From Alphaproteobacteria bacterium (lineage in GTDB: Bacteria > Pseudomonadota > Alphaproteobacteria > UBA828): a DNA stretch of 64,000 bases. Below are positions 1-64,000 of this stretch, piece after piece (position 1 is the first letter of the stretch; the number at the start of each line of letters is the position of its first letter). The notes below the pieces were generated by a model, which saw only the letters and a list, made by a program, of their open reading frames with translations, made no database searches and was not told where the DNA came from. Made by a program: the position numbers and the translations under genes. The stretch covers positions 4,000,001 to 4,064,000 of the forward strand of contig OZ243972.1 in NCBI GenBank assembly GCA_965214705.1, written 5' to 3'.

Positions 1-342
1 GACCGCTGGGGGTGGCAGCGCCGTATGACGCTCGGTACGGCGCTCACGGAGTCGAGCGTCCTGTGGCTCTTCCAGAAGCGCCAGCCGGCGGACCAGCAGA
101 GCGACAACCTCAAGACCCATTACGTGAAGCGGGTGCGGCGCATCACTGCGGCGCTCGAGGCCGAGGTGGGTACGCTGGCCGCTGCGCCGTTCCGCATCGA
201 TCACATCGCGGTCATTTGCGGCATCGGCCACTTGGAGTTCCGCCACGACGACTCGTGGCGGGCGGACTGCCCCGCACTCACGGCGTGGTACGAGGGCGTT
301 CAGAGCCGGCCCAGCGTCGCCGCGACGCAGCCCACCGACTGA
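1..342 (+). CDS. Glutathione S-transferase family protein, C-terminal part (5' end outside window)
   Basis: Open frame from base 1 to TGA at 342; GST C-terminal helical-domain pattern (FRIDHIAVICGIGHLEFR...CPALTAWY...SRPSV). Confidence 0.8.
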   Translation, partial: DRWGWQRRMTLGTALTESSVLWLFQKRQPADQQSDNLKTHYVKRVRRITAALEAEVGTLAAAPFRIDHIAVICGIGHLEFRHDDSWRADCPALTAWYEGVQSRPSVAATQPTD

Positions 343-363
343 CCCTGGCGGAAGGAAAGACCC

Positions 364-1086
364 ATGATCGACCTGCACTACTGGCCGACGCCCAACGGCA
401 AGAAGGTGACCATCCTGCTGGAGGAATGCGGGATGCCCTATCGCCTCGTTCCCTGCCACATCGGGAAGGGCGATCAGTTCGAGGATTCGTTCCTCAGCAT
501 TAGCCCCAACAATCGCATGCCTGCGCTGGTGGACGACGACCCGCCCGGCGGGGGTGCGCCGGTCAGCGTCTTCGAATCGGGCGCGATGATGATGTACATC
601 GCCGAGAAGGCCGGCCGCTTCTACCCGCAGGACCTGCACGGCCGCTACGAGGTCAACCAGTGGATCATGTGGCAGATGGCGAATCAGGGCCCGAAGTTTG
701 GCGAGTTTGGCCACTTTCGCCGGCTGGGGGATGACGAGGGCGACCAGACCTACGCCATCACCCGCTTCGGCAACGAGGTGAACCGGCTCTACGGCGTCAT
801 GAACAACCGTCTCTACGACCGGGCTTATCTCGCGGGCGAGGACTACACGATCGCCGACATGATCTCATATCCCTGGGCCGTCTACTGGGAATCGCAGGGG
901 CAGGACATAAACGAATTCAAATACTTCAAGCGCTGGTTTGAGGAGCTATCTGAACGCGAGGCGGTGCAGCGCGGCATGGCGGCCGGCGAAGATTTGCCCG
1001 AGGACCCAGACACCCTCTCCGACGAAGAGAAGGCGCGGCGGCGCGCGCTGCTCTACAACCAGCGGGCGCGCCCCGCGCCGGGTTAA
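364..1086 (+). CDS. Glutathione S-transferase, YfcG/YghU-like (GSH-dependent disulfide oxidoreductase)
   Basis: N-terminal MIDLHYWPTPNGKKV, ISPNNRMPAL, FESGA and YTIADM motifs typical of nu-class GSTs. Confidence 0.92.
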   Translation: MIDLHYWPTPNGKKVTILLEECGMPYRLVPCHIGKGDQFEDSFLSISPNNRMPALVDDDPPGGGAPVSVFESGAMMMYIAEKAGRFYPQDLHGRYEVNQWIMWQMANQGPKFGEFGHFRRLGDDEGDQTYAITRFGNEVNRLYGVMNNRLYDRAYLAGEDYTIADMISYPWAVYWESQGQDINEFKYFKRWFEELSEREAVQRGMAAGEDLPEDPDTLSDEEKARRRALLYNQRARPAPG

Positions 1087-1495
1087 CTGTTCGTCCACTA
1101 CTCAACCCGGTCCCCGACTTAATCAGTTCCCTCAAGCGCCGGGCGCTCACTCCGTTCGCTTGGCTACGCGACTCGCGGTGCTACTCTTGAGTTTGGTTCG
1201 CGGTATGTGTTTATCAAGCAAAATCATTGAATTACAGATTGCTCTCTCTTCACATGTAGCATTGCACACTACACTGCAAACACCAAGTCAACACACACCG
1301 AGCCCTGCGGGGGTGAGCGTTCCGTCGCCGGTGGATTCCGTTCGGCCAAGCCGTGAGGAAGCGTTCGCTTGCCGGGTGATGGCGGCGCGGGAAGACCGAC
1401 ACTTCGGCGGCAAGCCTTGCCAAGCCGGTGCTGCATTTCACTCCATCCCCTGGCAGCAAAACGGATACAACGGTCAATCACTCCCCGGACTCAGA

Positions 1496-3039
1496 CTTTC
1501 AATTACCCACATCGTCTACCCACATCGTCGATTTGCAGGGTGGCGCCGAGGGCGATGTCGTTCAATCGACCGAGGCCGCGCCACATGACGATGTTGCCCG
1601 GCGGCGGGTCCTTGGTGCGCGCGAGATAGCCGCCAAGCCTGGCGATCTTGGTGAGATAGAGCGAGAGCGTTCTGGCGGGGGATGGATCGCCGGTGGGATC
1701 GGGGACCAAGCGATCGAGGATTTGCGTTTCCAACTGAGTCAGCACCAAGTCTGCTTCGAGATCCGGCTTGCTTCGGTTGAGCATCGTCAGCCAGAACACC
1801 CGCCAGCTCAGGATACAGAACACTGCGAGCAGCCGGACCAGCCGCTCGGCGGTTCGCAGTCGTGCCTGCTCCGCCCGGCAGCCCGATTTCAGAATCTTGT
1901 GGAAGACCTCGATCTTCCAGCGCATGGCGTACCAGTGAAGTTTCTCCACGGCGTCGGCGTGGCTTTCGACCGGCAGGTCGGTGATCAGCTTCCAGTCGAT
2001 ACCCGGGCGTCCGACCGGTTCCTCCGGCTCTCGGGCGTGCAACACCGTGAGCGTGAGCGCCGGATAACGCTTCCGTTTGGCGATGGGCGGCAGGATGGTC
2101 ATGCGGCGGTAGGAGAGTTCGACCTGCGTGGAGCCGAGCTTGCCCTTGTCGTCACGGACGGCGACCGAGTGCAGGCCGCGGACCTTCTCCTCGGCCATGA
2201 TCGATTCCACCGTGAGGGACCCGTCGCCGGCGAACCGGTCGGAACAGCGCCTGATCAGGAAGTGAGTGTCCAGCTCCTCGGCCAGACAAAACAACTCCCA
2301 GATGTCGCCTTCGCGATCGCAAATGTGAACGCAGCGCGCGGGATCGCCCAGCAGTTCGGTGGATTCGCGCAGATTATCGAGCCAGCGCATGCTCTCCTTG
2401 CCCTCGATCGGCACGCGCGTTGGATTGATCTTCCTCTTGAGGGCATTAGTCCCCTTGAACTTCTTCCGGGACCAGAACTTGGCCGCGGCCATTCCCAGCG
2501 GCAACCCATCCGTGGTTGTTGCCAGGCTCGAATGCATCAACAGCCCGCAGACCGTGTGCATCCGCGGGCGACCGCGCTTGTCCTTTCGGCTGCTCACCTT
2601 CGTGGTGAAGCCCACGGCTTCGGGCCGACTGCGCTTCCAGGTAAACTCCGTCGTGTCATGAAGAACCAGGATCGGGCCGTCGGTGGCCGCGAACCGGTGC
2701 CGCGTCGCGTCGAAATGGCCCCGGAGGATGTCTTCCTCGCTCACCCGCTCGTTGGAGAAAAAGCGGTAGGCTGCCTTCGTGCTGGCCCAGTCCTGACAGG
2801 CCAGAGGTATCGTTTCTCCGAGCCTGGAATCCATGCGCTCGACCAGTTGACGAAGCCGACGGTCCAGCCGGCCGTCGCCGAGACGGCATCCCGAAAGCTC
2901 TTCGTCGAACCACCGTTCCTCCATGATCCGCACCTCTTCGTTCCCGATTCGGTGCGGATACGGGATCATGATCTAACCCAAAAGCGCAACAAGTTGCGGT
3001 AACACCATGACAAACCCTCAAGATGTGGGTAATTGAAAG
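1496..3039 (-). mobile_element. IS4-family (IS50/Tn5-like) insertion sequence
   Basis: Perfect 18-bp terminal IRs CTTTCAATTACCCACATC (1496-1513) / GATGTGGGTAATTGAAAG (3022-3039); 9-bp TSD GGACTCAGA at 1487-1495 and 3040-3048. Confidence 0.95.
1503..2924 (-). CDS. IS4-family (Tn5-like) DDE transposase
   Basis: WFDEEL...LGDGRL, AAYRFFSN, HDTT, DREGD, YAMRWKIEVFHKILKSGC (YREK-like) and LGGYLARTKDPPPG motifs. Confidence 0.93.
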   Translation of the reverse strand: MEERWFDEELSGCRLGDGRLDRRLRQLVERMDSRLGETIPLACQDWASTKAAYRFFSNERVSEEDILRGHFDATRHRFAATDGPILVLHDTTEFTWKRSRPEAVGFTTKVSSRKDKRGRPRMHTVCGLLMHSSLATTTDGLPLGMAAAKFWSRKKFKGTNALKRKINPTRVPIEGKESMRWLDNLRESTELLGDPARCVHICDREGDIWELFCLAEELDTHFLIRRCSDRFAGDGSLTVESIMAEEKVRGLHSVAVRDDKGKLGSTQVELSYRRMTILPPIAKRKRYPALTLTVLHAREPEEPVGRPGIDWKLITDLPVESHADAVEKLHWYAMRWKIEVFHKILKSGCRAEQARLRTAERLVRLLAVFCILSWRVFWLTMLNRSKPDLEADLVLTQLETQILDRLVPDPTGDPSPARTLSLYLTKIARLGGYLARTKDPPPGNIVMWRGLGRLNDIALGATLQIDDVGRRCG

Positions 3040-3362
3040 GGACTCAGAACGCTTACCTGCGCGGCCGGGTATGAAAAGAGTCGTTGGCGAGCCTCCGCTC
3101 CAGCCGCCTCCGGTCATAGAATGCTGGTCGGATTCCACCGGTTGGACGCTCGCTTCCAGTCGTGCCTCAACGGGCGCAGTCAGATGTCCTCTTTCGGCTC
3201 CGCGCGCTTCACTTTCGTGTCGTATGCGCTCGCGTCCCCAGGTGGTCCCGACTTGGGGCCAGCCCGAGACGTTATGGACGGCGCCGGTGCAGCGCTGGGC
3301 GCGTTGGCGTCGAGCGACACAGGGTCGGTCGACATTCTCGTCGGCAATCGCGCTGAGGGATG

Positions 3363-3790
3363 TCATCGATCGCCGCGGCTCGAAAGGAGGATGCCTTCGG
3401 CAGCGGGCAAGCCCAGCTGCGTTGCGGCCGCCACCATCGACTTGTCCAGGCTGTAGATCGCATCGGCCCGGCGGTTGTCCGCAATGGCGAGGTGCAATGC
3501 GTCCCCCGCCCTCAGACCGGTCTCGAACCGGTTGACCCAATCCCTGGCCCGATCGAAATCGTTGCGGTCCGGCAACAGGACGACAAAGGACTCCTCGATC
3601 ATATATTCGAACCGTGAACCCGCCTCGTGCGCGGCTGCGGGGTCAAGTTCACCCATGCGGACCTCGCGGGCAAGCAGCGAGGCGAACTCGACCCGGGTCC
3701 AGTGGCTGACCGCCAGTTCGTCGGCCGGCAGGTCTTCGAAGAATCCGGCTATCGGTTCGCTGGTGGCCTCGGGGAGGATGAGGGGCGACG
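3363..3790 (-). pseudogene. PIN-domain (VapC-like) toxin, N-terminus missing
   Basis: Frame reads PLILPEATSEP...VSHWTRVEFASLL...LRAGDALHLAIA...SLDKSM; the first catalytic D-T-S motif and start codon are absent. Confidence 0.7.
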
Positions 3791-5740
3791 GGGAGACGCT
3801 TTGGCCGGATGTGGGCGAGGGCCCTTACATGAACCCGTGCGAGGTGGCTTCCGTGCTGAATGCAGCTCCACCACCTCAGCTGGATCGCCTGCCAGAACCG
3901 CCTGCACCGCCGCCCGCAGCTCCGGGTTCCGCTGGCGCAGGATGTCGTCCATCGCCGCCGTCGTCATCCCCGCCCGCTGCAGCAGCCGGAACGGCTGGCC
4001 CGCTTCCACCGCACGGAGCTGGCTGCTGTCGCCCACCAGCACCACGCGGGACGCGTCGAGCTCGTCCGCCGCCCGCAGCAGAGAGCGCATCTTGTCGGTC
4101 GACACCATCGAGGCCTCGTCCAGCACCAGCACCGCGCCGCCGAAGGTCTCCCTCAACGCCTCCAGCGCCTGTCCGTTGCCACCCGCCGCCCGGCGGCGCG
4201 CCAGGAACCACTGAAGCGTGCGGGCATGAATGCCGGTCTCGCGACCCAGCACCGCGGCCGCGGCAGCCGAGGGCGCGAGTCCGAACACCGGCTTCTCCCC
4301 GGCAAGCGCCCGCACCTGGCGCAGCATGGTCGTCTTGCCGGTCCCGGCCCGGCCCTGCACACCGACGATCCGGTCGTGCGCCAGCAGGATCGTGCGAACT
4401 GCCTCCTCCTGTCCCTCGGTAAGCCCGGCGCCGTCGAGACGGGCGGCCACGTCCCTCTCCCGGGCCAGCGCCGCGCCGGCACCGATCCCGGCCTTCATCA
4501 TGGCGATCGTGGACCGCTCTGCCTTCAGCGCCCGGTCGGTGACGAAGGCCCGGTCGGCGCGCCGCAGCTCGGCTCCGACTAGGTGGCCGTCGCGGACCAG
4601 CCAGGCGACCGCGTCCCGGATTTCACCGAGCGAATGCCGGCCCGGCGAATGGCCGAGAGCAAGCGCCTCGAGATCGTGTTCGGAGAAGACCGATTGCCGT
4701 TCCTCGAGCTGCCGCATGCAGCGGCGCACGATCGCCAGCGCCGACGGGCCCTCCGGCAGCATGATCGCCCGCTCGGAGCGCGCTTCTGCGAGCGCCGTGT
4801 CGAGGCTCAATTCCTGTGCGCGGGCCCGCCATAGCTCCTGCAACTGCGCCCGCACCGGCTCCGCCTTCCGCTTGCGCGTCGCCAGCGTCGCCGTCTGCAT
4901 CGCCGCCGTGCCGCGGTCCCAGCCCTTCTCGTCTACATAGGCCAGTATCTCGTGCCTGCGCGTCGAGAAGGCTCTCCGCAGCTCCCCGCCGTAGCCCGAA
5001 AGCTCAAAGCTCGGCAGCCGGCCCACCATCGCCGGCACGATCGAATAGCCCTTCTCCATCAGCTGCCGCGCCAGCCGGTCGCGATAGTAAGCCCCGATCA
5101 GCCGAGCATTGCGGTGCAGCAGCGTCGGCTCCACGCTCTTCCACCGCCCCTCCCCGTCCCTGGTCATGTTGGCGATCACAGCGTGAGTGTGGAGCTGCGG
5201 ATCGAGGTTGCGGCTTGCGATGTGGCGGAACAGCGCCGCCACCATGCAGGGCGCCTTCACCCGCGGCCGTCTGCCGGTGGCGGGGTCCCAGCCCCGGGTC
5301 TCCAGCAGCGAACCCTCGATCCAGTCGAGCGTCTCGCGCACCGCTGCATTGTGCGCGCGAATGACCATCCGGTCCCCGTGCGGGTGCTCCTCCGTCGGCA
5401 GAAGCGCCGCCAGCGACACTGACTTGGGCGCCGAGAACGTGATGTCGAAGCCCGGACGGTGCTCGTGCTGCCCGTCACGCAGCCGCCCGAGCCGCTGCTT
5501 CGTCCCGATCACGTGGCTCTGTAGAAGCTTCTCGAAGGCGCCCGCCGCGACCGGCTTGCCGGGATGCAATCCCAGGGCAACCGCGCCGCTGCCGTGCCAG
5601 GTGCTCGCGTTCCGGTGCTCTGCCCGCTTGGCCCGAAGGTCCGCCGCGTCCTCGCCCTTCCTCAAATAGTAGCCGCCGTCCTGGCGGAAATACTCCGACG
5701 TGGCGGACGAAGAGGTCAGGTTGCGGACCGTCGCGACCAT
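3749..5740 (-). pseudogene. MOBF (TrwC/TraI-like) relaxase-helicase, C-terminally truncated
   Basis: N-terminal Tyr cluster (EYFRQDGGYY), FDITFSAPKSVS, DPQLHTH (HUH), Walker A GRAGTGKT, LDEASM; the sequence stops resembling a helicase after LRAAVQAVLAGDP (~3860). Confidence 0.88.
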
Positions 5741-6596
5741 GACAGGCGATCATAGCGGGCCGGTGGAGAGGTAGCGGTCAAAATACAACCCGAGTTGGGG
5801 CTTGCGCCAAACCATGGGTAAGGATGTCCAGGTCATCGGCTATTTGCGGACCAACATGTTCCAGACCAGGGCCCCGGCCACGCGGCCTTTGCGATCGCAG
5901 ATGTCGTAGATCTCTGGCGCCGCATTCGGACCCGAGGATGGTCTTGCACTACGCCTGTGTCACGGACCCAAGGGTGAAAGCCGCCACGGGGCGGATCGGG
6001 AAGTCATTGAGGCCGTTTCAGCCGACCGCCTCTCGCACATCGTAGCCGTGGAAGCTTTTCAGTCCCAATTGACACCACACCGCACCATGCAACACGCACT
6101 TCCGGCTGGCAGGCTGTGCATTTGCCGGATCGGGATATACGTCACGGCGATAGGATCGTCCGTTCATTCCTTGTTCCGCGCTTCGAGAGTTCGGCTCCGG
6201 CGGGCATGGACCGGCACGCAACCGGCATTCTCGCCTCCGCTCCCGGCCCTCGAGTCGGGGAGGGCGTGTCCTTCGCCGCGCCGGACACATACCCGGCCAT
6301 TGTCTGATGGACCTGGAACTGCGCCGGACTCGGACTCGTCAACAGTCAGATCGCGGAGGTCGCGGCGGTGCGGGACCGCAAGTTAGCGTTCCGCCTTGAG
6401 GGCGGGCGCATGCTGAGCCTGAACGCGGACGATCCGCAGCTGCTACAGGGCGACCGTGCCCCGGCCTCGACAGTGGATGTGTTCCGGAGGCGAACGGTCG
6501 ACACCGCGACCGCAGCAGAGGAGGCGAACCATCCGAACCTCGCTGCACAGGAGACGCTCCACGCCGACATGAGCCCGGCTCCAAATCGGGCCGCCA

Positions 6597-6848
6597 TTAC
6601 CGCCGGGCGCCGGCGCCTCGCAGCCGCCATCGATGCAGGGCGACGACCGACCAGATGGACTCGGCCACCAGGAAAGGATAGGAGCCGATCAGCAGCGCGT
6701 AGAAGGCCGACAGGGCGCAGCCCGCGGCGAAGACGGCCACGAAACCGCGGTGCACTCGCTCGCAAGCGTAGCTGATCACCATGACGGCAATGGCGAACGC
6801 ACCCAGGAGCTCTACCGCGAAAGCGGAGATCGGCTTGCTCCGTGCCAT
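6597..6848 (-). CDS. Small membrane protein (about 3 predicted TM helices)
   Basis: 83-aa hydrophobic ORF starting immediately after the upstream gene's stop codon, consistent with an operon. Confidence 0.65.
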   Translation of the reverse strand: MARSKPISAFAVELLGAFAIAVMVISYACERVHRGFVAVFAAGCALSAFYALLIGSYPFLVAESIWSVVALHRWRLRGAGARR

Positions 6849-7472
6849 CTACCCTGCAGCCCGGACCCTTTCCGGCAGTTGGTGCCACAGTTCCAACGCC
6901 GCCCGGTGTTCCGGGGCGGCAACGGTGTCCCACCGGATCTCGGAGCCGTGCCTGTAGACGTTGAAGCGGAAGAACCCGCAACAGCCACGCTCCTCGTCGG
7001 CGAGCGCCCGGAGTTCTTCCAGACGCTGCGCCGAGTTCGCGAAGCGCCAGCGCACACCTTCGGCTGCGCGCTCACTTGCAATGAAGCCGTTCGTGAAAAC
7101 CGCCTCGAACGCCGCGATGCGCGGGACGACCTCATCCCGCTTCAGGCTGCAATCGCCGGGTACCGGCGCGAGCGTCGACCGTTCGGAGACCGTGTCCGCT
7201 TCGCCCGGACAGCCGCAGCCGGACGCGAGTGCATCGACAGGATCGGAGGCCGATCCGGCATATCGCCGCCAGAGCACCGTCCCACCGGCGATCGATCCCA
7301 GCACGATGAGCGTGACACCCGTCAGCTCCAGACTCGAGGTGAGCCATCCCACCGCGCCCGCGCTCAGACCGACGACCGCAAGTAAGGGAAGCGCCGCGCA
7401 CAAGAGGCACGCAACGACACCCAGTCCGATGGCCGTGCCGCCGATCCAAGCTCCGCCTTTTCCGAACTTCAT
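6849..7472 (-). CDS. Putative heavy-metal binding membrane protein (MerT/MerF-like TM part fused to a Cys-rich soluble domain)
   Basis: TM segment with CxxC (VACLLCAALP), GCGC linker, DCSL and EERGCCGFF; lies downstream of a MerR-type promoter. Confidence 0.65.
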   Translation of the reverse strand: MKFGKGGAWIGGTAIGLGVVACLLCAALPLLAVVGLSAGAVGWLTSSLELTGVTLIVLGSIAGGTVLWRRYAGSASDPVDALASGCGCPGEADTVSERSTLAPVPGDCSLKRDEVVPRIAAFEAVFTNGFIASERAAEGVRWRFANSAQRLEELRALADEERGCCGFFRFNVYRHGSEIRWDTVAAPEHRAALELWHQLPERVRAAG

Positions 7473-7506
7473 TGGCCCGCTCCCGGAATTGACATCATGG
7501 CGCGAC

Positions 7507-7538
7507 AGTCTAGACTCTGGACTTAGGTCCAGAGTCAA
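7507..7538 (-). promoter_or_regulatory. MerR-family promoter/operator (ZntR-like)
   Basis: Minus strand TTGACT-N20-TAGACT with perfect dyad GACTCTGGAC-N4-GTCCAGAGTC (7513-7536); long spacer and ACTCTGGA half-sites resemble the E. coli zntA operator. Confidence 0.88.
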
Positions 7539-7555
7539 CGCGGGATTCCCCAGCG

Positions 7556-7951
7556 ATGCCGAACGCAACAATGAAGATCGGTGAGGTCGCTCGTCGAGCC
7601 GGGGTCAGTGTGGACACCGTTCGCTTCTACGAACGGCGCGGTATCTTGCCCCCGGCACCGCGCCGCGCCTCCGGCTATCGCATGTATTCCGAGGCGACGA
7701 CCCAACGCATCGGCTTCGCCCGCACTCTGCAATCGCTCGGTCTCAGCCTGGACGAGATCGTCGAGATGCTGGCGGCCGTCGACGCGGGCACCGCCACTTG
7801 CGAGAACCAGCAGTTTCGCATCGAGTCGGTGGTCCAGCGCATCGACGCGAAATTGCGCGAACTGCGCGCCACGCGGCGCAAGGCCGTACAGGTCCTGCAG
7901 GCATGCCGGGTCGGCACCTGTGCGCTTCGCGAGGATATTGCGCCGGGCTGA
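7556..7951 (+). CDS. MerR-family metal-responsive transcriptional regulator
   Basis: MKIGEVARRAGVSVDTVRFYERRGIL HTH, GYRMY, and three Cys (TCE, ACRVGTC); divergent from the operator. Confidence 0.93.
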   Translation: MPNATMKIGEVARRAGVSVDTVRFYERRGILPPAPRRASGYRMYSEATTQRIGFARTLQSLGLSLDEIVEMLAAVDAGTATCENQQFRIESVVQRIDAKLRELRATRRKAVQVLQACRVGTCALREDIAPG

Positions 7952-8410
7952 CGCACCCGCGAAAGAGTTGCGAGCTCGCGGTACTCACGCGGCCGACCCA
8001 CGATGTCGCGCTTGTCATTGCGAGCGAACGATGACTGGGCTCGCACGCAGATGTCCGAATCGGCGAAGACGTAGTCCCATAGCGCCTCGACGGCCCGGAG
8101 ATGGCCGCGCTCGTGCTGGTGATGGTCGCGGCTGAACCGCGCCCGATGGAGCATGCCGCCCAGCGCAAGGGTGGACGCCTGCCGATCGAAGACAAGAATG
8201 CCGCGCTTGGCGAAACACTCCCCAGCCGCCGGTATCTGTCCGGCTGATCCCTCGACTCCGACCTCCGGGACGGCGGCAAGCGGTACCGCTCCTTCGTTCG
8301 TCCGATCGTGACGCACAGCGGGGGTCGAAGCATCGACGAAGTCCGATGATCGGCGGCGGCAGGCGGTTCCACCGCAGTGTACCCCCGGCTCGGCGGCGAA
8401 GGCGGGACGG

Positions 8411-8791
8411 TCAGACGAACCGGACCAGCAGTCTGGTGGATGCGACGGCGACGACCAGAATCGACAGTGCCGCACCGCCGGTTCGCAAGAGCGGCCGGGG
8501 CGCCGGAGAGGACAGTGCGATCGCGTGCATGATCCGCCCGGTCAGCAGGGCGATGTTGAGCCCGTGCACGAAGGCCGGGTCGGCGCCCGATTCCTCGACG
8601 AGGAGGATCAGGATCAGCGACAGGGGGACGTACTCCGCGAAGTTGCCATGGGCACGGATGCGGCGGCTCAGGGTTGCGTCGCCACCATCGCCCAGACCTG
8701 TTCTCGCCGCGCGGCGGGCGCGCACGACGTTGAGCGACAGCACGCAGTACAGAATGCCGAGCAGAGCGGCGTAGATCGGTGTGATGGACAT
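8411..8791 (-). CDS. MAPEG-family membrane protein
   Basis: GLGDGGD...RRIRAHGNFAEYVP and GRIMHA motifs. Confidence 0.9.
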   Translation of the reverse strand: MSITPIYAALLGILYCVLSLNVVRARRAARTGLGDGGDATLSRRIRAHGNFAEYVPLSLILILLVEESGADPAFVHGLNIALLTGRIMHAIALSSPAPRPLLRTGGAALSILVVAVASTRLLVRFV

Positions 8792-8819
8792 GCCGGCGGC
8801 TTGCCGCGGGCGCGGTCGA

Positions 8820-9800
8820 CTAGCTCCCGTCCGAACCCACGATCAACCGTGCAACCTCCTCCGGTGCGTCCAGCTGGACATAGTGGCAGGCATCACCGAT
8901 GAGATGGAGCTCGGAGTTGGGAAAGATCGCGTTGAGCTCGCGCGCGACGCCGGCGTTCAAGTTCTGATCCTCGGCTCCGAAGACAATCGTCACGGGCCTT
9001 GAGAACGCTCGCATGTCGGCAACGCGCGCCCTGCGCTGTTCGACTTCCGCGACCAATACGCGATTGAAGCCGAAGAACGCGCGCCGATCCTCGCGCGCGT
9101 GGGTCGCGAACACCTTGAGATAGCGCTCCCGCACCGCGTCGTCGCAGAAGAACTGTCCCACCTGGCGCATGTAGCTCGGCTGCCAGACGGCGTCGAACGT
9201 GCTCGCCAGCGCAACCGATATCTCCCGGCGCAGCCCCGGGGTCGAGAAGCGTTGAACCGCCGCCGGCGGAACCACCGCCTCGGACGGCGAGTAGATCGTG
9301 TTCAGCAACACCACGCGGGCAATCCGCTCAGGATGGTCGAGCGCCCAGTCAATGACCGGAAAGCCGGAGATGTCGTGGGCGACGAGCGCCACTTCGGGAT
9401 CTCCGAGGTGGGCGATCACCGCGTCCAGATCGGCGAGCAGACTGGCTCCGTCGTAGGTGTGTCCGGGCGGTTTGTCGGAGCGACCCCAACCGAGGAAGTC
9501 GAACGTCACCACGTCGCGCGATTGCGCGAGCAGCGGTGCGAGACGATCATAGAGGCGCGAGGTGTCGGGGAGCCCGTGAAGCAAGACGATCGTTGCTTCG
9601 CCGGAGGGCGCTCGCGCCGGGTAGAGTCGGGCATGAACCCGGTGCTCGCCACGGGGGACCGCGACGACTTCGTAGCGGTGTTTGGCCGTGTACCCGGTCT
9701 CGTAGGCGGCGGTCTCCGCGCGGTAGTCGTGGTAGGCGCAGCCGGCGAGGGTGGCAGCGCCGATCAGCGCGGCCAGGGTGGCGAAGCGTGATATGGCCAT
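8820..9800 (-). CDS. Alpha/beta hydrolase (haloalkane dehalogenase/epoxide hydrolase-like), probable lipoprotein
   Basis: LLHGLP, DFLGWGRS, nucleophile elbow AHDISG (Asp), catalytic His in ACHYVQLDAPE; lipobox LAGC. Confidence 0.85.
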   Translation of the reverse strand: MAISRFATLAALIGAATLAGCAYHDYRAETAAYETGYTAKHRYEVVAVPRGEHRVHARLYPARAPSGEATIVLLHGLPDTSRLYDRLAPLLAQSRDVVTFDFLGWGRSDKPPGHTYDGASLLADLDAVIAHLGDPEVALVAHDISGFPVIDWALDHPERIARVVLLNTIYSPSEAVVPPAAVQRFSTPGLRREISVALASTFDAVWQPSYMRQVGQFFCDDAVRERYLKVFATHAREDRRAFFGFNRVLVAEVEQRRARVADMRAFSRPVTIVFGAEDQNLNAGVARELNAIFPNSELHLIGDACHYVQLDAPEEVARLIVGSDGS

Positions 9801-9822
9801 GTCGTTCTTCCTCAACACAGAT

Positions 9823-9858
9823 CACTATCATAAGAATATTCACTACGATAATTATAGT
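9823..9858. promoter_or_regulatory. Putative HxlR operator pair between divergent genes
   Basis: AT-rich tandem CACTATCATAAGAATATT / CACTACGATAATTATAGT, the second with ACTA...TAGT dyad symmetry. Confidence 0.45.
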
Positions 9859-9895
9859 CAATGACGATTTCGTACCCACCGGCTATGATCGGAAT

Positions 9896-10219
9896 ATGGC
9901 ACTTCGCACCGCCGGGAACTGCCCTGTCGCGTCGACACTCTCAGTCGTTGGCGAGAAATGGTCGCTCCACATCGTCAGGGATCTTCTGTTGGACGGACCC
10001 CGCCGTTTCCAGGATTTTCTGGACTCGTTCGAGGTCACGCCGAACACACTCTCAGCGCGGCTGAAGTCGCTTGAGCATCATGGCGTCATCGATCGCGAGG
10101 TCTACTCGGAGCATCCGCCACGTGCGCGCTATGTGTTGACGAGAAAAGGCTACGCGCTCGGTCCGGTTATCGGAGCAATGCGCGACTGGGGGCGAAGTCA
10201 TACCGACGTGACGGGGTAA
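9896..10219 (+). CDS. HxlR-family winged-helix regulator
   Basis: CPVASTLSVVGEKWSLHIVRDL, GPRRF, LSARLKSLE, SEHPPRARYVLT. Confidence 0.93.
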   Translation: MALRTAGNCPVASTLSVVGEKWSLHIVRDLLLDGPRRFQDFLDSFEVTPNTLSARLKSLEHHGVIDREVYSEHPPRARYVLTRKGYALGPVIGAMRDWGRSHTDVTG

Positions 10220-10288
10220 GTGCTACCCGGAAACGGCTCGGCGCGCGACGCGCACCGCGTCGTTGCGAACCAGCCGGGTGGTGCTTTG

Positions 10289-11203
10289 CTACGGAGCAGG
10301 CCCCCTCGACCGTGCAGTGACACGCATCGCTTTTCGGGGCAACCGGCCGTCGATGAACAGCAGGCCCACGCCAATGGTTGCAGCACCCGCGAGCTCGTGC
10401 AGGAAGATCGGCTCGGCGAGGATGAGGTTCCCGAGCGGCAGCGCGGTCACGGGGATCAGCAACGTCACCAGCATCACGTTGCTGGCGCCCGCGCGTGAGA
10501 GGATCTCGAAGAACACGACATAGGCGATGGCGGTCCCGAAGAGCGCAAGACCGCCGAGCGCCAGCCACGTCTCCGTACTCGGTGCCGGCAGGGTCCAGGG
10601 CCGGTCGACGATCGCCACCACCGCGATCATGACGAGGGTGGACGATAGAAGCTGGCAGGTCGCCGACCTGAGCGGTGGGACATTCTGCAGGTGCCGGCGA
10701 CCCCAGAGAGCCGCGAATCCATAGCTGAGCGCACCAGACAGACAGAGGCCGATGCCGAGCAGCCGCGCGTCGGTCACGGCGGCGTCCGGCCGGCTGATGA
10801 GGACCACGCCGACGACTCCCAGTAGCACGCCGACCACCCTGTGCGCGGTCAATCGCTCCTCCCGGAACGACGCCATCACCAGGGCGGTGAAGAGCGGCGT
10901 CATGGCGTTCATGATTGCGGTCAGGCCGACCCCGACTATGGTCTGCCCGGCGTTGAGAAAGCTGAAGGGCAGCACGTTGTTGAGCAGCCCCATGACGAGA
11001 AACGGCGTCCACGCGGCGAACCCGCGTGGCAGCGAATGTCCCAGAATCAGGGAGAGGGCCAGGAGAAGCGCTGCGGCGATCCCGACACGCGCCAGGACGA
11101 CGGTGAGAGGCGGCAGCTCGACCACAGCGACGCCGATGAAGAAGAAGGCCCCGCCCCATAGTACGGAGAGCAGCACCATCAGGCCCCACTCCGTGGTGTT
11201 CAT
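10289..11203 (-). CDS. DMT/EamA-family transporter
   Basis: About 10 hydrophobic helices; LWGGAF, NNVLPF, GTAIAY motifs. Confidence 0.9.
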   Translation of the reverse strand: MNTTEWGLMVLLSVLWGGAFFFIGVAVVELPPLTVVLARVGIAAALLLALSLILGHSLPRGFAAWTPFLVMGLLNNVLPFSFLNAGQTIVGVGLTAIMNAMTPLFTALVMASFREERLTAHRVVGVLLGVVGVVLISRPDAAVTDARLLGIGLCLSGALSYGFAALWGRRHLQNVPPLRSATCQLLSSTLVMIAVVAIVDRPWTLPAPSTETWLALGGLALFGTAIAYVVFFEILSRAGASNVMLVTLLIPVTALPLGNLILAEPIFLHELAGAATIGVGLLFIDGRLPRKAMRVTARSRGPAP

Positions 11204-11454
11204 CGCCTTGGGTTCTTGCACCGGAGACCTCGGTTCGAGCCGTCGCGACATGGGCGCCGGCACGGTGGCACGAGCATGCCGGCGCGGTCATCCCGTTTCT
11301 TGCGGTCGCGAATCGGCGCCGGGCACTGCGTTGGCGTTCTTGTCCTTTGTCTGTGCGTAAGGACCGTCAAACCACCCGGAGCTTCACCGGCGTTCTCCCA
11401 GCGTCGATGAAAGATCGGCCGATGCGATGAGCAATGGGCTTGCCGTCACTCACA

Positions 11455-11535
11455 GCCGCTCCGTTGGAGAAGAGCTGGCGTGCCGCTGTGATCCAGAAGG
11501 GGTCTGCGGCGTCCTTCTGGTGGGGGATCAGGCCG
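11455..11535 (-). pseudogene. Short fragment of a TraD/TrwB-like type IV coupling protein
   Basis: LIPHQKDAADPFWITAARQLFSNGAA carries the DPFW motif of coupling proteins; fits the nearby MOBF relaxase. Confidence 0.55.
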
Positions 11536-11928
11536 CTGCCATCGTGCCGATGCACGCCCGCCGGCGCGAGGGGCTTACAAGTTTCCCCCTGCGGCCTCTT
11601 TGAGGATCTGCTTGTCCAACGTCAGATCGGAGAGATCGTGTCCCGCCTCGTGGTGTAGGAGCCTGGCTTCGGCTGCGGTATCCGGCGGGTGGGGCCGGGA
11701 CGCTCAGGCTGCCACGACGGGCAACTTGACGGTGAGAGTGTCGCTCACGGGGGCGACGGATTCCAGTGTCATGTATCTCCTTGAGACGGCCCACTCGTCG
11801 TTCTGCTCAAGCAGCACGGCGCCGACCAGGCGGGTGATGGCGTCTTCGTTGGGGAAGATGCCGACGACGTTGGTTCGCCGCTTGATCTCGGCATGCAGCC
11901 GCTCGATAGGGTTGGTAACCGGTATGAA

Positions 11929-14024
11929 CCCATCTTTGCCATTTTGGCGCGCGCCTGCGACCTAAGTAGTTGCGATGATGGGCTGATTTTCTGGCCCATC
12001 TGGGATTATGGCACTACGTTTGTGCGCTCATCGCGACACTCCCGGGAGCACCGCCCGGCGCCTGTGGGGATCCACCGTGAGGCCCGCCGCCTGCGCGATG
12101 ACGCGCGCCTCGGCGTCGGGTTGAGCATCCTGGCGGATGACGATGCGGTTTCCGTCCACCTCCCGGATGGTGGAGGTGAGACGCACCCAGCCCGCGAGCT
12201 TGTCGCGGATCGTACTCCAGCGGTCATGCAAGCCGTGCGCCGCCAGACGGGTTCGCAGCAGATGAACCGCGTGGTAGGCGAGGACGGCGATGAACAGGTG
12301 GGCGGCGATGCGCGAGGTCTTGGAGTGCCAGACCGGGCGCAGGCCGATTTCGGATTTCAGGCTGCGGAAGGTGGCCTCGAGCTCTGTGAGCTTCCAGTAG
12401 GTTCGGACCACGGTTTCAAGATCCCACTCGACGTGGCTGGTGCGCAGCACATAGATGCCCGCTTGGCGGTCGCGCTCGGCATGGAGAGCGTTGCGCCTCC
12501 AGCGGACCGCACTGGCCCGCCCCTTCTCTCCGGGCTCGACCTCGATGTCGTACTGACGGTGGACGCGCCTGTACCTTTCCTTCAGCCGGCCCAGCTTCTC
12601 CATCACCTTGGTGAACTGCTTGATGTGGTTCTTCTTCGACAGCCCGCCATGCAGGGCGCGCAGGGCGTCCTCGAAGTTGTGACGCTGACGGGCGAGCACG
12701 GCCTCGTCCTTCTGCTGGCGCTCATGGCTCCAGACGCACAGGTGCGCTTCGTCGTCCCCTGCCGCGAGACGCCAGGCGCGGGCATCGTGGCCGGCCCGGG
12801 TTTCGAAGGCGGCATCGGCTTCGCGCCCGGGCGGCGCCGAGACGCCGCGGCGAACGGTGATCCAGTGATAGCCGCCCGCCCGCAGCCAGGCGAGGTTGGC
12901 CTCGGTGGAGATGCCGGCGTCCATGATGACCGTGGGCCTGGGGGCGTTGCTGCCGCGCGCTTGGCATTCCAGCCGCCCGATGGCGTCGGCGAGAGTGGCC
13001 GGCTCGGAGATGTTGCCGGGCAGGATCTCGCTGTGCTGCGGAAAGCCGGCCTGGTTCAGCGACAGGGCCAGGGTCACGATCGGACAATCGTCACGCCTCT
13101 GCTTCGAGCGCCCGAAGCGGGCCAGCGCGGAGCTGGGCCGTCCGGTCATATGGGTGTTGGTCAGGTCGAAGAAGACGATGGTGTCGGGGATGCCGAAGAG
13201 ATCGCGCTCCCGGGCGCACAGCGCCTCTTCAAGCGCCGCGCGGTGACGCCACAAGAGGTCGCCGATGCGGTAGAGCTTGCTGAGCGTGAGCGACTTGCCG
13301 CTGTCGACATCGAGCAACTCCAGGGTCGCGCTGTTCGCGCTCAGCCAGCGGAAGGCCTCGCGCTCGCTGGAGGGATGGATCATGCGCGCGACCACCAGTG
13401 CCGCCGCGATGCGTGCGTCGCGCTCACTTGCGCCCAGCCTCTCCAGCGTCTCGATGAAGCGAAGGTCGTCAAGCGCGGCGAGAGCCAGGCGCTCGCAGCC
13501 CACCGAGCGGACCTGTTCGTGGGAGAGGCTATCGAGACGGACCGTGGCCAGGTCGCTCTCGTCCCCGGGCCGCGACGCGCCGAGATCGCGGGCGTGAAGC
13601 CGCCGTACGACGTCCTCGGCGACGGGGCGCAAGGCGGCATCCGGCTCCAGCAGCGGCTCGCTGCCGGCGAGAAGGGTTTCGATCAGAAGCGCCAATTCGC
13701 GCCATTGCTCCTCGGGCACACCGAAGTCGGCGCCGAGATTGAGGAGCGTGACCTGGCGCACCCTTCCGCCGATGCGTTCGCTGCGCACGAGGCGGTAGGT
13801 GGCATAGCGCTCGCCACCGTCTCCGCGACCGGTGAGGGTTTTGCGAATGAACATGGCGGCAGGGTCACGGACAGTTTGCGGACTGTCAAGGAGCGCCGGC
13901 CCACAGACCAAAGATTATGGCACTACAATGGACTTCCCAAAACACAATCCAACAAAATCAGTGCCTTAGATCCCAAAGGCTACCCAAAATCAGGCCTTCG
14001 GGACCGAAAAGTGGCAAAGATGGG
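11929..14024 (-). mobile_element. IS1634-family element, copy 1
   Basis: 13-bp perfect IR CCCATCTTTGCCA / TGGCAAAGATGGG; 4-bp TSD TGAA (11925-11928, 14025-14028). Confidence 0.92.
12028..13854 (-). CDS. IS1634-family DDE transposase
   Basis: MFIRKT...YRLVRSER, FFDLTN, FGRSKQRRDDC, IMDAG, ELEATFRSLKSEIGLRPVWH. Confidence 0.92.
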   Translation of the reverse strand: MFIRKTLTGRGDGGERYATYRLVRSERIGGRVRQVTLLNLGADFGVPEEQWRELALLIETLLAGSEPLLEPDAALRPVAEDVVRRLHARDLGASRPGDESDLATVRLDSLSHEQVRSVGCERLALAALDDLRFIETLERLGASERDARIAAALVVARMIHPSSEREAFRWLSANSATLELLDVDSGKSLTLSKLYRIGDLLWRHRAALEEALCARERDLFGIPDTIVFFDLTNTHMTGRPSSALARFGRSKQRRDDCPIVTLALSLNQAGFPQHSEILPGNISEPATLADAIGRLECQARGSNAPRPTVIMDAGISTEANLAWLRAGGYHWITVRRGVSAPPGREADAAFETRAGHDARAWRLAAGDDEAHLCVWSHERQQKDEAVLARQRHNFEDALRALHGGLSKKNHIKQFTKVMEKLGRLKERYRRVHRQYDIEVEPGEKGRASAVRWRRNALHAERDRQAGIYVLRTSHVEWDLETVVRTYWKLTELEATFRSLKSEIGLRPVWHSKTSRIAAHLFIAVLAYHAVHLLRTRLAAHGLHDRWSTIRDKLAGWVRLTSTIREVDGNRIVIRQDAQPDAEARVIAQAAGLTVDPHRRRAVLPGVSR

Positions 14025-14028
14025 TGAA

Positions 14029-14255
14029 GATGTCGGTGCCGCTGTCTCCGTCGTGGTCCTTGGGGCTGTGACGTATGGTGCGACCATCCGGGACAAGAGG
14101 CACCGGGAGCACGAAGGTGCGGGCAGGCCGGTCCACACGATGAGCTGCGAGCTCGTGTTAGTAGCTGGCCGCCTCTGCGACTCGCCCGGTTGCGCCGAGA
14201 GCGCGGATCCGTAGGTGTCGTGTTGCCCGCCGCTCCCGTCACGCAAACGACAGGA
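14029..14255 (+). ncRNA. Candidate bridge RNA of the IS110 element
   Basis: About 230-nt non-coding left end; CCGGTT (14186-14191) and ATCCGTA (14207-14213) flank a hairpin and match the two halves of the circle junction CATCC-GT-AACCGG. Confidence 0.6.
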
Positions 14256-14263
14256 GGCGCGGA

Positions 14264-15502
14264 ATGCGACGTGTCATCGGCATCGACATCCACCGGACCT
14301 TCGGGGAGGTGGTGATCTAGGAGAACGGGGCTTTGCAGCACGCCGGCCGGGTGGATATGACCCGCACGGGATTGGAGGGCTTCGGCAAGGGCCTGCGGGC
14401 GACGGACGAGGTGGTGATCGAAGCGACGGGGAACTGCATGGCAGTCTCGCGTGTGCTGTCGCCCTTCGTGAAGCGGGTGGTGATCGCCAATCCGTTGCAG
14501 GTGAAGGCGATCGCGCACGCCCATGTGAAGACCGACAAGGTCGACGCGGGGACGCTGGCGAGCTTGTACGCGGCGGGGTATCTGCCCGAGATCTGGACGC
14601 CGGATGCGGCTACCGAGCGGCTGCGCCGGTTGGTGGCGCGGCGCTACCAGGTGGTGCGCCACAGGACGCGGCTCAAGAACGAGGTGCATTCGATCCTTCA
14701 TGCGCATCTGATCCCGAAGTGCCCGCACGCGGACCTGTTCAACCGGCGGGGGCGGTCGTGGCTGTCGCGCCAGCCCTTTCCCGACGACGAGCGTGCCGCG
14801 ATCGAGCGGCACATCCGTGAGCTTGATCGCCTGGGCGAGGACCTCGACCTCCTCGACCGCGAGATCGCGGAGAGTGCGCTGGACGATGCGGCGATCAAGC
14901 GGCTGATGACGATCACCGGTGTCAATCTCACCGTCGCGGTGGGACTGATGGCGGCGATCGGCGACATCGCCCGCTTCTCTTGCCCGCAGAAGCTGGTGAG
15001 CTACTTCGGCCTCAACCCGCGTGTGCGCCAGTCCGGTCTCGGCGCTGCCCACCACGGGCGGATCAGCAAGATCGGCCGCAGCCATGCCCGGACGATGCTG
15101 GTCGAGGCCGCCTGGGCGGCGGCAAAGGCCCCGGGGCCATTGCACGCCTTCTTCGTCCGCATCCGCGCCCGCCGCGGCCACCAGGTCGCCGCCGTCGCCG
15201 TCGTGCGCAAGCTGGCCGTCCTCTGCTGGCACATGCTGACCAAGGAGGAGGACTACCTCTGGGCCCGCCCGGCACTGGTGGCCAACAAGCTGCGCGCCAT
15301 GGAGCTGCAGGCCGGCAGGCCGCAGCAAAAGGGGAACCGGCGCGGACCGGCCTACGCTTACAACATCAAGGCGCTGCGCGACCAGGAGATCGATCTCGCC
15401 CGGCAAGCCGAGCGTAGCTACGAACGCTTCGTTGGCAACTGGCGTCCGCGCAAGCCACGGGACGGGGCGCGCGGACGCCTCAAGCCGGCAAGGCCTGAGT
15501 GA
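14264..15502 (+). pseudogene. IS110 recombinase with premature amber stop
   Basis: RBS GGAGG, MRRVIGIDIHR; in-frame TAG at 14318-14320 (probably TGG); EATG, KTDKVDA, GLNPRVRQSG motifs follow. Confidence 0.88.
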
Positions 15503-18500
15503 GGCAGCCCGGCGGCGCTTTCAGCCGCAGCGCCGCTCTTCGCCACGAGGTCGCCCGCGCAACCGACATCCTGCCACGGCCTCGAAGAAAGCGCTTGTCC
15601 ATCTCATCCGTCGAGTGCAGCTTGGTTCGGTGCTCCCTGGGGAAAGTCATGTAGGCCAGCACGTCGTGCTCGGCCTCGTCCATGAGGGTGGCGAGCTTGG
15701 GCGCCTTGGGCCTGAGCTGGTCGGCGACCAGGCGCCACTGGGCGCTTGCGGCCTCGGCGTCGTCCTGGGCGAAGGCGGTGGCGACGAAGGCAGACACGAC
15801 ACGCCGGCCCTGTCTGCCGGCATGGGCGAGCAGATTGCGCATGAAGTGGATGCGGCATCTCTGCCAGGTGGCGCCGAGGATGCGCCTGGCGGCGGCCTTG
15901 AGCCCCTTGTGGTCGTCGGAGATCACCAGCTTGACGCCGCCGAGCCCGCGCCGGGTGAGCGAGCGCAGGAACTCGGTCCAGAAGGTCTCGGCCTCGGACG
16001 CGCCGATCGCCATGCCAAGGACCTCGCGCCGGCCCTGGTCGTTGACCGCCACCGCGACGGTGACCGCGACCGGGACGATGCGCCCGGCCTCGCGCACCTT
16101 CACGTAGGTGGCATCCAGCCAGAGATAGGGCCAGTCTCCCTCCAGCGGGCGGTCGAGGAAGCTCCTGATCTTGTCGTCGATCTCGCCGCACAGCCTGGAC
16201 ACCTGGCTCTTGGAGATGCCGCTCATGCCCATCGCCTGCATCAGGTCGTCGACCGAGCGGGTCGACACGCCCTGGATGTAGGCCTCCTGGATCACCGCGG
16301 TCAGCGCCTTCTCGGCCATCCGACGCGGCTCAAGGAAGCCCGGGAAGTAGCTCCCCTTCCTCAGCTTCGGGATCTTCAGCGCCACCGTGCCCGCGCGGGT
16401 CTCCCAGGCCCGCTCGCGGTAGCCGTTGCGGTGGGTGATCCGCTCCGGCGAACGCTCGCCATGCGCAGCCCCGGTCAGCCCTTCCACCTCCAGCGCCATC
16501 AGACGCTCGGCCGCGAAGCCGATCATCTCGCGCAGCAGATCGGCGTCGGAACTCTTCTCCAAAAGCCCGCGCAGGGCCATCATGTCCTCGGTCATCGTGG
16601 TTCTCCTCGGTATCGGGTTGGCGTTGCACGACCCAACCCTAATCCGGAACCGCGATGGCCTCCGCTGTGGATAAGCAGCCCGCCGCCGCCAGACTCGCGG
16701 CGGTCGCGGCGGCGGGCTGCTTACCCACAGCTACCAACCGAAGCCAGAGCTCCTACACCACGCTTGGGGACACGACCATCGGAGACCGCACGGCGCAGCC
16801 GCTCGTTCTCCTTCTCGAGCTCCTTCAGACGACGAAGCTGATCGCCGCTCATCCCGGCGTACTCCTTGCGCCACCTGTAGAACGTGACTTCGCTGATCCC
16901 GAGCTGCCGGATCGCGTCCGCCATCGACGCTCCCTGACCGTGCAGAACCTCAGCCCGCCGCAGCAGGCTCACGATCTCCTCGGGCTTGTAACGCTTCCTT
17001 GCCATCGTCGGCCCTCCTCTTTCCATAACCTAAGGGTGGACCAATTCGATGGGAGAGGATCATCAGGGTGGGAGATGTCCGGTCGTCTGGCGCCCCGGCT
17101 TCCGCCATTCCATCGTCGTGCCTCGCAGCCACCTCAAGCGCGGGCGGGCCGTCGTGCCCGTCGCTTGCCTTCACTGACGGCTCAGGAGCGAGATACCCGC
17201 GCACGGCCGGGAGACTCCGCCTCATCGAATAGATGTCGACTTACAGGGGGCCTTTCTCGACGGCACCGAGCCGATTCGTACCCTGTGGGCACCCGCTTCG
17301 GTGAGACGTCTCACGCCGCCTCACGCTTCACCGCCTCGACCTTGGGTTGTGCGCGTGTGGCGCGGGCCGCGTTACAATCGCCGCAACGTCCGGCACCGGT
17401 TCAGGAAGTTTCGGCACCGGCAGTGTCGGTTGCGAAGCGCGTGGCGCCGGTTAGGGTAGCAGCCATGCGGAATGCTCCGAAGCGGAAAGCCTCGGATCAC
17501 GCTTCGTGAGCCCTGAATCAATGTGCGGCCGCGCGACGCGCTCGCTTTGCGCCTCGTGCGACGAGATCCAGTCGGCCAGGCAATGCCCAATGGCGCCGCA
17601 CACGACGCCCATGGGCAAGGCTACCGCCAGCCACCAGGGCGCGCACAGGTGAAGCGCGACGGGCACGGCCACGGCCGCAGCGACCAAGACGGTGCAAGAT
17701 GAGACTCCGAGTATGGGTCTTCATTCCACGAACCGATTCGACTCGCGCGCGACCCGACATCAACACTGACAATAAAGTCGAATGCGCCGCGCATCGTACG
17801 CTCTCTCGGTCCAGGCTTACGGCTATCTGATAAGGCGCTTGATTTCGACCGAAGCTGTGATCGTTCCCCCCTTCACGTATGCCTCGTGATTGCGCTCGAT
17901 CGCCCTGGGATCGTAAAGATAGTTGACCATCAAACCGGCTGATTGCGAAAGGCCCTTGGCCGATACGTCGCCGAGCCAGTTGATCCGCTCGAGGCGTGCC
18001 CCGTTGCGCAAGTGGAAGCGGGCAACCGGATCCAGCGGCCGCCCGCCCGATCCGACCTCCAACAGATAGCGTGCGCAAAGCCGCGTCAACGGTCCCTGCA
18101 TCTTCTCGGTGGCCTCTTCATTTCGGTGCCAGGAGGCCAGCGACAGGTGATCGATTGCCTCTGCCTCGTTTCCGGAGAGCGTATCGTCCGCTTTTCCGAC
18201 CACCGAGTTCAGCCATGCGCTGAACCCCAGGATCGGCGAAAGCGTTGCAAAGGTCTTCAAGCCCGGCAGTTCGTGAGCGAGTTCCACCACCACCTGCTTG
18301 ATTAGGAAGTTGCCGAAGGAAATGCCGACGAGCCCGGCCTGGCAATTGTTGATAGCATAGAAGACCGCCGTGTCGGCCTCCCCGGGATCGATTGTGCCTT
18401 CCGGAGCATCGATGAGCGTTTGCACCGCACTCGTCATTCCGCGTACCAGCGCCACCTCGACGAAGATCAGCGGCTCGCCCGGCAGCGCGGGGTGAAAGAA

Positions 18501-18813
18501 CGCAAAGCACCGCCTGTCTTCGGCAAGGCGGCGTTTGAGATCCGACCACCCCGACATCGGCTGCACTGCCTCGTAGCTCATGATCTTTTCCAGGAGCGTT
18601 GCCGGGCTCTCCCAATCGATCTTTTCCAGGTGGAGAAAACCGCGGTTGAACCAGGAGGTGAGCAAGTGCACGAAGTCCGCGTCGATCGCCTTGAGCGACG
18701 CGTCGTCCGTCAGCATCTTCAACGTAAGCGGTATCGGGCCCCCATACTTCCAGCGGATCTGATTTCGGGGCTGACTCTCCGCCTTGACCACGAGCCACAC
18801 AGGAGAGATCGCG

Positions 18814-19239
18814 ATGACAGATTCGATTTTGGCATCTGGCGACGGTGTCGCTGTTGCTTCGGTTGAGATCCCAGCTTCTGAGGGAGCCGCCCCGGCTCCG
18901 TCTGAGCCGGCCCCCATGCGACGCTGGCCGGACGATGAGAAGGCGCGGATTGTCTCGGAGAGCTTTGAGCCGGGCTCTTCGGTTGCGGCGGTCGCGCGCC
19001 GCCATGGCGTCAGCGATACGACCCTGACCAAGTGGCGGCGGCGCGCGCGGGAGGGAACTCTTCCGGGCGCTCGGATTGGTGGCTCTGCACCGCCATTTGT
19101 TCCCGTGGTGGTTGATAGCGTGACGTCCGAGCGGACGGTGGCGATCGAGGCGCTAGGCGTGGTCGTTCGCCTTCCGGTGGAGAGCGCGGTCGATCGGATT
19201 GTTGCGGTGGCCTCGGGCCTGGGCCGGGCGTCGTCATGA
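18814..19239 (+). CDS. tnpA: IS66 TnpA
   Basis: RRWPDDEKARIVSES...SVAAVARRHGV HTH; FVPVVV. Confidence 0.88.
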   Translation: MTDSILASGDGVAVASVEIPASEGAAPAPSEPAPMRRWPDDEKARIVSESFEPGSSVAAVARRHGVSDTTLTKWRRRAREGTLPGARIGGSAPPFVPVVVDSVTSERTVAIEALGVVVRLPVESAVDRIVAVASGLGRASS

Positions 19240-19586
19240 TCGCGGCCCCCTCGCTTCGCATCGTGTTGGCGACGCGGCCGGTTGATTTTCGTCGCGGCCA
19301 CGACGCGCTTGCGGCGACGGCGGCGGGGGAGCTGGACCTCGATATCTATTCCGGGGTGATCGTGATCTTCCGCTCGCGCCGCGGCGACAGGCTCAAGCTC
19401 CTTGCGTGGGACGGCAGCGGTCTGGTGATGACCTACAAGCGTCTGGAGCAGGGCCGCTTCGCCTGGCCTCGGATCGAGGATGGTGTGATGCGCCTTACGA
19501 AGGGCCAGTTCGAGGCCCTCTTCGAGGGTCTGGACTGGCGCCGGGTGAAGGCCCGCCCGGTTCGCCGCCCGCTGGCGGCGGAGTGA
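19236..19586 (+). CDS. tnpB: IS66 TnpB accessory protein
   Basis: PVDFRRGHDAL, FRSRRGDRLKLLAWDGSG, KRLEQGRFAWP. Confidence 0.93.
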   Translation: MIAAPSLRIVLATRPVDFRRGHDALAATAAGELDLDIYSGVIVIFRSRRGDRLKLLAWDGSGLVMTYKRLEQGRFAWPRIEDGVMRLTKGQFEALFEGLDWRRVKARPVRRPLAAE

Positions 19587-19679
19587 GGCGGCACGCAGGC
19601 GGGGCCGCAGATTTCGGTCGCGGTCCCGCCTGCACTTTTCCCTGGTCATGCATTGGCGAATCGGATTAAGGGGTGGCCC

Positions 19680-21395
19680 ATGCCGAAGGTCACGCCCTCA
19701 CCCCTCAGCAGCGCCGGTTCGCCGTCGCCTGCGGTGGTTTCGGCGGCGCTGGCGGCCCTGCATGCGGAGCTTGACGACGAGCGCGCGGCGCGCCGGGCGA
19801 CGGAAGCAGCCCTATGCGAAGCGGAGCAGGCACGCGGCGCGGCGGAGGCGGCGAGGCAGACGGCGGAAGCGCGGGCGGCACGGCTGGAGGCCGAGAACGC
19901 GCAGAGCGCGGAGCAGATCAGCCGGCTTGAGCATCTCAACAAGGAGCTCAGGAAGGCGCTGTTCGGTCCGCGCTCCGAGAAGCTCGGCGAGGACGAGCGC
20001 CAGCTTACGTTCGAGGAGTTTTGGGCGGCGATCGCTGAAGCCGGCGGTCGGCCCGAGGCAGATGACCAGGAGCAGGACGAGGGGGCTGGCGGCAAGCGCC
20101 GGCGGCGCTCTTCCCGGGGGTCGCGCAGCGGGGTGCGCTTCGGGCCCCAGGTCGACCGGCGCGAGGAGGTGATCGAGCCGGACACGATCATGTGCCCCTG
20201 CGGCTGCGGCGAGATGACGAAGATCGGCGAGGACCGCAGCGAGCGGCTGGACTATGAGCCGGCGAAGTTCACCGTCATCGAGACCGTGCGCCCCCGCTAC
20301 GCCTGCAACAAGTGCAAGGGGGGCGGGGTGGTGCAGTCGCCGGCGCCGGCCGCTCTGGTCGAGGGCGGCCTTCCCACCGAGGCTCTTCTGGCGCAGGTGC
20401 TGATCGCGAAGTACGGCGATCATTGCCCGCTCTATCGCCAGTCGCAGATCTACGAGCGCTCGGGGATCGAGGTTCACCGTGCGACGCTGGCGACGTGGGT
20501 GGGCCAGGCGTCGTTTCACCTGCGCCCCGTGGTCGCTTGCCTGGAGGATGAGCTGAAGAAGTCGGATCACCTGGGTCTGGACGAGACCACGATCCGCGTT
20601 CTCGACCCGGGCCGGGGCAAGACGAAGACGGGCTACATGTGGACCCTTGTGCGTGACGAGCGCCACTGGAGCGGCACGGACCCGCCGGGCGTCGTCTATC
20701 GCTATGCGCCCGGCCGCGGCGGCAAGTATGGCGCCGAGCTTATGGAGGGCTTTTCGGGGACGGTGCAGCTCGACGGCTACTCGGGCCACAACATCCTGGC
20801 GCGGCCGGACCGGGCGGAAGGCCCTGTGACGCGGGCCCTCTGTTGGGCGCATGTAAGACGGAAGCTGAAAGAGGTATACGACTCGAGCGCATCGCCGATC
20901 GCGCTGGCCGGTCTGAATCGGATCGCGAAGCTCTATGCGATCGAGAAGAAGATCCGGGGCAAGCCGCCGGCGGAGCGCCGCGCGATCCGTTGGGAGGAGT
21001 CGGCGCCGATCGTGAACACCTTCGGTGTCTGGCTCGACGAGCAGCGCTCGCGCGTCTCACCGCGCTCGCGTCTCGGCGAGAAGCTGACCTATATCGCCAA
21101 CCAGTGGGACGGGCTGCTGGAGTTCCTGCACGACGGTCGTGTCGAGATCGACTCGAACCTGGTGGAAAACCGAATCCGGCCGCTGAAGCTCACCGCCAAG
21201 AACGCGCTCTTCGCCGGCAACGACGAGGGTGCGCAAGCCTGGGCCCGCATCGCCTCGCTGATCGAGACCTGCAAGATGAACGGCGTCGAGCCCTACGCCT
21301 GGATGCGGAGCACGCTCGAGAAGATCGCCAAGGGCCACCCGCAGTCGGGCATCCAGGAGCTTCTGCCGTGGAACTTCCAGCCCGAGGCAAAATGA
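19680..21395 (+). CDS. tnpC: IS66 TnpC DDE transposase
   Basis: FGPRSEK, CPCGC zinc finger, KYGDHCPLYRQ, DET, DGY, CWAHVRRK, DSNLVENRIR. Start codon uncertain (19653 or 19680). Confidence 0.93.
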   Translation: MPKVTPSPLSSAGSPSPAVVSAALAALHAELDDERAARRATEAALCEAEQARGAAEAARQTAEARAARLEAENAQSAEQISRLEHLNKELRKALFGPRSEKLGEDERQLTFEEFWAAIAEAGGRPEADDQEQDEGAGGKRRRRSSRGSRSGVRFGPQVDRREEVIEPDTIMCPCGCGEMTKIGEDRSERLDYEPAKFTVIETVRPRYACNKCKGGGVVQSPAPAALVEGGLPTEALLAQVLIAKYGDHCPLYRQSQIYERSGIEVHRATLATWVGQASFHLRPVVACLEDELKKSDHLGLDETTIRVLDPGRGKTKTGYMWTLVRDERHWSGTDPPGVVYRYAPGRGGKYGAELMEGFSGTVQLDGYSGHNILARPDRAEGPVTRALCWAHVRRKLKEVYDSSASPIALAGLNRIAKLYAIEKKIRGKPPAERRAIRWEESAPIVNTFGVWLDEQRSRVSPRSRLGEKLTYIANQWDGLLEFLHDGRVEIDSNLVENRIRPLKLTAKNALFAGNDEGAQAWARIASLIETCKMNGVEPYAWMRSTLEKIAKGHPQSGIQELLPWNFQPEAK

Positions 21396-22024
21396 CTCGC
21401 GCGCTCACGGCGCTCCTCAAGAAATCCCCGTCGTAGTCAAGCCAGATTCCGGTATGGGGTCTGCGTACCGCTTACTCTTCAACAGGTCCGCGCGCATAGT
21501 CACGATGGTCGAGGTGCCATTGGGCGCCATGTTGATGCGTCGGATGAGCTCCTGCCGGGGCGGCTCAACCGCTGCGCTGAGCGCCACGAGGGTGTCGAAG
21601 CCAGGCGCAGCCCTGTAGTCCTCGCTTGCCGCATGGATCGCCGCCGGGTCCGGACCATAGTCTGCCGCCAGCGTTGCGAAGAAGGCACGCTTCTCCACCG
21701 GGCTCATGGCGCGATAGGCATCGGCCATGTCCCGTGCCAGAGCCGTTCCAGATGCTTCGCCCCGCGTGGAAAGCAGCGCGTCACACAGCGCCGCGGGCGA
21801 TCGCGCGCGCAACCTTCCCGTCGACGATCCGCGCCGCAGGAGCTCGCGGCCGGCATCCGCCACGGAATTGATCACCTGGTTCAACCGCGATGACCTCATG
21901 CCTCTTCAAGTTCCTCCTCGGATGGCGACGCTCGGTCTACCGTGTGGGGTGGGTTCGCCAAATCGGCATCGCACCCTGACAGGTGAAGGAATACGTGGGG
22001 GCCGACGGCGGTACGGACAAGGTT

Positions 22025-22066
22025 AAGGGTTGGGCAGGCTCTCTCTCGAGAGCCTGCCCAACCCTT
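22025..22066. repeat. Perfect 19-bp hairpin at the transposase-distal (putative oriIS) end
   Basis: AAGGGTTGGGCAGGCTCTC-TCTC-GAGAGCCTGCCCAACCCTT; also present at 57272-57313. Confidence 0.9.
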
Positions 22067-23439
22067 TTGAACGAAGCCGCGGGCCACGAGAGGCGAAGTT
22101 GAGCTATGTGGAAAGTGCGCTGATGTCAGCGTCAGGCGGCATCCACCGGCAGCAGAGTTGCGCATAAAATCGACGCTCGCGCCGGTCTTTCGGCAGGCAT
22201 GCGGGCGCACGCTGCGAGGACTGAGCGGGGTGTGAGCCGAGGGCTGTCAGCCCGGCTCAAGCGGAGACAGGTTCGGTCGTGCGTCGGCGCTTTGGCGCCG
22301 TTGCGCGGGGCCGAAGCGAGCGGGCGTCTCACGGTTTCCCCCTGTGGGTCGGCGGCAGCGCCGGCGGGCCGCGCGTCGAGCGGGGCTCATGGCGGCGGCG
22401 GATTTCGCGGACGAGGCGCATGACGCCGCCGCAGTGGGGGCAGGCCACGGGCGCGGTGCCGATCTCGGGCTCTTCGTCGGGCTCGGCCTGAGCGCCGTCC
22501 ACGCTTCCCTCGGGGGCGGCGCAGCCGAGGGCGCCGAGAGCCTGGCGTGCTCTCTCCAGCGTGCTGGCGCGGCAGCCGTTGGCGAGGATGCCGAAGTAGC
22601 GAATGCGGTGCATGCCGTCCGGCAGGACGTGCCTCAGGAAGCGGCGGATGAACTCGTCGGCGCTCACGGTGGCGATGCCGTAGCGCGGCTTTCTCTGCCC
22701 CGGCGCCTTGGGCTTTCGGTGGCGGAAGGAGACCGTCTCGCCGTCGAAGGAGACGATGCGGCTGTCGGAGATGGCGATCCTGTGCGTGTAGTGCGAGAGG
22801 TACCGGAAGACCTGCTCAGGCCCGCGGAAGGGCCGCTTGGCGTAGACCACCCAGTCCCTGGCCCGGGCGGCGGCAAGCGTGGCGTGGAACTCGCCGGGAT
22901 TGGCGAGGTGGGCGACGGTGCCGTGGAACTCCAGGTCCCCCCGGCCGTGGGCGCGGGCGAGCTCCTCGAGGAAGAGGCGGCGGAACAGGCTGCCGAGGAC
23001 CTTGACGGGGGCGAGGAAGGTGGTGCTCCCCGTCTTCCACTCGCCACTGTCTACGTCGAAGCCCGCGTTGGGCACGACCACGTGCAGGTGCGGGTGGAAG
23101 CGGAGCTTCTGATCCCAGGTATGGAGGACCGCGGTGCCGCCGATGCGCATGCCGCCGTGGCGGGGATCGGCGGCGATGGTGCGCAGGGTCTCGGCGACGG
23201 CCCGGAAGAGGATGTCGAACACCACCCTGCGGTTGCAGAAGGCAATGGCGGCAACCTCCTTGGGCAGGGTGAAGACCACATGGAAGTAGGGCACCGGCAG
23301 GATGTCCCCGGCGCGCTCCTCGCTCCAGAGGTTGGCGGCGAGACCCTGGCAGGTGGGGCAGTGGCGGTTGCGGCAGGAGTTCTTATGAGCTCTCTCCGCA
23401 AGGCCCGGCTTCATCTACGTCAATGGCATTCGCAATCTC

Positions 23440-23700
23440 TCCACTCGAATCCGCGGCCGATGTCCAGGCAGAACGTCGTTTCCACGCAGCGATCCGCCAC
23501 GCTGCTCAGCTCTTATCCGGTTCGGAACTCCGGCGCTTGCCGGCTCCGTGACCCCAATACCGCATCCAAGCGGTGGTGACGTTCCGGGAGGCGGGACCCA
23601 TCTGTAGAACGGTGCCAAGCGGCGACCCAACTCTTGCCCGGTCACACGCCTTGCCCGGCATCCTCCGCGGCCGCGTCCGACCACGTCGGAACCTCCTGTA
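23440..23700 (-). ncRNA. Candidate seekRNA/bridge RNA of IS1111 copy A
   Basis: RNA-strand GAGTTG and CCGTTCT match the target flanks; GGTAT and ATAAGAG match the circle junction (see findings). Ends are approximate. Confidence 0.65.
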
Positions 23701-23726
23701 TTTTCCCGTTCGTTCGGCCGGTGCCC

Positions 23727-24923
23727 TCAGGAGACGATGGCGCCCTCAGGCACCAGTCCTTGGGTGGCATAGCGCCACAGCGCGATCAGCAGCTTGCGCG
23801 CGACCCCCACGATCGCCCGCTTCCTCGCTCGCCGGTCCCTCCCGCCACCGGCATCCCTGGCGACGTAGGCGTGGAACCACTTCGTGATCGCGCTTTCCGG
23901 TTGCAGCTTCAGCCAGCGCCAAGCCATCTGGATCATGTGCTTCCTGACATGCGAGGGGCCGGCCTTGCTGATGCCAAGATCGTGGTCGACATCTCCGCTC
24001 GCCCACGGCACCGACGTCAACCCGGCCCAGCTGCCCAACTCCCGGCGATTGCGGAAGTCCCGATAGAACACCTCGCCAGCCAGCAGTGTGGCGTCATTGA
24101 GGCCGATGCCATGGATGCGCGTAAGCGCCGCGATCATCGCCGTCCCGTCACGATTGGTCGCGTCCTGGGCTTTCCGGCCAGCCTTCAGCAGGGCCCTCTT
24201 CTCGGCCTCGATCATCTCGATATGCTCCTCAACCAGGCGAAGCATCCCCACCGCCCTCTCAATCTCTGCCCGCGCACGCGGCGGCAACGGCGCCCCATAG
24301 CCCGTCCGCGCGGTCGCGAGGCGTTCGAGGAAGTCCGGCTTGCGCGGCGCCAGATCGAAGATGCCGTGCAACTGCAAGAGCCCTTTGATCCGGTTGTTGA
24401 CGCGGGTACGCTCGCTGATCAGCGTGTCCCTCTCGCGCAGCAGGCGCTTGGCATCCTCCTGGTCCACATCGGGCACGCGCACCCAGGACATGGCCTCCGA
24501 ATCGCCTTGGTCCCATGCCTTCAGAGCCCGAACCATCCTCCTCGCGTCGATACGGTCGGTCTTTTTCTTCTTGGCGCGCCGGTTCACCCGCAGGCTCGCC
24601 GGATCGTTCATGAAGATATCGATCTCCGCGTCACGGCGCTCGATATCGCGGGCAAGCCAGAACCCCTCGTAGCCCGCCTCGTAGGTCAGCATCACCCGAG
24701 GACGGGCGCCGAGCTCCCTCGCCACCCGTTCCCGCACCGACCCGACGAGATCCAACAGTCCCGCCGTGTCGGCAGCAGCCAGTGTGTGGATGCTGATGCT
24801 GCCACCCGAGGCATCCGGGCAATGCACGCCAACGATCCACGATTTGAGGCTGATCTCCACCGCGACATAAATCGTGCTACTACTTGCGCCTGTCAGCGCG
24901 GTCGTGTCTGGACCATCCGACAT
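23727..24923 (-). CDS. IS110-family recombinase (IS1111 subgroup)
   Basis: YVAVEIS, YEAGYEGFWL, KTDRIDA, GLTSVPWASG, ISKAG, ARKL. Confidence 0.92.
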   Translation of the reverse strand: MSDGPDTTALTGASSSTIYVAVEISLKSWIVGVHCPDASGGSISIHTLAAADTAGLLDLVGSVRERVARELGARPRVMLTYEAGYEGFWLARDIERRDAEIDIFMNDPASLRVNRRAKKKKTDRIDARRMVRALKAWDQGDSEAMSWVRVPDVDQEDAKRLLRERDTLISERTRVNNRIKGLLQLHGIFDLAPRKPDFLERLATARTGYGAPLPPRARAEIERAVGMLRLVEEHIEMIEAEKRALLKAGRKAQDATNRDGTAMIAALTRIHGIGLNDATLLAGEVFYRDFRNRRELGSWAGLTSVPWASGDVDHDLGISKAGPSHVRKHMIQMAWRWLKLQPESAITKWFHAYVARDAGGGRDRRARKRAIVGVARKLLIALWRYATQGLVPEGAIVS

Positions 24924-25845
24924 CCGTCCACTCCGTTGTTGACGATTCCGCTCGGAGAGAAGGTGCTGGCCTTCTCTCCGAGCTTGTCTAACCGCCAGAA
25001 TCGATTCGGTGCCACCGTGCTCATGGTATCTGAAGAGCGGAGTGCGCCAGGCGAACTGGTGCGAGTGCAGTTGGTGAAAGTCCAACAGGAAGGAGAAGGT
25101 GAGCCACCACTTCCACCCCGAGTCATGGGCCGTCGCTCGCGAGGGCGAGGGTCAAGCGTTGACAGGGGCGCGTGTGGGCGGGGCTATTGAGCACCGAAAG
25201 AAACATCATCCGGGATGCCGAGGCTCTTTCGTTGGCCGAAGGTCGCATCTGGCCCACCGATATGGCGAGGGGGGTCTGAATCCCGCGGTGTCAGAGAACC
25301 CACGCACGTACGTACGCACTGCACCGGGACCTGGGAGGTCTCCATGTCATCCCGCTGAGTCGTGGCGGGAACGCTGAGGAAAGGAGGAGTCCGTAACCGA
25401 AGATGAACGACATGGAGAAATCAGACTCGGCCATAGTGTGTGCTGGGCAGCGCCCAGATCAGGTGGGTTCAAGTCCCACTGGCGCTCGGGTAAGGGGCGC
25501 CATATCCAAAAGTGGGGGTAATTCCTCACTGGCCGGAGTGAGCCGATAAGCGAAACTCTAAACGGGCACGAAGCCGGAAACGGCGGAGACAGCCAAGGGA
25601 GGAGCTAAGTTGGTCCACTGTCGAAAGACAACCGGAAGGCAGGGTGTCCACCGCGAGGTGGAATCTGAAGGGCTTGCGGAGAAGTACCGGGCCGTAATCG
25701 AGGGGGCCACCCCATGATGAATCGGTCGGCCAAAGACGGGGCAAGGTCGAGCCGGCACTATGGCGGCGAAGGCGTTCTTACCCACCCGTCGCACCAAGGT
25801 GTTTGCGAGCGGCACGGTACGGAAGATCTGGACGTGACCCCAGGA

Positions 25846-27532
25846 GGGTGTGATTCTCGTATGGCGATATGCCAGTCGTGATGGCGCTAAAGGATATGGG
25901 CTGGTTCATTTTGGTCAAGCAGCGAGTGCCAGGACTTCGGTTGGGCTGATGTTGTCGTTAGCTGGTCCGGATCGGGCGTCCATGAGCGCATCCCATGCCC
26001 GGTCGAAGAGGCCGGATTTGATCAGGGCGCGGAAGGTCAGAACCGCCTGCCCGCCGTCGATCCGCCAGCGCATGCCCGAGCGTTTCAAGCGCTGCGCGAC
26101 GAGGGTCTTGCAGGCCGCCTCGACCACACCCGAGCCGATGGCGATGCCCTCTTCCTTCAGGGCGTGGTAGCGCATCCGATGGCGGTGCTTTCGGAAGAAG
26201 GCCAGTTCGCGCTCGATCTCGGCCGGGTCCCCCTTTGCCCTGTCCAGGAGGTAGCGCAGTGCCCGGATCACCTTGTCGACGCCGCGGGGGTCGTGGCGCA
26301 GGATTTCGCGGTGCTTCTCGAACCAGTGGCGCGCCACCGCATGGTCAGAGGCCACGCGGAGATGCTCGCAAGCGTGCCAGAAGTCGATGACCTCGGTCTC
26401 GGGCGAGAGGCTTTCGAGGAAGGTCCAGTTGTCGGCGGCCCCGTCGGCGACGGCGCCGATCCTGATCTTCGGGCTCACACGGCGGATATGGGCGACCTCG
26501 CTTGCAAGTTGCGCTTTCAGCGCGGCCTTGCCGCTCTCGGGCATACGGCCGAGATAGAGGGTCTTCAGCCGTTGGCCCTCGGCGTCGTGGAAGGAGACCG
26601 TGCCGCAAGAGGCCTCGCGCCAGCACGCCTCGGCACGGCCGTCCTCGCCGGCCCGCAGCGCCACCATGACGCCGTCAAGGGAGACGGACGCGGTGACCGC
26701 ATCGGGCGGTATGCCCTGGGTTTCACGGATGCTGGCCAGCGTCTCCGGGGCGACGCTCTCCCAGTGCTCATGCATGCTCAGGGCCAGGCGCTGCAGCGTG
26801 CTCACCGACGGCGTCATTCCGCCCATTTTCGCGAAGAACTCCTCCGCTTCACGCGGCGTACAGTGGCCCATCATCATCAGCCCGAGCTGCGCCGCCGGCC
26901 GCGTCAGGTAGTCGTCGATGAGGCCCAGGCTCTCGTCCACCGGCACCAGCGACGTGCTGCTCGCGCCGCTGCGATAGCGCGCACGCCGATAGGTCACGGG
27001 ACCGAGCGTCGTCATGATCGTCTTCGGCGTCGCCGCCACCCGGACCCAGCTCTGTCCGTCGCGCTCGATCCGGCTCGCACCGTCGTCGCGGCTCTCGGCG
27101 AAGGCCCCAAGGAGCTTGCAACCCAAGCCGTTCATGGCGTCCCGCAGCCCCGTCTCAACCGTTTCGAACGTCTCGGCAGACGGGTCAGACCCAGCCTGTT
27201 CGCGACAGAACTCCACCACCTGGGCGACCGCTTCGGCGACTTCGGCAGGCAGGCCCAAAAGGTCGATGGACGAGGCGATGAGAGACTGCGACACTGGCAT
27301 GGGAACGCTCCTGATGTTGGGTCTGATGTTGGGTTGTCGGCGCGGCATCCTACCGCATCTCGCGGTGCGGAGCGTTCCCACCCACCACTGCTGGATGCCG
27401 CCGTTGTGACAAAATCCGGCCCTGCACCGGCCGATTGTCACGAAAACCCGATTCTGGCTGCCTACGGCCACCCGCCAATCGCGCTAAATCAATGACTTAC
27501 GATCGCCATGCCAGACCTCCAGACCTACACCC
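25846..27532 (-). mobile_element. ISKra4-family element inside the inner intron RNA
   Basis: Ends GGGTGT / ACACCC; 8-bp TSD CCCCAGGA (25838-25845, 27533-27540). Confidence 0.88.
25915..27300 (-). CDS. ISKra4-family transposase
   Basis: SLDG, ADGAADNW, DFWHACEHL, IGSGVVEAACK..RLKRSGMRW. Confidence 0.88.
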   Translation of the reverse strand: MPVSQSLIASSIDLLGLPAEVAEAVAQVVEFCREQAGSDPSAETFETVETGLRDAMNGLGCKLLGAFAESRDDGASRIERDGQSWVRVAATPKTIMTTLGPVTYRRARYRSGASSTSLVPVDESLGLIDDYLTRPAAQLGLMMMGHCTPREAEEFFAKMGGMTPSVSTLQRLALSMHEHWESVAPETLASIRETQGIPPDAVTASVSLDGVMVALRAGEDGRAEACWREASCGTVSFHDAEGQRLKTLYLGRMPESGKAALKAQLASEVAHIRRVSPKIRIGAVADGAADNWTFLESLSPETEVIDFWHACEHLRVASDHAVARHWFEKHREILRHDPRGVDKVIRALRYLLDRAKGDPAEIERELAFFRKHRHRMRYHALKEEGIAIGSGVVEAACKTLVAQRLKRSGMRWRIDGGQAVLTFRALIKSGLFDRAWDALMDARSGPANDNISPTEVLALAA

Positions 27533-27611
27533 CCCCAGGAGGGCTCGCCGCGTTCCCGGGTGGCACCGGGATAACGGACCCTATAAGCCGAAAGGCGAAA
27601 TGGGAAGGGGA

Positions 27612-27794
27612 TTATATATCTGACTGAATGACGGGCTGATCCATGATGCCGGATGGCTCCGCCTCAGCCTCCCCGTCTTCGGCCTGTGGCTCGTGCCGCA
27701 ACAGCGCGCGGGCCACCATTTCAGGAGTCGCCCCCTCGTAGCGGGGGTTGAGCGTCTCCAACTCGTGTTTCAGCTTTTCAGCCTTCTCGGTCAT
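27612..27794 (-). CDS. 60-aa conserved IS1595-associated microprotein
   Basis: PRYEGATPEMVARALLR resembles the ORF at 58686-58847; stop codon lies inside the IR. Confidence 0.65.
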   Translation of the reverse strand: MTEKAEKLKHELETLNPRYEGATPEMVARALLRHEPQAEDGEAEAEPSGIMDQPVIQSDI

Positions 27795-28210
27795 TGCGTT
27801 GCCTTCATTCCCGGTGGCGAGGGGGGGGCGATACTATATTGCATATTATCGCCCCCTCTGTCACCATGCCCGCGCTCACATCTGAGAAGCCCGCTTCGTC
27901 GGGCTACTCGCTGAATACAACAGCCCTTGTGTGGCTCGGGGTCGCTCCCCGGACCGGCGAATAGGCGGGACCTTCCAACGCTTCTTGGATGTGAGCAAAC
28001 GGCCCGGCACCCCGTCGGGCCGCGAGCAGAGGGCAGGCTACGCTATAAGAGATCGCCCCATCGGCTGGGGACGGGTGGTGCCCCGTCCCCAGCCTACCAC
28101 GGGGCTTGGTGTTGGCTTCGGAGAGCGCACCAAACCGCACGGCAATGACAGTCTATTACCGATCCCAAGCCGTACAAGAGGTGCCTCTCCGACGATTTTA
28201 GGAGAGCGCT

Positions 28211-28582
28211 ATGCACACTTGGTATGCCTCTTTGGCGGCAGCGGCCATGATGCTCGCCGCTGTCGCCACCACTCACGCGCGGGCAGATATCGTATGCCCA
28301 AAGGGCAGCCTGCACGACTTCGTTCCAAACGCGGTCTGGCAACAGTACGTCGCCAACAGCCGGGACTATATCGCTCGGATGCTCCGAAGGATGGAGGATG
28401 TCCGAGACCGCCAGATGGTCATGGAGCGGATGTTCGAGGAGGGCTTCATCGCCGCCACGGACATCGTGAACGCTCACTGCGTCTCGCGGCCGATTGGCGA
28501 GCCATGGAGCACAGAGATCAAGCAGAAGCGGCGCGAGGCTTGGTGCCGAGAATGGGGTGATGCCTATTTCTGCAAGAGGTGA
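28211..28582 (+). CDS. Hypothetical secreted protein (passenger)
   Basis: RBS AGGAG, Ala-rich signal peptide ending THARA, four Cys; overlaps the next gene (GTGA). Confidence 0.65.
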   Translation: MHTWYASLAAAAMMLAAVATTHARADIVCPKGSLHDFVPNAVWQQYVANSRDYIARMLRRMEDVRDRQMVMERMFEEGFIAATDIVNAHCVSRPIGEPWSTEIKQKRREAWCREWGDAYFCKR

Positions 28583-29361
28583 TCGCAAGAATCACCGTGC
28601 TTCCGATCTACGTCATCAACCTCGACCGCAGGCCGGATCGGCTCGCGGCAATCGCGGCGGACCTGGACCGGCTCGGCCTACCCTTCGAGCGCATCAAGGC
28701 CGTCGACGGCCAAGAGCTACAGGAAGATCTGGGCCCGGAGCCGCTTCTGAACCTGGCTGAGAAAGCGTGCGTGCTGAGCCATGCGAACGCGCTGCGGCAC
28801 CTCCTCCATTCAGAACACCCAGCGGCCGTGATCCTCGAGGATGACGCTGAGTTCGGAGAGGGGCTTGCGCAACTCTCCCGCTCGATCGACTGGTGGCCGG
28901 AAGGCACCTTGCTGCTGAAGCTGGACCAACCGTTCCCGAGAAAGCGGCTCGTCGGCCTGCCGTGTGGACGAACGCCGGACGGCCGCAACCTGAGAGAGAA
29001 CATCCGGTGGAGCTCAGGGTCGGTGGGCTACATCGCTACTCGCGCCGCTGCCGGCGAGATACTGGTGTCCCTCGAGACAGACAGCATCATGCCCTTCGAC
29101 GAACTGATGTTCGACTGCCGCATATCAGACCTAGCGCGCTGGCTCCGTGCAATGCAAGTCCAGCCCGCGCCTGTCCGGCAACGGGACCGCGGGAGACCGG
29201 ATGAATTCCCCTCGGATTTGGAGGACAGCCGCCAGACACCGGAGTCATTGAGTTATCGCCACCGCCGTCGACAGCGGCGCCGATTTCACCGTCGTCTGTA
29301 TCTCTGGATGTTGTGGGCAATCGGCAATGCGAAGAGCATGAAGATCACCTACTGCCCGTAA
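28579..29361 (+). CDS. Glycosyltransferase family 25 (LPS/LOS-type)
   Basis: YVINLDRRPDR, FERIKAVDG, ACVLSH, ILEDDA. Confidence 0.9.
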   Translation: MIARITVLPIYVINLDRRPDRLAAIAADLDRLGLPFERIKAVDGQELQEDLGPEPLLNLAEKACVLSHANALRHLLHSEHPAAVILEDDAEFGEGLAQLSRSIDWWPEGTLLLKLDQPFPRKRLVGLPCGRTPDGRNLRENIRWSSGSVGYIATRAAAGEILVSLETDSIMPFDELMFDCRISDLARWLRAMQVQPAPVRQRDRGRPDEFPSDLEDSRQTPESLSYRHRRRQRRRFHRRLYLWMLWAIGNAKSMKITYCP

Positions 29362-29601
29362 TCGCAGATTCAAACTGACCCACTACCCGCGATTGACGAC
29401 TGACCGGGTTTAGGCTATCCGCGGGCTCGTGGCCGTGACGAATCGCGGTGGCCTCGACTGACGAAGCCGGCCCTGGCGGGACCGGCTTCGGAACTGGGGT
29501 CCGGTGTAGACCTACCGAGGCGCACCGAACTGGCTCATCTGAGGTGGAAATCCTAGCGATTCCCGCGAGCCGGTCAAGTGCGCCCTCAAGAAGAGGGCAC
29601 A

Positions 29602-29826
29602 ATGCCGAAGAAATATCCGACCGGCTTCGATCTCAGCAAACGCTCATCCCGTTCTCGCAAATCGCGGAAGCCCGACCAACCTTCGATCAAGTATGGTGAT
29701 GTTGTCCGGCAGCGCCCGAATGGGCTGCCACTGCAAGTCACCGATGTGGAGGGCGATAAGGTCTACTGCGACGGGTTCATTGACCCGTTCGGGGCATCCG
29801 GCCTTGAAGTTGTGATCCGCTTCTAG
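29602..29826 (+). CDS. Small hypothetical protein (YodC/DUF2158-like fold possible)
   Basis: IKYGDVVRQRPNGLPLQVTDVEGDKVYC pattern; RBS AAGAGG. Confidence 0.5.
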   Translation: MPKKYPTGFDLSKRSSRSRKSRKPDQPSIKYGDVVRQRPNGLPLQVTDVEGDKVYCDGFIDPFGASGLEVVIRF

Positions 29827-31044
29827 TGTCCTGTCATTCATCAACTGTCGGATAGAGGCGTTTCAGCTTCACCCGTGCGTCGTCCGTGGTGAACTGCCAG
29901 TTGACGTTGCCCCGGATGCGGTCTCGGGACGCCTGCCAAGCCGCGACCTCGTCGCGCAGGACTTCGAGGGAGGCGATGCGGCGGTTGAGACACTGACGGA
30001 TCATGACGTTGAGCTCGACCTCGGCGACGTTGAGCCAACTGCCGTGCTTGGGCGTGTAGACGAACTCGAAGCGGTCCCACAGCGCCTTGGCCTGGTCCGG
30101 CGGAAATGCCTCGTAGAGGGCGCCGGGGCGGTGGGTGTTCAGGTTGTCCATCACAAGCGTGATCCTCTTGGCGCGGGGGTGGCGCTCGGCGATGTCGTTG
30201 AGGAAGTGCGCCCAGTCGGTTTTGGTTCTGCGCGCCGTCACCTTGGTCATACGCCGCCCGGCCAGGGGTTCGGTCGCCATGAACACGTTGCAGCTTCCGC
30301 AACGTCGGTACTCGTAGTCTTCGCGCGCCGGCCGACCCGGCGCTGCCGGAACCGGTTCGCGTGTCTCGCCGATCAGTTGCCGGGGCGTCTCGTCCATGCA
30401 CACCACCGGAAAGGCTGCATCGTAGGGACGCCGGTAGACGTCGAGAACCTTCTCCATCGCCGCGGCGAAGTCCGCGTTGCCCTGTGGGGGAATCACCCAG
30501 CCGACGCGCCGCCACGGCTTGATTGCGTTTTTTTTAGCACCCGGCGCACCGTCTCGTGCGACACGCTGTCGATGTGGCCGAGTTCCACGATGCGGTCCGC
30601 CAGCAACCGCAGCGACCACTGCGAGTGGCCCTCCGGCGGCTCGGCGCAGCTCAGCGCCACCAAGTGCGCCTCGAACTCGCCGTCGGCCTTGCGCACGTAG
30701 CTGGGACGGCGACCCTGCCGGCCACCGAGCGCCGCCGCCATGCCCGCCTCGACGAAACGCTTCTTGACCCGCTCCACCTTGCGCGCACTGATGCGCAGGA
30801 TCTCCGCAATGGCCTCCCCGTGCGCCCGGTGCTCGTTGAACTCGCCTTCGTCGCAGTTGAGCAGGATCAGCGCGTTGATCACCTTCTGTGACTGATGAGA
30901 GCCCTTGCGCGTGATCTCTGCGAGCTCGTCCCGCTCCTCCTTCTCCAAAGTCACCACGTAACGCTTCATGCCAGCCTCCTCGCCGTCGTGCGACGACGAG
31001 AAAGCTATCATGAAATGGGCGACATATCGTATGTGACATGACAC
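29826..31044 (-). mobile_element. IS630-family element inside the IS1595
   Basis: IR GTGTCCTGTCA / TGACATGACAC; TA duplication within CTAG. Confidence 0.92.
29834..30969 (-). CDS. IS630 transposase, programmed -1 frameshift
   Basis: orfA MKRYVVTL...VSHETVRRVLKK; A8 run at 30528-30535; orfB CMDETP, MDNLNTH, TPKHGSWLNVAE. Confidence 0.9.
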
Positions 31045-32020
31045 TAGGACCGCGCGCCTGAGTCCAGTCCGTTGTCGGCGATCAGGTCACGGTAGCACAG
31101 GCGCTTGCCGATCATCCCGGCGACCACCGCGCCCATCTGGTCGATGGTGTCGCTCTCGCGCACGTTGTGGCGGCCCGCGAACTCTTGGACGTACCGTTGC
31201 AGGTGCTTCGCGCTCAGCTTGTGGTAGACGCCCTTGTGCGCCCGCTTGAGCATGGACCAAAACGACTCCATGCCATTGACGTGGGCTTGGTTGCGGACAT
31301 ACTCGCCAGCACTGTGGTTCACGGCCTCGCGGTCGAACTCGCCTTCCAGCGGGTTGTAGGCTGCGCTTTCGTCCGTATAGACCTTCGCGCCCGGCTCGGT
31401 CTTCTCTGCGACGAAGCCCGCGACATGCGGGGCATCCGTGTTCTGAATGTGCCGCACCGCGACGCGGTTGGTGGCGCGGTCCTTGGTGCCGACCACGGCC
31501 TCTTTGCCGACTGCACCGCGCCCGCTCAGCGTCTTCCGCTTGGCCTTCGACATGTTCGCGCGCCGCCCACCCACGTATGTCTCATCGGCCTCGACCGGCC
31601 CCGAGAATAGCGATTCGCTCTCGGCGGACCAAGCCTCCCTGATCCGATGCAGCATGAACCAAGCGGTCTTCTGCGTCACCCGCAGGTCGCGATGCAGCTT
31701 CATCGACGACACGCCCTTGAGGCTGGTCATCTCCAGGTAGATGGCGAAAACCCACTTGCGCAGCGGAACCTTGGAGCGCTCCAAGGCCGTGCCGATCCGC
31801 ACCGAGAAGGCCCGCTTGCAGGCCGGGCAGTAGTAGGGCAGGCCGGACGTGGCGGACGCTTCCGCAGTCTCGGTGCATCCGCAGCGCGGGCAATGGCGAC
31901 CATCCGGCCAGACCAGAGACTCGAACCACGTGGCGGCGGAAGCCTCGTCCGGGAACATCTCGGTCAACTCGATCAGGCTGATTCCCTCGCGGTGCGCTTT
32001 GCCCGGTGCCTTCTTCGCCA
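31044..32020 (-). CDS. IS1595-family transposase
   Basis: CPRC/CPAC zinc ribbon, AWFMLHRIR, VEADETYVGG, YTDE, HVNGMESFW. Confidence 0.94.
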
Positions 32021-32249
32021 TCGCCCTAACCCCTTGTGCTAACGTCTTGATCTGAATATAGGGGTTCACGACCGTTCAGTCAGGTATATAATCCCCAATG
32101 GGAAAGGATGCGCGGCGAGCAATCGGACAACCGAATAGTACCTGAAGCCCGGCGAAAGCCGGGTGACCGCGCGAGCGGCGGCCGTGTGGGCCGGGGAAGG
32201 CGGTTGGCAGAGGTGGTCGGCGAGAGACAGCGATGAGTGAGTAAGGACC

Positions 32250-33560
32250 ATGACGCGGACAAGTTCCTTGAGCGAAAGACCCGGACATCATGGCCCGAGG
32301 AGACTCATCGACTGGATCAACCCGGCGGGTGACAGGAAGGTCCACTCACTGGTGGACAAGGTGTACAAGCGGAAGAACCTTGAGGTGGCCTGGGAAAAGG
32401 TGAAGCGCAACCGGGGTGCCGGTGGCGTGGACGGAGAGGATTTAGCGGCGTTCGAGGCATCGCTGGATGCAAATCTCGATCGCCTGCACCGGGAGTTGCG
32501 GGACGGTGAGTATCACCCGCAGCCGGTTCTCCAATGCCTGATCCCCAAGGCGGGCCAGCCGGGGAAGTTCCGCCCGCTCGGCATCCCGACAATCTACGAC
32601 CGGGTGTGCCAGCAGGCGCTGCTGAACCGGCTGGAACCGATCTTCGAGCCGGTGTTCGACGATGCCAACTACGGGTACCGGCAAGGAAGGTCTGCCCATG
32701 GAGCGTTACGCAAGATATGGAGGGAACTGGACGAGGGCAACGAGTGGGTTCTCGATGCGGATTTGAAAGACTTTTTCGGGTCCGTGGACCACGAAAAGCT
32801 CCTCGAACTCGTCAACCAGCGAGTCTCGGATGGCCGGGTATTAGGTCTGCTCAGGCAGATGCTCACGGCCGGGGTGGTGGCCGACGGTAAGAGGCTGCCG
32901 ACCGAACAGGGCACTCCGCAGGGCGGCATCGTTTCACCGCTGCTCAGCAATATCTTGCTGACCCCGTTCGATTGGGAAATGCGTCGTCGCGGCTATCGAC
33001 TAACGCGATACGCCGATGATTGGCTGATCACGTGCCGCACACGCGGGGAAGCCCGCGCAGCACTGGAGACGGCCAGGCGGATTCTGGCAAAGCTGGGTGT
33101 GTCCCTCAACGCCGGGAAGACCCGCATTGTCCATGTCAGGCACGGGTTTGAGTTCCTCGGCTACAAGATCAAGCAGGGCGAGCGGCCTCTCCGGCTGTCG
33201 TCCTCCAAGATCAAGAGCGGGGTTCGCGGGGGAGCGCGCTACGCGGTTCCGCGTGAGAAATCCATCCGGCACTTCAAGGACCAGATTCGCCAGCGTACCC
33301 GGCGCAAGGCTCCTGTCAGCACGCAGGAGCTGATTGACGAGATCAACCCGATCATTCGGGGATGGGGCCAATACTATTGCAAGGCCCACGTCCGCGGGCT
33401 CTTCCACCAGCTTGACGGCTGGATCGTGCGGCGGCTCTGGTCGCATCGTCGCAAGCGCTGGCGCAACGCTGGCTGGAAACAGTTGCCGGAGCGCAAGCTG
33501 ATCGACGAATACGGGCTTGTTCGCCTGATCTCACTGGTTCCGTCCTTGAACCTTCGTTGA
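32250..33560 (+). CDS. ltrA: Group II intron reverse transcriptase/maturase (inner intron), intact, no endonuclease domain
   Basis: RPLGIPTIYDRVCQ, GTPQGGIVSPLLSN, RYADD, FLGY, maturase X domain (NPIIRGWGQYY). Confidence 0.95.
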   Translation: MTRTSSLSERPGHHGPRRLIDWINPAGDRKVHSLVDKVYKRKNLEVAWEKVKRNRGAGGVDGEDLAAFEASLDANLDRLHRELRDGEYHPQPVLQCLIPKAGQPGKFRPLGIPTIYDRVCQQALLNRLEPIFEPVFDDANYGYRQGRSAHGALRKIWRELDEGNEWVLDADLKDFFGSVDHEKLLELVNQRVSDGRVLGLLRQMLTAGVVADGKRLPTEQGTPQGGIVSPLLSNILLTPFDWEMRRRGYRLTRYADDWLITCRTRGEARAALETARRILAKLGVSLNAGKTRIVHVRHGFEFLGYKIKQGERPLRLSSSKIKSGVRGGARYAVPREKSIRHFKDQIRQRTRRKAPVSTQELIDEINPIIRGWGQYYCKAHVRGLFHQLDGWIVRRLWSHRRKRWRNAGWKQLPERKLIDEYGLVRLISLVPSLNLR

Positions 33561-33822
33561 GACACCTTTGTGAAAGCGGCTTACGGGAAAACCGTACGGG
33601 CCGTTTGAGCGGCGGACGGAGGCTAGCCTCGCGGGGCGCCTCCTCCGACCCGACAGCGATGAAGCCGGCGAACAATGGGGCACCTGCCCCGGCGGAGCCG
33701 GTGGAGCCAAGGGCCGAGCCCAAGGGGAATCTGGAAGGCCAAAGCACGCGCCGGACGCAGGACCGGGAGAGCGTGTCACAAGCGGCTGACCGGATACGGC
33801 AGTTTGTACAAAGGGAACCTGG

Positions 33823-35852
33823 CCCATCTGGGATTATGGCACTACGTTTGTGCGCTCATCGCGACACTCCCGGGAGCACCGCCCGGCGCCTGTGGGGATC
33901 CACCGTGAGGCCCGCCGCCTGCGCGATGACGCGCGCCTCGGCGTCGGGTTGAGCATCCTGGCGGATGACGATGCGGTTTCCGTCCACCTCCCGGATGGTG
34001 GAGGTGAGACGCACCCAGCCCGCGAGCTTGTCGCGGATCGTACTCCAGCGGTCATGCAAGCCGTGCGCCGCCAGACGGGTTCGCAGCAGATGAACCGCGT
34101 GGTAGGCGAGGACGGCGATGAACAGGTGGGCGGCGATGCGCGAGGTCTTGGAGTGCCAGACCGGGCGCAGGCCGATTTCGGATTTCAGGCTGCGGAAGGT
34201 GGCCTCGAGCTCTGTGAGCTTCCAGTAGGTTCGGACCACGGTTTCAAGATCCCACTCGACGTGGCTGGTGCGCAGCACATAGATGCCCGCTTGGCGGTCG
34301 CGCTCGGCATGGAGAGCGTTGCGCCTCCAGCGGACCGCACTGGCCCGCCCCTTCTCTCCGGGCTCGACCTCGATGTCGTACTGACGGTGGACGCGCCTGT
34401 ACCTTTCCTTCAGCCGGCCCAGCTTCTCCATCACCTTGGTGAACTGCTTGATGTGGTTCTTCTTCGACAGCCCGCCATGCAGGGCGCGCAGGGCGTCCTC
34501 GAAGTTGTGACGCTGACGGGCGAGCACGGCCTCGTCCTTCTGCTGGCGCTCATGGCTCCAGACGCACAGGTGCGCTTCGTCGTCCCCTGCCGCGAGACGC
34601 CAGGCGCGGGCATCGTGGCCGGCCCGGGTTTCGAAGGCGGCATCGGCTTCGCGCCCGGGCGGCGCCGAGACGCCGCGGCGAACGGTGATCCAGTGATAGC
34701 CGCCCGCCCGCAGCCAGGCGAGGTTGGCCTCGGTGGAGATGCCGGCGTCCATGATGACCGTGGGCCTGGGGGCGTTGCTGCCGCGCGCTTGGCATTCCAG
34801 CCGCCCGATGGCGTCGGCGAGAGTGGCCGGCTCGGAGATGTTGCCGGGCAGGATCTCGCTGTGCTGCGGAAAGCCGGCCTGGTTCAGCGACAGGGCCAGG
34901 GTCACGATCGGACAATCGTCACGCCTCTGCTTCGAGCGCCCGAAGCGGGCCAGCGCGGAGCTGGGCCGTCCGGTCATATGGGTGTTGGTCAGGTCGAAGA
35001 AGACGATGGTGTCGGGGATGCCGAAGAGATCGCGCTCCCGGGCGCACAGCGCCTCTTCAAGCGCCGCGCGGTGACGCCACAAGAGGTCGCCGATGCGGTA
35101 GAGCTTGCTGAGCGTGAGCGACTTGCCGCTGTCGACATCGAGCAACTCCAGGGTCGCGCTGTTCGCGCTCAGCCAGCGGAAGGCCTCGCGCTCGCTGGAG
35201 GGATGGATCATGCGCGCGACCACCAGTGCCGCCGCGATGCGTGCGTCGCGCTCACTTGCGCCCAGCCTCTCCAGCGTCTCGATGAAGCGAAGGTCGTCAA
35301 GCGCGGCGAGAGCCAGGCGCTCGCAGCCCACCGAGCGGACCTGTTCGTGGGAGAGGCTATCGAGACGGACCGTGGCCAGGTCGCTCTCGTCCCCGGGCCG
35401 CGACGCGCCGAGATCGCGGGCGTGAAGCCGCCGTACGACGTCCTCGGCGACGGGGCGCAAGGCGGCATCCGGCTCCAGCAGCGGCTCGCTGCCGGCGAGA
35501 AGGGTTTCGATCAGAAGCGCCAATTCGCGCCATTGCTCCTCGGGCACACCGAAGTCGGCGCCGAGATTGAGGAGCGTGACCTGGCGCACCCTTCCGCCGA
35601 TGCGTTCGCTGCGCACGAGGCGGTAGGTGGCATAGCGCTCGCCACCGTCTCCGCGACCGGTGAGGGTTTTGCGAATGAACATGGCGGCAGGGTCACGGAC
35701 AGTTTGCGGACTGTCAAGGAGCGCCGGCCCACAGACCAAAGATTATGGCACTACAATGGACTTCCCAAAACACAATCCAACAAAATCAGTGCCTTAGATC
35801 CCAAAGGCTACCCAAAATCAGGCCTTCGGGACCGAAAAGTGGCAAAGATGGG
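33823..35852 (-). mobile_element. IS1634-family element, copy 2 (lacks 66 bp at the transposase-distal end)
   Basis: Matches 11995-14024; TSD CTGG (33819-33822, 35853-35856). Confidence 0.92.
33856..35682 (-). CDS. IS1634 transposase (same protein as 12028-13854)
   Basis: Identical translation in the ORF track. Confidence 0.92.
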   Translation of the reverse strand: MFIRKTLTGRGDGGERYATYRLVRSERIGGRVRQVTLLNLGADFGVPEEQWRELALLIETLLAGSEPLLEPDAALRPVAEDVVRRLHARDLGASRPGDESDLATVRLDSLSHEQVRSVGCERLALAALDDLRFIETLERLGASERDARIAAALVVARMIHPSSEREAFRWLSANSATLELLDVDSGKSLTLSKLYRIGDLLWRHRAALEEALCARERDLFGIPDTIVFFDLTNTHMTGRPSSALARFGRSKQRRDDCPIVTLALSLNQAGFPQHSEILPGNISEPATLADAIGRLECQARGSNAPRPTVIMDAGISTEANLAWLRAGGYHWITVRRGVSAPPGREADAAFETRAGHDARAWRLAAGDDEAHLCVWSHERQQKDEAVLARQRHNFEDALRALHGGLSKKNHIKQFTKVMEKLGRLKERYRRVHRQYDIEVEPGEKGRASAVRWRRNALHAERDRQAGIYVLRTSHVEWDLETVVRTYWKLTELEATFRSLKSEIGLRPVWHSKTSRIAAHLFIAVLAYHAVHLLRTRLAAHGLHDRWSTIRDKLAGWVRLTSTIREVDGNRIVIRQDAQPDAEARVIAQAAGLTVDPHRRRAVLPGVSR

Positions 35853-37394
35853 CTGGGGTGCGTCTCACGACGCTCCTCCATCACGTCACGGTCGCTGCGC
35901 TGCGCTGGGCGTTCTTCGAGTTGAAGAAGGACGCTGCGGCGGGTGTCGATGGCCTGACGTGGCGGATGTACAAGGAAGGGCTGGAAGGCCGTCTCGCCGA
36001 CCTGCACGACCGAGTGCACTCGGGGGCGTACCGGGCGACGCCATCACGGCGGGTGAACATCCCGAAGCCGGATGGCGGCACACGACCGCTCGGCGTCGCG
36101 GCCATAGAGGACAAGATCGTCCAGAAGGCTGTGGCGGAGATAATCCTGACGCCGATCTACGAGGCGGAGTTTCTGGGGTTTAGCTACGGGTTCCGACCCG
36201 AGCGTGGGGCGCACAATGCGCTCGATGCGCTGGCGGTCGGGATCGAAAGGCGCAAGATCAACTGGATAGTGGACTGTGACATCCGCAAGTTTTTCGACAC
36301 GGTTTCGAGGGACTGGCTGGTCCGGTTTCTAGAGCACCGGATAGGGGACAGGCGGGTTATCAGGCTGATTATCAAGTGGTTGAACGCTGGCGTCATGGAA
36401 GCTGGAGAGTGGCGTGACGACCTGCGGGGAACTCCGCAGGGTTCGGTGATTTCGCCGATCTTGGCGAACGTTTATCTGCACTACGTCCTCGATCTTTGGT
36501 TCCAGAAGAAGTGGCGCAGCCACGAGGTCAACGGCGACTCGATCATCGTTCGCTACGCCGACGACTCTGTGGTGGGTTTTCAGCACGAGCAGGACGCGGA
36601 GTGCTTTCTGGAGGCCGTAAAGGAGCGGCTCGGACGCTTCGACCTGGAACTGCATCCCGACAAGACCCGGCTCATCGAGTTCGGGCGGCACGCCATAGAG
36701 CGCCGCCAAGGCCGAGGGCAGGGTAGACCGGAGACCTTCGATTTTCTGGGCTTCACACACTACTGCGCGAAGACCAGACGGGGGTACTTCATGCTGGGGC
36801 GCAGGCCGATGGCGAAGAGGATGGCCCGCACCCTGAAGCGGATCAAAGAGGTGCTACGCAGGCGGATGCATGACAACATCGAGGATACGGCCAGGTGGCT
36901 GGGCAAAGTGGTGGACGGATGGCTGAACTACTATGCCGTCCCGACCAGCAGCCGGTACTTACAACGCTTCCTCGTCCGCCTAAAGCGGGTGTGGCTCGCC
37001 ATTATACGCCGCAGATCGCAAAAGGACCGATTTACATGGGCCGACATCGACAAACTTAAAGCTCGACACTGGCCCAAGCTGAGAATCCGACACCCGTGGC
37101 CGGATCAACGACTAGCCGTCAGTTCGACCTGAGGGAGGAGCCGGATGCCTTAGCGGGCACGTCCGGATCTGCGCGGGGGGAGCGGGGCAACCCGCTTCCC
37201 TACCGCGATTGCTCGCGCCCGCAGCCCTCGCAGGCGTACATGTGGCCGCCGAGCACGGCGGTGCGGCACGCCTCGATGGCGCCCATGACCTTGAGCCGGG
37301 CGGCGTCGATGCGCCCTTTGTGGCGCTCACGGAAAGCGGCGCCGGCGCGGCGGAAGATCTCCGCCACGCCCGCGCGTTCGGCCTCCACGCGCCG

Positions 37395-38273
37395 TCAGTT
37401 GCGCAACGCTGCGAAGCCTGAGATCGGGTGGTCGAGGCCCTCGAACATCTTGCCGGTGACGCGGGCGTAGTGACGGGTCGTGTTCGCGCTTCGATGGCCG
37501 AGCATGTCCCGGATCACCTCGATATCGCCGCCGCGCTCGAGGAGATGGGTCGCCGCCGAATGGCGCAGGCAATGGAAGGTGTAGCTGCGGTCGAGCTCGG
37601 CAATGTCGCGCGCCCTCCTGAAGGCGGCCTGCAAGGTCTCCGTTGCGATGGGCCTGTCGAGCGAGACGCCGTAGAAGAGCCAGCTCGTCGGACGCGGCCA
37701 GATGTTCCTGTAGTAGACGCGCAAGTAGTGGATGACGATGTCCGGCAACGGTGCCATTCTCTCGGTGCCGCCTTTGCCGGAGGGGATGTGCAGCAGCTTC
37801 TTCTCCGACAGGATGTCGCCGACCTTGATGGCCAAGGTCTCGGAGATGCGGAGCCCGCCGCCATAGCCGGTGACAATGGCAGCACGGTGGCGGAGGTCGG
37901 GTGTCGCAAGGATGAGGTGCTCGACCTCCTGCTCCGACATGTAGCGCGGCAGCTTGCCGGGCTTCTTGCGGGAGCGCAGGCCGGCGACATGGTCAGGCCA
38001 GCCGAGTGTGTCGATGTAGAGGAAGTTCAGCGCGGCGAAGGAGACGTTGGTCGTGCCCGGACTGAGCCCCTTGTCGATCCGCCCCAGGTACCACTGGCGC
38101 ACCTGCTCGGCGTCGAGCTCGTCCGGCGAGGCGTCGTAGTACCTGGCCAGGTTCTTGATCTCGCAGATGTAGGCCTTGGACGTGCTCGCGGCCAGATTGG
38201 CGATGCGGAGCTGCTCCTCCATGCGCTGGCGAAGAGGGGTGACGGTGTTCGTGTCGCACGCGGTCCCGGTCAT
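37395..38273 (-). CDS. Tyrosine recombinase of the IS91 element (copy A)
   Basis: N-terminal SAM-like LRQRMEEQL; GLRISE, GKGG, HCLRHS, LGH, Y. Confidence 0.93.
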   Translation of the reverse strand: MTGTACDTNTVTPLRQRMEEQLRIANLAASTSKAYICEIKNLARYYDASPDELDAEQVRQWYLGRIDKGLSPGTTNVSFAALNFLYIDTLGWPDHVAGLRSRKKPGKLPRYMSEQEVEHLILATPDLRHRAAIVTGYGGGLRISETLAIKVGDILSEKKLLHIPSGKGGTERMAPLPDIVIHYLRVYYRNIWPRPTSWLFYGVSLDRPIATETLQAAFRRARDIAELDRSYTFHCLRHSAATHLLERGGDIEVIRDMLGHRSANTTRHYARVTGKMFEGLDHPISGFAALRN

Positions 38274-38714
38274 TATCGATCTCCCTGGATCGCGACGGCG
38301 CGCCGCCGGACCGATCCGGCGACGGTCCGTCGCAGGGGTCGATGCTAACCACTGGTGATCGGGAGGCTGCTGGGGATCCGCCACCCGACGGGCGGAGCGC
38401 CACTGACGCAACCGGGAAGCGAACGCACAGAACAAACGGCACCCGCGACGCCTCGGAAATGAATGAACTCTACGCCGCTAACTCCGCGTAGCGGCTTCGT
38501 TCAAGAGCCGCCGGCCCCATGGCGCATGAGCGAGGCCTGCCGTCGTCGGCTCTCCGGCCCGCAACGGTTGGACGGAGAAATCTTGGTTGGCATTACGGTG
38601 TTCTGCCTTGGTGCCGGCACGCCGGCGTGCTGCCCGACCGTTCCAGGCACGTGATCGGAGACCGGCAGCACGGCGACTTCCAAGTCCAGAAAGACCACCG
38701 CGCTCAAGGAGGCG

Positions 38715-39012
38715 ATGACCAAGACGCAACTGGTGGCCTCGCTCTCCGAATCGACGGGGCTCTCGAAGTAAGGAGGTGTCGGCGGTTCTCGACGAGCTCG
38801 GGATCGTCATCGACCGCCACGTCAGGAAGCGCGCCGTCGGCACCTTCACCCTTCCCGGCCTGCTGAGGCTCAGGCGTGTGCGCAAGCCTGCCAGAATGGC
38901 GCAGACGATGATCTCGTCGCGCACGGGTGAAGAGATTGAGGTTCCTGTGAAGCCGGCCTCGACGGGGGTGAAGCTTCAGCCGCACGCGGGCCTCAAGCGG
39001 ATGATCGAATAG
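38715..39012 (+). pseudogene. HU/IHF-family DNA-binding protein, frameshifted
   Basis: MTKTQLVASLSESTGLSK, one extra T (AAG T AAG GAG), then KEVSAVL..FTLPGL..KPAR..TGEEI. Confidence 0.8.
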
Positions 39013-39755
39013 GCCACTCTCTTGTGCCTTGTCTGGATCGGCATTCACGTGGCGAATGCACACCTCCGCAGCGCTTATCGCGCCGACGCTCGTAGGTGGT
39101 GCTTCCGACCCGAGGCGTCTTGCGTGAGCCTGGATCAGCGTCCCCCTGCTTCAGACTAGTTCAATATCCCTCTCCTCAGGGCCGCGGGCTCCGTGCTCCA
39201 CAATGACGCATGCCCGCTGGCCCGGCTCAAGCGCGCTCGCTGGCGGCGGATACGCGCTCGTATGGTTGCGCGGCCGCTGGCGGCTGAGTGATCGTTGGCA
39301 CGGGTGGTGGGCGCGCAGCTTTTTCGCGAGGCCAGGATTCCTTCTGGCCACGAGGTCGCGAATTGATTCAACTCCCGCGCATGCCGATTCGCCCGCGTGT
39401 TGCCCTGCCGCCGACAGCTCACCGTCGCCGGTGGTGGTTTCAGTAACACCGGCGGAGCTGCAGGAGCAGCTCGAGAAGGAACGCGACACACTCCAGGCGA
39501 CGGGAGCGGTACTGCGGAAGGCCGGGGCAGCACGCCGCAGAGGGGACACGGTTCAGGTCGAGCGTTCAGCATCCCATCTCCCTCATGAACCGGAAGCAGC
39601 CAAGTTTGGCTGGATTCTGGAGTGCGGAATGGCCGATCATACCGACTGCGGCGGCAAAATAGCGATGAGCCACACTTCGTTCACTCACGACCGCGACTTC
39701 CCGGCGCCGAACTCCGGCGTTGTGGGGATCAATCGGCCGCAGGAAGTATAGCGTC

Positions 39756-41108
39756 ATGACGATTCCGACCCGAGCCACCTACCTGATCATTGGTGCCGGC
39801 ATCCACGGCCTGAGCACCGCTTGGCATCTGGGTGAGGCCCTCATCGCGCGCGGTCAGACGCCATGCAGCAAGGACAGCGCGGCCGACATTCTCGTTCTCG
39901 ACAAGACTGGAATCGCAGCCGGCGCGAGCGGCATCGCATGCGGTGTCGTGCGCAACAACTACGCCCAGTCAGCAATGCGGGAGTTGATGGCCCACAGTGT
40001 CGCCATTTGGGAAAGCGACCCCCAAGCATTCAGCTATCATCCGGTGGGCTACATGCAGATCAGCCCAGAAGCCATGTTCGAGGACGTCGCCACGATTGCA
40101 CAGGAGCAGACGGCCATTGGATACGAGTCAACCTTCATCGAGGGCGTCGCGCACAGCAACACGTACATGAAGGAGCTGTTCAGCGATTGGCAGGCGGAAG
40201 GCATCACATCGGTGCTGCACGAGAAAAAGGGCGGCTACGCCAACAATGCAGCCGCCATCTACGGTCTCGCCGGAAAGGCTGAAGCCGTCGGCACGCGGAT
40301 TCTCTCCGGTACCACAGTCACGGGCTTCCGAGTGAATGGGGGTGCGGTGGCGGCGGTGGAGACCGACCGCGGCGTAATCCACGCCGAACAGGTCATCGTC
40401 GCGGCCGGGCCCTGGGTCAAGACCATCTGGGACATGCTCGAGCTGCCGACCACCATTGCCGTCAAGGGGTCCGACGGCGTGATGCATAAGGACGTGCCCA
40501 TGTGGGTCTACTGGAGTCTCCAGGAAGGGACTCTCGGCGTTCCCCCCGGCCTGCAGAAGACTAACGACGGCGGCGCCCCGCCGGTGATTCACCTGGATAC
40601 GGACGCGCCCCTCATCTCGGACGTCGACGGCTCGTTGATCACCGAAGAGAGGTGGGGCATCTATTACAAGCCGGACCTCAATTTCGGCGGCATCCAGGGC
40701 GGGGCAATGCCGTACAAGATTGAGGCGAACCCAGAGGATGTCGCTGTCGATCCCTACGGTCCCGAGTCCCCGGATTTCGTGGTCGGCGATGATTTCGCCC
40801 ACATGTGGTGTTCCGCGCTGGCCTTTTGCCAGTCCCGCTTTTCCGGGCAAATCTCGAAGTACAAGAAGGAACCTTCTGGGGGTATCGGCTGCTTTTCGCC
40901 CGACAGCTTCCCCATCTTCGACCGCTTCCGTGACAATGTATACGTCATCGCCGATTCCAATCACGGCTTCAAGATGATCGGCGTCGGTGCCTTGGCGGCG
41001 GGTGAACTGCTTGGAACCCCCAGTGAGCTGCTGGAACCCTTCCGCATGTCGCGGTATGCCGAGGGACGGCAGCTTCTCGTGTCAAACAGCCCGTTTCCTT
41101 GGAGTTGA
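39756..41108 (+). CDS. FAD-dependent oxidoreductase (sarcosine oxidase beta / N-methylglutamate dehydrogenase A-like)
   Basis: IIGAGIHGLS, GASGIACGVVR, DSNHGFKM. Confidence 0.85.
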   Translation: MTIPTRATYLIIGAGIHGLSTAWHLGEALIARGQTPCSKDSAADILVLDKTGIAAGASGIACGVVRNNYAQSAMRELMAHSVAIWESDPQAFSYHPVGYMQISPEAMFEDVATIAQEQTAIGYESTFIEGVAHSNTYMKELFSDWQAEGITSVLHEKKGGYANNAAAIYGLAGKAEAVGTRILSGTTVTGFRVNGGAVAAVETDRGVIHAEQVIVAAGPWVKTIWDMLELPTTIAVKGSDGVMHKDVPMWVYWSLQEGTLGVPPGLQKTNDGGAPPVIHLDTDAPLISDVDGSLITEERWGIYYKPDLNFGGIQGGAMPYKIEANPEDVAVDPYGPESPDFVVGDDFAHMWCSALAFCQSRFSGQISKYKKEPSGGIGCFSPDSFPIFDRFRDNVYVIADSNHGFKMIGVGALAAGELLGTPSELLEPFRMSRYAEGRQLLVSNSPFPWS

Positions 41109-41109
41109 C

Positions 41110-41365
41110 CGTGGCTTTCGGATGCCGATATGCATCGCATCCACTTTGCGAAGGACGCTTCACCAACGGTATCCCGGTTGCGACGACCTCTACCTGAGCC
41201 GGTATTGTGAAAACAGCCGGTCCGCGATGACTATGGCCTGCCACACTGCCACGCCGCTCGGACGAAGCCGGTTGCGGAGCGTAGAGAAATACACCGGCCA
41301 GTAGGTCTCGCCCACGGACTCGATCATCTCGACCGATGCGATGGCGTCGTAAGTTCCGCCTTCGT
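41110..41365 (-). pseudogene. Fragment of a cyclopropane-fatty-acyl-phospholipid synthase-like methyltransferase
   Basis: GTYDAIASVEMIESVGETYWPVYFSTLRNRLRPSG followed by a stop. Confidence 0.7.
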
Positions 41366-41948
41366 CGCGGCGGTCGTGGAGCACAGTCTCCGCCCGCTCG
41401 GCCGCCCGGCCTCGAGCAGGTGGCGACGCGCATACGCAAACTGTTCGCGCGAATTCATTATCGCCTTCGCGCTGAGGCCGCGCTCACGCCCGGCCTATTC
41501 GGCGTAGCCGCCCGAGCCGCTGCCAATCCCGAGGATCCGCGCGCCTGGCGCCTCGGCGAGACGGTCGCAGATCGACGCTTCGGAGGAGTGACCTTCTGGG
41601 GCTCGCCCTGGCAACCATGGTTCTTCGACCCAAGTTGATACATGACCGCACCCGATCACACGCCAGTGTAGGGCGAACCGCCCCAGCACGAGCCAGCCGC
41701 AGAAGGGCACACGGTCTTACTTCTTTGGGATGACCGCGACATGCTCGGACGCCTTCGCGATGACCGTTCTGAAGGTTGACTAGGGTTGGTTGGCGCTGAT
41801 CCTCCGGGCCCACGATCCTCCGGATCGCGAGTAACCTGCGTATTCTGGCCGTGCCGGTCGCCAACGAACAGCAGTTCGGTGCGCCTGCTGCCGTCAAGCG
41901 CTTCGACGAATGCCTTGCTGGGAGGCCGAGGTGGCGGGTACTAGGAAC

Positions 41949-42332
41949 CTACTCGGACGCGTCGCCCAGGACGTGAGCCTCGGCATCCCGCGCTGCTTGA
42001 ACGGTGCGTTCGAGCTGTTCCTGGCGCCCTTCGCGGATCATGTCGTCCCGCTTGAGCGTCGAAAGGATGTAGGCGCTGCGATAAGTGCGCTTGACCAGCT
42101 CGAGCATGCCGGGCGGAAGGGCGCCGACCGAGGCCTCCGTGGGTTCGACTACGGCGTTCAGGACGGCGTTGCGCGCGAAGGTGGCGGTCGAAATGTTGAC
42201 CGCTGCTGCTGCGCGCTGGACCTTCGCCCACTCGGCATCTGTGAATCTGATGGTTCGCGGCGAGCGAGTCCCGGTCGGTTTTTCATCGACTTGGGTCTTG
42301 GAGCGGGGTTTTGTCTTGCTCTTGTTCGTCAC
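41949..42332 (-). CDS. Ribbon-helix-helix / MobC-like DNA-binding protein, cut off from its RBS by IS4
   Basis: PRTIRFTDAEWAKVQRAA...STATFAR pattern; GGGAGA RBS lies beyond the IS at ~43685. Confidence 0.55.
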   Translation of the reverse strand: MTNKSKTKPRSKTQVDEKPTGTRSPRTIRFTDAEWAKVQRAAAAVNISTATFARNAVLNAVVEPTEASVGALPPGMLELVKRTYRSAYILSTLKRDDMIREGRQEQLERTVQAARDAEAHVLGDASE

Positions 42333-42335
42333 GAT

Positions 42336-43669
42336 CACTAGTGTCCCAACGTTAGCGGAATAAGTTCAATTGGTTAGGGTGGTCTAGTTGGCCGATTTGC
42401 AGGCCCTCTGGGTCAAACAGTTGATAGAGAGGCGTTTTCTCGAACACCGTAAGGCTCAGGATCTGTAGAATTGTGTAGAGGCTCTGCTCCAGCTTCAGCC
42501 GCTTGCGGATGATGGCGACCAGGACATAGACCGACACCGCGATCCAGATCTGGGTCTTCACCGCGTTCTCCGAGGTGCCGAAGAAGGACTTGATCCGGAG
42601 GTGCTGCTTGATCCATTTGAAGAACAACTCGATGTGCCAGCGGGCACGGTAGAGTTCGGCGATCGTCAGAGCCGGCAGAACAAAGTTGTTGGTGAGGAAG
42701 ACGAGGGTTTTGTCGCGCTCGGCATCTCGGTACCGGATCCGCCGTAGCTTGTCGGGATAATCGGTCGCGCTGTTGACGCCGCTTGGCCGTACGACCTGAT
42801 CGCAGATGAGACCGCGGGTGCGATCGACAGGGCGGGAGTAGAGGCGGCGGAGCTTGGTGTTGGATTTCGCGCGCAGGACAAAGAAGCTGCCACTGTGATG
42901 CAGGTGATGGAGACGGCTGAAGTCGAGGTAGGCCCGGTCCATGATATAGAAGGCTCCGGCCTCCGGCAGCAGCATGTCCATCACATTGACGTCGTGGAGT
43001 TTTCCGTCGGAGATGTGGATGAAGGCGGGGATGTGGCCGTGCAGGTCGAGCAGGGTGTGGAGCTTGACGGCGCCCTTTGTCTTGCGGAACGGAGCCCACG
43101 GGAACAGCGACAGGCAGAGGTCGATTGTCGAGGAGTCGAGGGCATAGACGGTGTTATCAAGATCAAGGCCGAGCGTATTGTCGTCGGCGTAGAGGTTTCG
43201 GGCGATGTGGATGAGATGTTGAGCGAAGTCGGCGTAGATCTGCCATTCGCGAACGGCGTTGGCATTGGCGAGGGTGTTGCGCGAGACCCTGCCACGGATC
43301 CCCATGTGATAGAGCTTTGTGGGTTGAACGCGCAGGCAGGTCTCGATGTCGCGCAAGCTGGCCCGATAAGTGAGCTGAGCGAAGGCCATGCATCGGTACT
43401 GATCCGCGCAGGTGAACGACTTGATCTTGCGGTTTCCGTTGTAACGGGCCACGCAGCGACGGAAACTGTGCCAGGGTAGGTGATCCACGATTTGCGCGAA
43501 GACCAGCTTGCCAGAATACATCCGCCATCCTCTCCTGATACATGTTGGACAGGAAAAGCGTGCCGAACCGGCGCTACGGTCTCAAGTCGGTGACTCCCTT
43601 GAACAGGATTTCTCGAACGAATATCAATCTGTTAACCGCACCAGCTTCGAAAACGTTGGGACACTAGTG
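42336..43669 (-). mobile_element. IS4-family element
   Basis: 18-bp perfect IR CACTAGTGTCCCAACGTT; 9-bp TSD CGTCACGAT (42327-42335, 43670-43678). Confidence 0.95.
42352..43521 (-). CDS. IS4-family transposase (DUF4372-type N-terminus)
   Basis: MAFAQLTYRASLRDI, DSSTI, KLH, DRAY, YRARWHIELFFKWIKQ. Confidence 0.94.
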   Translation of the reverse strand: MYSGKLVFAQIVDHLPWHSFRRCVARYNGNRKIKSFTCADQYRCMAFAQLTYRASLRDIETCLRVQPTKLYHMGIRGRVSRNTLANANAVREWQIYADFAQHLIHIARNLYADDNTLGLDLDNTVYALDSSTIDLCLSLFPWAPFRKTKGAVKLHTLLDLHGHIPAFIHISDGKLHDVNVMDMLLPEAGAFYIMDRAYLDFSRLHHLHHSGSFFVLRAKSNTKLRRLYSRPVDRTRGLICDQVVRPSGVNSATDYPDKLRRIRYRDAERDKTLVFLTNNFVLPALTIAELYRARWHIELFFKWIKQHLRIKSFFGTSENAVKTQIWIAVSVYVLVAIIRKRLKLEQSLYTILQILSLTVFEKTPLYQLFDPEGLQIGQLDHPNQLNLFR

Positions 43670-45076
43670 CGTCACGATAGCTTTCTCCCGCAAGGCGGTC
43701 TCGCTGGGCGTTCATCCTTTCGTGCTCCTGATTGCAGACATGTGTCGCCCTGTCAGCCCCTGCAAGTCGCGTGTTTCAAAGAACTACGCGCCGGTTGGAT
43801 TAGGAAAGCTCCTTCGTATTTCAATGTATTTCTACCTGTCAAGACGTGCATTCAATCAGGCGGCTAAGGGCCGTATTTCAATGTACTTCGCTCGTTCCAA
43901 CGCCAGCGCCTGTGGATTCGCTACAATTCTGTCCTCTCGTGTCCGGCCATGACAGGCTATGTCGCCTCAAAATAGCTTTGCGCCTTCAGGCGCGTGGGGT
44001 GTGAGAACCAAAGCGCGCCAAGCGTCGAGCGCGACACAGGTTCGATATAGAAGCGGTCAGGCCCCAGCCTGCGGTGACAGCTGCTTTCGGCGTTTGCGGC
44101 GATTGAGCGAGAGGTTCGGACTGCGATCTCCAGGCGCGTTCCACGTTGTCGTCCCGACAACCGAGGTAACAAAGTGGGGCGCAGGGTGCAAGCTCGCGGC
44201 AGCAGTCTTCACACATCGCGCACCGGATTCGGTGCGCGGGTTCGCTCGCGGTACGGTTCGTTACCTCAGCGCACGATGGCGGTCGCACATGTTCCAAAGA
44301 ACAGCGGCGTGACTATCACATGTTCCCGCAGCGCAGACATGGGCGGTGAACGCGCTGATGTTCAAGGCGTTAGCAGTCCGTTTCACTTGTTACCGCAAGT
44401 GCAGAAGCAGCGACGCATTCGTTACCGCGGTGTCATCGTTGCGGCTGCGCCGAACGGATGTCGCCGCGACGATCGGCGGTGCGAGCGGAGCCGCGGGCAG
44501 TTGTGCGAAGCGCGCTGCCGGACGCGCCGTCAACTGCATCGGCGCGGGAGCCGGCACCGGTGTCGGCCGGACCGCGGGCAGCGCTGCGGATGCCGGTGCG
44601 CGGCGAAGCCGCGACCGGCGAGGCTCGGGTGCATGGCGAGGATGTTGGGCGGCACGCGCGGCCGACGAATCCAGCGACGGCGCGCATGCGCCGAGCCGGA
44701 CGCAGCTGCGGAGAGAAACACGGCAGGTGCAGCGGGCGCGAGTGCCGCCTGCGCGAAGCGCGGCGCCATCGGGCATGAAACGCGCACACGGGTGGCCGGC
44801 ACGGATGCCGGCGGTCGCCTGCACCGGACTGCACACATGATGCCCGTCGTGAAGCACGAAGAAAGCGGCCGGTGCCGTGAGGCACCGACCGCTGTTTCTG
44901 TCGCAGGCGCCGATCAGACCGGTACGACCATAATGCCGAGAAGGTTGTAATGCCGAGCGGGTCGCGGGGATCGGCTTAGTTCTGCCGTTTTCCTGCCGAT
45001 TCGCTCGGCATTAATTGTTGGGGTCGGTTCTCCGACAAAGTCGTCCTCCCTTTCAATCGGATGGAGGACGACAAGA

Positions 45077-46651
45077 ATGTCTTCGACACCCAACCGCGGG
45101 TCGTTGCTGGAGACCACGGCGCTGGCCGGCTTCGATCCAATCATTCTTGAGTTCATCGACGACCTTCGCCATCGAGGTGGAGCTGCCGAGGGTCAGCTCC
45201 CCAAGTACCGGTATGCCGCTCGTCACTTCCTGATCTGGCTTAAGCTCGCCGGCATCGAGCTCAAGATGGTCGACGGCACGGCCATCGAGCACTTTCTGCA
45301 GCACGATTGCCGTTGTGCCGAATCGTCCGCGCCCGTCCGGCTTCGCCGCTGGCGCAAGTGCCGCACGTCGTCCAGAGTCATGACGTTCATCCGCTTCCTT
45401 GAGCGGACGGGGCGCATCGAGACTCCCGGCGAGCTCGACGACAATTTCAGGCTGCTGGATGCGTTCCTCGCGAGCTTGCGCCGCGATGGCTACGCGACCG
45501 CGACCATTGAGCTGTATGGCCACGGATGCGGCGGTCTCATTGTCTGGCTCCACCTCTCACGGCTTCGCCTGTGCGATCTGTCGCCGGAGGTAATCGCACG
45601 TTTCCGGCGCAGGCAGATCGTCTGCTCGATCCCCGGGGTGTTTTGCGGCCAGGAATCGCGGTGCCCCGCAACCGCATACGAGACCGAGCTGCGCGGCTTC
45701 CTGAAGCATCTCGTCTCGATCGGGCGGATCGAACCGTTCGAACAGAACCCGGACGAGAAGACCCCGCCGCCCCCTCGCCTCGAGAGATTCGGCGACTGGC
45801 TTGAACGCCATCGTGCGATCAGCCCGGAGAGCATACGCCAGTATGTCCGATTGATCGCAGAGATGCTGCCTGACCTTGGGGACGATCCTGGGGCCTATGA
45901 CGCGGCGCTGATCCGGCGGGCGTTGTTCGACCGTATGGAGCCCTGGTCGCAGGGCTACGCCCGAAGGCTGACCACCGCGATGCGCATGTATCTGCGGTTC
46001 CTGGTGTCGGAAGCCAGCATCGCGGCGAGACTGGTCGAGGCCGTGCCGACGGTGCCGCAGTGGCGATTGTCCACCTTGCCACGATACATCTCGGCCGACG
46101 ATGTCGAGCGCGCCATCGCATCCTGCGGCGACGACCCCAAGGGCGTGCGCGATCGGGCGATCCTGCTGCTTCTGGCACGGCTGGCCCTGCGGGCCGGGGA
46201 TATCGTCGCTCTGCGCCTCGGCGATATCGACTGGGACAGGGCCGAGATCCGTGTCTCGGGAAAATCACGGCGGGAGACGGCTCTGCCTCTGCCCCAGGAC
46301 GTCGGCGATGCGCTCCACGCCTATATCGCGACGGCGCGGCCAAGGGTGGATGAGGAGAAGGTGTTCTTCTGTGTGAACGCGCCCTGTCGGCCGTTCACCG
46401 ACTCGAGTGTCGTCAGCGCCGTGGCGGAATGGGCTCTCGACCGCGCCGGGGTCAAGACCTTCGGCGGCCGCGGCGCGCATACATTCCGCCATTCCCAGGC
46501 GACAGCGCTGCTCAGATCCGGAGCAACGCTCCACGTCATCCAATCGCTGCTCCGGCACGCTTCCCCGAGCGCCACCATGATCTATGCGAAGACCGACGCG
46601 GTCATGTTGCAGGAGGTTGCCCAACCCTGGATCGGGGGGATCGATCGATGA
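45077..46651 (+). CDS. RIT tyrosine recombinase A
   Basis: RDRAILLLLARLALRAGD, HTFRHS, LRH, IYAK; extended N-terminus. Confidence 0.9.
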   Translation: MSSTPNRGSLLETTALAGFDPIILEFIDDLRHRGGAAEGQLPKYRYAARHFLIWLKLAGIELKMVDGTAIEHFLQHDCRCAESSAPVRLRRWRKCRTSSRVMTFIRFLERTGRIETPGELDDNFRLLDAFLASLRRDGYATATIELYGHGCGGLIVWLHLSRLRLCDLSPEVIARFRRRQIVCSIPGVFCGQESRCPATAYETELRGFLKHLVSIGRIEPFEQNPDEKTPPPPRLERFGDWLERHRAISPESIRQYVRLIAEMLPDLGDDPGAYDAALIRRALFDRMEPWSQGYARRLTTAMRMYLRFLVSEASIAARLVEAVPTVPQWRLSTLPRYISADDVERAIASCGDDPKGVRDRAILLLLARLALRAGDIVALRLGDIDWDRAEIRVSGKSRRETALPLPQDVGDALHAYIATARPRVDEEKVFFCVNAPCRPFTDSSVVSAVAEWALDRAGVKTFGGRGAHTFRHSQATALLRSGATLHVIQSLLRHASPSATMIYAKTDAVMLQEVAQPWIGGIDR

Positions 46652-47580
46652 CGATGACAATCAGCGAACAGGTCTCGCGCTTCGTCGCGATGAAACAGAA
46701 GCTCGGCTACCGGTTCGGGCGGTGCGAAGGGATGCTGCACAGCTTCGCCAGGTTCGCCGAGGACCGTGATGAAACATTCATCCATTCCACGACCGCCATC
46801 GAGTGGGCATCGTCGTCGAGAGCGGCATCGCAGTCCGAAGGAGTCAGAAGGCTGCGCGCGGTACATGACTTTGCCAGCTGGCTGCATGCCGAGGATGCGC
46901 GTCACGAAGTACCGCCGCGCGATGCGCTGGGCCGCCCGAACAAGCAGAGGCCGCGACCCTGCCTGATATCGGTCCCGGACATCGGGAAACTTCTGATGGC
47001 GGCGCTGTCCATGGGGCCTGCCGGCAGCATCGCCCCGCTGACCTGGCACTACCTGTTCGGGCTCATCGCCGCGACCGGCCTGCGCATCGGCGAAGCGCTC
47101 GCATTGACGATGGATGACATCACCGCTGACGGCCTCGTCATCCGAGACACGAAGTTCGGCAAGACGAGGATGGTCGCGCTGCACCCGACCACCTGGGATG
47201 CGCTGAACTGCTACCTGGGGTCACGGCTCAAGGAGAAAACGCCAGACACGCATCTCTTCGTGATCGCCACCGGCCTATGTCCGAGTAGAGGCTATGCATC
47301 GGCCGTCTTCCGCAGACTCGCGGAGCAAGCCGGAATCCGCGAACCCGGCGCGGCGCGAGGACCCACACCGCACTCGCTGCGGCATTCCTTCGCTGTGCGG
47401 TCACTTGAGAGCCTTGCTCCCGATATCGATCCGAGCCGCCATATGCTGGCGCTTGCGACCTACCTCGGCCATGTCAACGTCTCAAGCACCTACTGGTATC
47501 TGGAATCGACCCCTGCCCTCCTGCGCGGCATTGCCGAAGCCGCGGAAGAGGCTCACGCGAATGGGGGTTCCGATGACTGA
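46648..47580 (+). CDS. RIT tyrosine recombinase B
   Basis: TGLRIGE, TKFGKTR, HSLRHSFA, YLGH, TYWY; ATGA overlap with the A gene. Confidence 0.92.
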   Translation: MTMTISEQVSRFVAMKQKLGYRFGRCEGMLHSFARFAEDRDETFIHSTTAIEWASSSRAASQSEGVRRLRAVHDFASWLHAEDARHEVPPRDALGRPNKQRPRPCLISVPDIGKLLMAALSMGPAGSIAPLTWHYLFGLIAATGLRIGEALALTMDDITADGLVIRDTKFGKTRMVALHPTTWDALNCYLGSRLKEKTPDTHLFVIATGLCPSRGYASAVFRRLAEQAGIREPGAARGPTPHSLRHSFAVRSLESLAPDIDPSRHMLALATYLGHVNVSSTYWYLESTPALLRGIAEAAEEAHANGGSDD

Positions 47581-48574
47581 TCTTGCCCCCCACCTGACGA
47601 GCTTCCTGGAGGAGCACCTTCCTAACGAGCGGCGCTTCAGCCGCCACACCGTGCAGAGCTATAAGGAGTGCTTCCGCCTCCTCGTCATCTACGCGGCGGA
47701 AAAGACCAGGGTGCGCCCCTGCATCCTGAAGATCGAGCACCTGACGGTGGCTCTACTGCTGGCCTTCCTCGAGTCTCTGGAGAAGGATCGCAACAACAGC
47801 ATCGGCACCCGCAACAATCGCCTCGCCGCCATCAAGTCCTTCTTCCGATACCTGGAATACCGTGTCCCGGGTTGTCTCGACCTCGCCTTGCAGGTGCGCG
47901 CCATCCCGCAGAAGCGCACCGACAAACCCCTGATCGACTGGCTCGACCGGATGGAGATGCAGGCGATCCTGGATGCGCCGGATACCGCGACGGTCGCAGG
48001 CCTGCGCGACCGCGCCATGCTGCATCTATGCTACGCGGCCGGGCTCCGGGTGTCGGAACTGACCAGGCTCACTCTCGACAGCCTGTCGAGTCCCCATCTT
48101 GAGACTGTCCGCATCCTGGGCAAGGGGCGGCGCGAGCGCGAACTGCCGCTCTGGAAGGAAACGAGGGCCGTCCTCAATGAGTGGCTCGACGTCCGCCCGC
48201 CGGTCAACAATCGCTATCTCTTCCTCAGCGCCCGCGGGCGGGCGTTGAGCACGGACGGCTTCGCTTACATCCTCGACCAGCATGTCGCCACCGCGGCCTG
48301 CAAGGTCCCGTCCATCAAGAGCAAGCGGGTGACCCCGCACGTGCTCCGTCATTCGTCGGCAATGACCGTTCTGGATGCCACACGGGGGGACATCCGGAAG
48401 GTCTCGATCTGGCTCGGTCACGCCGACGTCAAGATTACCGAGGTGTACCTTCGTTCGAGCGCGGCCGAGAAGTTGAAAATCCTTGGGGCCAACACGCCGC
48501 CTTCCATCCGCCGCGGGACCTTCAACGGTGTGAAGGACAGCTTGATGATGGTTCTCGGCGGAAACTGGCCGTGA
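47573..48574 (+). CDS. RIT tyrosine recombinase C
   Basis: TRNNRLAAIKSFF, GLRVSE, GKGRRER, HVLRHS, WLGH, Y. Confidence 0.92.
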   Translation: MTDLAPHLTSFLEEHLPNERRFSRHTVQSYKECFRLLVIYAAEKTRVRPCILKIEHLTVALLLAFLESLEKDRNNSIGTRNNRLAAIKSFFRYLEYRVPGCLDLALQVRAIPQKRTDKPLIDWLDRMEMQAILDAPDTATVAGLRDRAMLHLCYAAGLRVSELTRLTLDSLSSPHLETVRILGKGRRERELPLWKETRAVLNEWLDVRPPVNNRYLFLSARGRALSTDGFAYILDQHVATAACKVPSIKSKRVTPHVLRHSSAMTVLDATRGDIRKVSIWLGHADVKITEVYLRSSAAEKLKILGANTPPSIRRGTFNGVKDSLMMVLGGNWP

Positions 48575-49293
48575 CAATTAATGCCGAGCGAATCGGCAGG
48601 AAAACGGCAGAACTAAGCCGATCCCAGCGACCCGCTCGGCATTACAACCTTCTCGGCATTATGCAGATTATGCCGAGCTCGGCATAACGTGCATCACGGG
48701 AATGCCCAAGCGCTTCGCCTTGTCGATGAGGTTGCCGGTGATGCCGCTGCCGGGGAAAGCGATGACGCCCTTGGGCAGCAGGTTGAGCAGCTCGTCGTTG
48801 CGGCGGAAGGGTGCGGCCTTGCCGTGGGCGTTCCAGTCGGGCCTGCAGACGACCTGGTTGATGCCCCTGGCTTCGGCCCAGCTCGCCGCGATCTTCTCAA
48901 CGCCGGGACCGCCGCCGTGCAGCAGGACCATGTCGCCGTACTTCGCGTGCGCCATGTCGAGCGTGCTCCAGACCGCATCGGCATCGGCGACGGTCTTGCC
49001 GCCGGTGATGGCGACCAGGGTGCCCTCGGGCAGGTGCGCCCTTGTCTCGCGGTCCTTGCGTGCGCGGCGGAAGTCGCGTGCGTCGATGGCGGCAGACGTC
49101 AGCGTCCCGGTGCGGCTCGTGTGCGAGCCGTGGCGCGGGCGCCATGTGTCGCCGGTCTCGACGCGGTAGGCATCGGCAGCGAGGTCGCGCATCTTCTCGA
49201 AGGCGTCGCGACGGTCGCCCAGGCTCTGCGCCCGGTCCGTGAGGGTCTGCAGCTCCCATGCCTTGACCTCCGATCCGTCCTGCGCCTTCTCAA

Positions 49294-51453
49294 CCCAAGT
49301 TGGCACTTTTCCGCTGCCTGTGTTCCCTATTGGTTTGATTCAACGCGATATTTTTCTCGGTCGATTCCAACATGGCCCCACATTTTGTGAGATTCTGTCA
49401 GCTCATCAGACGGGTCCTCGTGCGGTGGATGGCGGGGTCCACGCCCGCCGCCGAGGAGATTGCGGCAACCTCGGCGGCCGGGCGCGTGTCCTGGCGGTTG
49501 ACGATCAAGGTGCCGTCGGTCTGGCGCAGGCGCGTGGTGATCCGCACCCAGGTCCGCATGCTCTCGCGGATCGACGCCCAGCACTTGTGGATGCCGCGCG
49601 CGGCCAGCCGGGTACGGATCAGATGCACGGCGTGGTAGGCCAGCACGGCGATCAGCAGGTGGGCCGCGATGCGCCGGTCGAGCTGGTGCCAGATCGGGCG
49701 AAGGCCGAGCTCGGATTTCAGGCTCCGGAATGTCGCCTCGATATCCGTGATCCGCCAGTACGTCCGCAGGACCGTCTCGATGTCCCAGTCGACGTGGCTG
49801 GTGCGCAGCACATAGGCACCGGCGCCCTCATCGGCCTCGTCGTATCGCGGCCTGCGCTTGAAGCGCACGGCGGTGGCATTGGGGCCGGTTTTCGCCCTCT
49901 CGACCGTGATCTCGTAGTGCCTGGCGACGGCGGAGAAGCGCTGCTTGAGGCGGCCTATGCTCTCCAGCACCTTGTCGTAGCGCTTGAGGCGGCCCTTGAC
50001 CGGGAGGCCGCCGTGGAGCCTTTCCAGCGCCGCCTCGAAGCGGTTCCGCCTCAGGCCGATGATCGCGTTCTCGGCCTTCTTCTTGCCCTCGCTGACGACG
50101 TAGAGCCGCGCCTCGCCGTCCTCGCTGGCAAGCCGCCAGGCCCGCACCTCGTGGCGCGCGCTGGTGATCAGCAGGGCCTCGGGTCCGCCCTCGGGCGGCG
50201 CAGGCCTGGCACCGCGGCTGACCGCGATCCAGTCGTAGCCCTGCTCGCCCAGCCACGCGATGTTTTTCTCGGTGGCGATGCCCGCGTCCATGACCACCGT
50301 GGGCTTCGGCGCCGTGCCGCCGCACACCGCCTCGAGCCGCGCCAGCGCCTCGTGCAGCGTGCCCGGCTCGCTCACGTTGCCCGGCAGGATCTCGCAACTG
50401 CGCGGGAAGCCCGCGCCGTCGAGCGCCAGCGCCAGCGTGATGAGGGGACAGTCGTCGCGCTTCTGCTTGGAGCGCCCGAACCTGGGAAGCTCGCCGCCCG
50501 TGTGGCCGTGGTAGTGGACGTTGGTGAGATCGTAGAAGGCGATCGTCTCGGGCAGGTCGAGCAGTGCGCGCTCACGGTTGAACAGCTCCCGCTGGATGGC
50601 GGCGCGGTGGCGCCAGAGCAGGTCGCCGATGCGGTAGAGCGTCTTGCGCCGCAGCGCCTTGCGGTCGCCCTCCAGGCCCAGGAGCTCGGCGGCCGCGCTG
50701 TCGTGGCGGAGCCAGCGGCTGGTATCACGCTCGCTGGCGGGATGGACCATCCTGGCGACGATCAGCGCGCTGGCGATGCGCCCGTCGCGGCCCTTGATGT
50801 CGAGGCCGTGGAGGATTTCGGCGAAGCCGAGGGCGTCGAGGGCCTTGAGGCACAGGCGCTCGCAGCCGACCGTGCGCGGGTTCTCGTGCTCCAGGGTATC
50901 GAGGTCGACGGTGGCGATGTCGGGCTTGCGCGCCTCTTCCTGCATCGCCTCGACGCGGAACCCCCTGGCCCTGAGCTTGGCGACGATGTCCTCGGCTGCG
51001 GCCCGCACATCCGCCTCGCCCTCGAACAGCGGCGGCTTGCCGTGAAGCAGCGCCTCGGCGAGTTCGGTGACGGCCTTCCACTTCTCGCGCGGCACCGGAT
51101 AGTCGGTGCCGAGATTGAGCAGCGTCCTGTGGCGCACCTTGTCGCCGACGCGCTGGGCGAGCACGAGGCGATGGCTTCGGACCGGCTGGCCGGCCTTGTC
51201 GGTGTGTGTCCTGGTTGCCTTGATGTACATGGCGGCGCCGTTTCTGCGATGCCTGTTTCGCATACACGGCGTTCGCGGCATCTGGCAAGAGGGATATCGA
51301 CTCAACTCCAAAGTCCTGGCCCCACAATTGGCTTCCAGGACCACGAATGGCAAATGTGGGTCTCAGGTGTCCTCCAACCCCAACATCTAGTGGTTCAGCG
51401 CCGCAAAACTGGCTCGAACAGGCTCGGCTGGTCGGAAAAAGTGCCAACTTGGG
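49294..51453 (-). mobile_element. IS1634-family element, second type
   Basis: 17-bp IR CCCAAGTTGGCACTTTT; 4-bp TSD TCAA (49290-49293, 51454-51457). Confidence 0.93.
49398..51230 (-). CDS. IS1634 transposase
   Basis: FYDLTN, FGRSKQKRDDC, VMDAG, DIEATFRSLKSELGLRPIWH. Confidence 0.92.
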   Translation of the reverse strand: MYIKATRTHTDKAGQPVRSHRLVLAQRVGDKVRHRTLLNLGTDYPVPREKWKAVTELAEALLHGKPPLFEGEADVRAAAEDIVAKLRARGFRVEAMQEEARKPDIATVDLDTLEHENPRTVGCERLCLKALDALGFAEILHGLDIKGRDGRIASALIVARMVHPASERDTSRWLRHDSAAAELLGLEGDRKALRRKTLYRIGDLLWRHRAAIQRELFNRERALLDLPETIAFYDLTNVHYHGHTGGELPRFGRSKQKRDDCPLITLALALDGAGFPRSCEILPGNVSEPGTLHEALARLEAVCGGTAPKPTVVMDAGIATEKNIAWLGEQGYDWIAVSRGARPAPPEGGPEALLITSARHEVRAWRLASEDGEARLYVVSEGKKKAENAIIGLRRNRFEAALERLHGGLPVKGRLKRYDKVLESIGRLKQRFSAVARHYEITVERAKTGPNATAVRFKRRPRYDEADEGAGAYVLRTSHVDWDIETVLRTYWRITDIEATFRSLKSELGLRPIWHQLDRRIAAHLLIAVLAYHAVHLIRTRLAARGIHKCWASIRESMRTWVRITTRLRQTDGTLIVNRQDTRPAAEVAAISSAAGVDPAIHRTRTRLMS

Positions 51454-52223
51454 TCAAGGTCGCGCATCTCGGGCGTGATGCGGTCGACGGCGCGGTCGAG
51501 GCGTGTGACCTGCGAGTGCAGAATGTTGGTCAGGCCCCACATCAGGGGCTCGCGCTCGTCGGCCATCTGTGTGCCGTCTACGGTGATGCCGTCGACGATG
51601 ACGCGGATGGCTTCGTTCAGCGCGTCGATGGCATCGTCCTCGTCCCAGACGACCCTGCTGTCGAGCTCGCCGCGCTCGGGCGCTGCACCGAACAGAGCCA
51701 TGCTCTCGCAGACCGTGGCAGTGGAAGAGGCGGTAGCGCTTGAGGTGTCGATCATGACGATCTCCCTTGTCATCCTCCGGGACCCTGTGCCCCGTCGTGG
51801 TGTCCTCCTTCTTCACGCGCGCGCAGTGTCAGCACCTGGCCTTAGGAACTGTTGGGCGGGGTGGTGCGGAAGTTTGGCGATGGTGCGGAAGATGGCGCTC
51901 TCGGGACCTGGGAGGTCCGGCGCGCCGCCTTGGAGACTGGCCGCGTTTCGAGTTGGCCTGCTCAAGAACTGCTAGCGCCGGGCCGACGCGCCGGCCCCGC
52001 GTCAGGGGCCGGTGCGCCGCACGCGAGGCGGTTGGTGATTACACGAGAGCCATCTTCACGGTCGCCGAACTTCACGGCCCGCCCTTACAGTTCCTTGGGC
52101 TAGGCCGTAGGGAGTGAAGCGACCGAAGGACCCGCAGGGTTGCTGGTGCGAGCACGTGTGGAAAAATTGGAGGACACGACGGAAGAGGATTCCATTTCGG
52201 CACGCACGGCCTCCTCTGTTTCT

Positions 52224-53267
52224 TTACCTGCCCGCGGGCACCGCCGCGTTGGTGCGGATCAGGGGCGCGATGCGTGCGGCCAGGGCGTGGGGACCGAGAA
52301 TCACGAGGTCCTCGTTGAAGTCACCGGTCTGGGAGACGACGACGGCGCACTCGATCCGCAGAGCAGAACATCGCCGGCGCAGGCGAAGCGCGGCACGCTC
52401 TCCCGCCGCGTCGTCGTCGCAGGCCACGACGAGGCGAGTGATGCCCGGCGGCGGTGTGAAGGCGCCCAGGCCTCCGGCCGAGAGCGCGGCAGCGGCGACG
52501 GCGTCCGGCAACGCGGTGACGATGGAGAGCATCGTCTCAATGCCCTCCCCCACCAGCAGCGTGCCGGCGTCGTGGTGGCCGAGGCGGACGGCATGGCCGT
52601 GGACACGGCCGAGCGCCTTGCGCGGGAAGGACACGTCTGCCTTCGCAGGATACCGGGGATCGAGCCATGTCCGGTGGACGCCGACGATAGAGCCATGCGT
52701 GCGGTGTTCCCCCGGACCGGAGCGTTCCCCCGGACCCGGGTGTTCCTCGGCGCCAGCGGTGACGGCGGCGACGAGGGCCGGCAGGCGGCGGATGCCGCCG
52801 CCGTCGCGGTAGAACAGGCTCGGGTGGAAGCGCAGCGCGGGGAAGCGGCAGCGGTGGATGGCGCGGGCCCTGAGGTACGCCTCGGCGTGGGTGCCGTCGA
52901 TGGCGCGGCAACGCCGCCAAAGGCGACGCGCCGACTCGCTTGGGTCGTACGCGTCGGCCGAGCCCGCTGCCGGCGCAGCCGGCAGGGCGAGGAAGGCGCG
53001 GGCCTCGGCCATGGCGTCGCTGAGCGGCATGCCGCCCATGCGGTGTCGGATGAGGTCCAGGAGATCGCCATGGGTGCCCTCGGCGGCGTCGGTCCACTTG
53101 CCGGGGACGCCGGGAGGCGCGAGGCGGACGAAGAGCGAGCGCCCGCGGGCGCCGCGAATGTCGCCGGCGGTCCAGTACCTGCCCTGCCTGCGGCCGTAGG
53201 GCAGGTAGGCGCGGCAGACTTCTTCGGCGCGCTCGCCGAGGGCCTTCGCGATCCGGGTGGCGTTCAT
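52224..53267 (-). CDS. Toprim-domain primase-like ICE protein
   Basis: GDLLDLI, EAYLRAR, GVHRTWL, VGEGIET, ACDDD. Confidence 0.85.
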   Translation of the reverse strand: MNATRIAKALGERAEEVCRAYLPYGRRQGRYWTAGDIRGARGRSLFVRLAPPGVPGKWTDAAEGTHGDLLDLIRHRMGGMPLSDAMAEARAFLALPAAPAAGSADAYDPSESARRLWRRCRAIDGTHAEAYLRARAIHRCRFPALRFHPSLFYRDGGGIRRLPALVAAVTAGAEEHPGPGERSGPGEHRTHGSIVGVHRTWLDPRYPAKADVSFPRKALGRVHGHAVRLGHHDAGTLLVGEGIETMLSIVTALPDAVAAAALSAGGLGAFTPPPGITRLVVACDDDAAGERAALRLRRRCSALRIECAVVVSQTGDFNEDLVILGPHALAARIAPLIRTNAAVPAGR

Positions 53268-53479
53268 GCGGCTCCCCCGCTCTGTCCAGAGAGTGCCCGC
53301 GTTCCGGCCGGCCTCGGGCTCTTGCCGGCGCGCGGGCGGCGGGGAGGCGCGCAGCGCGCCCGCGCCGCTGCCCCGCGGGACGGGCTCTGTTCGTGCCGCA
53401 TGGAAACGGGGGCACGCGCTCGCGCCGGCAATCGGCGCGGGCGCGGCCCCCAGGGTGCCGGAGGACGGCGGTGACGGTG

Positions 53480-53779
53480 TCAGGCGGCCACGTGCTGCTG
53501 CGCCCGCCAGGCGGGATGCACCATCGGCATGGCGGGCGCGAGGTCGCGGTCGACGAGCAGCTCGGCCACTGTCGCGCGCACGGCGTGCGCATCCTCGACC
53601 GCCACGGGTCCTGCGGCATCGTCGTAGAGGTGTACGTAGTAGACCCCGTGATCGGGAGTGGTGTAGGCGGGCCGCTTCATGACGGTGCCGACGGTCTCGC
53701 CGTCGGCGATGACAAGCCACTCGTCATCGCCGCAGGCGCGGAAGGCGACGTCGTCTGAGGTGAGGCGGTAGCCGGACAT
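53480..53779 (-). CDS. Hypothetical ICE backbone protein
   Basis: Non-low-complexity ORF co-oriented between ssb and the primase. Confidence 0.5.
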   Translation of the reverse strand: MSGYRLTSDDVAFRACGDDEWLVIADGETVGTVMKRPAYTTPDHGVYYVHLYDDAAGPVAVEDAHAVRATVAELLVDRDLAPAMPMVHPAWRAQQHVAA

Positions 53780-53941
53780 GGCGAGACTTCCCATGTAGAC
53801 GGCGCGCGGCGGCGCCCGGAGGGCGCCGGGCCGCGTGCCATGGTTGAAGAAGGAAAGGGGCCGTGCCCCGCGCGGGAGATGACGCAGAACACGGCCCCGG
53901 GGGCGAGCGGGCGGGAGGCACCCGCTGCGGGGACGACCGAT

Positions 53942-54355
53942 CTAGAAGGGGATCGATCCCGTCTCGGTGCTGGCCGCGGCCGCCGGCGCGTCGTCACCGT
54001 CGGCCGGTGCCGCGCCGTTGGTGCCGGCAGGCTTGTCCAAAAACTGCACGCGTCCACCGGGGACGAGCAGGATCTCCGTCGAGAACCGGTCGCTGTCCTC
54101 GCCGTCCTTCCGCCACTTCCTGGTCTGCATCTTGCCCGCGACGTACACCAGCCGGCCCTTCTTCGCGTGCTTCGCCAGCATGTCGATCAGGCCGTCCTGG
54201 AACGTGACCGCCCGGTGCCACTCTGTCTTGTCGATCCGCTCGCCGCCGCCGGCCTTGTCGATGTACGATTCGTCGGTCGCGATGCTCATGTTGGCCACGC
54301 GCCCGCCGGAGGCGAGGCTGTTGATGGTGACGTCTGCACCCAGGCGGCCAATAAT
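53942..54355 (-). pseudogene. ssb: Single-stranded DNA-binding protein, native N-terminus apparently replaced
   Basis: IIGRLGAD, TEWHR, KGRLVYVAGKMQTRKW, C-terminal IPF; similarity starts abruptly at IIGRL. Confidence 0.8.
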
Positions 54356-54543
54356 GTCGTGTAATGATGATCCTGATAGCATGTGACTACTGATGGCATG
54401 ACTTTTATCCTAAAAACAAACAGATGAGAGGGATCCGCCGTATTCCTTAGCCTACCGATGTGTACAGGAAATATCAGGAGTTGCAATTGACGGGTTGAGC
54501 GGTGTGTTGACGAATCGACGTCTCCGGCCCTACAATCAACCCC

Positions 54544-55836
54544 ATGAGCAACACACCCGGAAAGCGTATCGCAAAGCTCAGGACCACCCTGAACAAGCGC
54601 AACGTCGACGCACTCACGCCTGCCGATAAACCCTGGATCGCATGGGACGACAGGCTGGCCGGCTTCGGTGTGAAGGTGCATCCTACCGGAGCCAAGTCCT
54701 TCATCGTCAACTACCGCGCAGGTGACGGTGGACGAAAGGCACCGAACAAGCGGGTCGTGATCGGCCGCTATGGCAGGGTCACCGCCGAACAGGCACGGCG
54801 CCTCGCTCAGGAATATCTCGGTCGTGTCGCCGGTGGGGATGACCCCGCCGCCGAACGTGCCGAGGCTCGGGCGATGCCCACATTGAAGGATGCCGTCGAC
54901 GATTACATGGCGGCCAACCCGAGGCGGAAGGAATCAACCAACGCTGGATATCGCCGGTACTGCCGTCTCTATCTTGAGGACTGGCTCGCCCGTCCGCTCG
55001 ACGGCATCACCCGGCGCGACGTCGAGGCCCGGTTCAACCGCATCACAATGGACCGCGGCCAGGAGATCGCCAATCAGTGCATGTCGTTCCTGCGCTCGGT
55101 CTACCGTCGGCCCTGCGTCGATTACGACGGACTGCGCAATCCTGTCGAGCAGTGGCTCGCCGGGGGTGGGCGCTTCAACGCCCGCAAGCGCCGCAGGATT
55201 TCCACACCCGCCGAGGTGCTGCCGCGCTGGCGGACGGGCATTGAGACGCAAGTCGCGAGCCCGGTGGTCAGGGACATCTTCTGGTTCGGCCTCTACACCG
55301 GCATGCGGGTCGGCGAGATCGAACCTCTTCGCTGGGATCGGGTGGACCTGGACGCGGGTCTCTTCCGGGTAGAAGAGACAAAGACGGGAGAGCCGCTCGA
55401 GTTGCCGACCACGCGTCAGCTGTCGGAGATACTCGCGCGGCGACTGGCGGATCGCGAGATGACGCCAGCGCATCTGCGGTGCTGGGTGTTCCCGTCGGCG
55501 CGGAGCAAGTCGGGCCATGTCGAGGCAATCGAGGTGTACTATGCCCGCATCAGCTTGGCGGGCGGCACGAAGTTCTGGTTCCACGCCTTGCGCAACTGTT
55601 TCATCACGGTGGCCGAACGTGAGCTTCTTCTGCCGCGTTCTCTGACGAAGCGTCTGGTCAATCATGCCCGGCCCAGCGATGTGACCGAGGGCTACGCCGC
55701 GGATTGGACGGTAGAGCAGCTGAGGGAGCCGGCACAGCGCGTCGCGGATAGAATTGATGAGCTTATGAGTGCTGGCGCGACTGAAGGCGCCGCCCCGCGG
55801 CACACTCCGACGCCGAATCTGCAATCCACATTGTAG
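54544..55836 (+). CDS. P4-like tyrosine integrase with arm-binding domain
   Basis: WDDRLAGFGVKV..G.KSF arm domain; TGMRVGE, TKTG, HALR, NH, GY catalytic set. Confidence 0.9.
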   Translation: MSNTPGKRIAKLRTTLNKRNVDALTPADKPWIAWDDRLAGFGVKVHPTGAKSFIVNYRAGDGGRKAPNKRVVIGRYGRVTAEQARRLAQEYLGRVAGGDDPAAERAEARAMPTLKDAVDDYMAANPRRKESTNAGYRRYCRLYLEDWLARPLDGITRRDVEARFNRITMDRGQEIANQCMSFLRSVYRRPCVDYDGLRNPVEQWLAGGGRFNARKRRRISTPAEVLPRWRTGIETQVASPVVRDIFWFGLYTGMRVGEIEPLRWDRVDLDAGLFRVEETKTGEPLELPTTRQLSEILARRLADREMTPAHLRCWVFPSARSKSGHVEAIEVYYARISLAGGTKFWFHALRNCFITVAERELLLPRSLTKRLVNHARPSDVTEGYAADWTVEQLREPAQRVADRIDELMSAGATEGAAPRHTPTPNLQSTL

Positions 55837-56013
55837 GCCTTTTGCACCCGCCTTCACTGACGTGCCCCAGAACGGCATTGTTCAGCTGCGCTGCCCCAAG
55901 GGCGAATGCGGATGATGCAAACGCGTTGGTGGCAGCAGACGATTTTTTTCCGACGATATGGGCTTCGTCGGCGAGGCATGTGTAGGGCTCGTACGCAGGG
56001 TTTGCGGAGATCA

Positions 56014-57234
56014 TACCAAGCGCGTTCCAAATTGACTCACCGGCCCAATATGTTGTGGTGACGAGCTGGACCACCTCCATAGACTGTGGTGATCGACTCA
56101 CCAGCGTCGGAGGAGGACGATGAGTGCGGCAACGCCGATAACCTGGACGGAACACACGGCGGACGAGGTCCATGAGCTGGCAAAGCACTGCGGGGACGCC
56201 AAGCAAGCCTCGCGCGCGCGTGCGATCGCGATGATCATGGATGGCGCGTCTCGTACGGAGGCGGCGCGGGCGCAGGGCATGGAGCTTCAAATCCTGCGCG
56301 ACTGGGTGTTGCGCTACAACGCGGAGGGCTTCGACGGCCTTGCGGATCGTCCTCGCGGCGGGAGCGAGGGCCGGTTGACGGAGGCGCAAATCGCCGAGGT
56401 CGGCGCGTGGCTCAAGGCGGGTCCCGATCTTGAGCGGGACGGGGTGACGCGCTGGCGGGTTCAGGACATCGTTGGGAAAATCGAGGAGGCCTTCGGGGTC
56501 ATCTACACGGAGAGCGGCGCCCGTATGATGCTCCGGAGGGCCGGGTTTCGCTTTGTCTCGGGACGACCGGTCCACCCCAAAGCCGATCAAGAGCGGCAGA
56601 AGGAGTTCGTGACGGACTTCGAGGCAACGTTGGCGTCGATGCTCAGCCCTGAGGCGCTGGCGGGTCCGATCGAGATCTGGTTCCAGGACGAAGCGCGCGT
56701 CGGCCAGAAGGGGATGACGACGCGGGTGTGGGCGCATGGGAAGCAGCGTCCGCGCATCGTGCGCGACCATCGCTATGGCTACGTCTATCTGTTCGGCGCC
56801 ACCTGCGCACAGCGCGGCGTCGGCATCGCCCATGTGGCGGACAGGGCGAACACGGCGTCGATGAACGAGCATCTGGCGGCGATCGGCGCGGCCGTGGCGC
56901 CGGGTACGCACGGGGTGATCGTGCTGGACGGCGCAGGCTGGCATCGCTCGGGCGATCTGGTTGTGCCACCCAACCTGACGCTCCTGCATCTGCCGCCCTA
57001 CAGTCCGGAACTCAATCCGATGGAGCAGATCATTCTGTTCCTGAAATCGAACCGCTTCGCCAACCGCGTGTTCAAGGATGTGGCTGCCCTGAAGGAGGCC
57101 TGCTGGGCGGGGTGGCAATGGCTGACCGACCAGCCCGACGTCATCACGAAAACGACCCGGCGCAACTGGGCCGTCGCGCCATCATGCTGATCCCGATGCC
57201 TCACCGTATCGGTTCATATGATTTGCGTTTGGTA
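56014..57234 (+). mobile_element. IS630-family element
   Basis: Ends TACCAA / TTGGTA; TCA repeated at 56011-56013 and 57235-57237. Confidence 0.88.
56120..57190 (+). CDS. IS630 transposase (single ORF)
   Basis: WFQDEARVG, LDGAGWH, LPPYSPELNPME. Confidence 0.93.
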   Translation: MSAATPITWTEHTADEVHELAKHCGDAKQASRARAIAMIMDGASRTEAARAQGMELQILRDWVLRYNAEGFDGLADRPRGGSEGRLTEAQIAEVGAWLKAGPDLERDGVTRWRVQDIVGKIEEAFGVIYTESGARMMLRRAGFRFVSGRPVHPKADQERQKEFVTDFEATLASMLSPEALAGPIEIWFQDEARVGQKGMTTRVWAHGKQRPRIVRDHRYGYVYLFGATCAQRGVGIAHVADRANTASMNEHLAAIGAAVAPGTHGVIVLDGAGWHRSGDLVVPPNLTLLHLPPYSPELNPMEQIILFLKSNRFANRVFKDVAALKEACWAGWQWLTDQPDVITKTTRRNWAVAPSC

Positions 57235-57492
57235 TCAGTCGAAGCGCGGGAGGCTCTGAGCGGGGAAGGTTAAGGGTTGGGCAGGCTCTCTCTCGAGAGC
57301 CTGCCCAACCCTTTTGAACGAAGCCGCGGGCCACGAGAGGCGAAGTTGAGCTATGTGGAAAGTGCGCTGATGTCAGCGTCAGGCGGCATCCACCGGCAGC
57401 AGAGTTGCGCATAAAATGGGGATTATATATGTGACTTGATTTTGGGGGCGTAAAGTTGTATATTTCTGCGTGGATTCAATGGGGTAGGCGAC

Positions 57493-58473
57493 ATGCAGAA
57501 AGCACCTGGCAAGGCGTTTCGAGAAGGCATCGCGTTAATCGAGATTATGGACTTATTCCCCACGGAACAGGCCGCAACGAAGTGGTTTGAGACGCACGTT
57601 TGGCCGAACGGTCGGCACTGTGGACACTGCGGGTCCGTCGAGACTAAGAAAGTTCCGAACGCAAAACCGATGCCCTACTGGTGCAGGGACTGTAAGTCGT
57701 ACTTCAGTGTCCGGACCGGCACGGCCTTGGAGCGCTCCAAGGTACCGCTGCGCAAGTGGGCTATCGCGATCTACATTTGCGTAACCAGCCTGAAGAGCGT
57801 GAGCAGCATGAAACTGCACCGCGACCTGAAGGTCACGCAAAAGACGGCCTGGTTCATGCTGCATCGGCTTCGCGAGGCGTGGGCCGAAGAGATGGGTCAG
57901 GACTTCACCGGCCCGGTCGAGGCGGACGAAACCTATGTCGGCGGGAAACGTAAGAACATGTCGAACGCGAAGCGGAAGGAGCTCGCCGGGACCGGGCGCG
58001 GCGCTACGGGCAAAGAGGCTGTGGTTGGCACCAAGGATCGCGAGACCAACAAGGTCGCAGTCCGGCACGTCGACCGCACTGCTGCGCCGCACTTGGCAGG
58101 CTTCGTCGCCCACACAACCAAGTTCGGCTCCAAGGTCTATACCGACGAGTCGAAGGCCTACAACGCGCTAAACGATTGGTATGACCATGAAAGTGTCAAC
58201 CACTCCGCTGGCGAGTACGTGCGGGGCATGGCCCATACCAACGGCATGGAATCGTTCTGGGCCATGCTGAAGCGTGCCCACGGCGGCACATTCCACAAGA
58301 TCAGCCCGAAGCATCTCCAGCGCTACGCTCGGGAGTTTGCGGGCAAGCACAATTTCCGAGGCGAAGATACGGCGGCGCAGATGGCCGCAGTCGCAGCCGG
58401 CCTGGTCGGCCGTCGGCTCATGTATCGCGATCTCACGGCCGAAAACGGCCTGTCCTCAGGGGCAAGGTCATGA
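57493..58473 (+). CDS. IS1595 transposase
   Basis: CGHC/CRDC, VEADETYVGG, YTDE, HTNGMESFW. Confidence 0.94.
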   Translation: MQKAPGKAFREGIALIEIMDLFPTEQAATKWFETHVWPNGRHCGHCGSVETKKVPNAKPMPYWCRDCKSYFSVRTGTALERSKVPLRKWAIAIYICVTSLKSVSSMKLHRDLKVTQKTAWFMLHRLREAWAEEMGQDFTGPVEADETYVGGKRKNMSNAKRKELAGTGRGATGKEAVVGTKDRETNKVAVRHVDRTAAPHLAGFVAHTTKFGSKVYTDESKAYNALNDWYDHESVNHSAGEYVRGMAHTNGMESFWAMLKRAHGGTFHKISPKHLQRYAREFAGKHNFRGEDTAAQMAAVAAGLVGRRLMYRDLTAENGLSSGARS

Positions 58474-58685
58474 ACCAGAGGGAAGCAAAATAGCTCCTAC
58501 GACGATCCTGACTGCTGTTGATGACGCTGCAGGCAACATCGGCGAAGCCTGGCTTCGGATCATCCGCGACTATCTGGACGAGAGGGCACCAATAGGGACG
58601 CAGACATCTATGAGATGGAGCACACTCAAAACTGCTCCGTTCACCAATAGTCGTCCCGGCAAAGCCGGAGAAAACGAGGTTTACG

Positions 58686-58847
58686 ATGGCCAAGGGGACT
58701 CTTCCCAAGCCGAATAAGATCGGCGATCCGCACTTCAAGGGCGCGACGCCCGCGACACTGGCTCGCGCTCTTATGCGCCGTGTGCGTCCGATAAAGCCGA
58801 CAGGAAAATCGACGACTCAACGGGGACGCATCAAGTCACATATATAA
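58686..58847 (+). CDS. 53-aa IS1595-associated microprotein (absent from the ORF track)
   Basis: RBS GAGG; MAKGTLPKPNKIGDPHFKGATPATLARALMRR...SHI*; TAA inside the IR. Confidence 0.65.
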   Translation: MAKGTLPKPNKIGDPHFKGATPATLARALMRRVRPIKPTGKSTTQRGRIKSHI

Positions 58848-60071
58848 TCCCCCATAAAATCGACGCTCGCGCCGGTCTTTCGGCAGGCATGCGGGCGCAC
58901 GCTGCGAGGACTGAGCGGGGTGTGAGCCGAGGGCTGTCAGCCCGGCTCAAGCGGAGACAGGTTCGGTCGTGCGTCGGCGCTTTGGCGCCGTTGCGCGGGG
59001 CCGAAGCGAGCGGCCGTCTCACGGTTTCCCCCTGTGGGTCGGCGGCAGCGCCGGCGGGCCGCGCGTCGAGCGGGGCTCATGGCGGCGGCGGATTTCGCGG
59101 ACGAGGCGCATGACGCCGCCGCAGTGGGGGCAGGCCACGGGCGCGGTGCCGATCTCGGGCTCTTCGTCGGGCTCGGCCTGAGCGCCGTCCACGCTTCCCT
59201 CGGGGGCGGCGCAGCCGAGGGCGCCGAGAGCCTGGCGTGCTCTCTCCAGCGTGCTGGCGCGGCAGCCGTTGGCGAGGATGCCGAAGTAGCGAATGCGGTG
59301 CATGCCGTCCGGCAGGACGTGCCTCAGGAAGCGGCGGATGAACTCGTCGGCGCTCACGGTGGCGATGCCGTAGCGCGGCTTTCTCTGCCCCGGCGCCTTG
59401 GGCTTTCGGTGGCGGAAGGAGACCGTCTCGCCGTCGAAGGAGACGATGCGGCTGTCGGAGATGGCGATCCTGTGCGTGTAGTGCGAGAGGTACCGGAAGA
59501 CCTGCTCAGGCCCGCGGAAGGGCCGCTTGGCGTAGACCACCCAGTCCCTGGCCCGGGCGGCGGCAAGCGTGGCGTGGAACTCGCCGGGATTGGCGAGGTG
59601 GGCGAGGGTGCCGTGGAACTCCAGGTCCCCCCGGCCGTGGGCGCGGGCGAGCTCCTTGAGGAAGAGGCGGCGGAACAGGCTGCCGAGGACCTTGACGGGG
59701 GCGAGGAAGGTGGTGCTCCCCGTCTTCCACTCGCCACTGTCTACGTCGAAGCCCGCGTTGGGCACGACCACGTGCAGGTGCGGGTGGAAGCGGAGCTTCT
59801 GATCCCAGGTATGGAGGACCGCGGTGCCGCCGATGCGCATGCCGCCGTGGCGGGGATCGGCGGCGATGGTGCGCAGGGTCTCGGCGACGGCCCGGAAGAG
59901 GATGTCGAACACCACCCTGCGGTTGCAGAAGGCAATGGCGGCAACCTCCTTGGGCAGGGTGAAGACCACATGGAAGTAGGGCACCGGCAGGATGTCCCCG
60001 GCGCGCTCCTCGCTCCAGAGGTTGGCGGCGAGACCCTGGCAGGTGGGGCAGTGGCGGTTGCGGCAGGAGTT

Positions 60072-61721
60072 CTTATGAGCTCTCTCCGCAAGGCCCGGCT
60101 TCATCTACGTCAATGGCATTCGCAATCTCTCCACTCGAATCCGCGGCCGATGTCCAGGCAGAACGTCGTTTCCACGCAGCGATCCGCCACGCTGCTCAGC
60201 TCTTATCCGGTTCGGAACTCCGGCGCTTGCCGGCTCCGTGACCCCAATACCGCATCCAAGCGGTGGTGACGTTCCGGGAGGCGGGACCCATCTGTAGAAC
60301 GGTGCCAAGCGGCGACCCAACTCTTGCCCGGTCACACGCCTTGCCCGGCATCCTCCGCGGCCGCGTCCGACCACGTCGGAACCTCCTGTATTTTCCCGTT
60401 CGTTCGGCCGGTGCCCTCAGGAGACGATGGCGCCCTCAGGCACCAGTCCTTGGGTGGCATAGCGCCACAGCGCGATCAGCAGCTTGCGCGCGACCCCCAC
60501 GATCGCCCGCTTCCTCGCTCGCCGGTCCCTCCCGCCACCGGCATCCCTGGCGACGTAGGCGTGGAACCACTTCGTGATCGCGCTTTCCGGTTGCAGCTTC
60601 AGCCAGCGCCAAGCCATCTGGATCATGTGCTTCCTGACATGCGAGGGGCCGGCCTTGCTGATGCCAAGATCGTGGTCGACATCTCCGCTCGCCCACGGCA
60701 CCGACGTCAACCCGGCCCAGCTGCCCAACTCCCGGCGATTGCGGAAGTCCCGATAGAACACCTCGCCAGCCAGCAGTGTGGCGTCATTGAGGCCGATGCC
60801 ATGGATGCGCGTAAGCGCCGCGATCATCGCCGTCCCGTCACGATTGGTCGCGTCCTGGGCTTTCCGGCCAGCCTTCAGCAGGGCCCTCTTCTCGGCCTCG
60901 ATCATCTCGATATGCTCCTCAACCAGGCGAAGCATCCCCACCGCCCTCTCAATCTCTGCCCGCGCACGCGGCGGCAACGGCGCCCCATAGCCCGTCCGCG
61001 CGGTCGCGAGGCGTTCGAGGAAGTCCGGCTTGCGCGGCGCCAGATCGAAGATGCCGTGCAACTGCAAGAGCCCTTTGATCCGGTTGTTGACGCGGGTACG
61101 CTCGCTGATCAGCGTGTCCCTCTCGCGCAGCAGGCGCTTGGCATCCTCCTGGTCCACATCGGGCACGCGCACCCAGGACATGGCCTCCGAATCGCCTTGG
61201 TCCCATGCCTTCAGAGCCCGAACCATCCTCCTCGCGTCGATACGGTCGGTCTTTTTCTTCTTGGCGCGCCGGTTCACCCGCAGGCTCGCCGGATCGTTCA
61301 TGAAGATATCGATCTCCGCGTCACGGCGCTCGATATCGCGGGCAAGCCAGAACCCCTCGTAGCCCGCCTCGTAGGTCAGCATCACCCGAGGACGGGCGCC
61401 GAGCTCCCTCGCCACCCGTTCCCGCACCGACCCGACGAGATCCAACAGTCCCGCCGTGTCGGCAGCAGCCAGTGTGTGGATGCTGATGCTGCCACCCGAG
61501 GCATCCGGGCAATGCACGCCAACGATCCACGATTTGAGGCTGATCTCCACCGCGACATAAATCGTGCTACTACTTGCGCCTGTCAGCGCGGTCGTGTCTG
61601 GACCATCCGACATCCGTCCACTCCGTTGTTGACGATTCCGCTCGGAGAGAAGGTGCTGGCCTTCTCTCCGAGCTTGTCTAACCGCCAGAATCGATTCGGT
61701 GCCACCGTGCTCATGGTATCT
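60072..61721 (-). mobile_element. IS1111-subgroup element, copy B
   Basis: Same sequence and same insertion base as 23382-25031. Confidence 0.9.
60417..61613 (-). CDS. IS110-family recombinase (IS1111 subgroup), copy B
   Basis: Identical translation to 23727-24923. Confidence 0.92.
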   Translation of the reverse strand: MSDGPDTTALTGASSSTIYVAVEISLKSWIVGVHCPDASGGSISIHTLAAADTAGLLDLVGSVRERVARELGARPRVMLTYEAGYEGFWLARDIERRDAEIDIFMNDPASLRVNRRAKKKKTDRIDARRMVRALKAWDQGDSEAMSWVRVPDVDQEDAKRLLRERDTLISERTRVNNRIKGLLQLHGIFDLAPRKPDFLERLATARTGYGAPLPPRARAEIERAVGMLRLVEEHIEMIEAEKRALLKAGRKAQDATNRDGTAMIAALTRIHGIGLNDATLLAGEVFYRDFRNRRELGSWAGLTSVPWASGDVDHDLGISKAGPSHVRKHMIQMAWRWLKLQPESAITKWFHAYVARDAGGGRDRRARKRAIVGVARKLLIALWRYATQGLVPEGAIVS

Positions 61722-61916
61722 GAAGAGCGGATGCTCGCGCCCGCAGCCCTCGCAGGCGTACATGTGGCCGCCGAGCACGGCGGTGCGGCACGCCTCGATG
61801 GCGCCCATGACCTTGAGCCGGGCGGCGTCGATGCGCCCTTTGTGGCGCTCACGGAAAGCGGCGCCGGCGCGGCGGAAGATCTCCGCCACGCCCGCGCGTT
61901 CGGCCTCCACGCGCCG

Positions 61917-62795
61917 TCAGTTGCGCAACGCTGCGAAGCCTGAGATCGGGTGGTCGAGGCCCTCGAACATCTTGCCGGTGACGCGGGCGTAGTGACGGGT
62001 CGTGTTCGCGCTTCGATGGCCGAGCATGTCCCGGATCACCTCGATATCGCCGCCGCGCTCGAGGAGATGGGTCGCCGCCGAATGGCGCAGGCAATGGAAG
62101 GTGTAGCTGCGGTCGAGCTCGGCAATGTCGCGCGCCCTCCTGAAGGCGGCCTGCAAGGTCTCCGTTGCGATGGGCCTGTCGAGCGAGACGCCGTAGAAGA
62201 GCCAGCTCGTCGGACGCGGCCAGATGTTCCTGTAGTAGGCGCGCAAGTAGTGGATGACGCTGTCCGGCAACGGTGCCATTCTCTCGGTGCCGCCTTTGCC
62301 GGAGGGGATGTGTAGCAGCTTCTTCTCCGACAGGATGTCGCCGACCTTGATGGCCAAGGTCTCGGAGATGCGGAGCCCGCCGCCATAGCCGGTGACAATG
62401 GCAGCACGGTGGCGGAGGTCGGGCGTCGCAAGGATGAGGTGCTCGACCTCCTGCTCCGACATGTAGCGCGGCAGCTTGCCGGGCTTCTTGCGGGAGCGCA
62501 GGCCGGCGACGTGGTCAGGCCAGCCGAGTGTGTCGATGTAGAGGAAGTTCAGCGCGGCGAAGGAGACGTTGGTCGTGCCCGGACTGAGCCCCTTGTCGAT
62601 CCGCCCCAGGTACCACTGGCGCACCTGCTCGGCGTCGAGCTCGTCCGGCGAGGCGTCGTAGTACCTGGCCAGGTTCTTGATCTCGCAGATGTAGGCCTTG
62701 GACGTGCTCGCGGCCAGATTGGCGATGCGGAGCTGCTCCTCCATGCGCTGGCGAAGAGGGGTGACGGTGTTCGTGTCGCACGCGGTCCCGGTCAT
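61917..62795 (-). CDS. Tyrosine recombinase of the IS91 element (copy B)
   Basis: Two amino-acid differences from copy A (PDSV/PDIV, LRAY/LRVY). Confidence 0.93.
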   Translation of the reverse strand: MTGTACDTNTVTPLRQRMEEQLRIANLAASTSKAYICEIKNLARYYDASPDELDAEQVRQWYLGRIDKGLSPGTTNVSFAALNFLYIDTLGWPDHVAGLRSRKKPGKLPRYMSEQEVEHLILATPDLRHRAAIVTGYGGGLRISETLAIKVGDILSEKKLLHIPSGKGGTERMAPLPDSVIHYLRAYYRNIWPRPTSWLFYGVSLDRPIATETLQAAFRRARDIAELDRSYTFHCLRHSAATHLLERGGDIEVIRDMLGHRSANTTRHYARVTGKMFEGLDHPISGFAALRN

Positions 62796-63577
62796 TATCG
62801 ATCTCCCTGGATCGCGACGGCGCGCCGCCGGACCGATCCGGCGACGGTCCGTCGCAGGGGTCGATGCTAACCACTGGTGATCGGGAGGCTGCTGGGGATC
62901 CGCCACCCGACGGGCGGAGCGCCACTGACGCAACCGGGAAGCGAACGCACAGAACAAACGGCACCCGCGACGCCTCGGAAATGAATGAACTCTACGCCGC
63001 TAACTCCGCGTAGCGGCTTCGTTCAAGCATCTCGACCCGCTTGACCACGAGGCCGCCGCCGTCCCACAGCACGACCATCTCGCCGGTGACGGGAGTGCGG
63101 CAGGAAAGGTCGACGACGATCCTGTCGCCCTCGCCGATGAGAGGCTCCATCGAGTCGCCGCGCGCGTCCAGGATGCGCAGGTTCTCGGGCGCGGTGCGTC
63201 CCTCGTGGCGAAGCATGGCCTCCGGCAGGTACCAGCGTGCCGTCTCGGCGGCATTGTCCTCGGCGAACGCGCCGGGACCGGCGGAGGCGGAGACGGCCAT
63301 CTCGGCGACGGCGGCGAGCGGCGCGCCGGGAAGATTGGGCGGGGTGAAGCGTGGGGTGCGGCGTCTTGGCGACCTGCCTGGGGGCACGAAGTCGTGACGC
63401 AACTCTTCGGGATCGCAGCCGAGCCATTCGGCGAGGGCGCGGCGGTCGCCCGCCTTGAGGACCTTGGGGACGCCGATCTCAGGGATGTCCGGCTTGGCAT
63501 GACGATCGTTTCGGGCGCTGGCGGACCGTATCCCAGACCACCGCCTGCTACGGTCGCCTCGCAAACGAACTCGTCAA

Positions 63578-64000
63578 CCCAAGTTGGCACTTTTGTCCTA
63601 CCCATGTCCTTTATCGTGTTGATGTAACGCGATATTTCTCTCGGCCGGTTCCAACATGGCACTACATTTTGTTGGATTCTGTCAGTTCGGCAGGCGGGTC
63701 CTCGTGCGGTGGATGGCGGGGTCCACGCCCGCCGCCGAGGAGATTGCGGCAACCTCAGCGGCCGGGCGCGTGTCCTGTCGATTGACGATCAAGGTGCCGT
63801 CGGTCTGGCGCAGGCGCGTGGTGATCCGCACCCAGGTCCGCATGCTCTCGCGGATCGATGCCCAGCACTTGTGGATGTCCCGCGCGGCCAGCCGGGTACG
63901 GATCAGATGCACGGCGTGGTAGGCCAGCACGGCGATCAGCAGGTGGGCCGCGATGCGCCGGTCGAGCTGGTGCCAGATCGGGCGAAGGCCGAGTTCGGAT
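63578..64000 (-). mobile_element. IS1634-family element, related to 49294-51453 (runs off the window)
   Basis: IR CCCAAGTTGGCACTTTT preceded by TCAA; transposase C-terminus ends at 63682. Confidence 0.9.

Follow-up and report, generated by a model that had tools for sequence, protein, structure and literature searches.

IS91, IS801 and IS1294 have in common an HUH-Y2 transposase with a zinc domain, no target duplication, unlike ends with subterminal palindromes, and a short target, adjoining the end beyond tnpA, in which the element's own first bases recur. In PMC13181058 the layout of IS91 is given as terIS, an accessory orf, tnpA and oriIS followed by the target, only the bottom-strand circle is described as inserting, Orf121 (the product of the accessory orf) is presented as an inhibitor and termination factor, and termination is reported to fail in 1–14% of cases in IS91 and IS1294. 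In ISAzo26 (Aromatoleum aromaticum EbN1 plasmid 2) and ISMno24 (Methylobacterium nodulans pMNOD01), both IS91-like elements by their NCBI annotation names, the transposase gene is immediately preceded by a tyrosine recombinase gene of the same orientation. This gene measures 879 nt in ISAzo26, where 9 nt separate it from the transposase gene; its length in ISMno24 is 861 nt. The left end of ISAzo26 is TTGGACTAAACCGC, with CATAA-N6 in the flank before it, and close to the right end there is an inverted copy and, after that, a long palindrome.

The window, a stretch of 64,000 nucleotides of contig OZ243972.1, contains two copies of an element with the same gene order. Its transposase is only 46.8% identical to that of ISAzo26, and 900 nt of its DNA align with ISMno24 at about 67% identity. 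With respect to IS91, IS801 and IS1294 the differences are larger: transposase identity is about 27%, those elements are devoid of the recombinase gene, and their target is CTTG or GTTC instead of the TT(G) seen here. The accessory gene orf121 of IS91 is coupled upstream of tnpA, in the same way as the recombinase gene of the present element. The ter cleavage point falls within the repeat described below, and the hairpin is placed on the ori side, whereas in IS1294 it is found on the ter side. Our main reading, to which we give a probability of roughly 60%, is that this is an active, strongly amplified IS91-family insertion sequence of the recombinase-carrying sub-group that resembles ISAzo26 and ISMno24, mobilised by its rolling-circle transposase with the recombinase as an accessory.

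Gene content and amplification of the element

A whole-genome search for the element ends yielded 97 ends of one type and 93 of the other in the host genome, with about 95 copies of the element. The preliminary description had deduced a 2666-bp unit from the two copies in the window; exactly this length separates 61 of the 90 end pairs, another 9 enclose 4316 bp (the unit plus an IS110 element) and the remaining pairs are longer or odd. The 61 intact copies comprise 33 haplotypes, and the recombinase and transposase ORFs are both open in every one of them. Together with its IS110, the element makes up 294,324 of the 7,920,168 genome bases, and in contigs of four public runs from two studies it is covered about 60–100 times as deeply as its flanks. 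Only two genes, together with the ends, are found inside the unit, whose limits are set by empty sites.

The intact transposase ORF encodes 413 amino acids and carries the Pfam domains Zn_Tnp_IS91 (PF14319) and Y2_Tnp (PF04986); with the NCBIfam model transpos_IS91 (NF033538), whose cut-off is 125, it scores 329.6 bits. Reading the translated sequence of one intact copy by eye, we take HPHLHVV to be the HUH motif and YLSHYTHR the segment with the two tyrosines. As judged from these models, the element is an IS91-family member with a predicted HUH-Y2 transposase. The stop codon of the gene for a 292-residue Xer/IntI-like recombinase lies 6 nt before the GTG start of the transposase gene, in the same frame. 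The domain models and the presence of this gene pair inside the unit agree with the initial identification of an IS91-family element with a tyrosine recombinase.

The two copies in the window

Self-BLAST of the window and the junction read-out place both copies on the minus (coding) strand. Each is broken by a 1650-bp IS110-family insertion within the transposase gene, and removal of the nested insertions restores the 2666-bp unit in both. Copy A, nested insertions included, spans 22021..38504, as defined by genome-wide junctions and empty sites. Its ori-like end, downstream of the transposase gene (22021..22066), contains a hairpin with arms at 22025-22043 and 22048-22066, and a 14-mer search located the internal inverted TTGAACGAAGCCGC at 22067..22080 on the plus strand. 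The C-terminal part of the transposase, with the Y2_Tnp domain (PF04986, 2.4e-54), is encoded at 22329..23380 (minus) and is followed by the IS110-family insertion at 23381..25030 (minus), which interrupts the part of the gene coding for the zinc domain and whose limits in this copy were transferred from copy B via the self-BLAST offset. A group II intron present only in copy A occupies 25042..37209 on the plus strand, starts with GTGCG and ends with CGCGAT; its match to Rfam RF02005 (25077-25300, 172 bits) was the only result of a scan of 21500-39000 at Rfam gathering thresholds. The intron nest reaches 12.2 kb, with the intron filled by other elements: an ISKra4-like element (25915-27471), an IS1595-like element (31044-32069), a second intron reverse transcriptase (32250-33560) and an IS1634-family repeat (33819-35852), in addition to its own reverse transcriptase (35858-37132). 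The N-terminal part of the transposase gene (37210..37388, minus) has its GTG start at 37388, the recombinase gene (37395..38273, minus) encodes 292 residues from its ATG, the length also found in homologues, and the terminal TTGAACGAAGCCGC (38491..38504, minus) forms the ter-like end upstream of the genes.

Copy B (57268..63026, minus) is broken by IS1595-family and IS110-family elements. Its hairpin (57272-57313) and internal 14-mer (57314-57327) together span 57272..57327 (minus). The IS1595-family insertion, exclusive to this copy (57418..58852, plus), is flanked by an 8-bp duplication, CATAAAAT, at 57410-57417 and 58853-58860. The C-terminal part of the transposase (59019..60070, minus) is separated from the N-terminal part (61721..61910, minus) by the IS110-family insertion (60071..61720, minus), which was delimited against the intact copy in locus L003 and occupies the same site as in copy A. 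The recombinase gene lies at 61917..62795 (minus) and the terminal 14-mer at 63013..63026 (minus).

Ends, terminal repeat and tandem copies

On its coding strand the element runs 5'-TTGAACGAAGCCGC...CCCTTAACC-3'. The four matches to the 14-mer in the window, listed above for each copy, compare with 0.01 expected by chance, and the internal one is placed 45–46 bp from the element end, in agreement with its earlier location. The adjacent hairpin of copy A is perfect, also as first described, with two 19-nt arms of 100% complementarity, a 4-nt loop and a DNA fold of -28.5 kcal/mol; on the coding strand this end reads ...AAGGG..hairpin..CCCTT AACC. The subterminal palindromes differ between the ends, the 19-bp hairpin being 4 nt from one of them and a 7-bp stem 10 nt from the other.

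The claim that CTT is common to both junctions has to be corrected. In 96 distinct left flanks the base before TT is variable (C 47, T 29, A 15, G 5), while the TT itself is nearly fixed, with T in 93/96 and 95/96 flanks at its two positions. The C following ...CCCTTAAC at the right junction is the same in 93/93 cases and represents the last base of the element. As the left C belongs to the flank and the right C to the element, CTT is not one unit, and the junctions read out before correction (22019/22022-38505 for copy A and 57266/57269-63027 for copy B) are replaced by the true limits 22021-38504 and 57268-63026, with the length still 2666 bp.

A circular intermediate had been expected to bring the two 14-bp arms about 46 nt apart around the hairpin, and precisely this junction is seen in a natural head-to-tail tandem at C2:646629, where the arms are 46 nt apart. 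Its junction, which has been converted to a perfect palindrome, folds into a 37-bp stem (-55.2 kcal/mol). It is the one tandem among the approximately 95 copies of the host genome; a second, with a period of 2599, is found in locus L017, from another phylum. These tandems, together with the termination failure of 1–14% reported for IS91 and IS1294 in PMC13181058, would suit a recombinase that acts as a resolvase or excisionase on tandem multimers or double-stranded circles left by failed termination, with no role in target choice. We consider this improbable, since the full arm-hairpin-arm site occurs only once per dimer, which leaves simple site-by-site resolution without a partner, and an unsystematic look for a second, internal core site found none.

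Homologous ends and targets, a survey of which the preliminary description had proposed, were compared among related loci. Paired substitutions preserve the terminal inverted repeat in five or more sequence variants. The AA-N6-^TT spacing recurs in left flanks, as CATAA-N6-TTGGAC or CATAA-N6-TTGAAC, in L020, L022, L026, L031, L041, ISAzo26 and the IS-C family; L068 has CATAG and L042 CAAAA with identical spacing.

Conservation and possible role of the recombinase

The recombinase matches XerA, XerC and integron-integrase models and also the structures of IntI4, XerA and XerD. Its scores with the integron-integrase model TIGR02249 (132.3 bits, in two stretches, cut-off 265) and with NF011946 (76.9 bits, cut-off 435) are below the respective cut-offs. 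An alignment of 39 recombinase sequences shows no variation at R130, H238 and H260, and conservation of 90% or more at K167, H234, R237 and Y269; these seven residues presumably constitute the active site. Of 79 related loci, which come from many phyla, 52 retain the recombinase-transposase pair, and it is still present at recombinase identities down to 31–35%. Judging by its sequence, the protein is an accessory, conserved and apparently able to carry out catalysis.

The opposite possibility, a passenger gene or a non-catalytic regulator with the inverted repeat serving only as the recognition sequence of the transposase, is very improbable given this conservation of the putative active site and of the gene pair, and given the open recombinase ORF of all intact copies. 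It draws on two known elements. Orf121 of IS91, an inhibitor and termination factor (PMC13181058), is encoded at the same coupled upstream position. IS1294, as found in pCP301, shows GAAC...CCTATACGT|GAAC in 3/3 right junctions and has a 10-bp inverted repeat around the junction and hairpin, between its ends, although it is without a recombinase; the repeat-around-junction theme can therefore belong to an HUH transposase. Our best guess is that the recombinase exchanges strands at the repeat arms and so helps to finish or tidy transposition, for instance at the junction of a circle or tandem. Alternatively, it may be comparable to Orf121, whose position it shares and which controls termination in IS91. 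The lasting retention of an intact recombinase suggests a role beyond that of an accessory, and in this respect it counts against our main explanation.

Insertion sites and proposed mechanism

In 19 pairs the exact paralogous empty site could be compared with the occupied one. None of the 19 has a real target duplication, and 16 are clean insertions of the unit. One or two extra T were seen at sites p63 and p79, the empty target at p8 is TTC with TTT at the occupied site, and the comparison at p78 is messy. The element is bordered by a variable base N on one side and by TT(G) on the other: the target base N remains on its left at p37, p51 and p60, and the non-TT dinucleotides of p14 (CT), p24 (CT) and p59 (AT) are found on its right. 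Site p74 behaves in the contrary manner, with the target dinucleotide on the left, and corresponds to a junction with the own left end of a related element.

The dinucleotide on the right is mostly TT (T in 72/89 and 86/89 targets at its first and second position), followed by G in 43/89. Non-TT variants are scattered across haplotypes, so that inheritance together with the element does not account for them. The element begins with TTGAACG, similar to the target after the other end, TTGnnCG; the arrangement GAAC...|GAAC of IS1294 corresponds to this. A weak left half-site (C-13, G-12, A-8, A-7) completes the preferred target, CGnnCAA-N6-TTGnnCG, a weak 7-6-7 palindrome of two arm-like half-sites 6 bp apart, with the insertion point at the edge of the 6-nt spacer; among spacers of 2 to 11, 6 is the best. 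A is present at -8 and at -7 in 42/89 targets each, compared with 16.6% A in the genome, and G is the rarest base directly before TT (2/89). Across the 89 targets, the half-sites do not co-occur beyond chance.

The transposase most likely moves the element by rolling circle, as in IS91 and IS1294. By analogy with these, it would nick the non-coding strand after the flanking CAA beside the hairpin end (ori), replication would peel the nicked strand off up to GTTCAA at the far end (ter), and the peeled strand would be closed to a single-stranded circle and then inserted after a ter-like ...CAA in the target. The terminal 14-mer could pair with the inverted copy beside the ori hairpin, so that the junction would fold into a hairpin of about 33 bp whose 4-nt bulge coincides with the point of joining, and the ends would be aligned.

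A single-strand HUH enzyme would not need the left half-site, and a dimeric recombinase would explain it more naturally. This argues for a path in which the HUH transposase only makes the single-stranded circle and the IntI-like recombinase, bound to the arms, inserts the folded junction (arm, hairpin, 4-nt bulge, arm; an attC-like fold) at AA-N6-^TT by exchange of one strand, with replication resolving the product. Such a path gives a concrete form to the two-enzyme system suggested in the preliminary description. The palindromic target with its spacer of 6, the enrichment of A at -8/-7, the recurrence of the spacing in related loci, ISAzo26 and the IS-C family, the matches to Xer and integron-integrase models and structures, the retained gene pair and the likeness of the junction to integron core motifs (see below) all favor such a path, as does the placement of IS91-element recombinases in an integron-like subgroup in preprint 10.1101/542381. 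It is nevertheless a doubtful possibility: IS91 and IS1294 insert without a recombinase at targets equal to their first bases, an inverted repeat encloses the junction and hairpin in IS1294 as well, the G before TT that integrons prefer is the rarest base here, and the half-sites occur together no more often than chance predicts. Moreover, relaxed target choice is associated with a single sequence variant, and this lies in the transposase: copies with E202K have non-TT targets in 7/17 cases against 5/57 in the others (p=0.004, uncorrected for the 14 sites tested and with copies mutually related), whereas the recombinase variant S197N has no such link (p=0.11).

The specific form in which two single-strand machines cooperate, HUH copying out the circle and the arm-bound recombinase pasting its attC-like junction into degenerate CGnnCAA-N6-TTGnnCG sites, we regard as rather unlikely. 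If true, a rolling-circle transposon would make use of an insertion step in the style of integron cassettes, and IS91 elements might be connected with integrons in evolution. For the suggestion that the arms are recombinase sites the evidence is circumstantial and divided. The retained pair, conserved residues, open ORFs, matched repeat changes and arm-like target speak for it, and the IS1294 repeat without a recombinase and the association of relaxed targets with E202K speak against it.

Comparison with known systems

The likeness to the single-strand transposition of the IS200/IS605 group (IS608; PMC5027513) consists of an HUH enzyme, terminal hairpins and, next to one end, a target word matched by a word that the element carries at the other. 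That group differs in its Y1 enzyme, its peel-and-paste mechanism and its strong bias towards the lagging-strand template; in the present genome, orientation relative to local GC skew with the element masked shows no bias (46 to 50/97 concordant). Fork-linked single-strand insertion might predict an orientation bias, and its absence here counts against the main reading, but in a genome as rearranged as this one skew has little value as an indicator.

The element shares with the integron IntI/attC system a recombinase of the Xer/IntI kind. Its junction folds as an imperfect, bulged palindrome, in which it may resemble an attC site. Joining takes place before the TT of a TTRRRY-like word, and the integron crossover point, ^TT, is the same. 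Compared by eye with the integron core motifs GTTRRRY and RYYYAAC, C^TTGAAC at the junction and GTTCAAA further in agree at 6/7 positions each. The 2666-bp unit differs from an integron in having no attI, cassette array or promoter, and in avoiding the G before TT that integrons prefer. In 10.1101/542381, IS91-element recombinases are described as being without the extra helices of IntI.

With respect to ISAzo26 and ISMno24, the arm sequence and the hairpin are different and the copy number is far higher. The element type is already known; its multiplication to about 95 copies in one genome makes the role of the recombinase testable.

Copies of the element in the window and in the host genome

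Self-comparison of the window and reading of the junctions revealed one element present in two copies on the minus strand, at 22021–38504 (copy A) and 57268–63026 (copy B). Its tyrosine recombinase gene codes for Phage_int_SAM_4 and Phage_integrase domains (Pfam/NCBIfam search) and is followed by an IS91-family transposase gene with Zn_Tnp_IS91 and Y2_Tnp domains (transpos_IS91 329.6 bits, cut-off 125). Both copies are broken by insertions. An IS110-family insertion of 1650 bp (23381–25030 in A, 60071–61720 in B), placed by aligning the broken copies against an intact one, interrupts both at an identical base, within the stretch of the transposase gene that codes for the zinc domain. Copy A contains in addition a 12.2 kb insert (25042–37209), a group II intron that starts with GTGCG and ends with CGCGAT, with an Rfam group-II-D1D4-6 match at 25077–25300 (172 bits) and its reverse transcriptase at 35858–37132. 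This intron interrupts the IS91 transposase gene at a distance of 11 nt from the IS110 site and has itself been invaded by ISKra4-like and IS1595-like elements, a second group II intron reverse transcriptase and an IS1634-family element, whose 2034-bp repeat is 100% identical to window 11991–14024. Copy B carries an IS1595-family insertion (57418–58852) flanked by an 8-bp duplication. Mobile elements crowd the rest of the window (Pfam/NCBIfam) and no drug-resistance gene was seen in it.

Three parts of the element gave 100, 105 and 95 BLAST matches in the host genome (7.92 Mb, 3 contigs), where its ends were found 97 and 93 times, corresponding to about 95 near-identical copies. The unit length of 2666 bp given in the preliminary description proved exact, being the span of 61 of the 90 end pairs; nine others span 4316 bp (unit plus IS110). 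The terminal 14-mer and the perfect 19-bp hairpin also lie where that description had placed them. The 61 intact copies fall into 33 haplotypes and keep both reading frames open in every case. In contigs of 4 public runs from 2 studies the depth of the element is about 60–100x that of its flanks, and together with its IS110 it makes up 3.7% of the genome. The matches listed from public data, all of them contigs, included no joint, no empty site, no circle junction and no RNA.

Most of the 1650-bp IS110-family element is present at 21 places, and at 18 of these (13 uninterrupted, 5 further broken) it occupies the same base of the transposase gene; eight typed 4316-bp copies represent six haplotypes. 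This spread suggests that the IS91 gene was hit several times at one specific site, not once with later copying, gene conversion being another possible source. As a repeated target of other mobile elements, the element also shapes genome structure. The 4-nt loop of the hairpin is inverted from GAGA to TCTC in 7 of the 61 intact copies (coding positions 2641–2644), which looks like a loop flip between perfect arms.

Exact ends and insertion point

Left junctions read N-TT-GAACG, where N is C in 47, T in 29, A in 15 and G in 5 of 96 distinct flanks and the two following positions are T in 93 and 95 of them. At the right junctions the sequence is ...CCCTTAAC-C and most often continues with TT; the adjoining base outside the element is T in 72, A in 9, C in 5 and G in 3 cases (n=89). 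Exact empty paralogous sites were available for 19 copies, and each carries flank-N-TT-flank once. In copies where N is not C (G in p37, T in p51 and p60) this base stays to the left of the element; therefore, the left C of CTT belongs to the flank and the right C is the last base of the element. The CTT previously described as shared by both junctions is thus present at each, but not as one unit. At targets with another dinucleotide (CT in p14 and p24, AT in p59) this dinucleotide is found to the right of the element and the left side reads TT, which settles the ownership of both: the left TT is the element's and the right TT the target's. The element is TTGAACGAAGCCGC...CCCTTAACC, inserted at N^TT.

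A boundary model with GAACG...AACCTT inserted after NTT was dropped in view of p14, p24 and p59 and of the right-end dinucleotide variants, which are scattered over the haplotypes and not bound to a lineage. A few copies fit less well. The target CT of p74 is on the left, but this site is a junction with a related element's own left end; the empty-site comparison of p78 is messy, p63 and p79 have one and two extra T, respectively, and p8 differs from its empty site by a single base. The right-end class 'CCG' (8 copies) turned out to be no variant end, as a 2092-bp IS is inserted there in CTTAAC of the end with a 6-bp duplication. This IS, found outside the window (e.g. C3:1555946–1558037), has the terminal inverted repeats CCGAACTTCC...GGAAGTTCGG and duplicates 6 bp of the form YTTAAN; over the three host contigs, 8 of its 15 copies lie in CTTAAC of the element's hairpin end, in both orientations.

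A bipartite target

Downstream of the insertion point, the 89 distinct targets show preferences for T+1 (72), T+2 (86), G+3 (43), C+6 (65) and G+7 (51), a word that resembles the element's own TTGAACG. Upstream, C-13 (42), G-12 (44), C or A at -9, A-8 (42) and A-7 (42) are preferred in the same 89 targets, in a genome with 16.6% A. These preferences combine to CGnnCAA-N6-TTGnnCG, and the element inserts at the right-hand end of the spacer. Palindromy peaks at spacer 6 among spacers of 2 to 11, and the spacing AA-N6-^TT recurs in unrelated families as CATAA-N6-TTG, often at the foot of a REP-like palindrome. Taken singly, the targets do not exceed 500 shuffles in self-complementarity, which gives no indication of a target hairpin.

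A 6-bp spacer is typical of tyrosine-recombinase core sites, and a target of two half-sites with this spacing favors the idea of the preliminary description that the recombinase acts on the 14-bp arms alongside the HUH transposase. We consider the full two-enzyme pathway unlikely. Against action on the arms, G is avoided before TT, and relaxed target choice is weakly linked to a transposase variant. Non-TT targets were found in 7 of 17 copies with transposase E202K versus 5 of 57 others (p=0.004 uncorrected; 74 typed copies), E202K being the sole one of 14 variable sites with such a link (p=0.11 for recombinase S197N), although the link is weak, as the copies are mutually related and the proteins can act on other copies. 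All seven E202K copies at non-TT targets also carry recombinase S197N.

The orientation of the element agreed with GC skew at +/-50 kb in 67 of 97 copies, an artefact of the skew that the element itself contributes (-0.11). With the element masked, the concordant number fell to 46 to 50 of 97 over five window sizes, and the comparison is uninformative given the irregular skew curve of this genome.

The junction of joined ends

In a circle or tandem the ends would meet in the order GCGGCTTCGTTCAA, 46 nt containing the hairpin, and TTGAACGAAGCCGC. The arrangement predicted earlier, with the arms about 46 bp apart around the hairpin, can be seen in a natural head-to-tail tandem of two copies (C2:643959–649294, junction at C2:646629). 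Folding could turn such a junction into a single long hairpin, in which 4 nt (AACC/GGTT) bulge out precisely where the ends join. In the upstream copy of the tandem, a GGTT gained opposite the bulge brings the length to 2670 bp and makes the junction perfectly palindromic, its stem counting 37 bp (-55.2 kcal/mol for each strand). This gain is the outcome expected of extruded-hairpin repair and hints that the junction fold forms in cells. Another tandem, of period 2599, is present in L017, a related locus from another genome. By eye, the junction resembles an attC site, and ^TT the crossover point of integrons, a presumed likeness that would favor action of the recombinase on the arms.

The recombinase and its relatives

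Among 8000 candidates scored, 5330 recombinase homologues were found at E<=1e-10; the closest have 292 aa, many of them on contigs of 2.5–2.8 kb. The protein reaches none of the cut-offs set for the XerA, XerC, XerD and integron-integrase models, and its best relatives of solved structure are XerA, XerD and IntI4. A preprint (10.1101/542381) groups the recombinases of IS91 and IS3 elements as integron-like, without the extra helices of IntI. The presumed active-site residues (assigned by eye) are invariant or at least 90% conserved in 39 aligned homologues.

A scan of relatives with one genome per species yielded 79 loci, in 52 of which an IS91 transposase gene directly follows the recombinase gene on the same strand (recombinase identity 31–65%). 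These 52 come from Alpha-, Beta- and Gammaproteobacteria, Acidobacteriota, Verrucomicrobia, Planctomycetes and Firmicutes; the 27 loci lacking the transposase are mostly the most distant matches. The end repeat varies with matched changes on both arms (TTGAACGAAGCTGC, TTGAACTAAACCGC, GTGAACTAAACCGC, TTGGACTAAACCGC(T) and TTGGACTGAACTGC), and occurs with one mismatch in ISAzo26 and in the host's IS-C family. All four IS91-type families of the host genome, the main element and three related ones, possess the recombinase. The long-term retention of an intact enzyme favors a role at the arms. Nevertheless, canonical IS91 elements need none, and rolling-circle movement driven by the transposase, with the recombinase as a conserved accessory, is the most likely reading (probability about 0.6).

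IS-C, the second recombinase and IS91 family, has about 12 copies of 2613 bp (e.g. C1:1526488–1529101) with transposase and recombinase 40% and 34% identical to those of the main element. Its ends are TTGAACTGAGCCGC...CCAATTCA, REP-like palindromes (TTAT-GTTGAGCTCAAC-ATAA) flank it, and three copies directly abut the main element's right end. The 4862-bp circular plasmid p4 of Sphingomonas parapaucimobilis (NZ_CP155766.1), whose annotation consists of just two genes, for a site-specific integrase and an IS91-family transposase, was considered as a free element circle; its element-like ends span only about 2.5 kb, the other 2.3 kb being unannotated.

No study on the role of the recombinase in IS91-type elements was found in our full-text searches of the literature. 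This genome amounts to a natural experiment. Its near-identical copies number about 95, of which 61 are intact; 89 different insertion sites and 19 exact empty counterparts can be compared, and to these are added the junction of a naturally arisen tandem, three families of relatives, and variants of the proteins linked to target fidelity. The arm, the folded junction and the 7-6-7 target are defined substrates for asking if an IntI-like enzyme and an HUH transposase work together.

Comparison with known systems

ISAzo26 and ISMno24 (names in NCBI annotation) each have the tyrosine recombinase gene before the transposase gene, as the element does, so this architecture has already been catalogued. 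The kind of element is known, and the present one is a new, unusually successful member. As far as our full-text searches of the literature show, its exact ends, bipartite target and bulged junction hairpin have no printed description. For IS91, the Orf121 paper (PMC13181058) describes this same layout, in the order terIS, which holds a cleavage word borne by the element, an accessory orf that overlaps tnpA, tnpA itself, and oriIS beside the target word; according to that paper, insertion leaves no duplication and involves the bottom-strand circle alone.

The limits of IS1294 (pCP301; L094 1061–2748) were set by how unrelated plasmids cover it. IS1294 starts with GAAC and is followed by GAAC after the right junction in 3 of 3 cases; likewise, the element starts with TTG and is followed by TTG. 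The element thus obeys the same rule of start equal to target, so that its ori side is the end with the hairpin and its ter side the 14-mer end that precedes the genes. The non-coding strand would be cut after CAA at both target and ter. IS1294, which has no recombinase, also carries a 10-bp repeat (TTTTCAATTT and AAATTGAAAA) around the junction and the ter hairpin, for which about 0.08 matches are expected by chance, and this likeness argues against reading the repeated arms of the element as sites of its recombinase.

What the first reader, a model, noticed from the sequence alone, without database searches (positions are those of the whole stretch)
23382..25031. IS1111 whose 3' RNA appears programmed against the IS91 zinc-finger codons
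Seen: the empty target is CCGCTCTTC|AACTCC (PLF-NS of NSCRNRHC) and the circle junction is CATAAG|AGATACC. The 3' non-coding strand contains, in order, GAGTTG (23633-23628, complement of CAACTC), a hairpin, CCGTTCT (23612-23606, 6/7 to CCGCTCT), GGTAT (23561-23557, complement of ATACC) and ATAAGAG (23516-23510, junction). The donor-guide order is the same as in the IS110 at 14 kb. Known: IS1111 seekRNA/bridge RNA lies downstream of the recombinase. Inference: an intact RNA-guided recombinase that parasitises and disables IS91 transposases. The matches are short, so they need statistical support.
Basis: partly seen in the sequence, partly recalled or inferred. Interest (0 to 1): 0.85.

Follow-up and report, generated by a model that had tools for sequence, protein, structure and literature searches.

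The report
RNA-guided insertion sequence that targets IS91
This is an intact IS110/IS1111-type insertion sequence whose own 3' guide RNA matches one spot in the transposase gene of another insertion sequence (IS91), and it has split about a fifth of this genome's IS91 copies there; the mechanism is a known one seen in a new, clear natural example.

Summary
Window 23382-25031 (- strand) is a 1650-bp IS110-family element. It has 13 identical copies, 1 near-identical copy and 7 diverged or split copies in the genome.

Nineteen elements lie at CCGCTCTTC|AACTCC in the IS91 zinc-finger codons, with no target duplication. About 70 empty sites remain, so 19 of 99 IS91 junctions are occupied.

The short matches are not significant on their own: 1315 of 5000 shuffles reach the 9/10 match. 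The comparative evidence is decisive. A conserved, covarying stem carries a 12x12 internal loop.
- The 5' side of the loop (GGCAAGAGTT) is the reverse complement of the right flank.
- The 3' side (TTCTAC) copies the left flank.
- In 12 related elements with different targets, cognate matches average 8.0/10 and 4.7/6. Non-cognate pairs average 3.9 and 1.6, and 0 of 100,000 permutations reach the observed sums.
- Three held-out elements give 6-7/10.

The donor guides are only weakly supported.

This is a new member of the bridge/seekRNA kind published in 2024, not a new mechanism. Disruption of IS91 is shown. "Programmed to disable" is an inference.

The parts
23382..25031 (-). The insertion sequence, 1650 bp: AGATACC...CATAAG.
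   Evidence: 13 copies at 100% and 1 at 99.94% over 1-1650. 70 empty sites give the exact ends and show no duplication.
25019..25031 (-). Left end: 7-nt terminal extension AGATACC (25031-25025) followed by subterminal repeat ATGAGC (25024-25019).
   Evidence: Read. The repeat is the complement of GCTCAT at the right end. The 7-left/3-right geometry is as described for IS1111 elements (PMC11187229 passage).
23727..24923 (-). Transposase/recombinase gene, 398 aa plus stop.
   Evidence: Pfam PF01548 scores 33 bits (cut-off 29) and PF02371 scores 45.8 (cut-off 21.3). NCBIfam NF033542 'IS110 family RNA-guided transposase' scores 174.4 (cut-off 140). A profile hits the C-terminal domain of ISCro4 (9t56, 4.5e-7) and IS621 (8wt6, 5e-5), with the SG motif aligned.
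23458..23652 (-). Conserved bridge/seekRNA scaffold inside the 345-nt 3' non-coding region (23382-23726).
   Evidence: Alignment A1 of 12 elements. The structure has 29 pairs in 5 helices, 99.4% of cells paired and 8 pairs with compensatory changes. The covariation score is 0.253 against 0.142 in shuffles (0 of 500 reach it). Slid controls pair in 34-47% of cells.
23590..23650 (-). Target-binding stem-loop. The closing stem is 23650-23640 with 23598-23590 and the distal hairpin is 23627-23625 with 23613-23611. Between them lies a 12x12 internal loop.
   Evidence: Helix 1 has 9 pairs, 3 of them with changes on both sides, and 100% of cells paired.
23629..23638 (-). Right-target guide g1, GGCAAGAGTT. 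It is the reverse complement of AACTCTTGCC and matches the IS91 right flank AACTCCTGCC at 9/10.
   Evidence: Position. Covariation with right flanks in 12 relatives: cognate mean 8.0/10, non-cognate mean 3.87 (n=132), 0 of 100,000 permutations.
23604..23609 (-). Left-target guide g2, TTCTAC, in the same sense as the left flank CTCTTC (4/6, or 5/6 with U:G). It is followed by the conserved AGATG.
   Evidence: Cognate mean 4.7/6 (n=10) against 1.64 (n=90), 0 of 100,000 permutations.
23469..23586 (-). Long-range stem (23586-23578 with 23477-23469) that encloses the candidate donor-binding multiloop.
   Evidence: Helix 3 has 9 pairs, 2 of them compensatory, and 100% of cells paired.
23557..23561 (-). 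Candidate donor guide GGTAT, the complement of ATACC in the left end.
   Evidence: Present. It overlaps the 3' strand of hairpin 23574-23570 / 23563-23559, whose closing pair covaries. The donor role is therefore unproven.
23510..23516 (-). Candidate donor guide ATAAGAG: the last 5 nt of the right end plus AG.
   Evidence: Present. AUAAGAG goes with CATAAG ends and AUAAAAG with CATAAA ends in 12 of 12 elements. Only one position varies.
23382..23390 (-). Right end: subterminal repeat GCTCAT (23390-23385) plus 3-nt extension AAG (23384-23382).
22329..23381 (-). Downstream part of the split IS91 transposase gene, starting NSCRNRHCPTC.
   Evidence: Pfam Zn_Tnp_IS91 (profile positions 47-90 only) and Y2_Tnp. 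NCBIfam IS91 family transposase scores 329.6 bits.
25032..25041 (-). The only 10 nt of native IS91 left flank (TCCGCTCTTC) kept in this copy.
   Evidence: The rest of the IS91 gene resumes at 37210.
25042..37209 (+). Group II intron, carrying nested insertions, inserted antisense in the same IS91 copy.
   Evidence: Rfam RF02005 at 25077-25300, 172 bits. The 5' GTGCG is at 25042. The same intron sits at the same IS91 position in 2 copies that lack the IS. The 3' junction is at 37209/37210.
60072..61721 (-). Second identical copy of the IS in the window, in a standard IS91 site.

Best explanation
The element is an IS110-family insertion sequence laid out like an IS1111 element. It has a short 5' end, a DEDD-type recombinase gene, and a 345-nt 3' non-coding region that encodes a bridge/seekRNA.

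In that RNA a conserved stem carries a 12x12 internal loop. The 5' side of the loop (GGCAAGAGUU) pairs with the top strand just right of the insertion point (AACTCCTGCC). The 3' side (UUCUAC, followed by the conserved AGAUG) pairs with the bottom strand just left of it (CTCTTC). A second, multiloop part of the RNA probably holds the two ends of the excised circle (AUAAGAG for the right end, possibly GGUAU for the left end).

The recombinase-RNA complex then joins the circle to CTCTTC|AACTCC without any duplication. That sequence encodes P-L-F|N-S-C in the zinc-binding domain of this genome's very abundant IS91, so each insertion splits an IS91 transposase gene.

Shown here: the ends, the empty sites, the site specificity, the scaffold structure, and guide-target covariation. 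Inferred: that the RNA is made and bound, the circle intermediate, the donor pairing, and any benefit from hitting IS91.
For: 1. Site specificity. 19 of 21 elements (including diverged and split copies) lie at the same phosphodiester bond in IS91, and 70-71 empty sites remain.

2. Independent insertions. The 19 occupied copies fall into 8 flank haplotypes. These include an intron-bearing IS91 variant and a strongly diverged one. Three of the minority haplotypes also occur empty.

3. Conserved scaffold with variable loop segments. The pattern is GGCGTGTGRCCG-[10 nt]-hairpin-CCG-[6 nt]-AGATGGGYCCCGCC. The structure is supported by covariation.

4. Guides follow targets.
- The 86%-identical copy differs from the reference exactly in the loops (AATAGGCGTT and TTCCAT). 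Its empty site is GTCCAC|AACGCCTATC, a 9/10 match.
- The element in the Defluviicoccus metagenome-assembled genome (MAG) has ACCACCAGTT and sits next to AACTGGTGGA, also 9/10.
- Over 12 elements the g1 scores are 5, 6, 8x5 and 9x5 of 10, against a non-cognate mean of 3.87 (maximum 7, n=132). g2 scores 4-6 of 6 against 1.64. In both cases 0 of 100,000 permutations reach the observed sum.

5. Held-out test. A scaffold pattern search found 4 new elements in 4 of 400 other genomes of the class. Three could be scored and gave 7/10, 7/10 and 6/10 for g1, counted by eye.

6. Guide order. It agrees with the published IS1111 seekRNA order (PMC11187229, section 9). The location agrees with the bridge RNAs predicted in the right end of IS1111 elements (PMC11208160 passages).

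7. The protein meets the IS110-family models.
Against: - No direct evidence that the RNA exists. Rfam has no match even at E<=1, and no promoter-like or terminator-like site was found.
- The only RNA libraries that hold related sequence hold 90-95% relatives as contigs, which does not show transcription.
- The element's own left guide fits IS91 poorly (4/6).
- Two family-A elements have poor right-guide matches, 5/10 and 6/10.
- A perfect 10/10 right-guide match is not sufficient. At least two other AACTCTTGCC sites are unoccupied among the six of the 28 occurrences that one search printed.
- Donor pairing rests on 5 and 7 nt, with one variable position each.
- The 12 elements are relatives, and three of them (ref, c86, L031) are close, so the permutation figures overstate independence.
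Confidence: 0.87

Rival explanations
1. Hitchhiking. The element entered IS91 once or a few times, and the IS91::IS composite was then copied by IS91 transposition in trans, by recombination, or by gene conversion. On this view the 19 copies do not reflect repeated RNA-guided insertion.
For: 12 of the 19 occupied copies share the major IS91 flank haplotype and are indistinguishable over 400+400 nt. IS91 itself is highly active here: 83 of 97 long matches are 100% identical.
Against: - The occupied copies fall into 8 flank haplotypes, among them the intron-bearing variant and a strongly diverged IS91.
- Three sequence lineages of the element (100%, 96% and 92%) sit in the same site.
- One copy with the same guides sits in a non-IS91 site whose right flank matches the guide 10/10, and its empty paralogue is present.
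- Guide-target covariation in relatives needs no hitchhiking.
Confidence: 0.08
2. The specificity lies in the protein or in DNA structure, and the RNA-target matches are coincidence.
For: In this single sequence the matches are no better than chance.
Against: The loop segments change together with the targets in 12 relatives and 3 held-out elements, while the scaffold and the protein family stay the same. Published experiments show RNA guidance in this family (PMC11187229 abstract and sections read; PMC11208160 passages).
Confidence: 0.03
3. The element is selected to silence IS91, acting as an anti-IS 'hyperparasite' or a host-beneficial brake. The alternative is that it simply uses a harmless multi-copy landing site.
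For: - Every insertion splits the zinc-binding domain of the IS91 transposase.
- Close relatives also land in transposition genes: IS21 istB (Pfam 6e-61), a DDE_Tnp_1 transposase and an IS110-family transposase.
- Of the targets looked up in Pfam with a clear result, four of five are transposition genes.
Against: - Multi-copy, dispensable, horizontally shared sequences are the expected safe targets for any site-specific element. Known IS1111 members use REP, attC and transposon ends (titles in the reference list of PMC11208160).
- 80% of IS91 junctions remain uninterrupted.
- Several relatives' flanks gave no Pfam hit, and one lies next to a methylase-like gene.
- No fitness data exist.
Confidence: 0.2

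Closest known systems
IS1111-family seekRNA elements ISEc11, ISKpn4, ISPst6 and ISPa11 (Siddiquee et al. 2024, PMC11187229; abstract and sections 6, 9 and 13 read, plus passages)
   Same: - The long non-coding region lies downstream of the transposase gene.
- There is no target duplication.
- The terminal extensions are 7 nt on the left and 3 nt on the right, outside a subterminal inverted repeat.
[quoted passage not shown]
- Close relatives with changed segments use different targets.
   Different: - The subterminal repeat is only 6 bp perfect (7 of 9), against the usual 11-13 bp.
- The transposase has 398 aa, against 330-350.
- The target is a coding sequence of another IS.
- No experiment has been done on this element.
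IS621 / IS110-group bridge RNA (Durrant et al. 2024, PMC11208160, passages read; structures 8wt6 and 9t56 hit)
   Same: The recombinase family is the same. The guides sit on the two sides of an internal loop. One guide pairs with one strand on one side of the crossover and the other guide pairs with the opposite strand on the other side. A second RNA module is expected to bind the donor.
   Different: - Here the RNA lies at the 3' end and the guide order is reversed.
- The donor module is a multiloop, as that paper notes for many IS1111 orthologues.
- Target and donor share only one base (A) at the crossover, not a 2-nt core.
- The first acidic residue of the catalytic set appears to be Glu. 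E23 is invariant in 30 homologues, but this assignment is inferred and not aligned to a structure.
IS4321/IS5075 in Tn21-family inverted repeats, and the IS1111-attC group (known to me; seen here only as titles in a reference list)
   Same: These are site-specific IS1111-type elements that land in a conserved sequence of another mobile element.
   Different: Those targets are non-coding ends or recombination sites. Here the target lies inside a transposase reading frame.

Membership tests
IS110 family (DEDD recombinase) | Both Pfam domains, DEDD_Tnp_IS110 and Transposase_20, plus the NCBIfam IS110 model, score above their curated cut-offs. | tested here: met
   PF01548 scores 33.0 (cut-off 29) and PF02371 scores 45.8 (cut-off 21.3). 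NF033542 scores 174.4 (cut-off 140).
IS110 family (DEDD recombinase) | Catalytic acidic tetrad and the conserved Ser-Gly of the C-terminal domain. | tested here: inconclusive
   S309-G310 is invariant in 30 homologues and aligns with the SG of ISCro4 (9t56). E23, E82, D123 and D126 are invariant, with spacing like my recollection of IS621. The N-terminal domain did not align to any solved structure, and the first residue is Glu rather than Asp.
IS1111 group | The long non-coding region lies downstream of the transposase gene. | tested here: met
   345 nt on the 3' side against 108 nt on the 5' side.
IS1111 group | Subterminal inverted repeats, usually 11-13 bp (7-17 bp in PMC11208160). | tested here: not met
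   ATGAGC/GCTCAT is 6 bp perfect and 7 of 9 when extended (read). Families A and B have 7 bp.
IS1111 group | Terminal extensions of 7 bp on the left and 3 bp on the right, with no target duplication. | tested here: met
   AGATACC and AAG lie outside the repeats. The empty sites equal the left flank plus the right flank exactly.
IS1111 group | Transposase of 330-350 aa, related over its full length to that of IS1111. | tested here: not met
   398 aa with my chosen start, and homologues cluster near 395 aa. Relatedness to the IS1111 protein itself was not tested because no reference sequence was at hand.
Bridge/seekRNA-guided element | RNA loop segments complementary to both strands of the target, covarying with the target. 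| tested here: met
Bridge/seekRNA-guided element | RNA segments matching the element's own ends (donor loop). | tested here: inconclusive
   ATAAGAG tracks the right-end type in 12 of 12 elements. GGTAT overlaps a covarying hairpin.
Bridge/seekRNA-guided element | The RNA is expressed and bound by the recombinase, and a circular intermediate forms. | not testable with these tools
   There are no raw RNA reads of this organism. The junction 13-mer is absent from the assembly.

The most novel reading that the evidence does not exclude
This clade of about 395-aa IS110-family elements may be a lineage of RNA-guided 'IS hunters'. By changing a few loop nucleotides they hop between conserved coding motifs of other elements' transposition genes. 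Examples seen here are the IS91 zinc finger, the IS21 IstB C-terminus and Walker A motif, a DDE transposase, and other IS110 transposases. In doing so they knock those genes out. Recognition would be dominated by a 9-10-nt right guide, with only about 6 nt (at most 10 nt) needed on the left.
Probability: 0.3. Interest if true: 0.65.

Novelty: new member of a known kind. Interest (0 to 1): 0.5.

Why it matters
The locus gives a natural record of bridge/seekRNA targeting that can be read from one genome.
- About 70 empty and 19 filled copies of one site are present together.
- A sister element differs mainly in the loop nucleotides and has a different, identifiable target.
- One off-site insertion has a perfect right-guide match and a poor left-guide match.
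- One insertion lies in a site where a group II intron had already replaced everything beyond 10 nt on the left.

Together these bound what each guide must recognise, which is useful for people engineering these recombinases. The locus also shows one mobile element inactivating a fifth of the copies of another. That bears on how IS loads are limited in genomes crowded with IS elements. It does not reveal a new mechanism.

Tried and rejected
Searches and tests that gave nothing
- Rfam: no family matches the 3' region, at gathering score or at E<=1.
- Promoter/terminator scan of 23300-25100: 0 sites.
- I looked by eye for a promoter formed at the circle junction. TTGCGG-17-TACCAT would form, but it fits the consensus poorly and is not conserved in families A and B. 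I dropped it.
- Whole-region MFE fold of the 345 nt: z = -1.23, uninformative.
- PDB search with the single protein: 0 hits. The profile search hit only the C-terminal domain.
- Plasmid collection by tblastn: all hits are below 60% identity and none carries an IS name. ISfinder is not available, so I cannot say whether the element already has a name.

RNA evidence
- The only RNA-labelled runs (X1-X4, one study) hold 90-95% relatives as contigs.
- This is no evidence of transcription or of this organism. Parts without cover mean nothing.

In-frame fusion idea
- The IS91 N-terminal frame (65 codons) reads through the 5' end into the recombinase gene in the reference and the 96% copy. IstB does the same in the 86% copy. 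P0002 is a called protein of 660 aa carrying PF01695 and PF02371.
- The 92% copy and the element in the Defluviicoccus metagenome-assembled genome (MAG) are not in frame.
- I treat the fusions as incidental.

Crossover register
- A 2-nt core model fits family B (AG in both target and donor).
- For the reference, target and donor share only one A.
- The right-guide register varies by 0 to 2 nt among families (allowed three registers). I could not settle this.

Family A
- Elements A1 and A4 fit their right guide poorly. This is unexplained.

Literature
- The searches were: 'seekRNA' + 'IS1111'; 'bridge RNA' + 'IS1111' + 'donor-binding loop'; 'IS110 family', 'IS91', 'target site', 'inserted within', at least 3 of 4; and 'Defluviicoccus' + 'insertion sequence' + 'transposase' (0 papers).
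- I found no report of an IS110/IS1111 element targeting IS91.
- The IS91 hits in two preprints turned out to be IS911 or an unrelated remark.
Supplementary Table 5 of PMC11208160 and the target logos of PMC11187229 could already list this or a sister element.


Full report
WHAT IS THERE

On the - strand, window 23382-25031 is a 1650-bp element with ends AGATACC...CATAAG.

Copies in the 7.92-Mb genome:
- 13 copies at 100% and one at 99.94%.
- Full-length relatives at 97%, 96%, 92% and 86%.
- Three copies split by another IS that makes 8-bp duplications.
- A few fragments.

A second identical copy lies in the window at 60072-61721.

The 398-aa ORF (23727-24923) meets both Pfam IS110 models. It also meets NCBIfam NF033542, which is named 'IS110 family RNA-guided transposase'. 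A profile of 30 homologues reaches the C-terminal domain of the solved bridge recombinases ISCro4 and IS621, with the Ser-Gly motif aligned.

THE TARGET

Nineteen elements sit between the same two bases...GAGCATCCGCTCTTC|AACTCCTGCCGCAACCGCCACTGC....
- This sequence encodes ...EHPLF|NSCRNRHC... in the zinc-binding domain of an IS91-family transposase.
- The uninterrupted 15-mer occurs 70 times.
- A census of IS91 downstream halves gives 99 junctions: 19 filled, 68 standard empty, and 12 variants.
- Nothing is duplicated on insertion. Target and deduced circle junction share a single A.

The filled copies fall into 8 flank haplotypes, so several insertions were independent. The 12 copies in the major haplotype cannot be told apart.

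All four motifs are at the stated coordinates. Alone they prove nothing: a 9/10 match to the complement of the target is reached by 1315 of 5000 shuffles of the 3' region.

Comparison settles the matter. Aligning the 3' regions of the diverged copies, of two other families in this genome (A and B, about 55% protein identity) and of elements from related genomes shows an invariant scaffold. It reads GGCGTGTGRCCG-[10 nt]-hairpin-CCG-[6 nt]-AGATGGGYCCCGCC, and only the two bracketed segments vary freely.

RNAalifold and a pair count on a 12-sequence alignment support five helices:
- 29 pairs, with 99.4% of cells paired.
- 8 pairs with changes on both sides.
- Covariation score 0.253 against 0.142 in shuffles (0 of 500 reach it).
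- Slid controls pair in 34-47% of cells.
- Caveat: the structure was derived from these same sequences.

The two variable segments face each other in a 12x12 internal loop.

GUIDES FOLLOW TARGETS

The 10-nt segment is the reverse complement of the right flank, starting at or within two bases of the insertion point. The 6-nt segment repeats the left flank.

- Reference: GGCAAGAGTT against AACTCCTGCC, 9/10. TTCTAC against CTCTTC, 4/6, or 5/6 with U:G.
- 86% copy: it differs in the loops. AATAGGCGTT and TTCCAT go with the empty site GTCCAC|AACGCCTATC (9/10 and 4/6), found at C3:1422140.
- Defluviicoccus metagenome-assembled genome (MAG) element (88% protein identity): ACCACCAGTT lies next to AACTGGTGGA.
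- Family B: GAGAACTGGC with GCCAGTTC(TC), and ACCTTC with GCCTTC. Two empty sites are present.

Over 12 elements with distinct guides:
- Cognate right-guide scores are 5, 6, 8, 8, 8, 8, 8, 9, 9, 9, 9, 9 of 10. The non-cognate mean is 3.87 (n=132, maximum 7).
- Cognate left-guide scores (n=10) are 4-6 of 6. The non-cognate mean is 1.64 (n=90).
- No permutation of 100,000 reaches the observed sums.

A scaffold pattern search in 400 other genomes of the class found four further elements. Three had a right end and scored 7, 7 and 6 of 10; I counted these by eye. The elements are relatives, so these figures overstate independence.

The order, with the top-strand match 5' of the bottom-strand match, is the one published for IS1111 seekRNAs (PMC11187229). 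The location is the one predicted for IS1111 bridge RNAs (PMC11208160).

- GAGTTG is the 3' part of the 10-nt guide plus one scaffold G. The guide does not pair across the insertion point.
- The CCG of CCGTTCT is scaffold.
- GGTAT (23561-23557) overlaps the 3' strand of a hairpin. The closing pair of that hairpin switches AU to CG exactly where the 'guide' changes between clades (pair 81-96). Its link to the left end (ATACC against ATCC) is therefore confounded.
- ATAAGAG equals the last five bases of the right end plus AG. It changes to AUAAAAG in all six elements whose right end is CATAAA, giving 12 of 12 concordance but with one variable position.
- The donor module lies inside a long-range stem (23586-23578 with 23477-23469). 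This is a multiloop, as noted for many IS1111 orthologues.

NATURAL EXPERIMENTS IN THIS GENOME

(a) The window copy.
- It has only 10 native bases (TCCGCTCTTC) on its left. Beyond them lies a group II intron (Rfam RF02005).
- The same intron sits at the same IS91 position in two copies that lack the IS. Its other homing sites share GGAGT...GCGGA, a sequence the IS has displaced in the window copy.
- So the intron came first, and the IS needed no more than 10 nt on the left.

(b) The 97% copy.
- It has the same guides but lies in an IS21 istB gene, antisense, at the Walker-A codons. This reading is my own translation of the flanks; Pfam was not run on this site.
- The site is GGAGATCC|AACTCTTGCC: 10/10 on the right and 2/6 on the left. 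Its empty paralogue is present.

(c) Unfilled perfect sites.
- One search printed 6 of the 28 AACTCTTGCC occurrences. Two of these lie outside the element and are unfilled, so the left side still counts.

(d) Possible excision scars.
- Two IS91 copies, otherwise 99.7-99.8% identical to the standard copy, carry an indel exactly at the insertion point: +AG and -AAC.
- I read these as possible excision scars. This is an inference.

WHAT KIND OF TARGET

Flanks of the close relatives also lie in transposition genes:
- IstB_IS21 for the 86% copy (6e-61).
- DDE_Tnp_1 for the MAG element (28.6 bits, cut-off 23).
- An IS110-family transposase, antisense, for family B.

Other relatives gave no Pfam hit or lie next to a methylase-like gene. 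Whether this reflects selection against other ISs, or simply the use of repeated and dispensable DNA, cannot be decided here.

CLASSIFICATION

The element is a member of the IS110 family. It has the IS1111 layout: a 3' non-coding region, 7/3 terminal extensions, no duplication, and the IS1111 guide order. However, its subterminal repeat is only 6-7 bp and its protein is about 50 aa longer than stated for IS1111 proteins. I therefore file it as IS1111-like, not as a proven IS1111-group member.

NOVELTY

RNA-guided targeting in this family was published in 2024, and NCBI already names such proteins accordingly. New here are the element itself, its target inside the IS91 zinc-finger codons, and the set of natural variants that bound guide requirements. 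My four literature searches found no earlier report of this target.

VERDICT

The element is a new member of a known kind, of moderate interest.

Noticed in passing
window 25042-37209 (+): A group II intron (5' GTGCG at 25042, 3' end at 37209) is inserted antisense in IS91, 10 nt from the IS site. In this copy it is swollen to 12.2 kb by nested insertions, against 5.6 kb in the C3:1609608 copy. There are seven near-identical copies in the genome, three of them at this IS91 position. The homing sites share GGAGT..GCGGA.
   Followed up: partly
G000 C1:3005629 and C2:15360 (outside the window): Two IS91 copies, otherwise 99.7-99.8% identical to the standard one, have an indel exactly at the IS insertion point: CTCTTC-AG-AACTCC, and CTCTTC|TCCTGCC with AAC lost. 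These may be scars of imprecise excision. Both changes alter the zinc-finger region (a frameshift and a lost codon).
   Followed up: partly
window 23382-23414 and 24924-25031 (-): The IS91 N-terminal 65 codons read in frame through the IS 5' end into the recombinase ORF, giving a 499-codon open frame. An ATG at 23414 inside the IS right end is in frame with the rest of the IS91 gene (361-aa ORF). The 86% copy is likewise fused to IstB (a called protein of 660 aa). The 92% copy and the Defluviicoccus metagenome-assembled genome (MAG) element are not in frame.
   Followed up: yes
G000 C1:1873053-1874866; locus L057: One copy is followed by a tandem repeat of its last 165 nt (element positions 1486-1650) before the IS91 right flank. 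A relative in another genome (L057) also has two guide scaffolds 399 nt apart. The duplication point does not match the guides.
   Followed up: no
G000 C2:518994-523403; C3:687404-691813; C3:1713791-1718200: Three copies of the IS are themselves split by another element of about 2.8 kb. Its ends are GTAAGCGGTA... and it makes 8-bp duplications at three different positions. This gives three levels of nesting, IS in IS in IS91.
   Followed up: no
whole genome G000: IS91 load is extreme. 97 long matches to the IS91 downstream half were found, 83 of them 100% identical. At least three further families of IS110-type elements carry the same RNA scaffold; the scaffold pattern matches 30 times in the genome.
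   Followed up: partly
window 14333-15502 (+): Another IS110-family transposase gene (PF02371 79 bits, PF01548 52 bits) that is unrelated at the DNA level to the element studied.
   Followed up: no
window 23335-23381, in contigs of runs X1-X4: Contigs from one metatranscriptome study carry IS91-like sequence that continues past the insertion point as an empty site. The site reads ...CCGTTGTAC|AACTCC, whose left side fits the element's left guide (TTCTAC) at 5/6, better than this genome's IS91 does. One contig of a 90-95% relative of the IS ends in a different right flank, AACTCTTGTT.... These are contigs only, with no strand or expression information.
   Followed up: no
window 25915-27471 (-): A 518-aa ORF with a weak UPF0236 match (32 bits) lies inside the swollen intron region. 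It is probably another transposase-like gene.
   Followed up: no

Follow-up and report, generated by a model that had tools for sequence, protein, structure and literature searches.

Why does a group II intron lie inside another group II intron at this locus, and is its position an accident of one insertion or the mark of a lineage that seeks out other introns? We examined this in a window of 64,000 nt (the whole stretch of DNA analyzed, from an alphaproteobacterial genome assembly), in the rest of that genome and among relatives of the inner intron. The evidence makes us largely confident that the inner intron belongs to a mobile, endonuclease-less lineage whose homing site is the conserved domain III loop (...C-R-U-A-G-U|A...) of other introns.

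Organization of the nested introns

The inner intron, I2, is a group II intron that occupies 25438..33654 of the window and interrupts domain III of an outer intron, I1, at CCATAGT|A. Its 5′ junction reads ...ATCAGACTCGGCCATAGT|GTGTGCTGGG (25437|25438) and its 3′ junction ...CCGACCCGAC|AGCGATGAAG (33654|33655). These boundaries are exact, as unoccupied copies in two sister host lineages read through the site as ...TTCGGCCATAGT|AGCGATGAAG and ...TTCGCCCATAGT|AGCAATGAAG, and exact removal of I2 leaves a continuous outer intron like those of the unoccupied sisters (CCATAGT|AGCGATGAAG and CCATAGT|AGCAATGAAG). A preliminary description had treated the whole interval as one intron; its outer ends hold, but the intact copies of I2 in this genome measure 2,024 nt whereas the interval spans 8,217 nt, and two IS-type insertions split the intron. 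Comparison with the intact copies resolves three pieces on the forward strand: nt 1-411, with the 5′ GTGTG and domain I (25438..25848, 100% identical to the intact copies), nt 401-474 (27533..27606), and nt 467-2024, with domains II/III, domain IV and its protein gene, and domains V and VI (32097..33654). The same comparison sets the breakpoints of the intervening elements. One is an IS of 1,684 bp on the reverse strand (25849..27532) with an 11-bp target duplication, a transposase ORF (25915-27471) that matches Pfam UPF0236, and 25 near-full-length copies in the genome. The other, recognized also by its Pfam matches, is an IS1595-like insertion of 4,490 bp (27607..32096, no strand assigned) with inverted ends and an 8-bp duplication, which carries a glycosyltransferase-25 ORF (28579-29361), an IS630-type DDE_3 ORF (29834-31039) and the IS1595 transposase (31044-32069).

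The outer intron, assigned to host type A, begins with GTGCG and extends over 25042..37209 on the forward strand, with an RF02005 match at 25077-25300 (172 bits). From a sister copy, its length without its three insertions is 1,917 nt. Its insertion site, GAAGAGCGGA|TGCTCGCGCC, lies close to the end of a repeat present in high copy number, and an uninterrupted copy of this repeat displays the empty site and sets the 3′ junction of I1. Downstream of I2, I1 resumes with the remainder of domain III (A|GCGATGAAG...CCAAGGGCCGAG), followed by the first part of domain IV (33655..33822, forward strand). It is then broken by the third insertion, an IS on the reverse strand (33823..35852, delimited against the sister copy C3:1613715-1615235) with a 4-bp duplication and a 627-aa ORF (33856-35739) for which a Pfam search returned no match. 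The 3′ part (35853..37209, forward strand) comprises the protein gene (35858-37132; RVT_1 and GIIM in Pfam) and domains V-VI (37136-37209), which score 36.1 bits against RF00029, under the cut-off of 40. The protein frame of I1, which this IS interrupts, is open from an ATG at 33659, 5 nt past the I2 site; we do not claim that the host protein starts inside domain III, as the hosts do not consistently have a start codon there. With two IS-type insertions in I2 and a third in I1, neither intron is expected to splice, and the copy of the twintron in the window is, judging from its sequence, a dead relic.

Ribozyme and protein of the inner intron

I2 has the ends of a group II intron, with GTGTG at its start (25438) and, ahead of its 3′ end, domain V and a domain VI bearing a bulged branch A. 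Domain V (33574-33606, forward strand) has an AGC triad and a 2-nt bulge, the bulged A of domain VI (33611-33650, forward strand) is base 33648, seventh from the 3′ end, and the fold of the two together (33574..33650) has a z of -3.19. When intact I2 was compared with Rfam, the best match was RF02001, weak at 21.4 bits (cut-off 32); the I2 ribozyme reached none of the Rfam D1-D4 families at cut-off, and RF00029 was not among the matches at E<=1. The D5-D6 of relatives L060, L061, L064, L065, L076, L078, L083, L087, L088 and L100 score above the RF00029 cut-off.

Domain IV encodes a reverse transcriptase with a maturase domain (32250..33560, forward strand; 436 aa; Pfam RVT_1 3e-40 and GIIM 2e-19) but without an endonuclease domain, the C-terminus extending 25 aa past GIIM in Pfam. 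Its nearest solved structures are GsI-IIC RT 6ar1 (219 bits) and 7uim (217 bits), and the host intron protein matches it at ~35-45% where the two can be compared. I2 thus resembles class IIC introns in lacking an endonuclease domain, in having IIC reverse transcriptases as its nearest solved structures, in that the weak similarity to RF02001 is its only one among the Rfam D1-D4 families, and in the target contacts found (EBS1 and EBS3, no EBS2), which we count as a further likeness. However, IIC introns have a very short IBS1, and the triad of their domain V presumably differs from the AGC with which that of I2 begins. They also insert after terminator or attC hairpins (PMC4424553, in the portion available), whereas I2 uses a sequence-defined site in domain III with a 7-nt IBS1. 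Its EBS1 is equally long. We have not filed I2 as class IIC and, as it reached no Rfam family at cut-off, leave it without a class.

The target site and its recognition

The preliminary description had named ATAGTA as a conserved domain III motif, and the RF01998 consensus bears this out: domain III reads GcC / AUAGUA / stem / GAAG / GgC, and an occupied copy aligns exactly as far as AUAGU. Together with a covarying helix, this places the I2 site within the domain III internal loop, on its AUAGU|A strand. The helix, 7 bp long and closing around the junction, shows covariation over 14 distinct hosts, and the sequence restored by removing I2 folds as a covarying domain III that, in IIC-like hosts, fits the RF01998 consensus. 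IBS1 (CCATAGT, 25431..25437, forward strand) accordingly covers the end of the basal helix of the host's domain III together with the 5′ strand of the internal loop, as located by alignment, RF01998 and covariation.

Within domain I of I2, the hairpin GCCG-GCACTATGG-CGGC (25751-25767) exposes in its loop the EBS1 ACTATGG (25757..25763, forward strand), the exact complement of IBS1, with 7/7 pairs in the I2 of the window; the insertion point, hairpin and loop had all been described correctly beforehand. EBS1 aligns to a hairpin loop of RF02001, within the same weak, sub-cut-off match (21.4 bits), and the single-sequence fold of the hairpin is uninformative (z = -0.28). In 35 relatives, standard pairs link EBS1 and IBS1 at 7/7 positions in 24 and at >=6 in 33, and compensatory changes are found (EBS1/IBS1 of ACCATGG/CCATGGT, ACTTTGG/CCAAAGT, ACCATGC/GCATGGT and CCACCGT/ACGGTGG). 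By this covariation, the pairing is beyond chance. The T at 25802 (forward strand) is a candidate EBS3 that would pair with the first base of the 3′ exon, A (33655), as covariation among relatives indicates: EBS3-IBS3 is Watson-Crick in 30/30 relatives, with two covariations (C-G in L059 and A-T in L063). No consistent complement corresponding to EBS2/IBS2 emerged when the retargeted L059 and L063 were compared with their kin, or when the upstream exons of host and ectopic sites were compared, and no upstream target determinants beyond EBS1 and EBS3 were identified. An AGUCRG-like stretch is shared upstream, with spacing that varies; it may simply derive from the J2/3 of the host itself.

The domain III of I2 itself carries AATAGTACC (32134-32142, forward strand), the variant motif that had been noticed near 32135, and its GAATAGT can form only 5/7 pairs with I2's own EBS1. 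On average, an intron's own domain III site forms 4.6/7 pairs with its EBS1, whereas real targets form 6.7 (n = 27); 0/21 copies in the genome are self-inserted. The earlier suggestion that mismatch may protect the intron from self-insertion fits these counts, although such avoidance is not absolute, as locus L094 has one family member inserted into another, at the homologous site.

Distribution of insertions

We found 21 I2 5′ ends in the genome, at ~100% identity, 17 of them in group II intron sequence representing at least eight distinct host lineages; an intron host was called from an RF02005 match 120-241 nt upstream, or from an RT gene plus D5 downstream. One inner intron is therefore present at one site of several diverged host introns, as a result of repeated independent insertions, and unoccupied host copies carry the I2 site intact. 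The remaining four copies lie outside recognizable introns, one of them antisense in a hydantoinase-like ORF, at sites that are poorer matches to IBS1. Five copies of a further host type, with TCGTAGT|A at the site, are all empty.

Relatives of I2 were detected at 63 loci in more than 10 phyla. The 5′ junction is exact in 36, and in 25 of these a host D1-D4 match, counted at the Rfam gathering score, lies directly upstream on the same strand. The matches are to RF02005, RF02001/RF01998, RF01999 and RF02003, making four host types and five Rfam families. Three further relatives have a host D5 downstream, L063 lies at the D5 end of an RF02001-type intron, L059 is inserted at a site outside introns, and no host match lies next to L053, L057, L084 or L101. 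That I2 is an intron specialized on introns, as first proposed, is thus supported both within the genome (17/21 copies) and among relatives (25/36). Homologues do not mostly occupy non-intron targets, an outcome that would have spoken against the proposal, and a check on whether they sit at the same position in domain III found this site used in more than 10 phyla.

Contigs assembled from sponge and coral RNA libraries include I2-like pieces with 90-99% identity. One (X2, 25401-25540) spans the host/I2 5′ junction, and in two X3 contigs 25437 is joined to a relative's domain III without I2; the latter may be unoccupied hosts in other organisms. No joint showing splicing or mobility occurs in these contigs, for which, as assemblies only, absent cover is uninformative.

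Discussion

We propose that excised I2 RNA, together with its RT/maturase, would reverse-splice into the sense strand of host intron DNA, at a site recognized by 7 bp between EBS1 and the last seven host bases and by the single pair of EBS3 with the following A. The cDNA would presumably be primed by the nascent strand at a replication fork, as for other endonuclease-less introns. Since an intact insertion places 2 kb inside domain III, the host ribozyme should fold only once I2 has been spliced out. The dependence of host splicing on inner splicing, which the preliminary description had also put forward, is suggested by the position of the insertion and by a general statement on twintrons in PMC4424553. 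Conservation of the motif across classes of introns would let the lineage invade very different introns, and cross phyla with or among host introns.

The main competing explanation is that I2 has no true preference for introns, and enters any 8-nt match to CRTAGT|A, with the copies that land in harmless places such as other introns surviving selection. EBS1 and EBS3 are indeed the only contacts that we could demonstrate, and ectopic copies do exist (4/21 in the genome, and L059). However, CCATAGT|A occurs at 31 sites in the genome, and I2 occupies 11 of the 15 in intron domain III and none of the 16 elsewhere, so that something beyond the 8 nt matters, or selection does. Moreover, the ectopic sites that are used are poorer IBS1 matches, one of them has the same 11-nt sequence upstream, GAAGTCGTAGC, as host type E, a hint that upstream sequence is recognized, and the same site recurs across the phyla sampled. 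We therefore regard this explanation as unlikely.

Hitch-hiking, in which one ancestral twintron spread as a composite and the inner and outer introns were merely co-inherited, would fit the type-A hosts, of which 5/5 are occupied by twintron copies that are all identical, in outer exon contexts of which there are at least three among the twintrons; composite mobility was raised as a possibility by Mohr et al. 2010 (PMC2882425, in the part available). It does not account for identical I2 copies in widely differing hosts and for the five Rfam families among the relatives, nor for host types B and C, each of which has both occupied and empty copies. Host family is also unclustered on the protein tree of the I2 lineage (14 changes, compared with a mean of 15.4 after shuffling), and the near-identical proteins of L045 and L046 reside in RF02005 and RF02003 hosts, respectively, within one genome. 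As a sole explanation hitch-hiking is already contradicted, and we consider it extremely improbable. Alternatively, I2 could reverse-splice into transcribed or excised host intron RNA, with reverse transcription and recombination then fixing the product in the genome. In favor of this, host introns are transcribed and abundant as RNA, and all insertions are on the host sense strand, although the DNA route predicts this too. Access to the site, a helix-flanked loop of a folded ribozyme, should nevertheless be poor, and DNA retrohoming is given as the established route of mobile group II introns in the available text of PMC4424553; an RNA target thus seems very doubtful to us, and a DNA target the better candidate.

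Homing of introns into introns is already known. In Thermosynechococcus elongatus, ORF-less TeI3 'F3' introns lie inside TeI4 'F1' introns, and identical inner introns at one conserved site of diverged hosts were read as recent independent insertions that aid proliferation (Mohr, Ghanem and Lambowitz 2010, PMC2882425, as far as its accessible text goes). I2 shares this pattern, as well as an insertion just upstream of a usable host-protein start codon. However, the inner intron of T. elongatus targets close relatives within one genome, in domain IV between the first and second ATGs of the ORF, and borrows the host protein, while I2 encodes its own and targets the domain III loop of unrelated host classes across phyla. 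In Methanosarcina acetivorans, too, group II introns have homed repeatedly and site-specifically into other group II introns (PMC4424553, PMC2882425, both in part), and there, as for I2, nesting offers a perpetual homing site without cost to host genes; its targets, by the title of Dai and Zimmerly 2003, are ORFs of related introns, in contrast to a non-coding motif of the catalytic core in unrelated classes. The twintrons of Euglena chloroplasts (PMC4424553) and Trichodesmium (PMC4649490) are also introns in introns for which inner-first splicing is expected but, in the portions of these sources available, they are fixed, mostly immobile and within genes, whereas I2 is mobile, with many recent insertions into mobile introns.

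Our search of the literature, which excluded Simon et al. 2008 (PMC2525955), Dai and Zimmerly 2003 (PMC1370365) and supplements (e.g., Waldern 2020, Toro 2013), all of which could list domain III insertions, turned up no generalist lineage directed at the conserved domain III loop. We see roughly even chances that two things hold jointly: that the target and host breadth of the I2 lineage are undescribed, so far as searched, and that the lineage is a cross-phylum generalist hyperparasite, which targets a motif that hardly any group II ribozyme can do without, reaches at least four host types, has a variant motif of its own that weakens self-targeting, and makes host activity conditional on its excision. 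Twintrons and other sequences with multiple intron copies account for 21 of 513 sequences missed according to the accessible part of PMC4028801; as standard pipelines drop nested introns, the I2 lineage and its hosts are probably under-counted. The variants of EBS1 and EBS3, including those of L059 and L063, provide a natural retargeting set for the target rules of endonuclease-less introns, and occupied hosts offer a natural switch, in which the activity of the host intron should hinge on the inner one. If the generalist reading is true, parasitism among selfish RNAs can be both layered and general, and the guide of a retroelement can be tuned to an unavoidable feature of a whole ribozyme class rather than to one relative.

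Anatomy of the Nested Introns

I2, the inner intron at 25438-33654, is recognizable as a group II intron. It begins with GTGTG; its domain V, 33 nt long, starts with AGC and has a 2-nt bulge, and in domain VI an A is bulged seven bases before the 3′ end (fold z = -3.19). Its 436-aa protein combines RVT_1 with GIIM and lacks an endonuclease domain, and the nearest solved structures are IIC reverse transcriptases (6ar1, 219 bits). The ribozyme itself matched no Rfam D1-D4 family at cut-off, the top match being RF02001 with 21.4 bits vs 32. The 5′ junction (TCAGACTCGGCCATAGT|GTGTGCTGGG, 25437|25438) and the 3′ junction (CCGACCCGAC|AGCGATGAAG, 33654|33655) agree with those read in the preliminary description. 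The outer element is likewise a group II intron, with ends at 25042 (GTGCG) and 37209. It has an RF02005 match at 25077-25300 (172 bits), a reverse transcriptase/maturase ORF at 35858-37132, and a domain V-VI match at 37136-37209 whose score of 36.1 bits is below the cut-off of 40. In a copy of the repeat around it that is not interrupted, the empty site reads GAAGAGCGGA|TGCTCGCGCC.

Intact I2, as at C3:371266-373289 in the source genome, comprises 2,024 nt, which are found in the window as three pieces: 25438-25848 (I2 nt 1-411), 27533-27606 (nt 401-474), and 32097-33654 (nt 467-2024). The elements that split it are a 1,684-bp IS with an 11-bp duplication and a UPF0236-type transposase, present in 25 near-full-length genome copies, and a 4,490-bp IS1595-like element that has inverted ends, comes with an 8-bp duplication, and holds both a glycosyltransferase ORF and an IS630-type ORF. 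The outer intron, which would be 1,917 nt if free of insertions, is further split by a third IS at 33823-35852. Because both introns are broken by IS insertions, the locus is a decayed twintron, and the window copy is a dead relic.

The glycosyltransferase ORF (family 25, 28579-29361) is a passenger of the IS1595-like insertion. Directly upstream, at 22329-25085, are ORFs for an IS91-type Y2 transposase (22329-23414) and an IS110-family transposase (23727-25085), and the region as a whole consists of mobile elements nested in one another. The ~1.3-kb stretch that starts with the 3′ exon of the outer intron (37210-38504) has ~100 copies in the genome at 100% identity and carries a tyrosine-recombinase gene on the minus strand (37395-38435); the outer intron lies 10 nt inside the apparent end of this repeat element.

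The Target Within Host Domain III

The preliminary description placed a conserved motif, ATAGTA, at the start of domain III. This is correct, since the RF01998 consensus for domain III is GcC / AUAGUA / stem / GAAG / GgC, and an alignment of 18 reconstructed or empty sites from RF02005-type hosts revealed a 7-bp helix around the junction, then a loop in which CAUAGU|A faces (G/C)AAGG. Between 10 and 14 standard pairs are kept per position of the enclosing helix, with four pair types at most, among the 14 distinct rows. An occupied host matches the RF01998 consensus exactly as far as AUAGU, and its unoccupied neighbor matches throughout. The internal loop of domain III is thus cut within its 5′ strand.

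An ATG occurs 5 nt past the site (33659 onward; contig C3:1613716-1615155), where the frame of the RF02005-type host protein is open through domain III for 479 codons. The N-terminal peptide is common to host types A (the outer intron) and C, and the start codon is absent in other hosts. Starting at this ATG, an occupied copy might still yield the host protein; as hosts do not conserve this start codon, we do not claim that the protein starts inside domain III.

I2 Copies in the Source Genome

The source genome (7.9 Mb, three contigs) has 21 I2 5′ ends with ~100% identity, and the consensus of their flanks is ...C(A/G)TAGT|A. Seventeen of the 21 copies are within group II intron sequence, as judged by a same-strand RF02005 match 120-241 nt upstream or by another RT gene and domain V downstream; upstream of one copy, the RF02005 match scores only 32.6 bits. 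The hosts represent at least eight sequence lineages: type A (five I2 copies, no unoccupied copies seen), type B (two, with two unoccupied including a close variant), type C (three and one rearranged copy with a type C 3′ flank, with two unoccupied), type D (one), type E (two), and types F, G, and H (one each). In unoccupied host copies the site is uninterrupted. The four copies without a recognizable intron around them comprise one that is antisense within a hydantoinase-like ORF, two in paralogous unknown sequence, and one in a setting of unknown kind.

The genome has 31 CCATAGT|A sites, of which 15 are in intron domain III. Of these 15, 11 are occupied and four are empty, with no type A site among the four, while I2 was found at none of the 16 non-intron sites. 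This contrast implies either that there are more determinants upstream of IBS1, the last seven host bases, or that selection has purged insertions elsewhere. Another host type, ORF-less and with TCGTAGT|A, is empty in all five copies. These ORF-less RF02005-type introns, in which TCGTAGT|A is likewise in domain III, are ~650 nt long (source genome C1:1859880-1861186; C1:421596-422231), and two of them occur in tandem, 671 nt apart.

Relatives in Other Genomes

A search with the I2 protein yielded 63 loci with 50-93% identity in records labeled Nitrospirota, Pseudomonadota, Thermodesulfobacteriota, Gemmatimonadota, Entotheonella, Acidobacteriota, Chloroflexota, Planctomycetota, Ignavibacteriota, and others. 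We could place the exact 5′ junction at 36 of them. The preliminary description would have been refuted by homologues mostly occupying non-intron targets. This was not the case: 25 of the 36 had an adjacent host D1-D4 match at gathering score, on the same strand and ending 90-280 nt upstream. The host families were RF02005 (12 loci), RF02001 with or without RF01998 (seven), RF02003 (four), and RF01999 (two). A downstream host domain V was present at L042, L073, and L075, and L063 is located after domain V of an RF02001-type intron. At L041, L050, and L042, the upstream flank (<170 nt) was too short for the 5′-side test. No adjoining host match was found at L053, L057, L084, and L101, and the site of L059 looks non-intronic.

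In a maximum-likelihood tree of 26 proteins and the protein of the outer intron, from which eight rows with stop codons in the translation were left out, host family was not clustered (14 changes vs a shuffled mean of 15.4, with 37 of 200 shuffles as low). L045 and L046 are near-identical inner introns in different host families of one genome. L059 and L063, both retargeted, group as sisters with support and are nested within the clade. Inner-intron proteins that are 85-93% identical (L041-L055, L070, L071) occur in Nitrospirales, Alphaproteobacteria, Thermodesulfobacteriota, Longimicrobiales, Entotheonella, and Paracoccaceae MAGs, and near-identical pieces are present in sponge and coral RNA libraries, which suggests recent horizontal spread.

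One Longimicrobiales contig has two inner-intron variants, each with a guide matched to its site (L044 and L055; ACTATGG at CCATAGT and ACTTTGG at CCAAAGT), and an unoccupied host with CCAAAGT|A is found at L044:6019-6101. At L080:4761-7516, the protein gene of an I2-like intron contains an RF01999-type intron D1 (4836-4952), so that intron families invade one another in both directions.

Guide Contacts and Possible Self-Avoidance

The EBS1 of I2 (nt 320-326, ACTATGG, 25757-25763) is held in the hairpin GCCG-GCACTATGG-CGGC at 25751-25767, and its partner is IBS1 (CCATAGT, 25431-25437). All seven positions form standard pairs in 24 of 35 relatives, and at least six do so in 33. The compensatory pairs are ACCATGG/CCATGGT (L070, L071), ACTTTGG/CCAAAGT (L055), ACCATGC/GCATGGT (L059), and CCACCGT/ACGGTGG (L063). 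The column of I2 nt 365 pairs with the first 3′-exon base in 30 of 30 relatives, with a C-G pair in L059 and an A-T pair in L063, and this nucleotide is therefore a candidate EBS3. No EBS2 was found in I2.

The idea of the preliminary description, that I2 possibly avoids inserting into itself by mismatch, fits the data. AATAGTACC, previously regarded as I2's own variant of the motif, is at 32134-32142. For 27 members of the family, pairing between EBS1 and the intron's own site in domain III (GAATAGT in most) averages 4.6 of seven pairs, vs 6.7 for used targets, and the own site pairs as well as or better than the real target in only one of the 27. No breakpoints were detected at I2's own site among the 21 genome copies. 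However, avoidance is not absolute, since at L094 the 3′ end of a family member abuts the homologous domain III sequence of another. L094:1-2666 is a triple nest, in which an RF02005-type intron (238-456) is located between that second domain III and the host protein gene.

Proposed Mechanism and Relation to Known Introns

The sequences show that the boundaries of I2 are exact, that its target is structurally conserved, that the lineage has inserted independently many times on the sense strand of its hosts, that two guide contacts covary, and that the protein is endonuclease-less. Judging from literature on endonuclease-less introns (PMC4424553), I2 would reverse-splice into a DNA target, and nascent strands at replication forks would act as primers. 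The dependence of host splicing on that of I2, as proposed in the preliminary description, would arise if the host ribozyme folds only once I2 is removed, as its position and a statement on twintrons in the same review would predict. The sponge and coral RNA libraries contain I2-like pieces, with one contig spanning the host/I2 5′ junction and two having a related host without I2; no splicing was seen in any of the assembled contigs.

Introns that home into other introns are already known (PMC2882425, PMC4424553). In Thermosynechococcus elongatus, the insertion site of ORF-less F3 introns in F1 introns is in domain IV, where it separates the first ATG from the second (PMC2882425), whereas the target of I2 is the domain III internal loop. 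PMC4424553 reports that Methanosarcina acetivorans has arrays of nested introns, which arose as introns homed into one another, and the commonest neighbors of group II introns are other group II introns, according to Waldern et al. (2020; PMC7306698). In the parts consulted of the full-text literature, including PMC3552965, PMC3245105, PMC4028801, PMC8919778, PMC12584367, PMC8643678, and these three papers, we found neither a lineage that targets the domain III loop nor hosts spanning several structural classes; either may have been described before. The nested intron is real, and the main interpretation, of an intron specialized on other introns at a conserved domain III motif, is supported. 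Relative to the published cases compared here, the I2 lineage displays a known behavior with a broader and more fundamental target.

Follow-up and report, generated by a model that had tools for sequence, protein, structure and literature searches.

A conserved microprotein gene near the right terminus of insertion sequences in one IS1595-family clade

In insertion sequences of the IS1595 family, transposition is attributed to a single gene, and the forms that carry cargo blur the boundary between insertion sequence and transposon; to our knowledge, transposition in the family has hardly been studied at the bench. Members with passenger genes (known as transporter ISs) have been described (Siguier, Gagnevin and Chandler 2009, cited in PMC3129680). 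The elements considered here, from a 64,000-nucleotide stretch of an alphaproteobacterial genome (the window), are like transporter ISs in having a zinc ribbon and an ISXO2-like DDE transposase, terminal inverted repeats, 8-bp target duplications, and passenger genes that lie downstream of the transposase and inside the repeats. In contrast to the one-gene description of the family, one clade of these elements has a second conserved backbone gene, located between the cargo and the right repeat. Cargo-carrying IS1595 elements are thus already known; the new part is an IS clade with an undescribed accessory microprotein. Among literature titles and the beginnings of abstracts we found nothing on a conserved second gene or ORF in IS1595 elements (an "orf2" entry in ISfinder or TnPedia is possible) and nothing relevant under the subgroup names ISNwi1, ISPna2 and others.

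Small regulators encoded by insertion sequences are exemplified by InsA of IS1 and OrfA of IS911, which are N-terminal, DNA-binding parts of the transposase frame (with a zinc finger or HTH), are encoded upstream, and are joined by frameshifting. Like them, the microprotein is a small product of the element itself, is encoded in the same orientation as the transposase, and is presumed to act on transposition, but its gene lies downstream, at the far end, and its product exhibits neither similarity to the transposase (hhalign probability 0.2%) nor a recognizable DNA-binding domain. The AT-hook is a peptide motif that binds the minor groove. Two of the sequence types described below, C and D, have RPRGRP just ahead of the conserved core, and the element ends are AT-rich, whereas both proteins of the window and 147 of their best 150 relatives are without the RGRP core. 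Nor does the microprotein look like a ribbon-helix-helix repressor, which has a strand and two helices: its AF2 model, of moderate confidence, consists of a helix at residues 24–32 and a disordered, non-conserved tail. Finally, toxin-antitoxin pairs have been described as integral to the transposition module of the Tn3 family (PMC7157771). These, too, are non-transposase genes at a fixed place in the backbone, outside the variable cargo, but they are pairs of genes from known families, whereas the present case is a single gene of 45–70 codons that has no family match and no conserved toxin-like or antitoxin-like partner beside it.

Two IS1595-family elements and their right-end ORFs

The initial annotation of the window had reported two IS1595 elements, each with different cargo and each ending in a small ORF co-oriented with the transposase. 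We confirmed both elements and both ORFs (60 and 53 aa). Their features are as follows, beginning with element 1.

27607..32096, minus strand: element 1, a complete IS1595-family transporter IS of 4490 bp, with terminal repeats and target-site duplication (TSD)
27607..27628: right inverted repeat of element 1, GGGGATTATATATCTGACTGAA on the plus strand
27612..27794, minus strand: microprotein gene, 60 aa, type A core LNPRYEGATPEMVARALLR, family HMM E=1.8e-25
28211..29361, plus strand: ancestral cargo, comprising a 123-aa ORF (28211–28582) and a family 25 glycosyltransferase (GT25) gene (28579–29361)
29827..31043, minus strand: nested IS630-family insertion (DDE_3, overlapping frames of 183 and 401 aa, PF13358 2.2e-32)
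31044..32021, minus strand: IS1595-family transposase, 325 aa, PF12762 5.9e-40, PF12760 3e-6
32075..32096: left inverted repeat of element 1, reverse complement GGGGATTATATACCTGACTGAA

57418..58852, plus strand: element 2, a complete, minimal IS1595-family element of 1435 bp, with only a transposase and a microprotein gene
57493..58473, plus strand: IS1595-family transposase, 326 aa, PF12762 8.5e-39, PF12760 7.1e-6
58686..58847, plus strand: microprotein gene, 53 aa, core GDPHFKGATPATLARALMRR, family HMM E=2.7e-16
58830..58852: right inverted repeat of element 2

Element 1 is flanked by an 8-bp target duplication, AATGGGAA, at 27599–27606 and 32097–32104, and its terminal repeats, GGGGATTATATA[T/C]CTGACTGAA, match at 21 of 22 positions. 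Read along the minus strand, the order is left repeat, transposase, nested IS630, cargo, microprotein gene and right repeat. As the start of the transposase we took the ATG that matches the MAKKAPGK of its relatives (the longest ORF extends to 32069); the protein scores over the curated Pfam cut-off for PF12762 and, with 27.5 bits against a cut-off of 25.4, for PF12760. The small ORF is on the minus strand, like its transposase, a correction to the initial annotation, and has an AAGG motif 8 nt before its ATG. The ORF is preceded, 28–62 bp upstream, by a perfect 10-bp palindrome at 27824–27856, GGGGGCGATA ... TATCGCCCCC, whose arms are separated by 13 nt of AT-rich sequence; from its sequence it could be an operator or a hairpin.

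The DNA between the transposase and the small ORF of element 1 had been taken to be cargo, a view that holds for 28211–29361 and not for 29827–31043. The former segment contains the GT25 gene, whose product matches PF01755 at 1.6e-16, and the 123-aa ORF, both on the strand opposite to that of the transposase and the microprotein gene; element 1 thus has non-transposition genes inside its repeats, as a transporter IS does. The latter segment, directly 3' of the transposase stop, is an IS630-family insertion. Given its absence from a second copy of the element in the same genome (L034), it is, by this comparison, a later addition, outside ancestral element 1. The second copy (G000:C1:2114240-2122870, the element itself being given as 2114258-2122858) has the TSD TAAATTAG, shares the cargo, and is 99.9–100% identical to element 1 over shared segments. 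It has received two 2.66-kb insertions in inverted orientation, both of which encode a Y2 transposase of the IS91 type and have a 346-aa ORF; one breaks the GT25 gene and the other the IS1595 transposase. Its microprotein ORF is intact and identical to that of element 1.

The region around element 1 is a dense nest of mobile elements. On one flank is a group II intron reverse transcriptase/maturase (RVT_1 and GIIM, 32250–33560) and on the other a 518-aa UPF0236-type ORF (25915–27471), which we take to be ISKra4-like; an IS110-family transposase is located at 23727–25085.

Element 2 has perfect terminal repeats (23/23, GGGGATTATATATGTGACTTGAT) and an 8-bp TSD, CATAAAAT, at 57410–57417 and 58853–58860. 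The cargo attributed to it proved to be a 212-bp spacer with zero cargo genes. Its transposase is 68% identical to that of element 1, scores over the curated cut-off for PF12762 and, with 26.3 bits against 25.4, for PF12760, and has relatives numbering at least 7988 at E<=1e-30. The ATG of the microprotein ORF is preceded, at 7 nt, by a GAGG motif, and the product of this ORF resembles, by eye, two of the cluster representatives listed in our family search, P0018 (first 42 residues shared) and P0059 (similar N-terminal half).

Element 2 is nested within one copy (57261–59152) of a repeated IS91-like element, and its uninterrupted target is found at 22163–22170 in the other copy (22014–22462); the Y2/IS91-type transposases of these two copies are at 22329–23414 and 59019–60104. 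The empty-site joint was present in contigs of three DNA runs, in which 57409 was joined to 58853 with 1443 bp (1435+8) skipped, and in the same data a 1435-bp contig covers 57418–58852. The sole RNA run contained 0.07 of the sampled words; its contigs, which by their nature cannot show expression, were those of a relative (84 differences in 852 bases), covered the transposase gene only, and did not extend over 58480–58860. The one sigma-70-like site found in a promoter scan precedes the transposase gene of element 2, within the left end of that element; neither microprotein ORF had such a site upstream. A plasmid search returned a single 75-bp match for element 2 DNA and none for the 60-aa protein.

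The small ORF as a protein-coding gene

In both elements the stop codon of the small ORF is, as had been noticed, the TAA of the terminal repeat itself, being part of the terminal ...ATATAATCCCC: the right ends read GGGGA-TTA-TATAT in element 1 (plus strand, within 27607–27628) and ATATATAATCCCC at 58840–58852 in element 2. An ORF that overlaps or abuts a terminal repeat might be incidental in GC-rich sequence, with its conservation reflecting cis-acting DNA of the right end (subterminal transposase-binding sites) or RNA, and spurious ORFs are indeed common at high GC, 8 kb of this sequence containing 78 ORFs of 40 aa or more. The pattern of substitution argues strongly against this. The two microproteins of the window align with 12 of 32 identities (E=7e-7 as a single comparison), and 8 of the 10 identical core residues are encoded by different codons. 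Among 17 distinct core DNA sequences from the window's genome, its genus, and alphaproteobacterial and unclassified MAGs, diversity at the three codon positions was 0.221, 0.214 and 0.553, the third being about 2.5 times more variable than the first two, and the invariant N, P, Y, G, A, T and P residues were each encoded by several synonymous codons. The pN/pS ratio of these cores was 0.32 in the frame of the ORF, as compared with 1.48 and 1.39 in the other two frames, in a set gathered by protein similarity, so that amino-acid conservation is partly built in; sampling of this kind cannot create an excess at third positions, however, and the codon-position pattern therefore stands. All 19 ORFs that we examined start with ATG, 15 have a Shine-Dalgarno-like motif 6–18 nt upstream, and 11 encode an N-terminal Met-Thr. 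Moreover, the peptide core stays conserved in elements in which the gene is inverted and moved beside the transposase (see below). Because of the codon-position bias, the in-frame pN/pS and the synonymous codons at invariant residues, an explanation in terms of DNA alone fails, and we consider it very improbable. We conclude from the comparison of sequences that the small ORF is a real protein-coding gene under purifying selection. The proposal of an unannotated accessory gene was thus correct in that the gene is genuine, as opposed to a case of DNA-level conservation without codon bias, and could not be upheld in general as regards "unannotated", since gene callers had predicted the ORF and relatives of it, two of which are in NCBI.

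A HMMER search with a 10-sequence profile of 1.84 billion cluster representatives (50% identity clusters) identified 282 representatives at E<=1e-3, of which 10 were at E<=1e-10 and nearly all were 40–90 aa long; a word-based search returned 6 relatives of 46–66 aa. The best 150 representatives have a median length of 57 aa and comprise 130 with a core that we designate type A, [ILV]xNPRYxGATPExVARALLR, 17 with the type B core, LDPKxxLxGATPExLAxALFRR, and 3 variants. The peptide of element 2 looks, by eye, intermediate between these two types. Type C reads RPRGRPPKPIPKIEASPERVARAIFS, and in types C and D the core is immediately preceded by a textbook AT-hook, RPRGRPPKP; an AT-hook-like motif (with the RGRP core) occurs in 3 of the best 150 representatives and in neither protein of the window. 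The proteins have in common a variable, often basic and proline-rich N-terminus, a near-invariant core of 18 residues, and a variable, charged tail, which in 28 of the 130 type-A proteins ends in a QSSI-like sequence that is translated repeat. The AF2 model, based on 72 sequences, has a single helix (residues 24–32) in the second half of the core, with pLDDT values of 78–84 in the core and 57–66 elsewhere (mean 68), which is moderate confidence.

The microprotein matched no family of Pfam or NCBIfam at E<=10 and nothing in PADLOC; its best E values were 0.049 among PHROGs and 0.095 among PDB sequences, a protein Atlas search gave no usable match, and domain searches found no HTH, ribbon-helix-helix or zinc motif. 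We also considered the possibility that it is a piece of the transposase, which we rejected on the basis of the hhalign comparison with the transposase profile cited above, and no fusion to a transposase was present among the 10 longer proteins returned, which were read-throughs or singleton fusions to proteins of the cargo. The core does appear as a C-terminal extension of unrelated cargo proteins, namely P0280 and P0281 (Macro domain) and P0284 (Methylase_S), and P0278 (N6_Mtase) matched the family profile with a core that the motif pattern did not locate. The clusters of all four have a single member each, and these are probably read-through or gene-calling fusions.

Linkage to IS1595 and position in the element backbone

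A six-frame HMM scan of the window's own genome gave 8 matches at E<=1.2e-9 (the next best being at E=0.37), and the motif was found to be linked to IS1595 throughout: all 8 matches adjoin IS1595 features, 7 of them within repeat-bounded elements and the eighth, a degenerate copy, at a distance of 2.6 kb from a solo repeat. In the degenerate copy (L033) the solo repeat, of the right-end type, is at G000:C1:870735 and the ORF, with core YKGATPEMVGRALLRH and no start codon seen, is at 873353-873508; its appearance suggests that a later insertion has split a right end. The same genome has 11 transposases that are at least 50% identical to that of element 2, and 7 of these (L001–L005, L007 and L008) are accompanied by a member of the family, while no microprotein ORF was detectable with three others of the same subgroup (L009–L011). 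L006 has a right-end ORF of 57 aa, 15 bp before the repeat, that aligns weakly to the family (hhalign probability 10.8%); it is a possible positional analogue, which we do not count as a family member.

When we searched species-representative genomes with a 13-row alignment, at least 11 loci were confirmed among 589 candidate stretches. A co-oriented transposase was located 0.6–4 kb upstream in 8 of the 11 loci listed; of the remaining three, one has rearranged transposase fragments and two have no transposase. A transposase match was found at 12 of 27 loci from the order, for which flanks of only 1.5 kb were available, and at 10 of 15 loci that were enlarged. More distant relatives of the motif occur without a transposase in the stretch retrieved. 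The gene is present in 13 of 20 genomes of the genus, in 17 of 48 other genomes of the order, and in 5 of 400 other genomes sampled across the class (17 candidates scored per genome), a patchy spread of the kind expected for a mobile-element gene. Taken together, these genomic associations show tight linkage of the microprotein gene to a single IS1595-family clade, found in alphaproteobacterial genomes and in unclassified MAGs.

The claim that the ORF ends inside the repeat applies to part of the family. We scored the element terminus as TATATAATCCCC, with at most 2 mismatches, in 20 distinct type-A ORFs and found it 5–45 bp after the stop, or inside the frame, in 16. In 10 of the 20 the stop is the repeat's TAA, whereas about 5–6 end 21–40 bp before the element tip, and in one (L069) the stop is missing and the frame continues through the repeat. 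In the elements with type B microproteins, moreover, the gene is inverted and overlaps the 3' end of the transposase gene: the core lies on the other strand, 13–16 bp past the transposase stop, and the tail is antisense to the transposase C-terminus. Because the gene lies inverted directly behind the transposase in this clade, an overlap with the right repeat, though common, is not a requirement. The sharing of the TAA is probably a by-product of packing a gene against a cis-acting end, outside the mechanism.

The content between the transposase and the microprotein gene varies, as had been noted, from the glycosyltransferase of element 1 to methylases or ORFs without a Pfam family elsewhere. 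DNA methylases are the cargo in 3 of 8 elements from MAGs, the rest having ORFs that lack a Pfam family. In these three elements (L067, L068 and L069) the transposase and cargo ORFs point the same way as the microprotein gene, which comes last, and the first cargo ORF starts at the final base of the transposase match, an arrangement consistent with a single operon. The methyltransferase is an N6_N4_Mtase or an 860-aa N6_Mtase protein and is followed on its 3' side, in L068 and L069, by a 174–180-aa ORF without a Pfam family; the three may be mobile restriction-modification units. As judged by gene order, the microprotein gene is a backbone component, in the layout left repeat, transposase, optional cargo, microprotein gene, right repeat.

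In type-C elements an XRE-type HTH gene is interposed between the microprotein gene and the right repeat. A type-C transporter IS of about 4.4 kb exists in two copies, at G000:C1:1157684-1162122 and G000:C3:119890-124318 (around L007, L008 and L032), whose listed ORFs are identical; both carry a lipoprotein-like gene, and there is an 8-nt overlap between the microprotein stop and the start of the XRE-type HTH gene. A weak relic of type D, DTPENVARELVTTPPKNEDDWDYLK (E=0.93; G000:C1:211916-212077), was found at a distance of about 1 kb from a repeat core resembling that of IS1595, GGGGATCATATA (213032).

Microprotein type follows the transposase. In a maximum-likelihood tree of 29 transposase rows, the 8 rows with type B form one clade (support 100/97), to which the transposase of element 2 is sister, and the 4 rows with type C form another (support 100/99), while type A needs two changes. 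Over the tree, the five type labels require 4 changes, the minimum possible, as compared with a mean of 14.9 when labels were shuffled (0 of 200 shuffles were as low), for rows that were chosen because their microprotein type was known and among which kin share labels. The tree supports the view that the type of microprotein is co-inherited with the transposase. The gene is not universal in the family, however. Distant IS1595 copies in the window's genome (about 30% identity, 1.0–1.2 kb, 5–7 copies) have no microprotein ORF, and since they are multi-copy the IS1595 family can transpose without it.

Possible roles of the microprotein

Our best guess, which is tentative, is that the microprotein works in trans, as a small partner or regulator of transposition. 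Such a peptide, mostly disordered and with a single invariant linear motif, would act on the element's own transposition machinery, perhaps by binding the transposase or the transpososome at the element ends, as a regulator or as an assembly cofactor. The invariance of the motif, the paucity of structure, the co-divergence with the transposase and the survival of the gene when cargo is exchanged make such action the most likely of the readings considered. The proposed role is connected to the transposase and to DNA through gene position and co-inheritance only. A prediction of the complex between the element 2 transposase (64-row alignment) and the microprotein (79-row alignment) scored 0.00 in both runs, a result that counts neither way.

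The gene could instead be a conserved hitch-hiker, encoding a real microprotein whose job is unrelated to transposition (stabilizing the element, acting against defence or a silencer, or engaging a host protein) and residing at a right end that tolerates genes. This would fit with the multi-copy relatives that lack the gene, with the retrieval of motif relatives that have no transposase nearby, and with the occasional, always singleton, fusions of the motif to the C-termini of cargo proteins (Macro domain, Methylase_S, N6_Mtase). It would fit, too, with the presence of cargo in 7 of the 8 microprotein-bearing elements of the window's genome, a small and phylogenetically non-independent sample, as if the gene marked transporter-IS lineages and not transposition as such. 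A passenger would not, however, be expected to track the transposase clade with the minimum number of changes while cargo differs between close relatives, nor to be retained with the transposase alone in the minimal 1435-bp element 2, and the microprotein matched no PADLOC defence model and no PHROGs family. We regard a role unrelated to transposition as unlikely. Alternatively, the peptide might be a small DNA-binding regulator that recognizes the AT-rich ATTATATA repeat core or an operator and controls transcription of the transposase or of divergent cargo, with no contact to the transposase. The AT-hook of types C and D, the AT-rich tips of elements in a GC-rich genome, the divergence of the microprotein gene from the cargo in element 1 and in the type-C elements L007 and L008, and the palindrome upstream of the ORF in the single case of element 1 all point in this direction. 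Against it, the AT-hook-like motif is as rare among the best representatives as noted above, recognizable DNA-binding motifs are lacking in a protein modeled as one 9-residue helix, and the core is constant across types whose repeats differ (ATTATATA, CTTATGATC and ACTTATACGCC). DNA binding of this sort is, in our estimation, slightly less likely still.

Returning to a partner or regulator of transposition, the strongest form of the proposal would be that the NPRY-GATPE-ARALLR peptide is a dedicated, trans-acting transposition subunit of one IS1595 clade, and hence the first microprotein cofactor or copy-number governor described for the family. Stated so specifically the proposal is doubtful, but if it were true, a right-end module that works despite DNA separating it from the transposase gene would help to explain the readiness of this clade to become cargo-carrying transporter ISs.

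A second conserved, unnamed backbone gene that co-diverges with the transposase would change how IS1595 elements are annotated, and the right-end ORF marks the boundary of the element better than cargo does. The family adds at least 282 clusters at 50% identity to the bacterial microproteins that lie outside every domain library. Finally, the microprotein is a small and easily testable candidate regulator or cofactor; were it to prove dispensable for transposition, it would still be an unusually conserved 18-residue motif in search of a partner.
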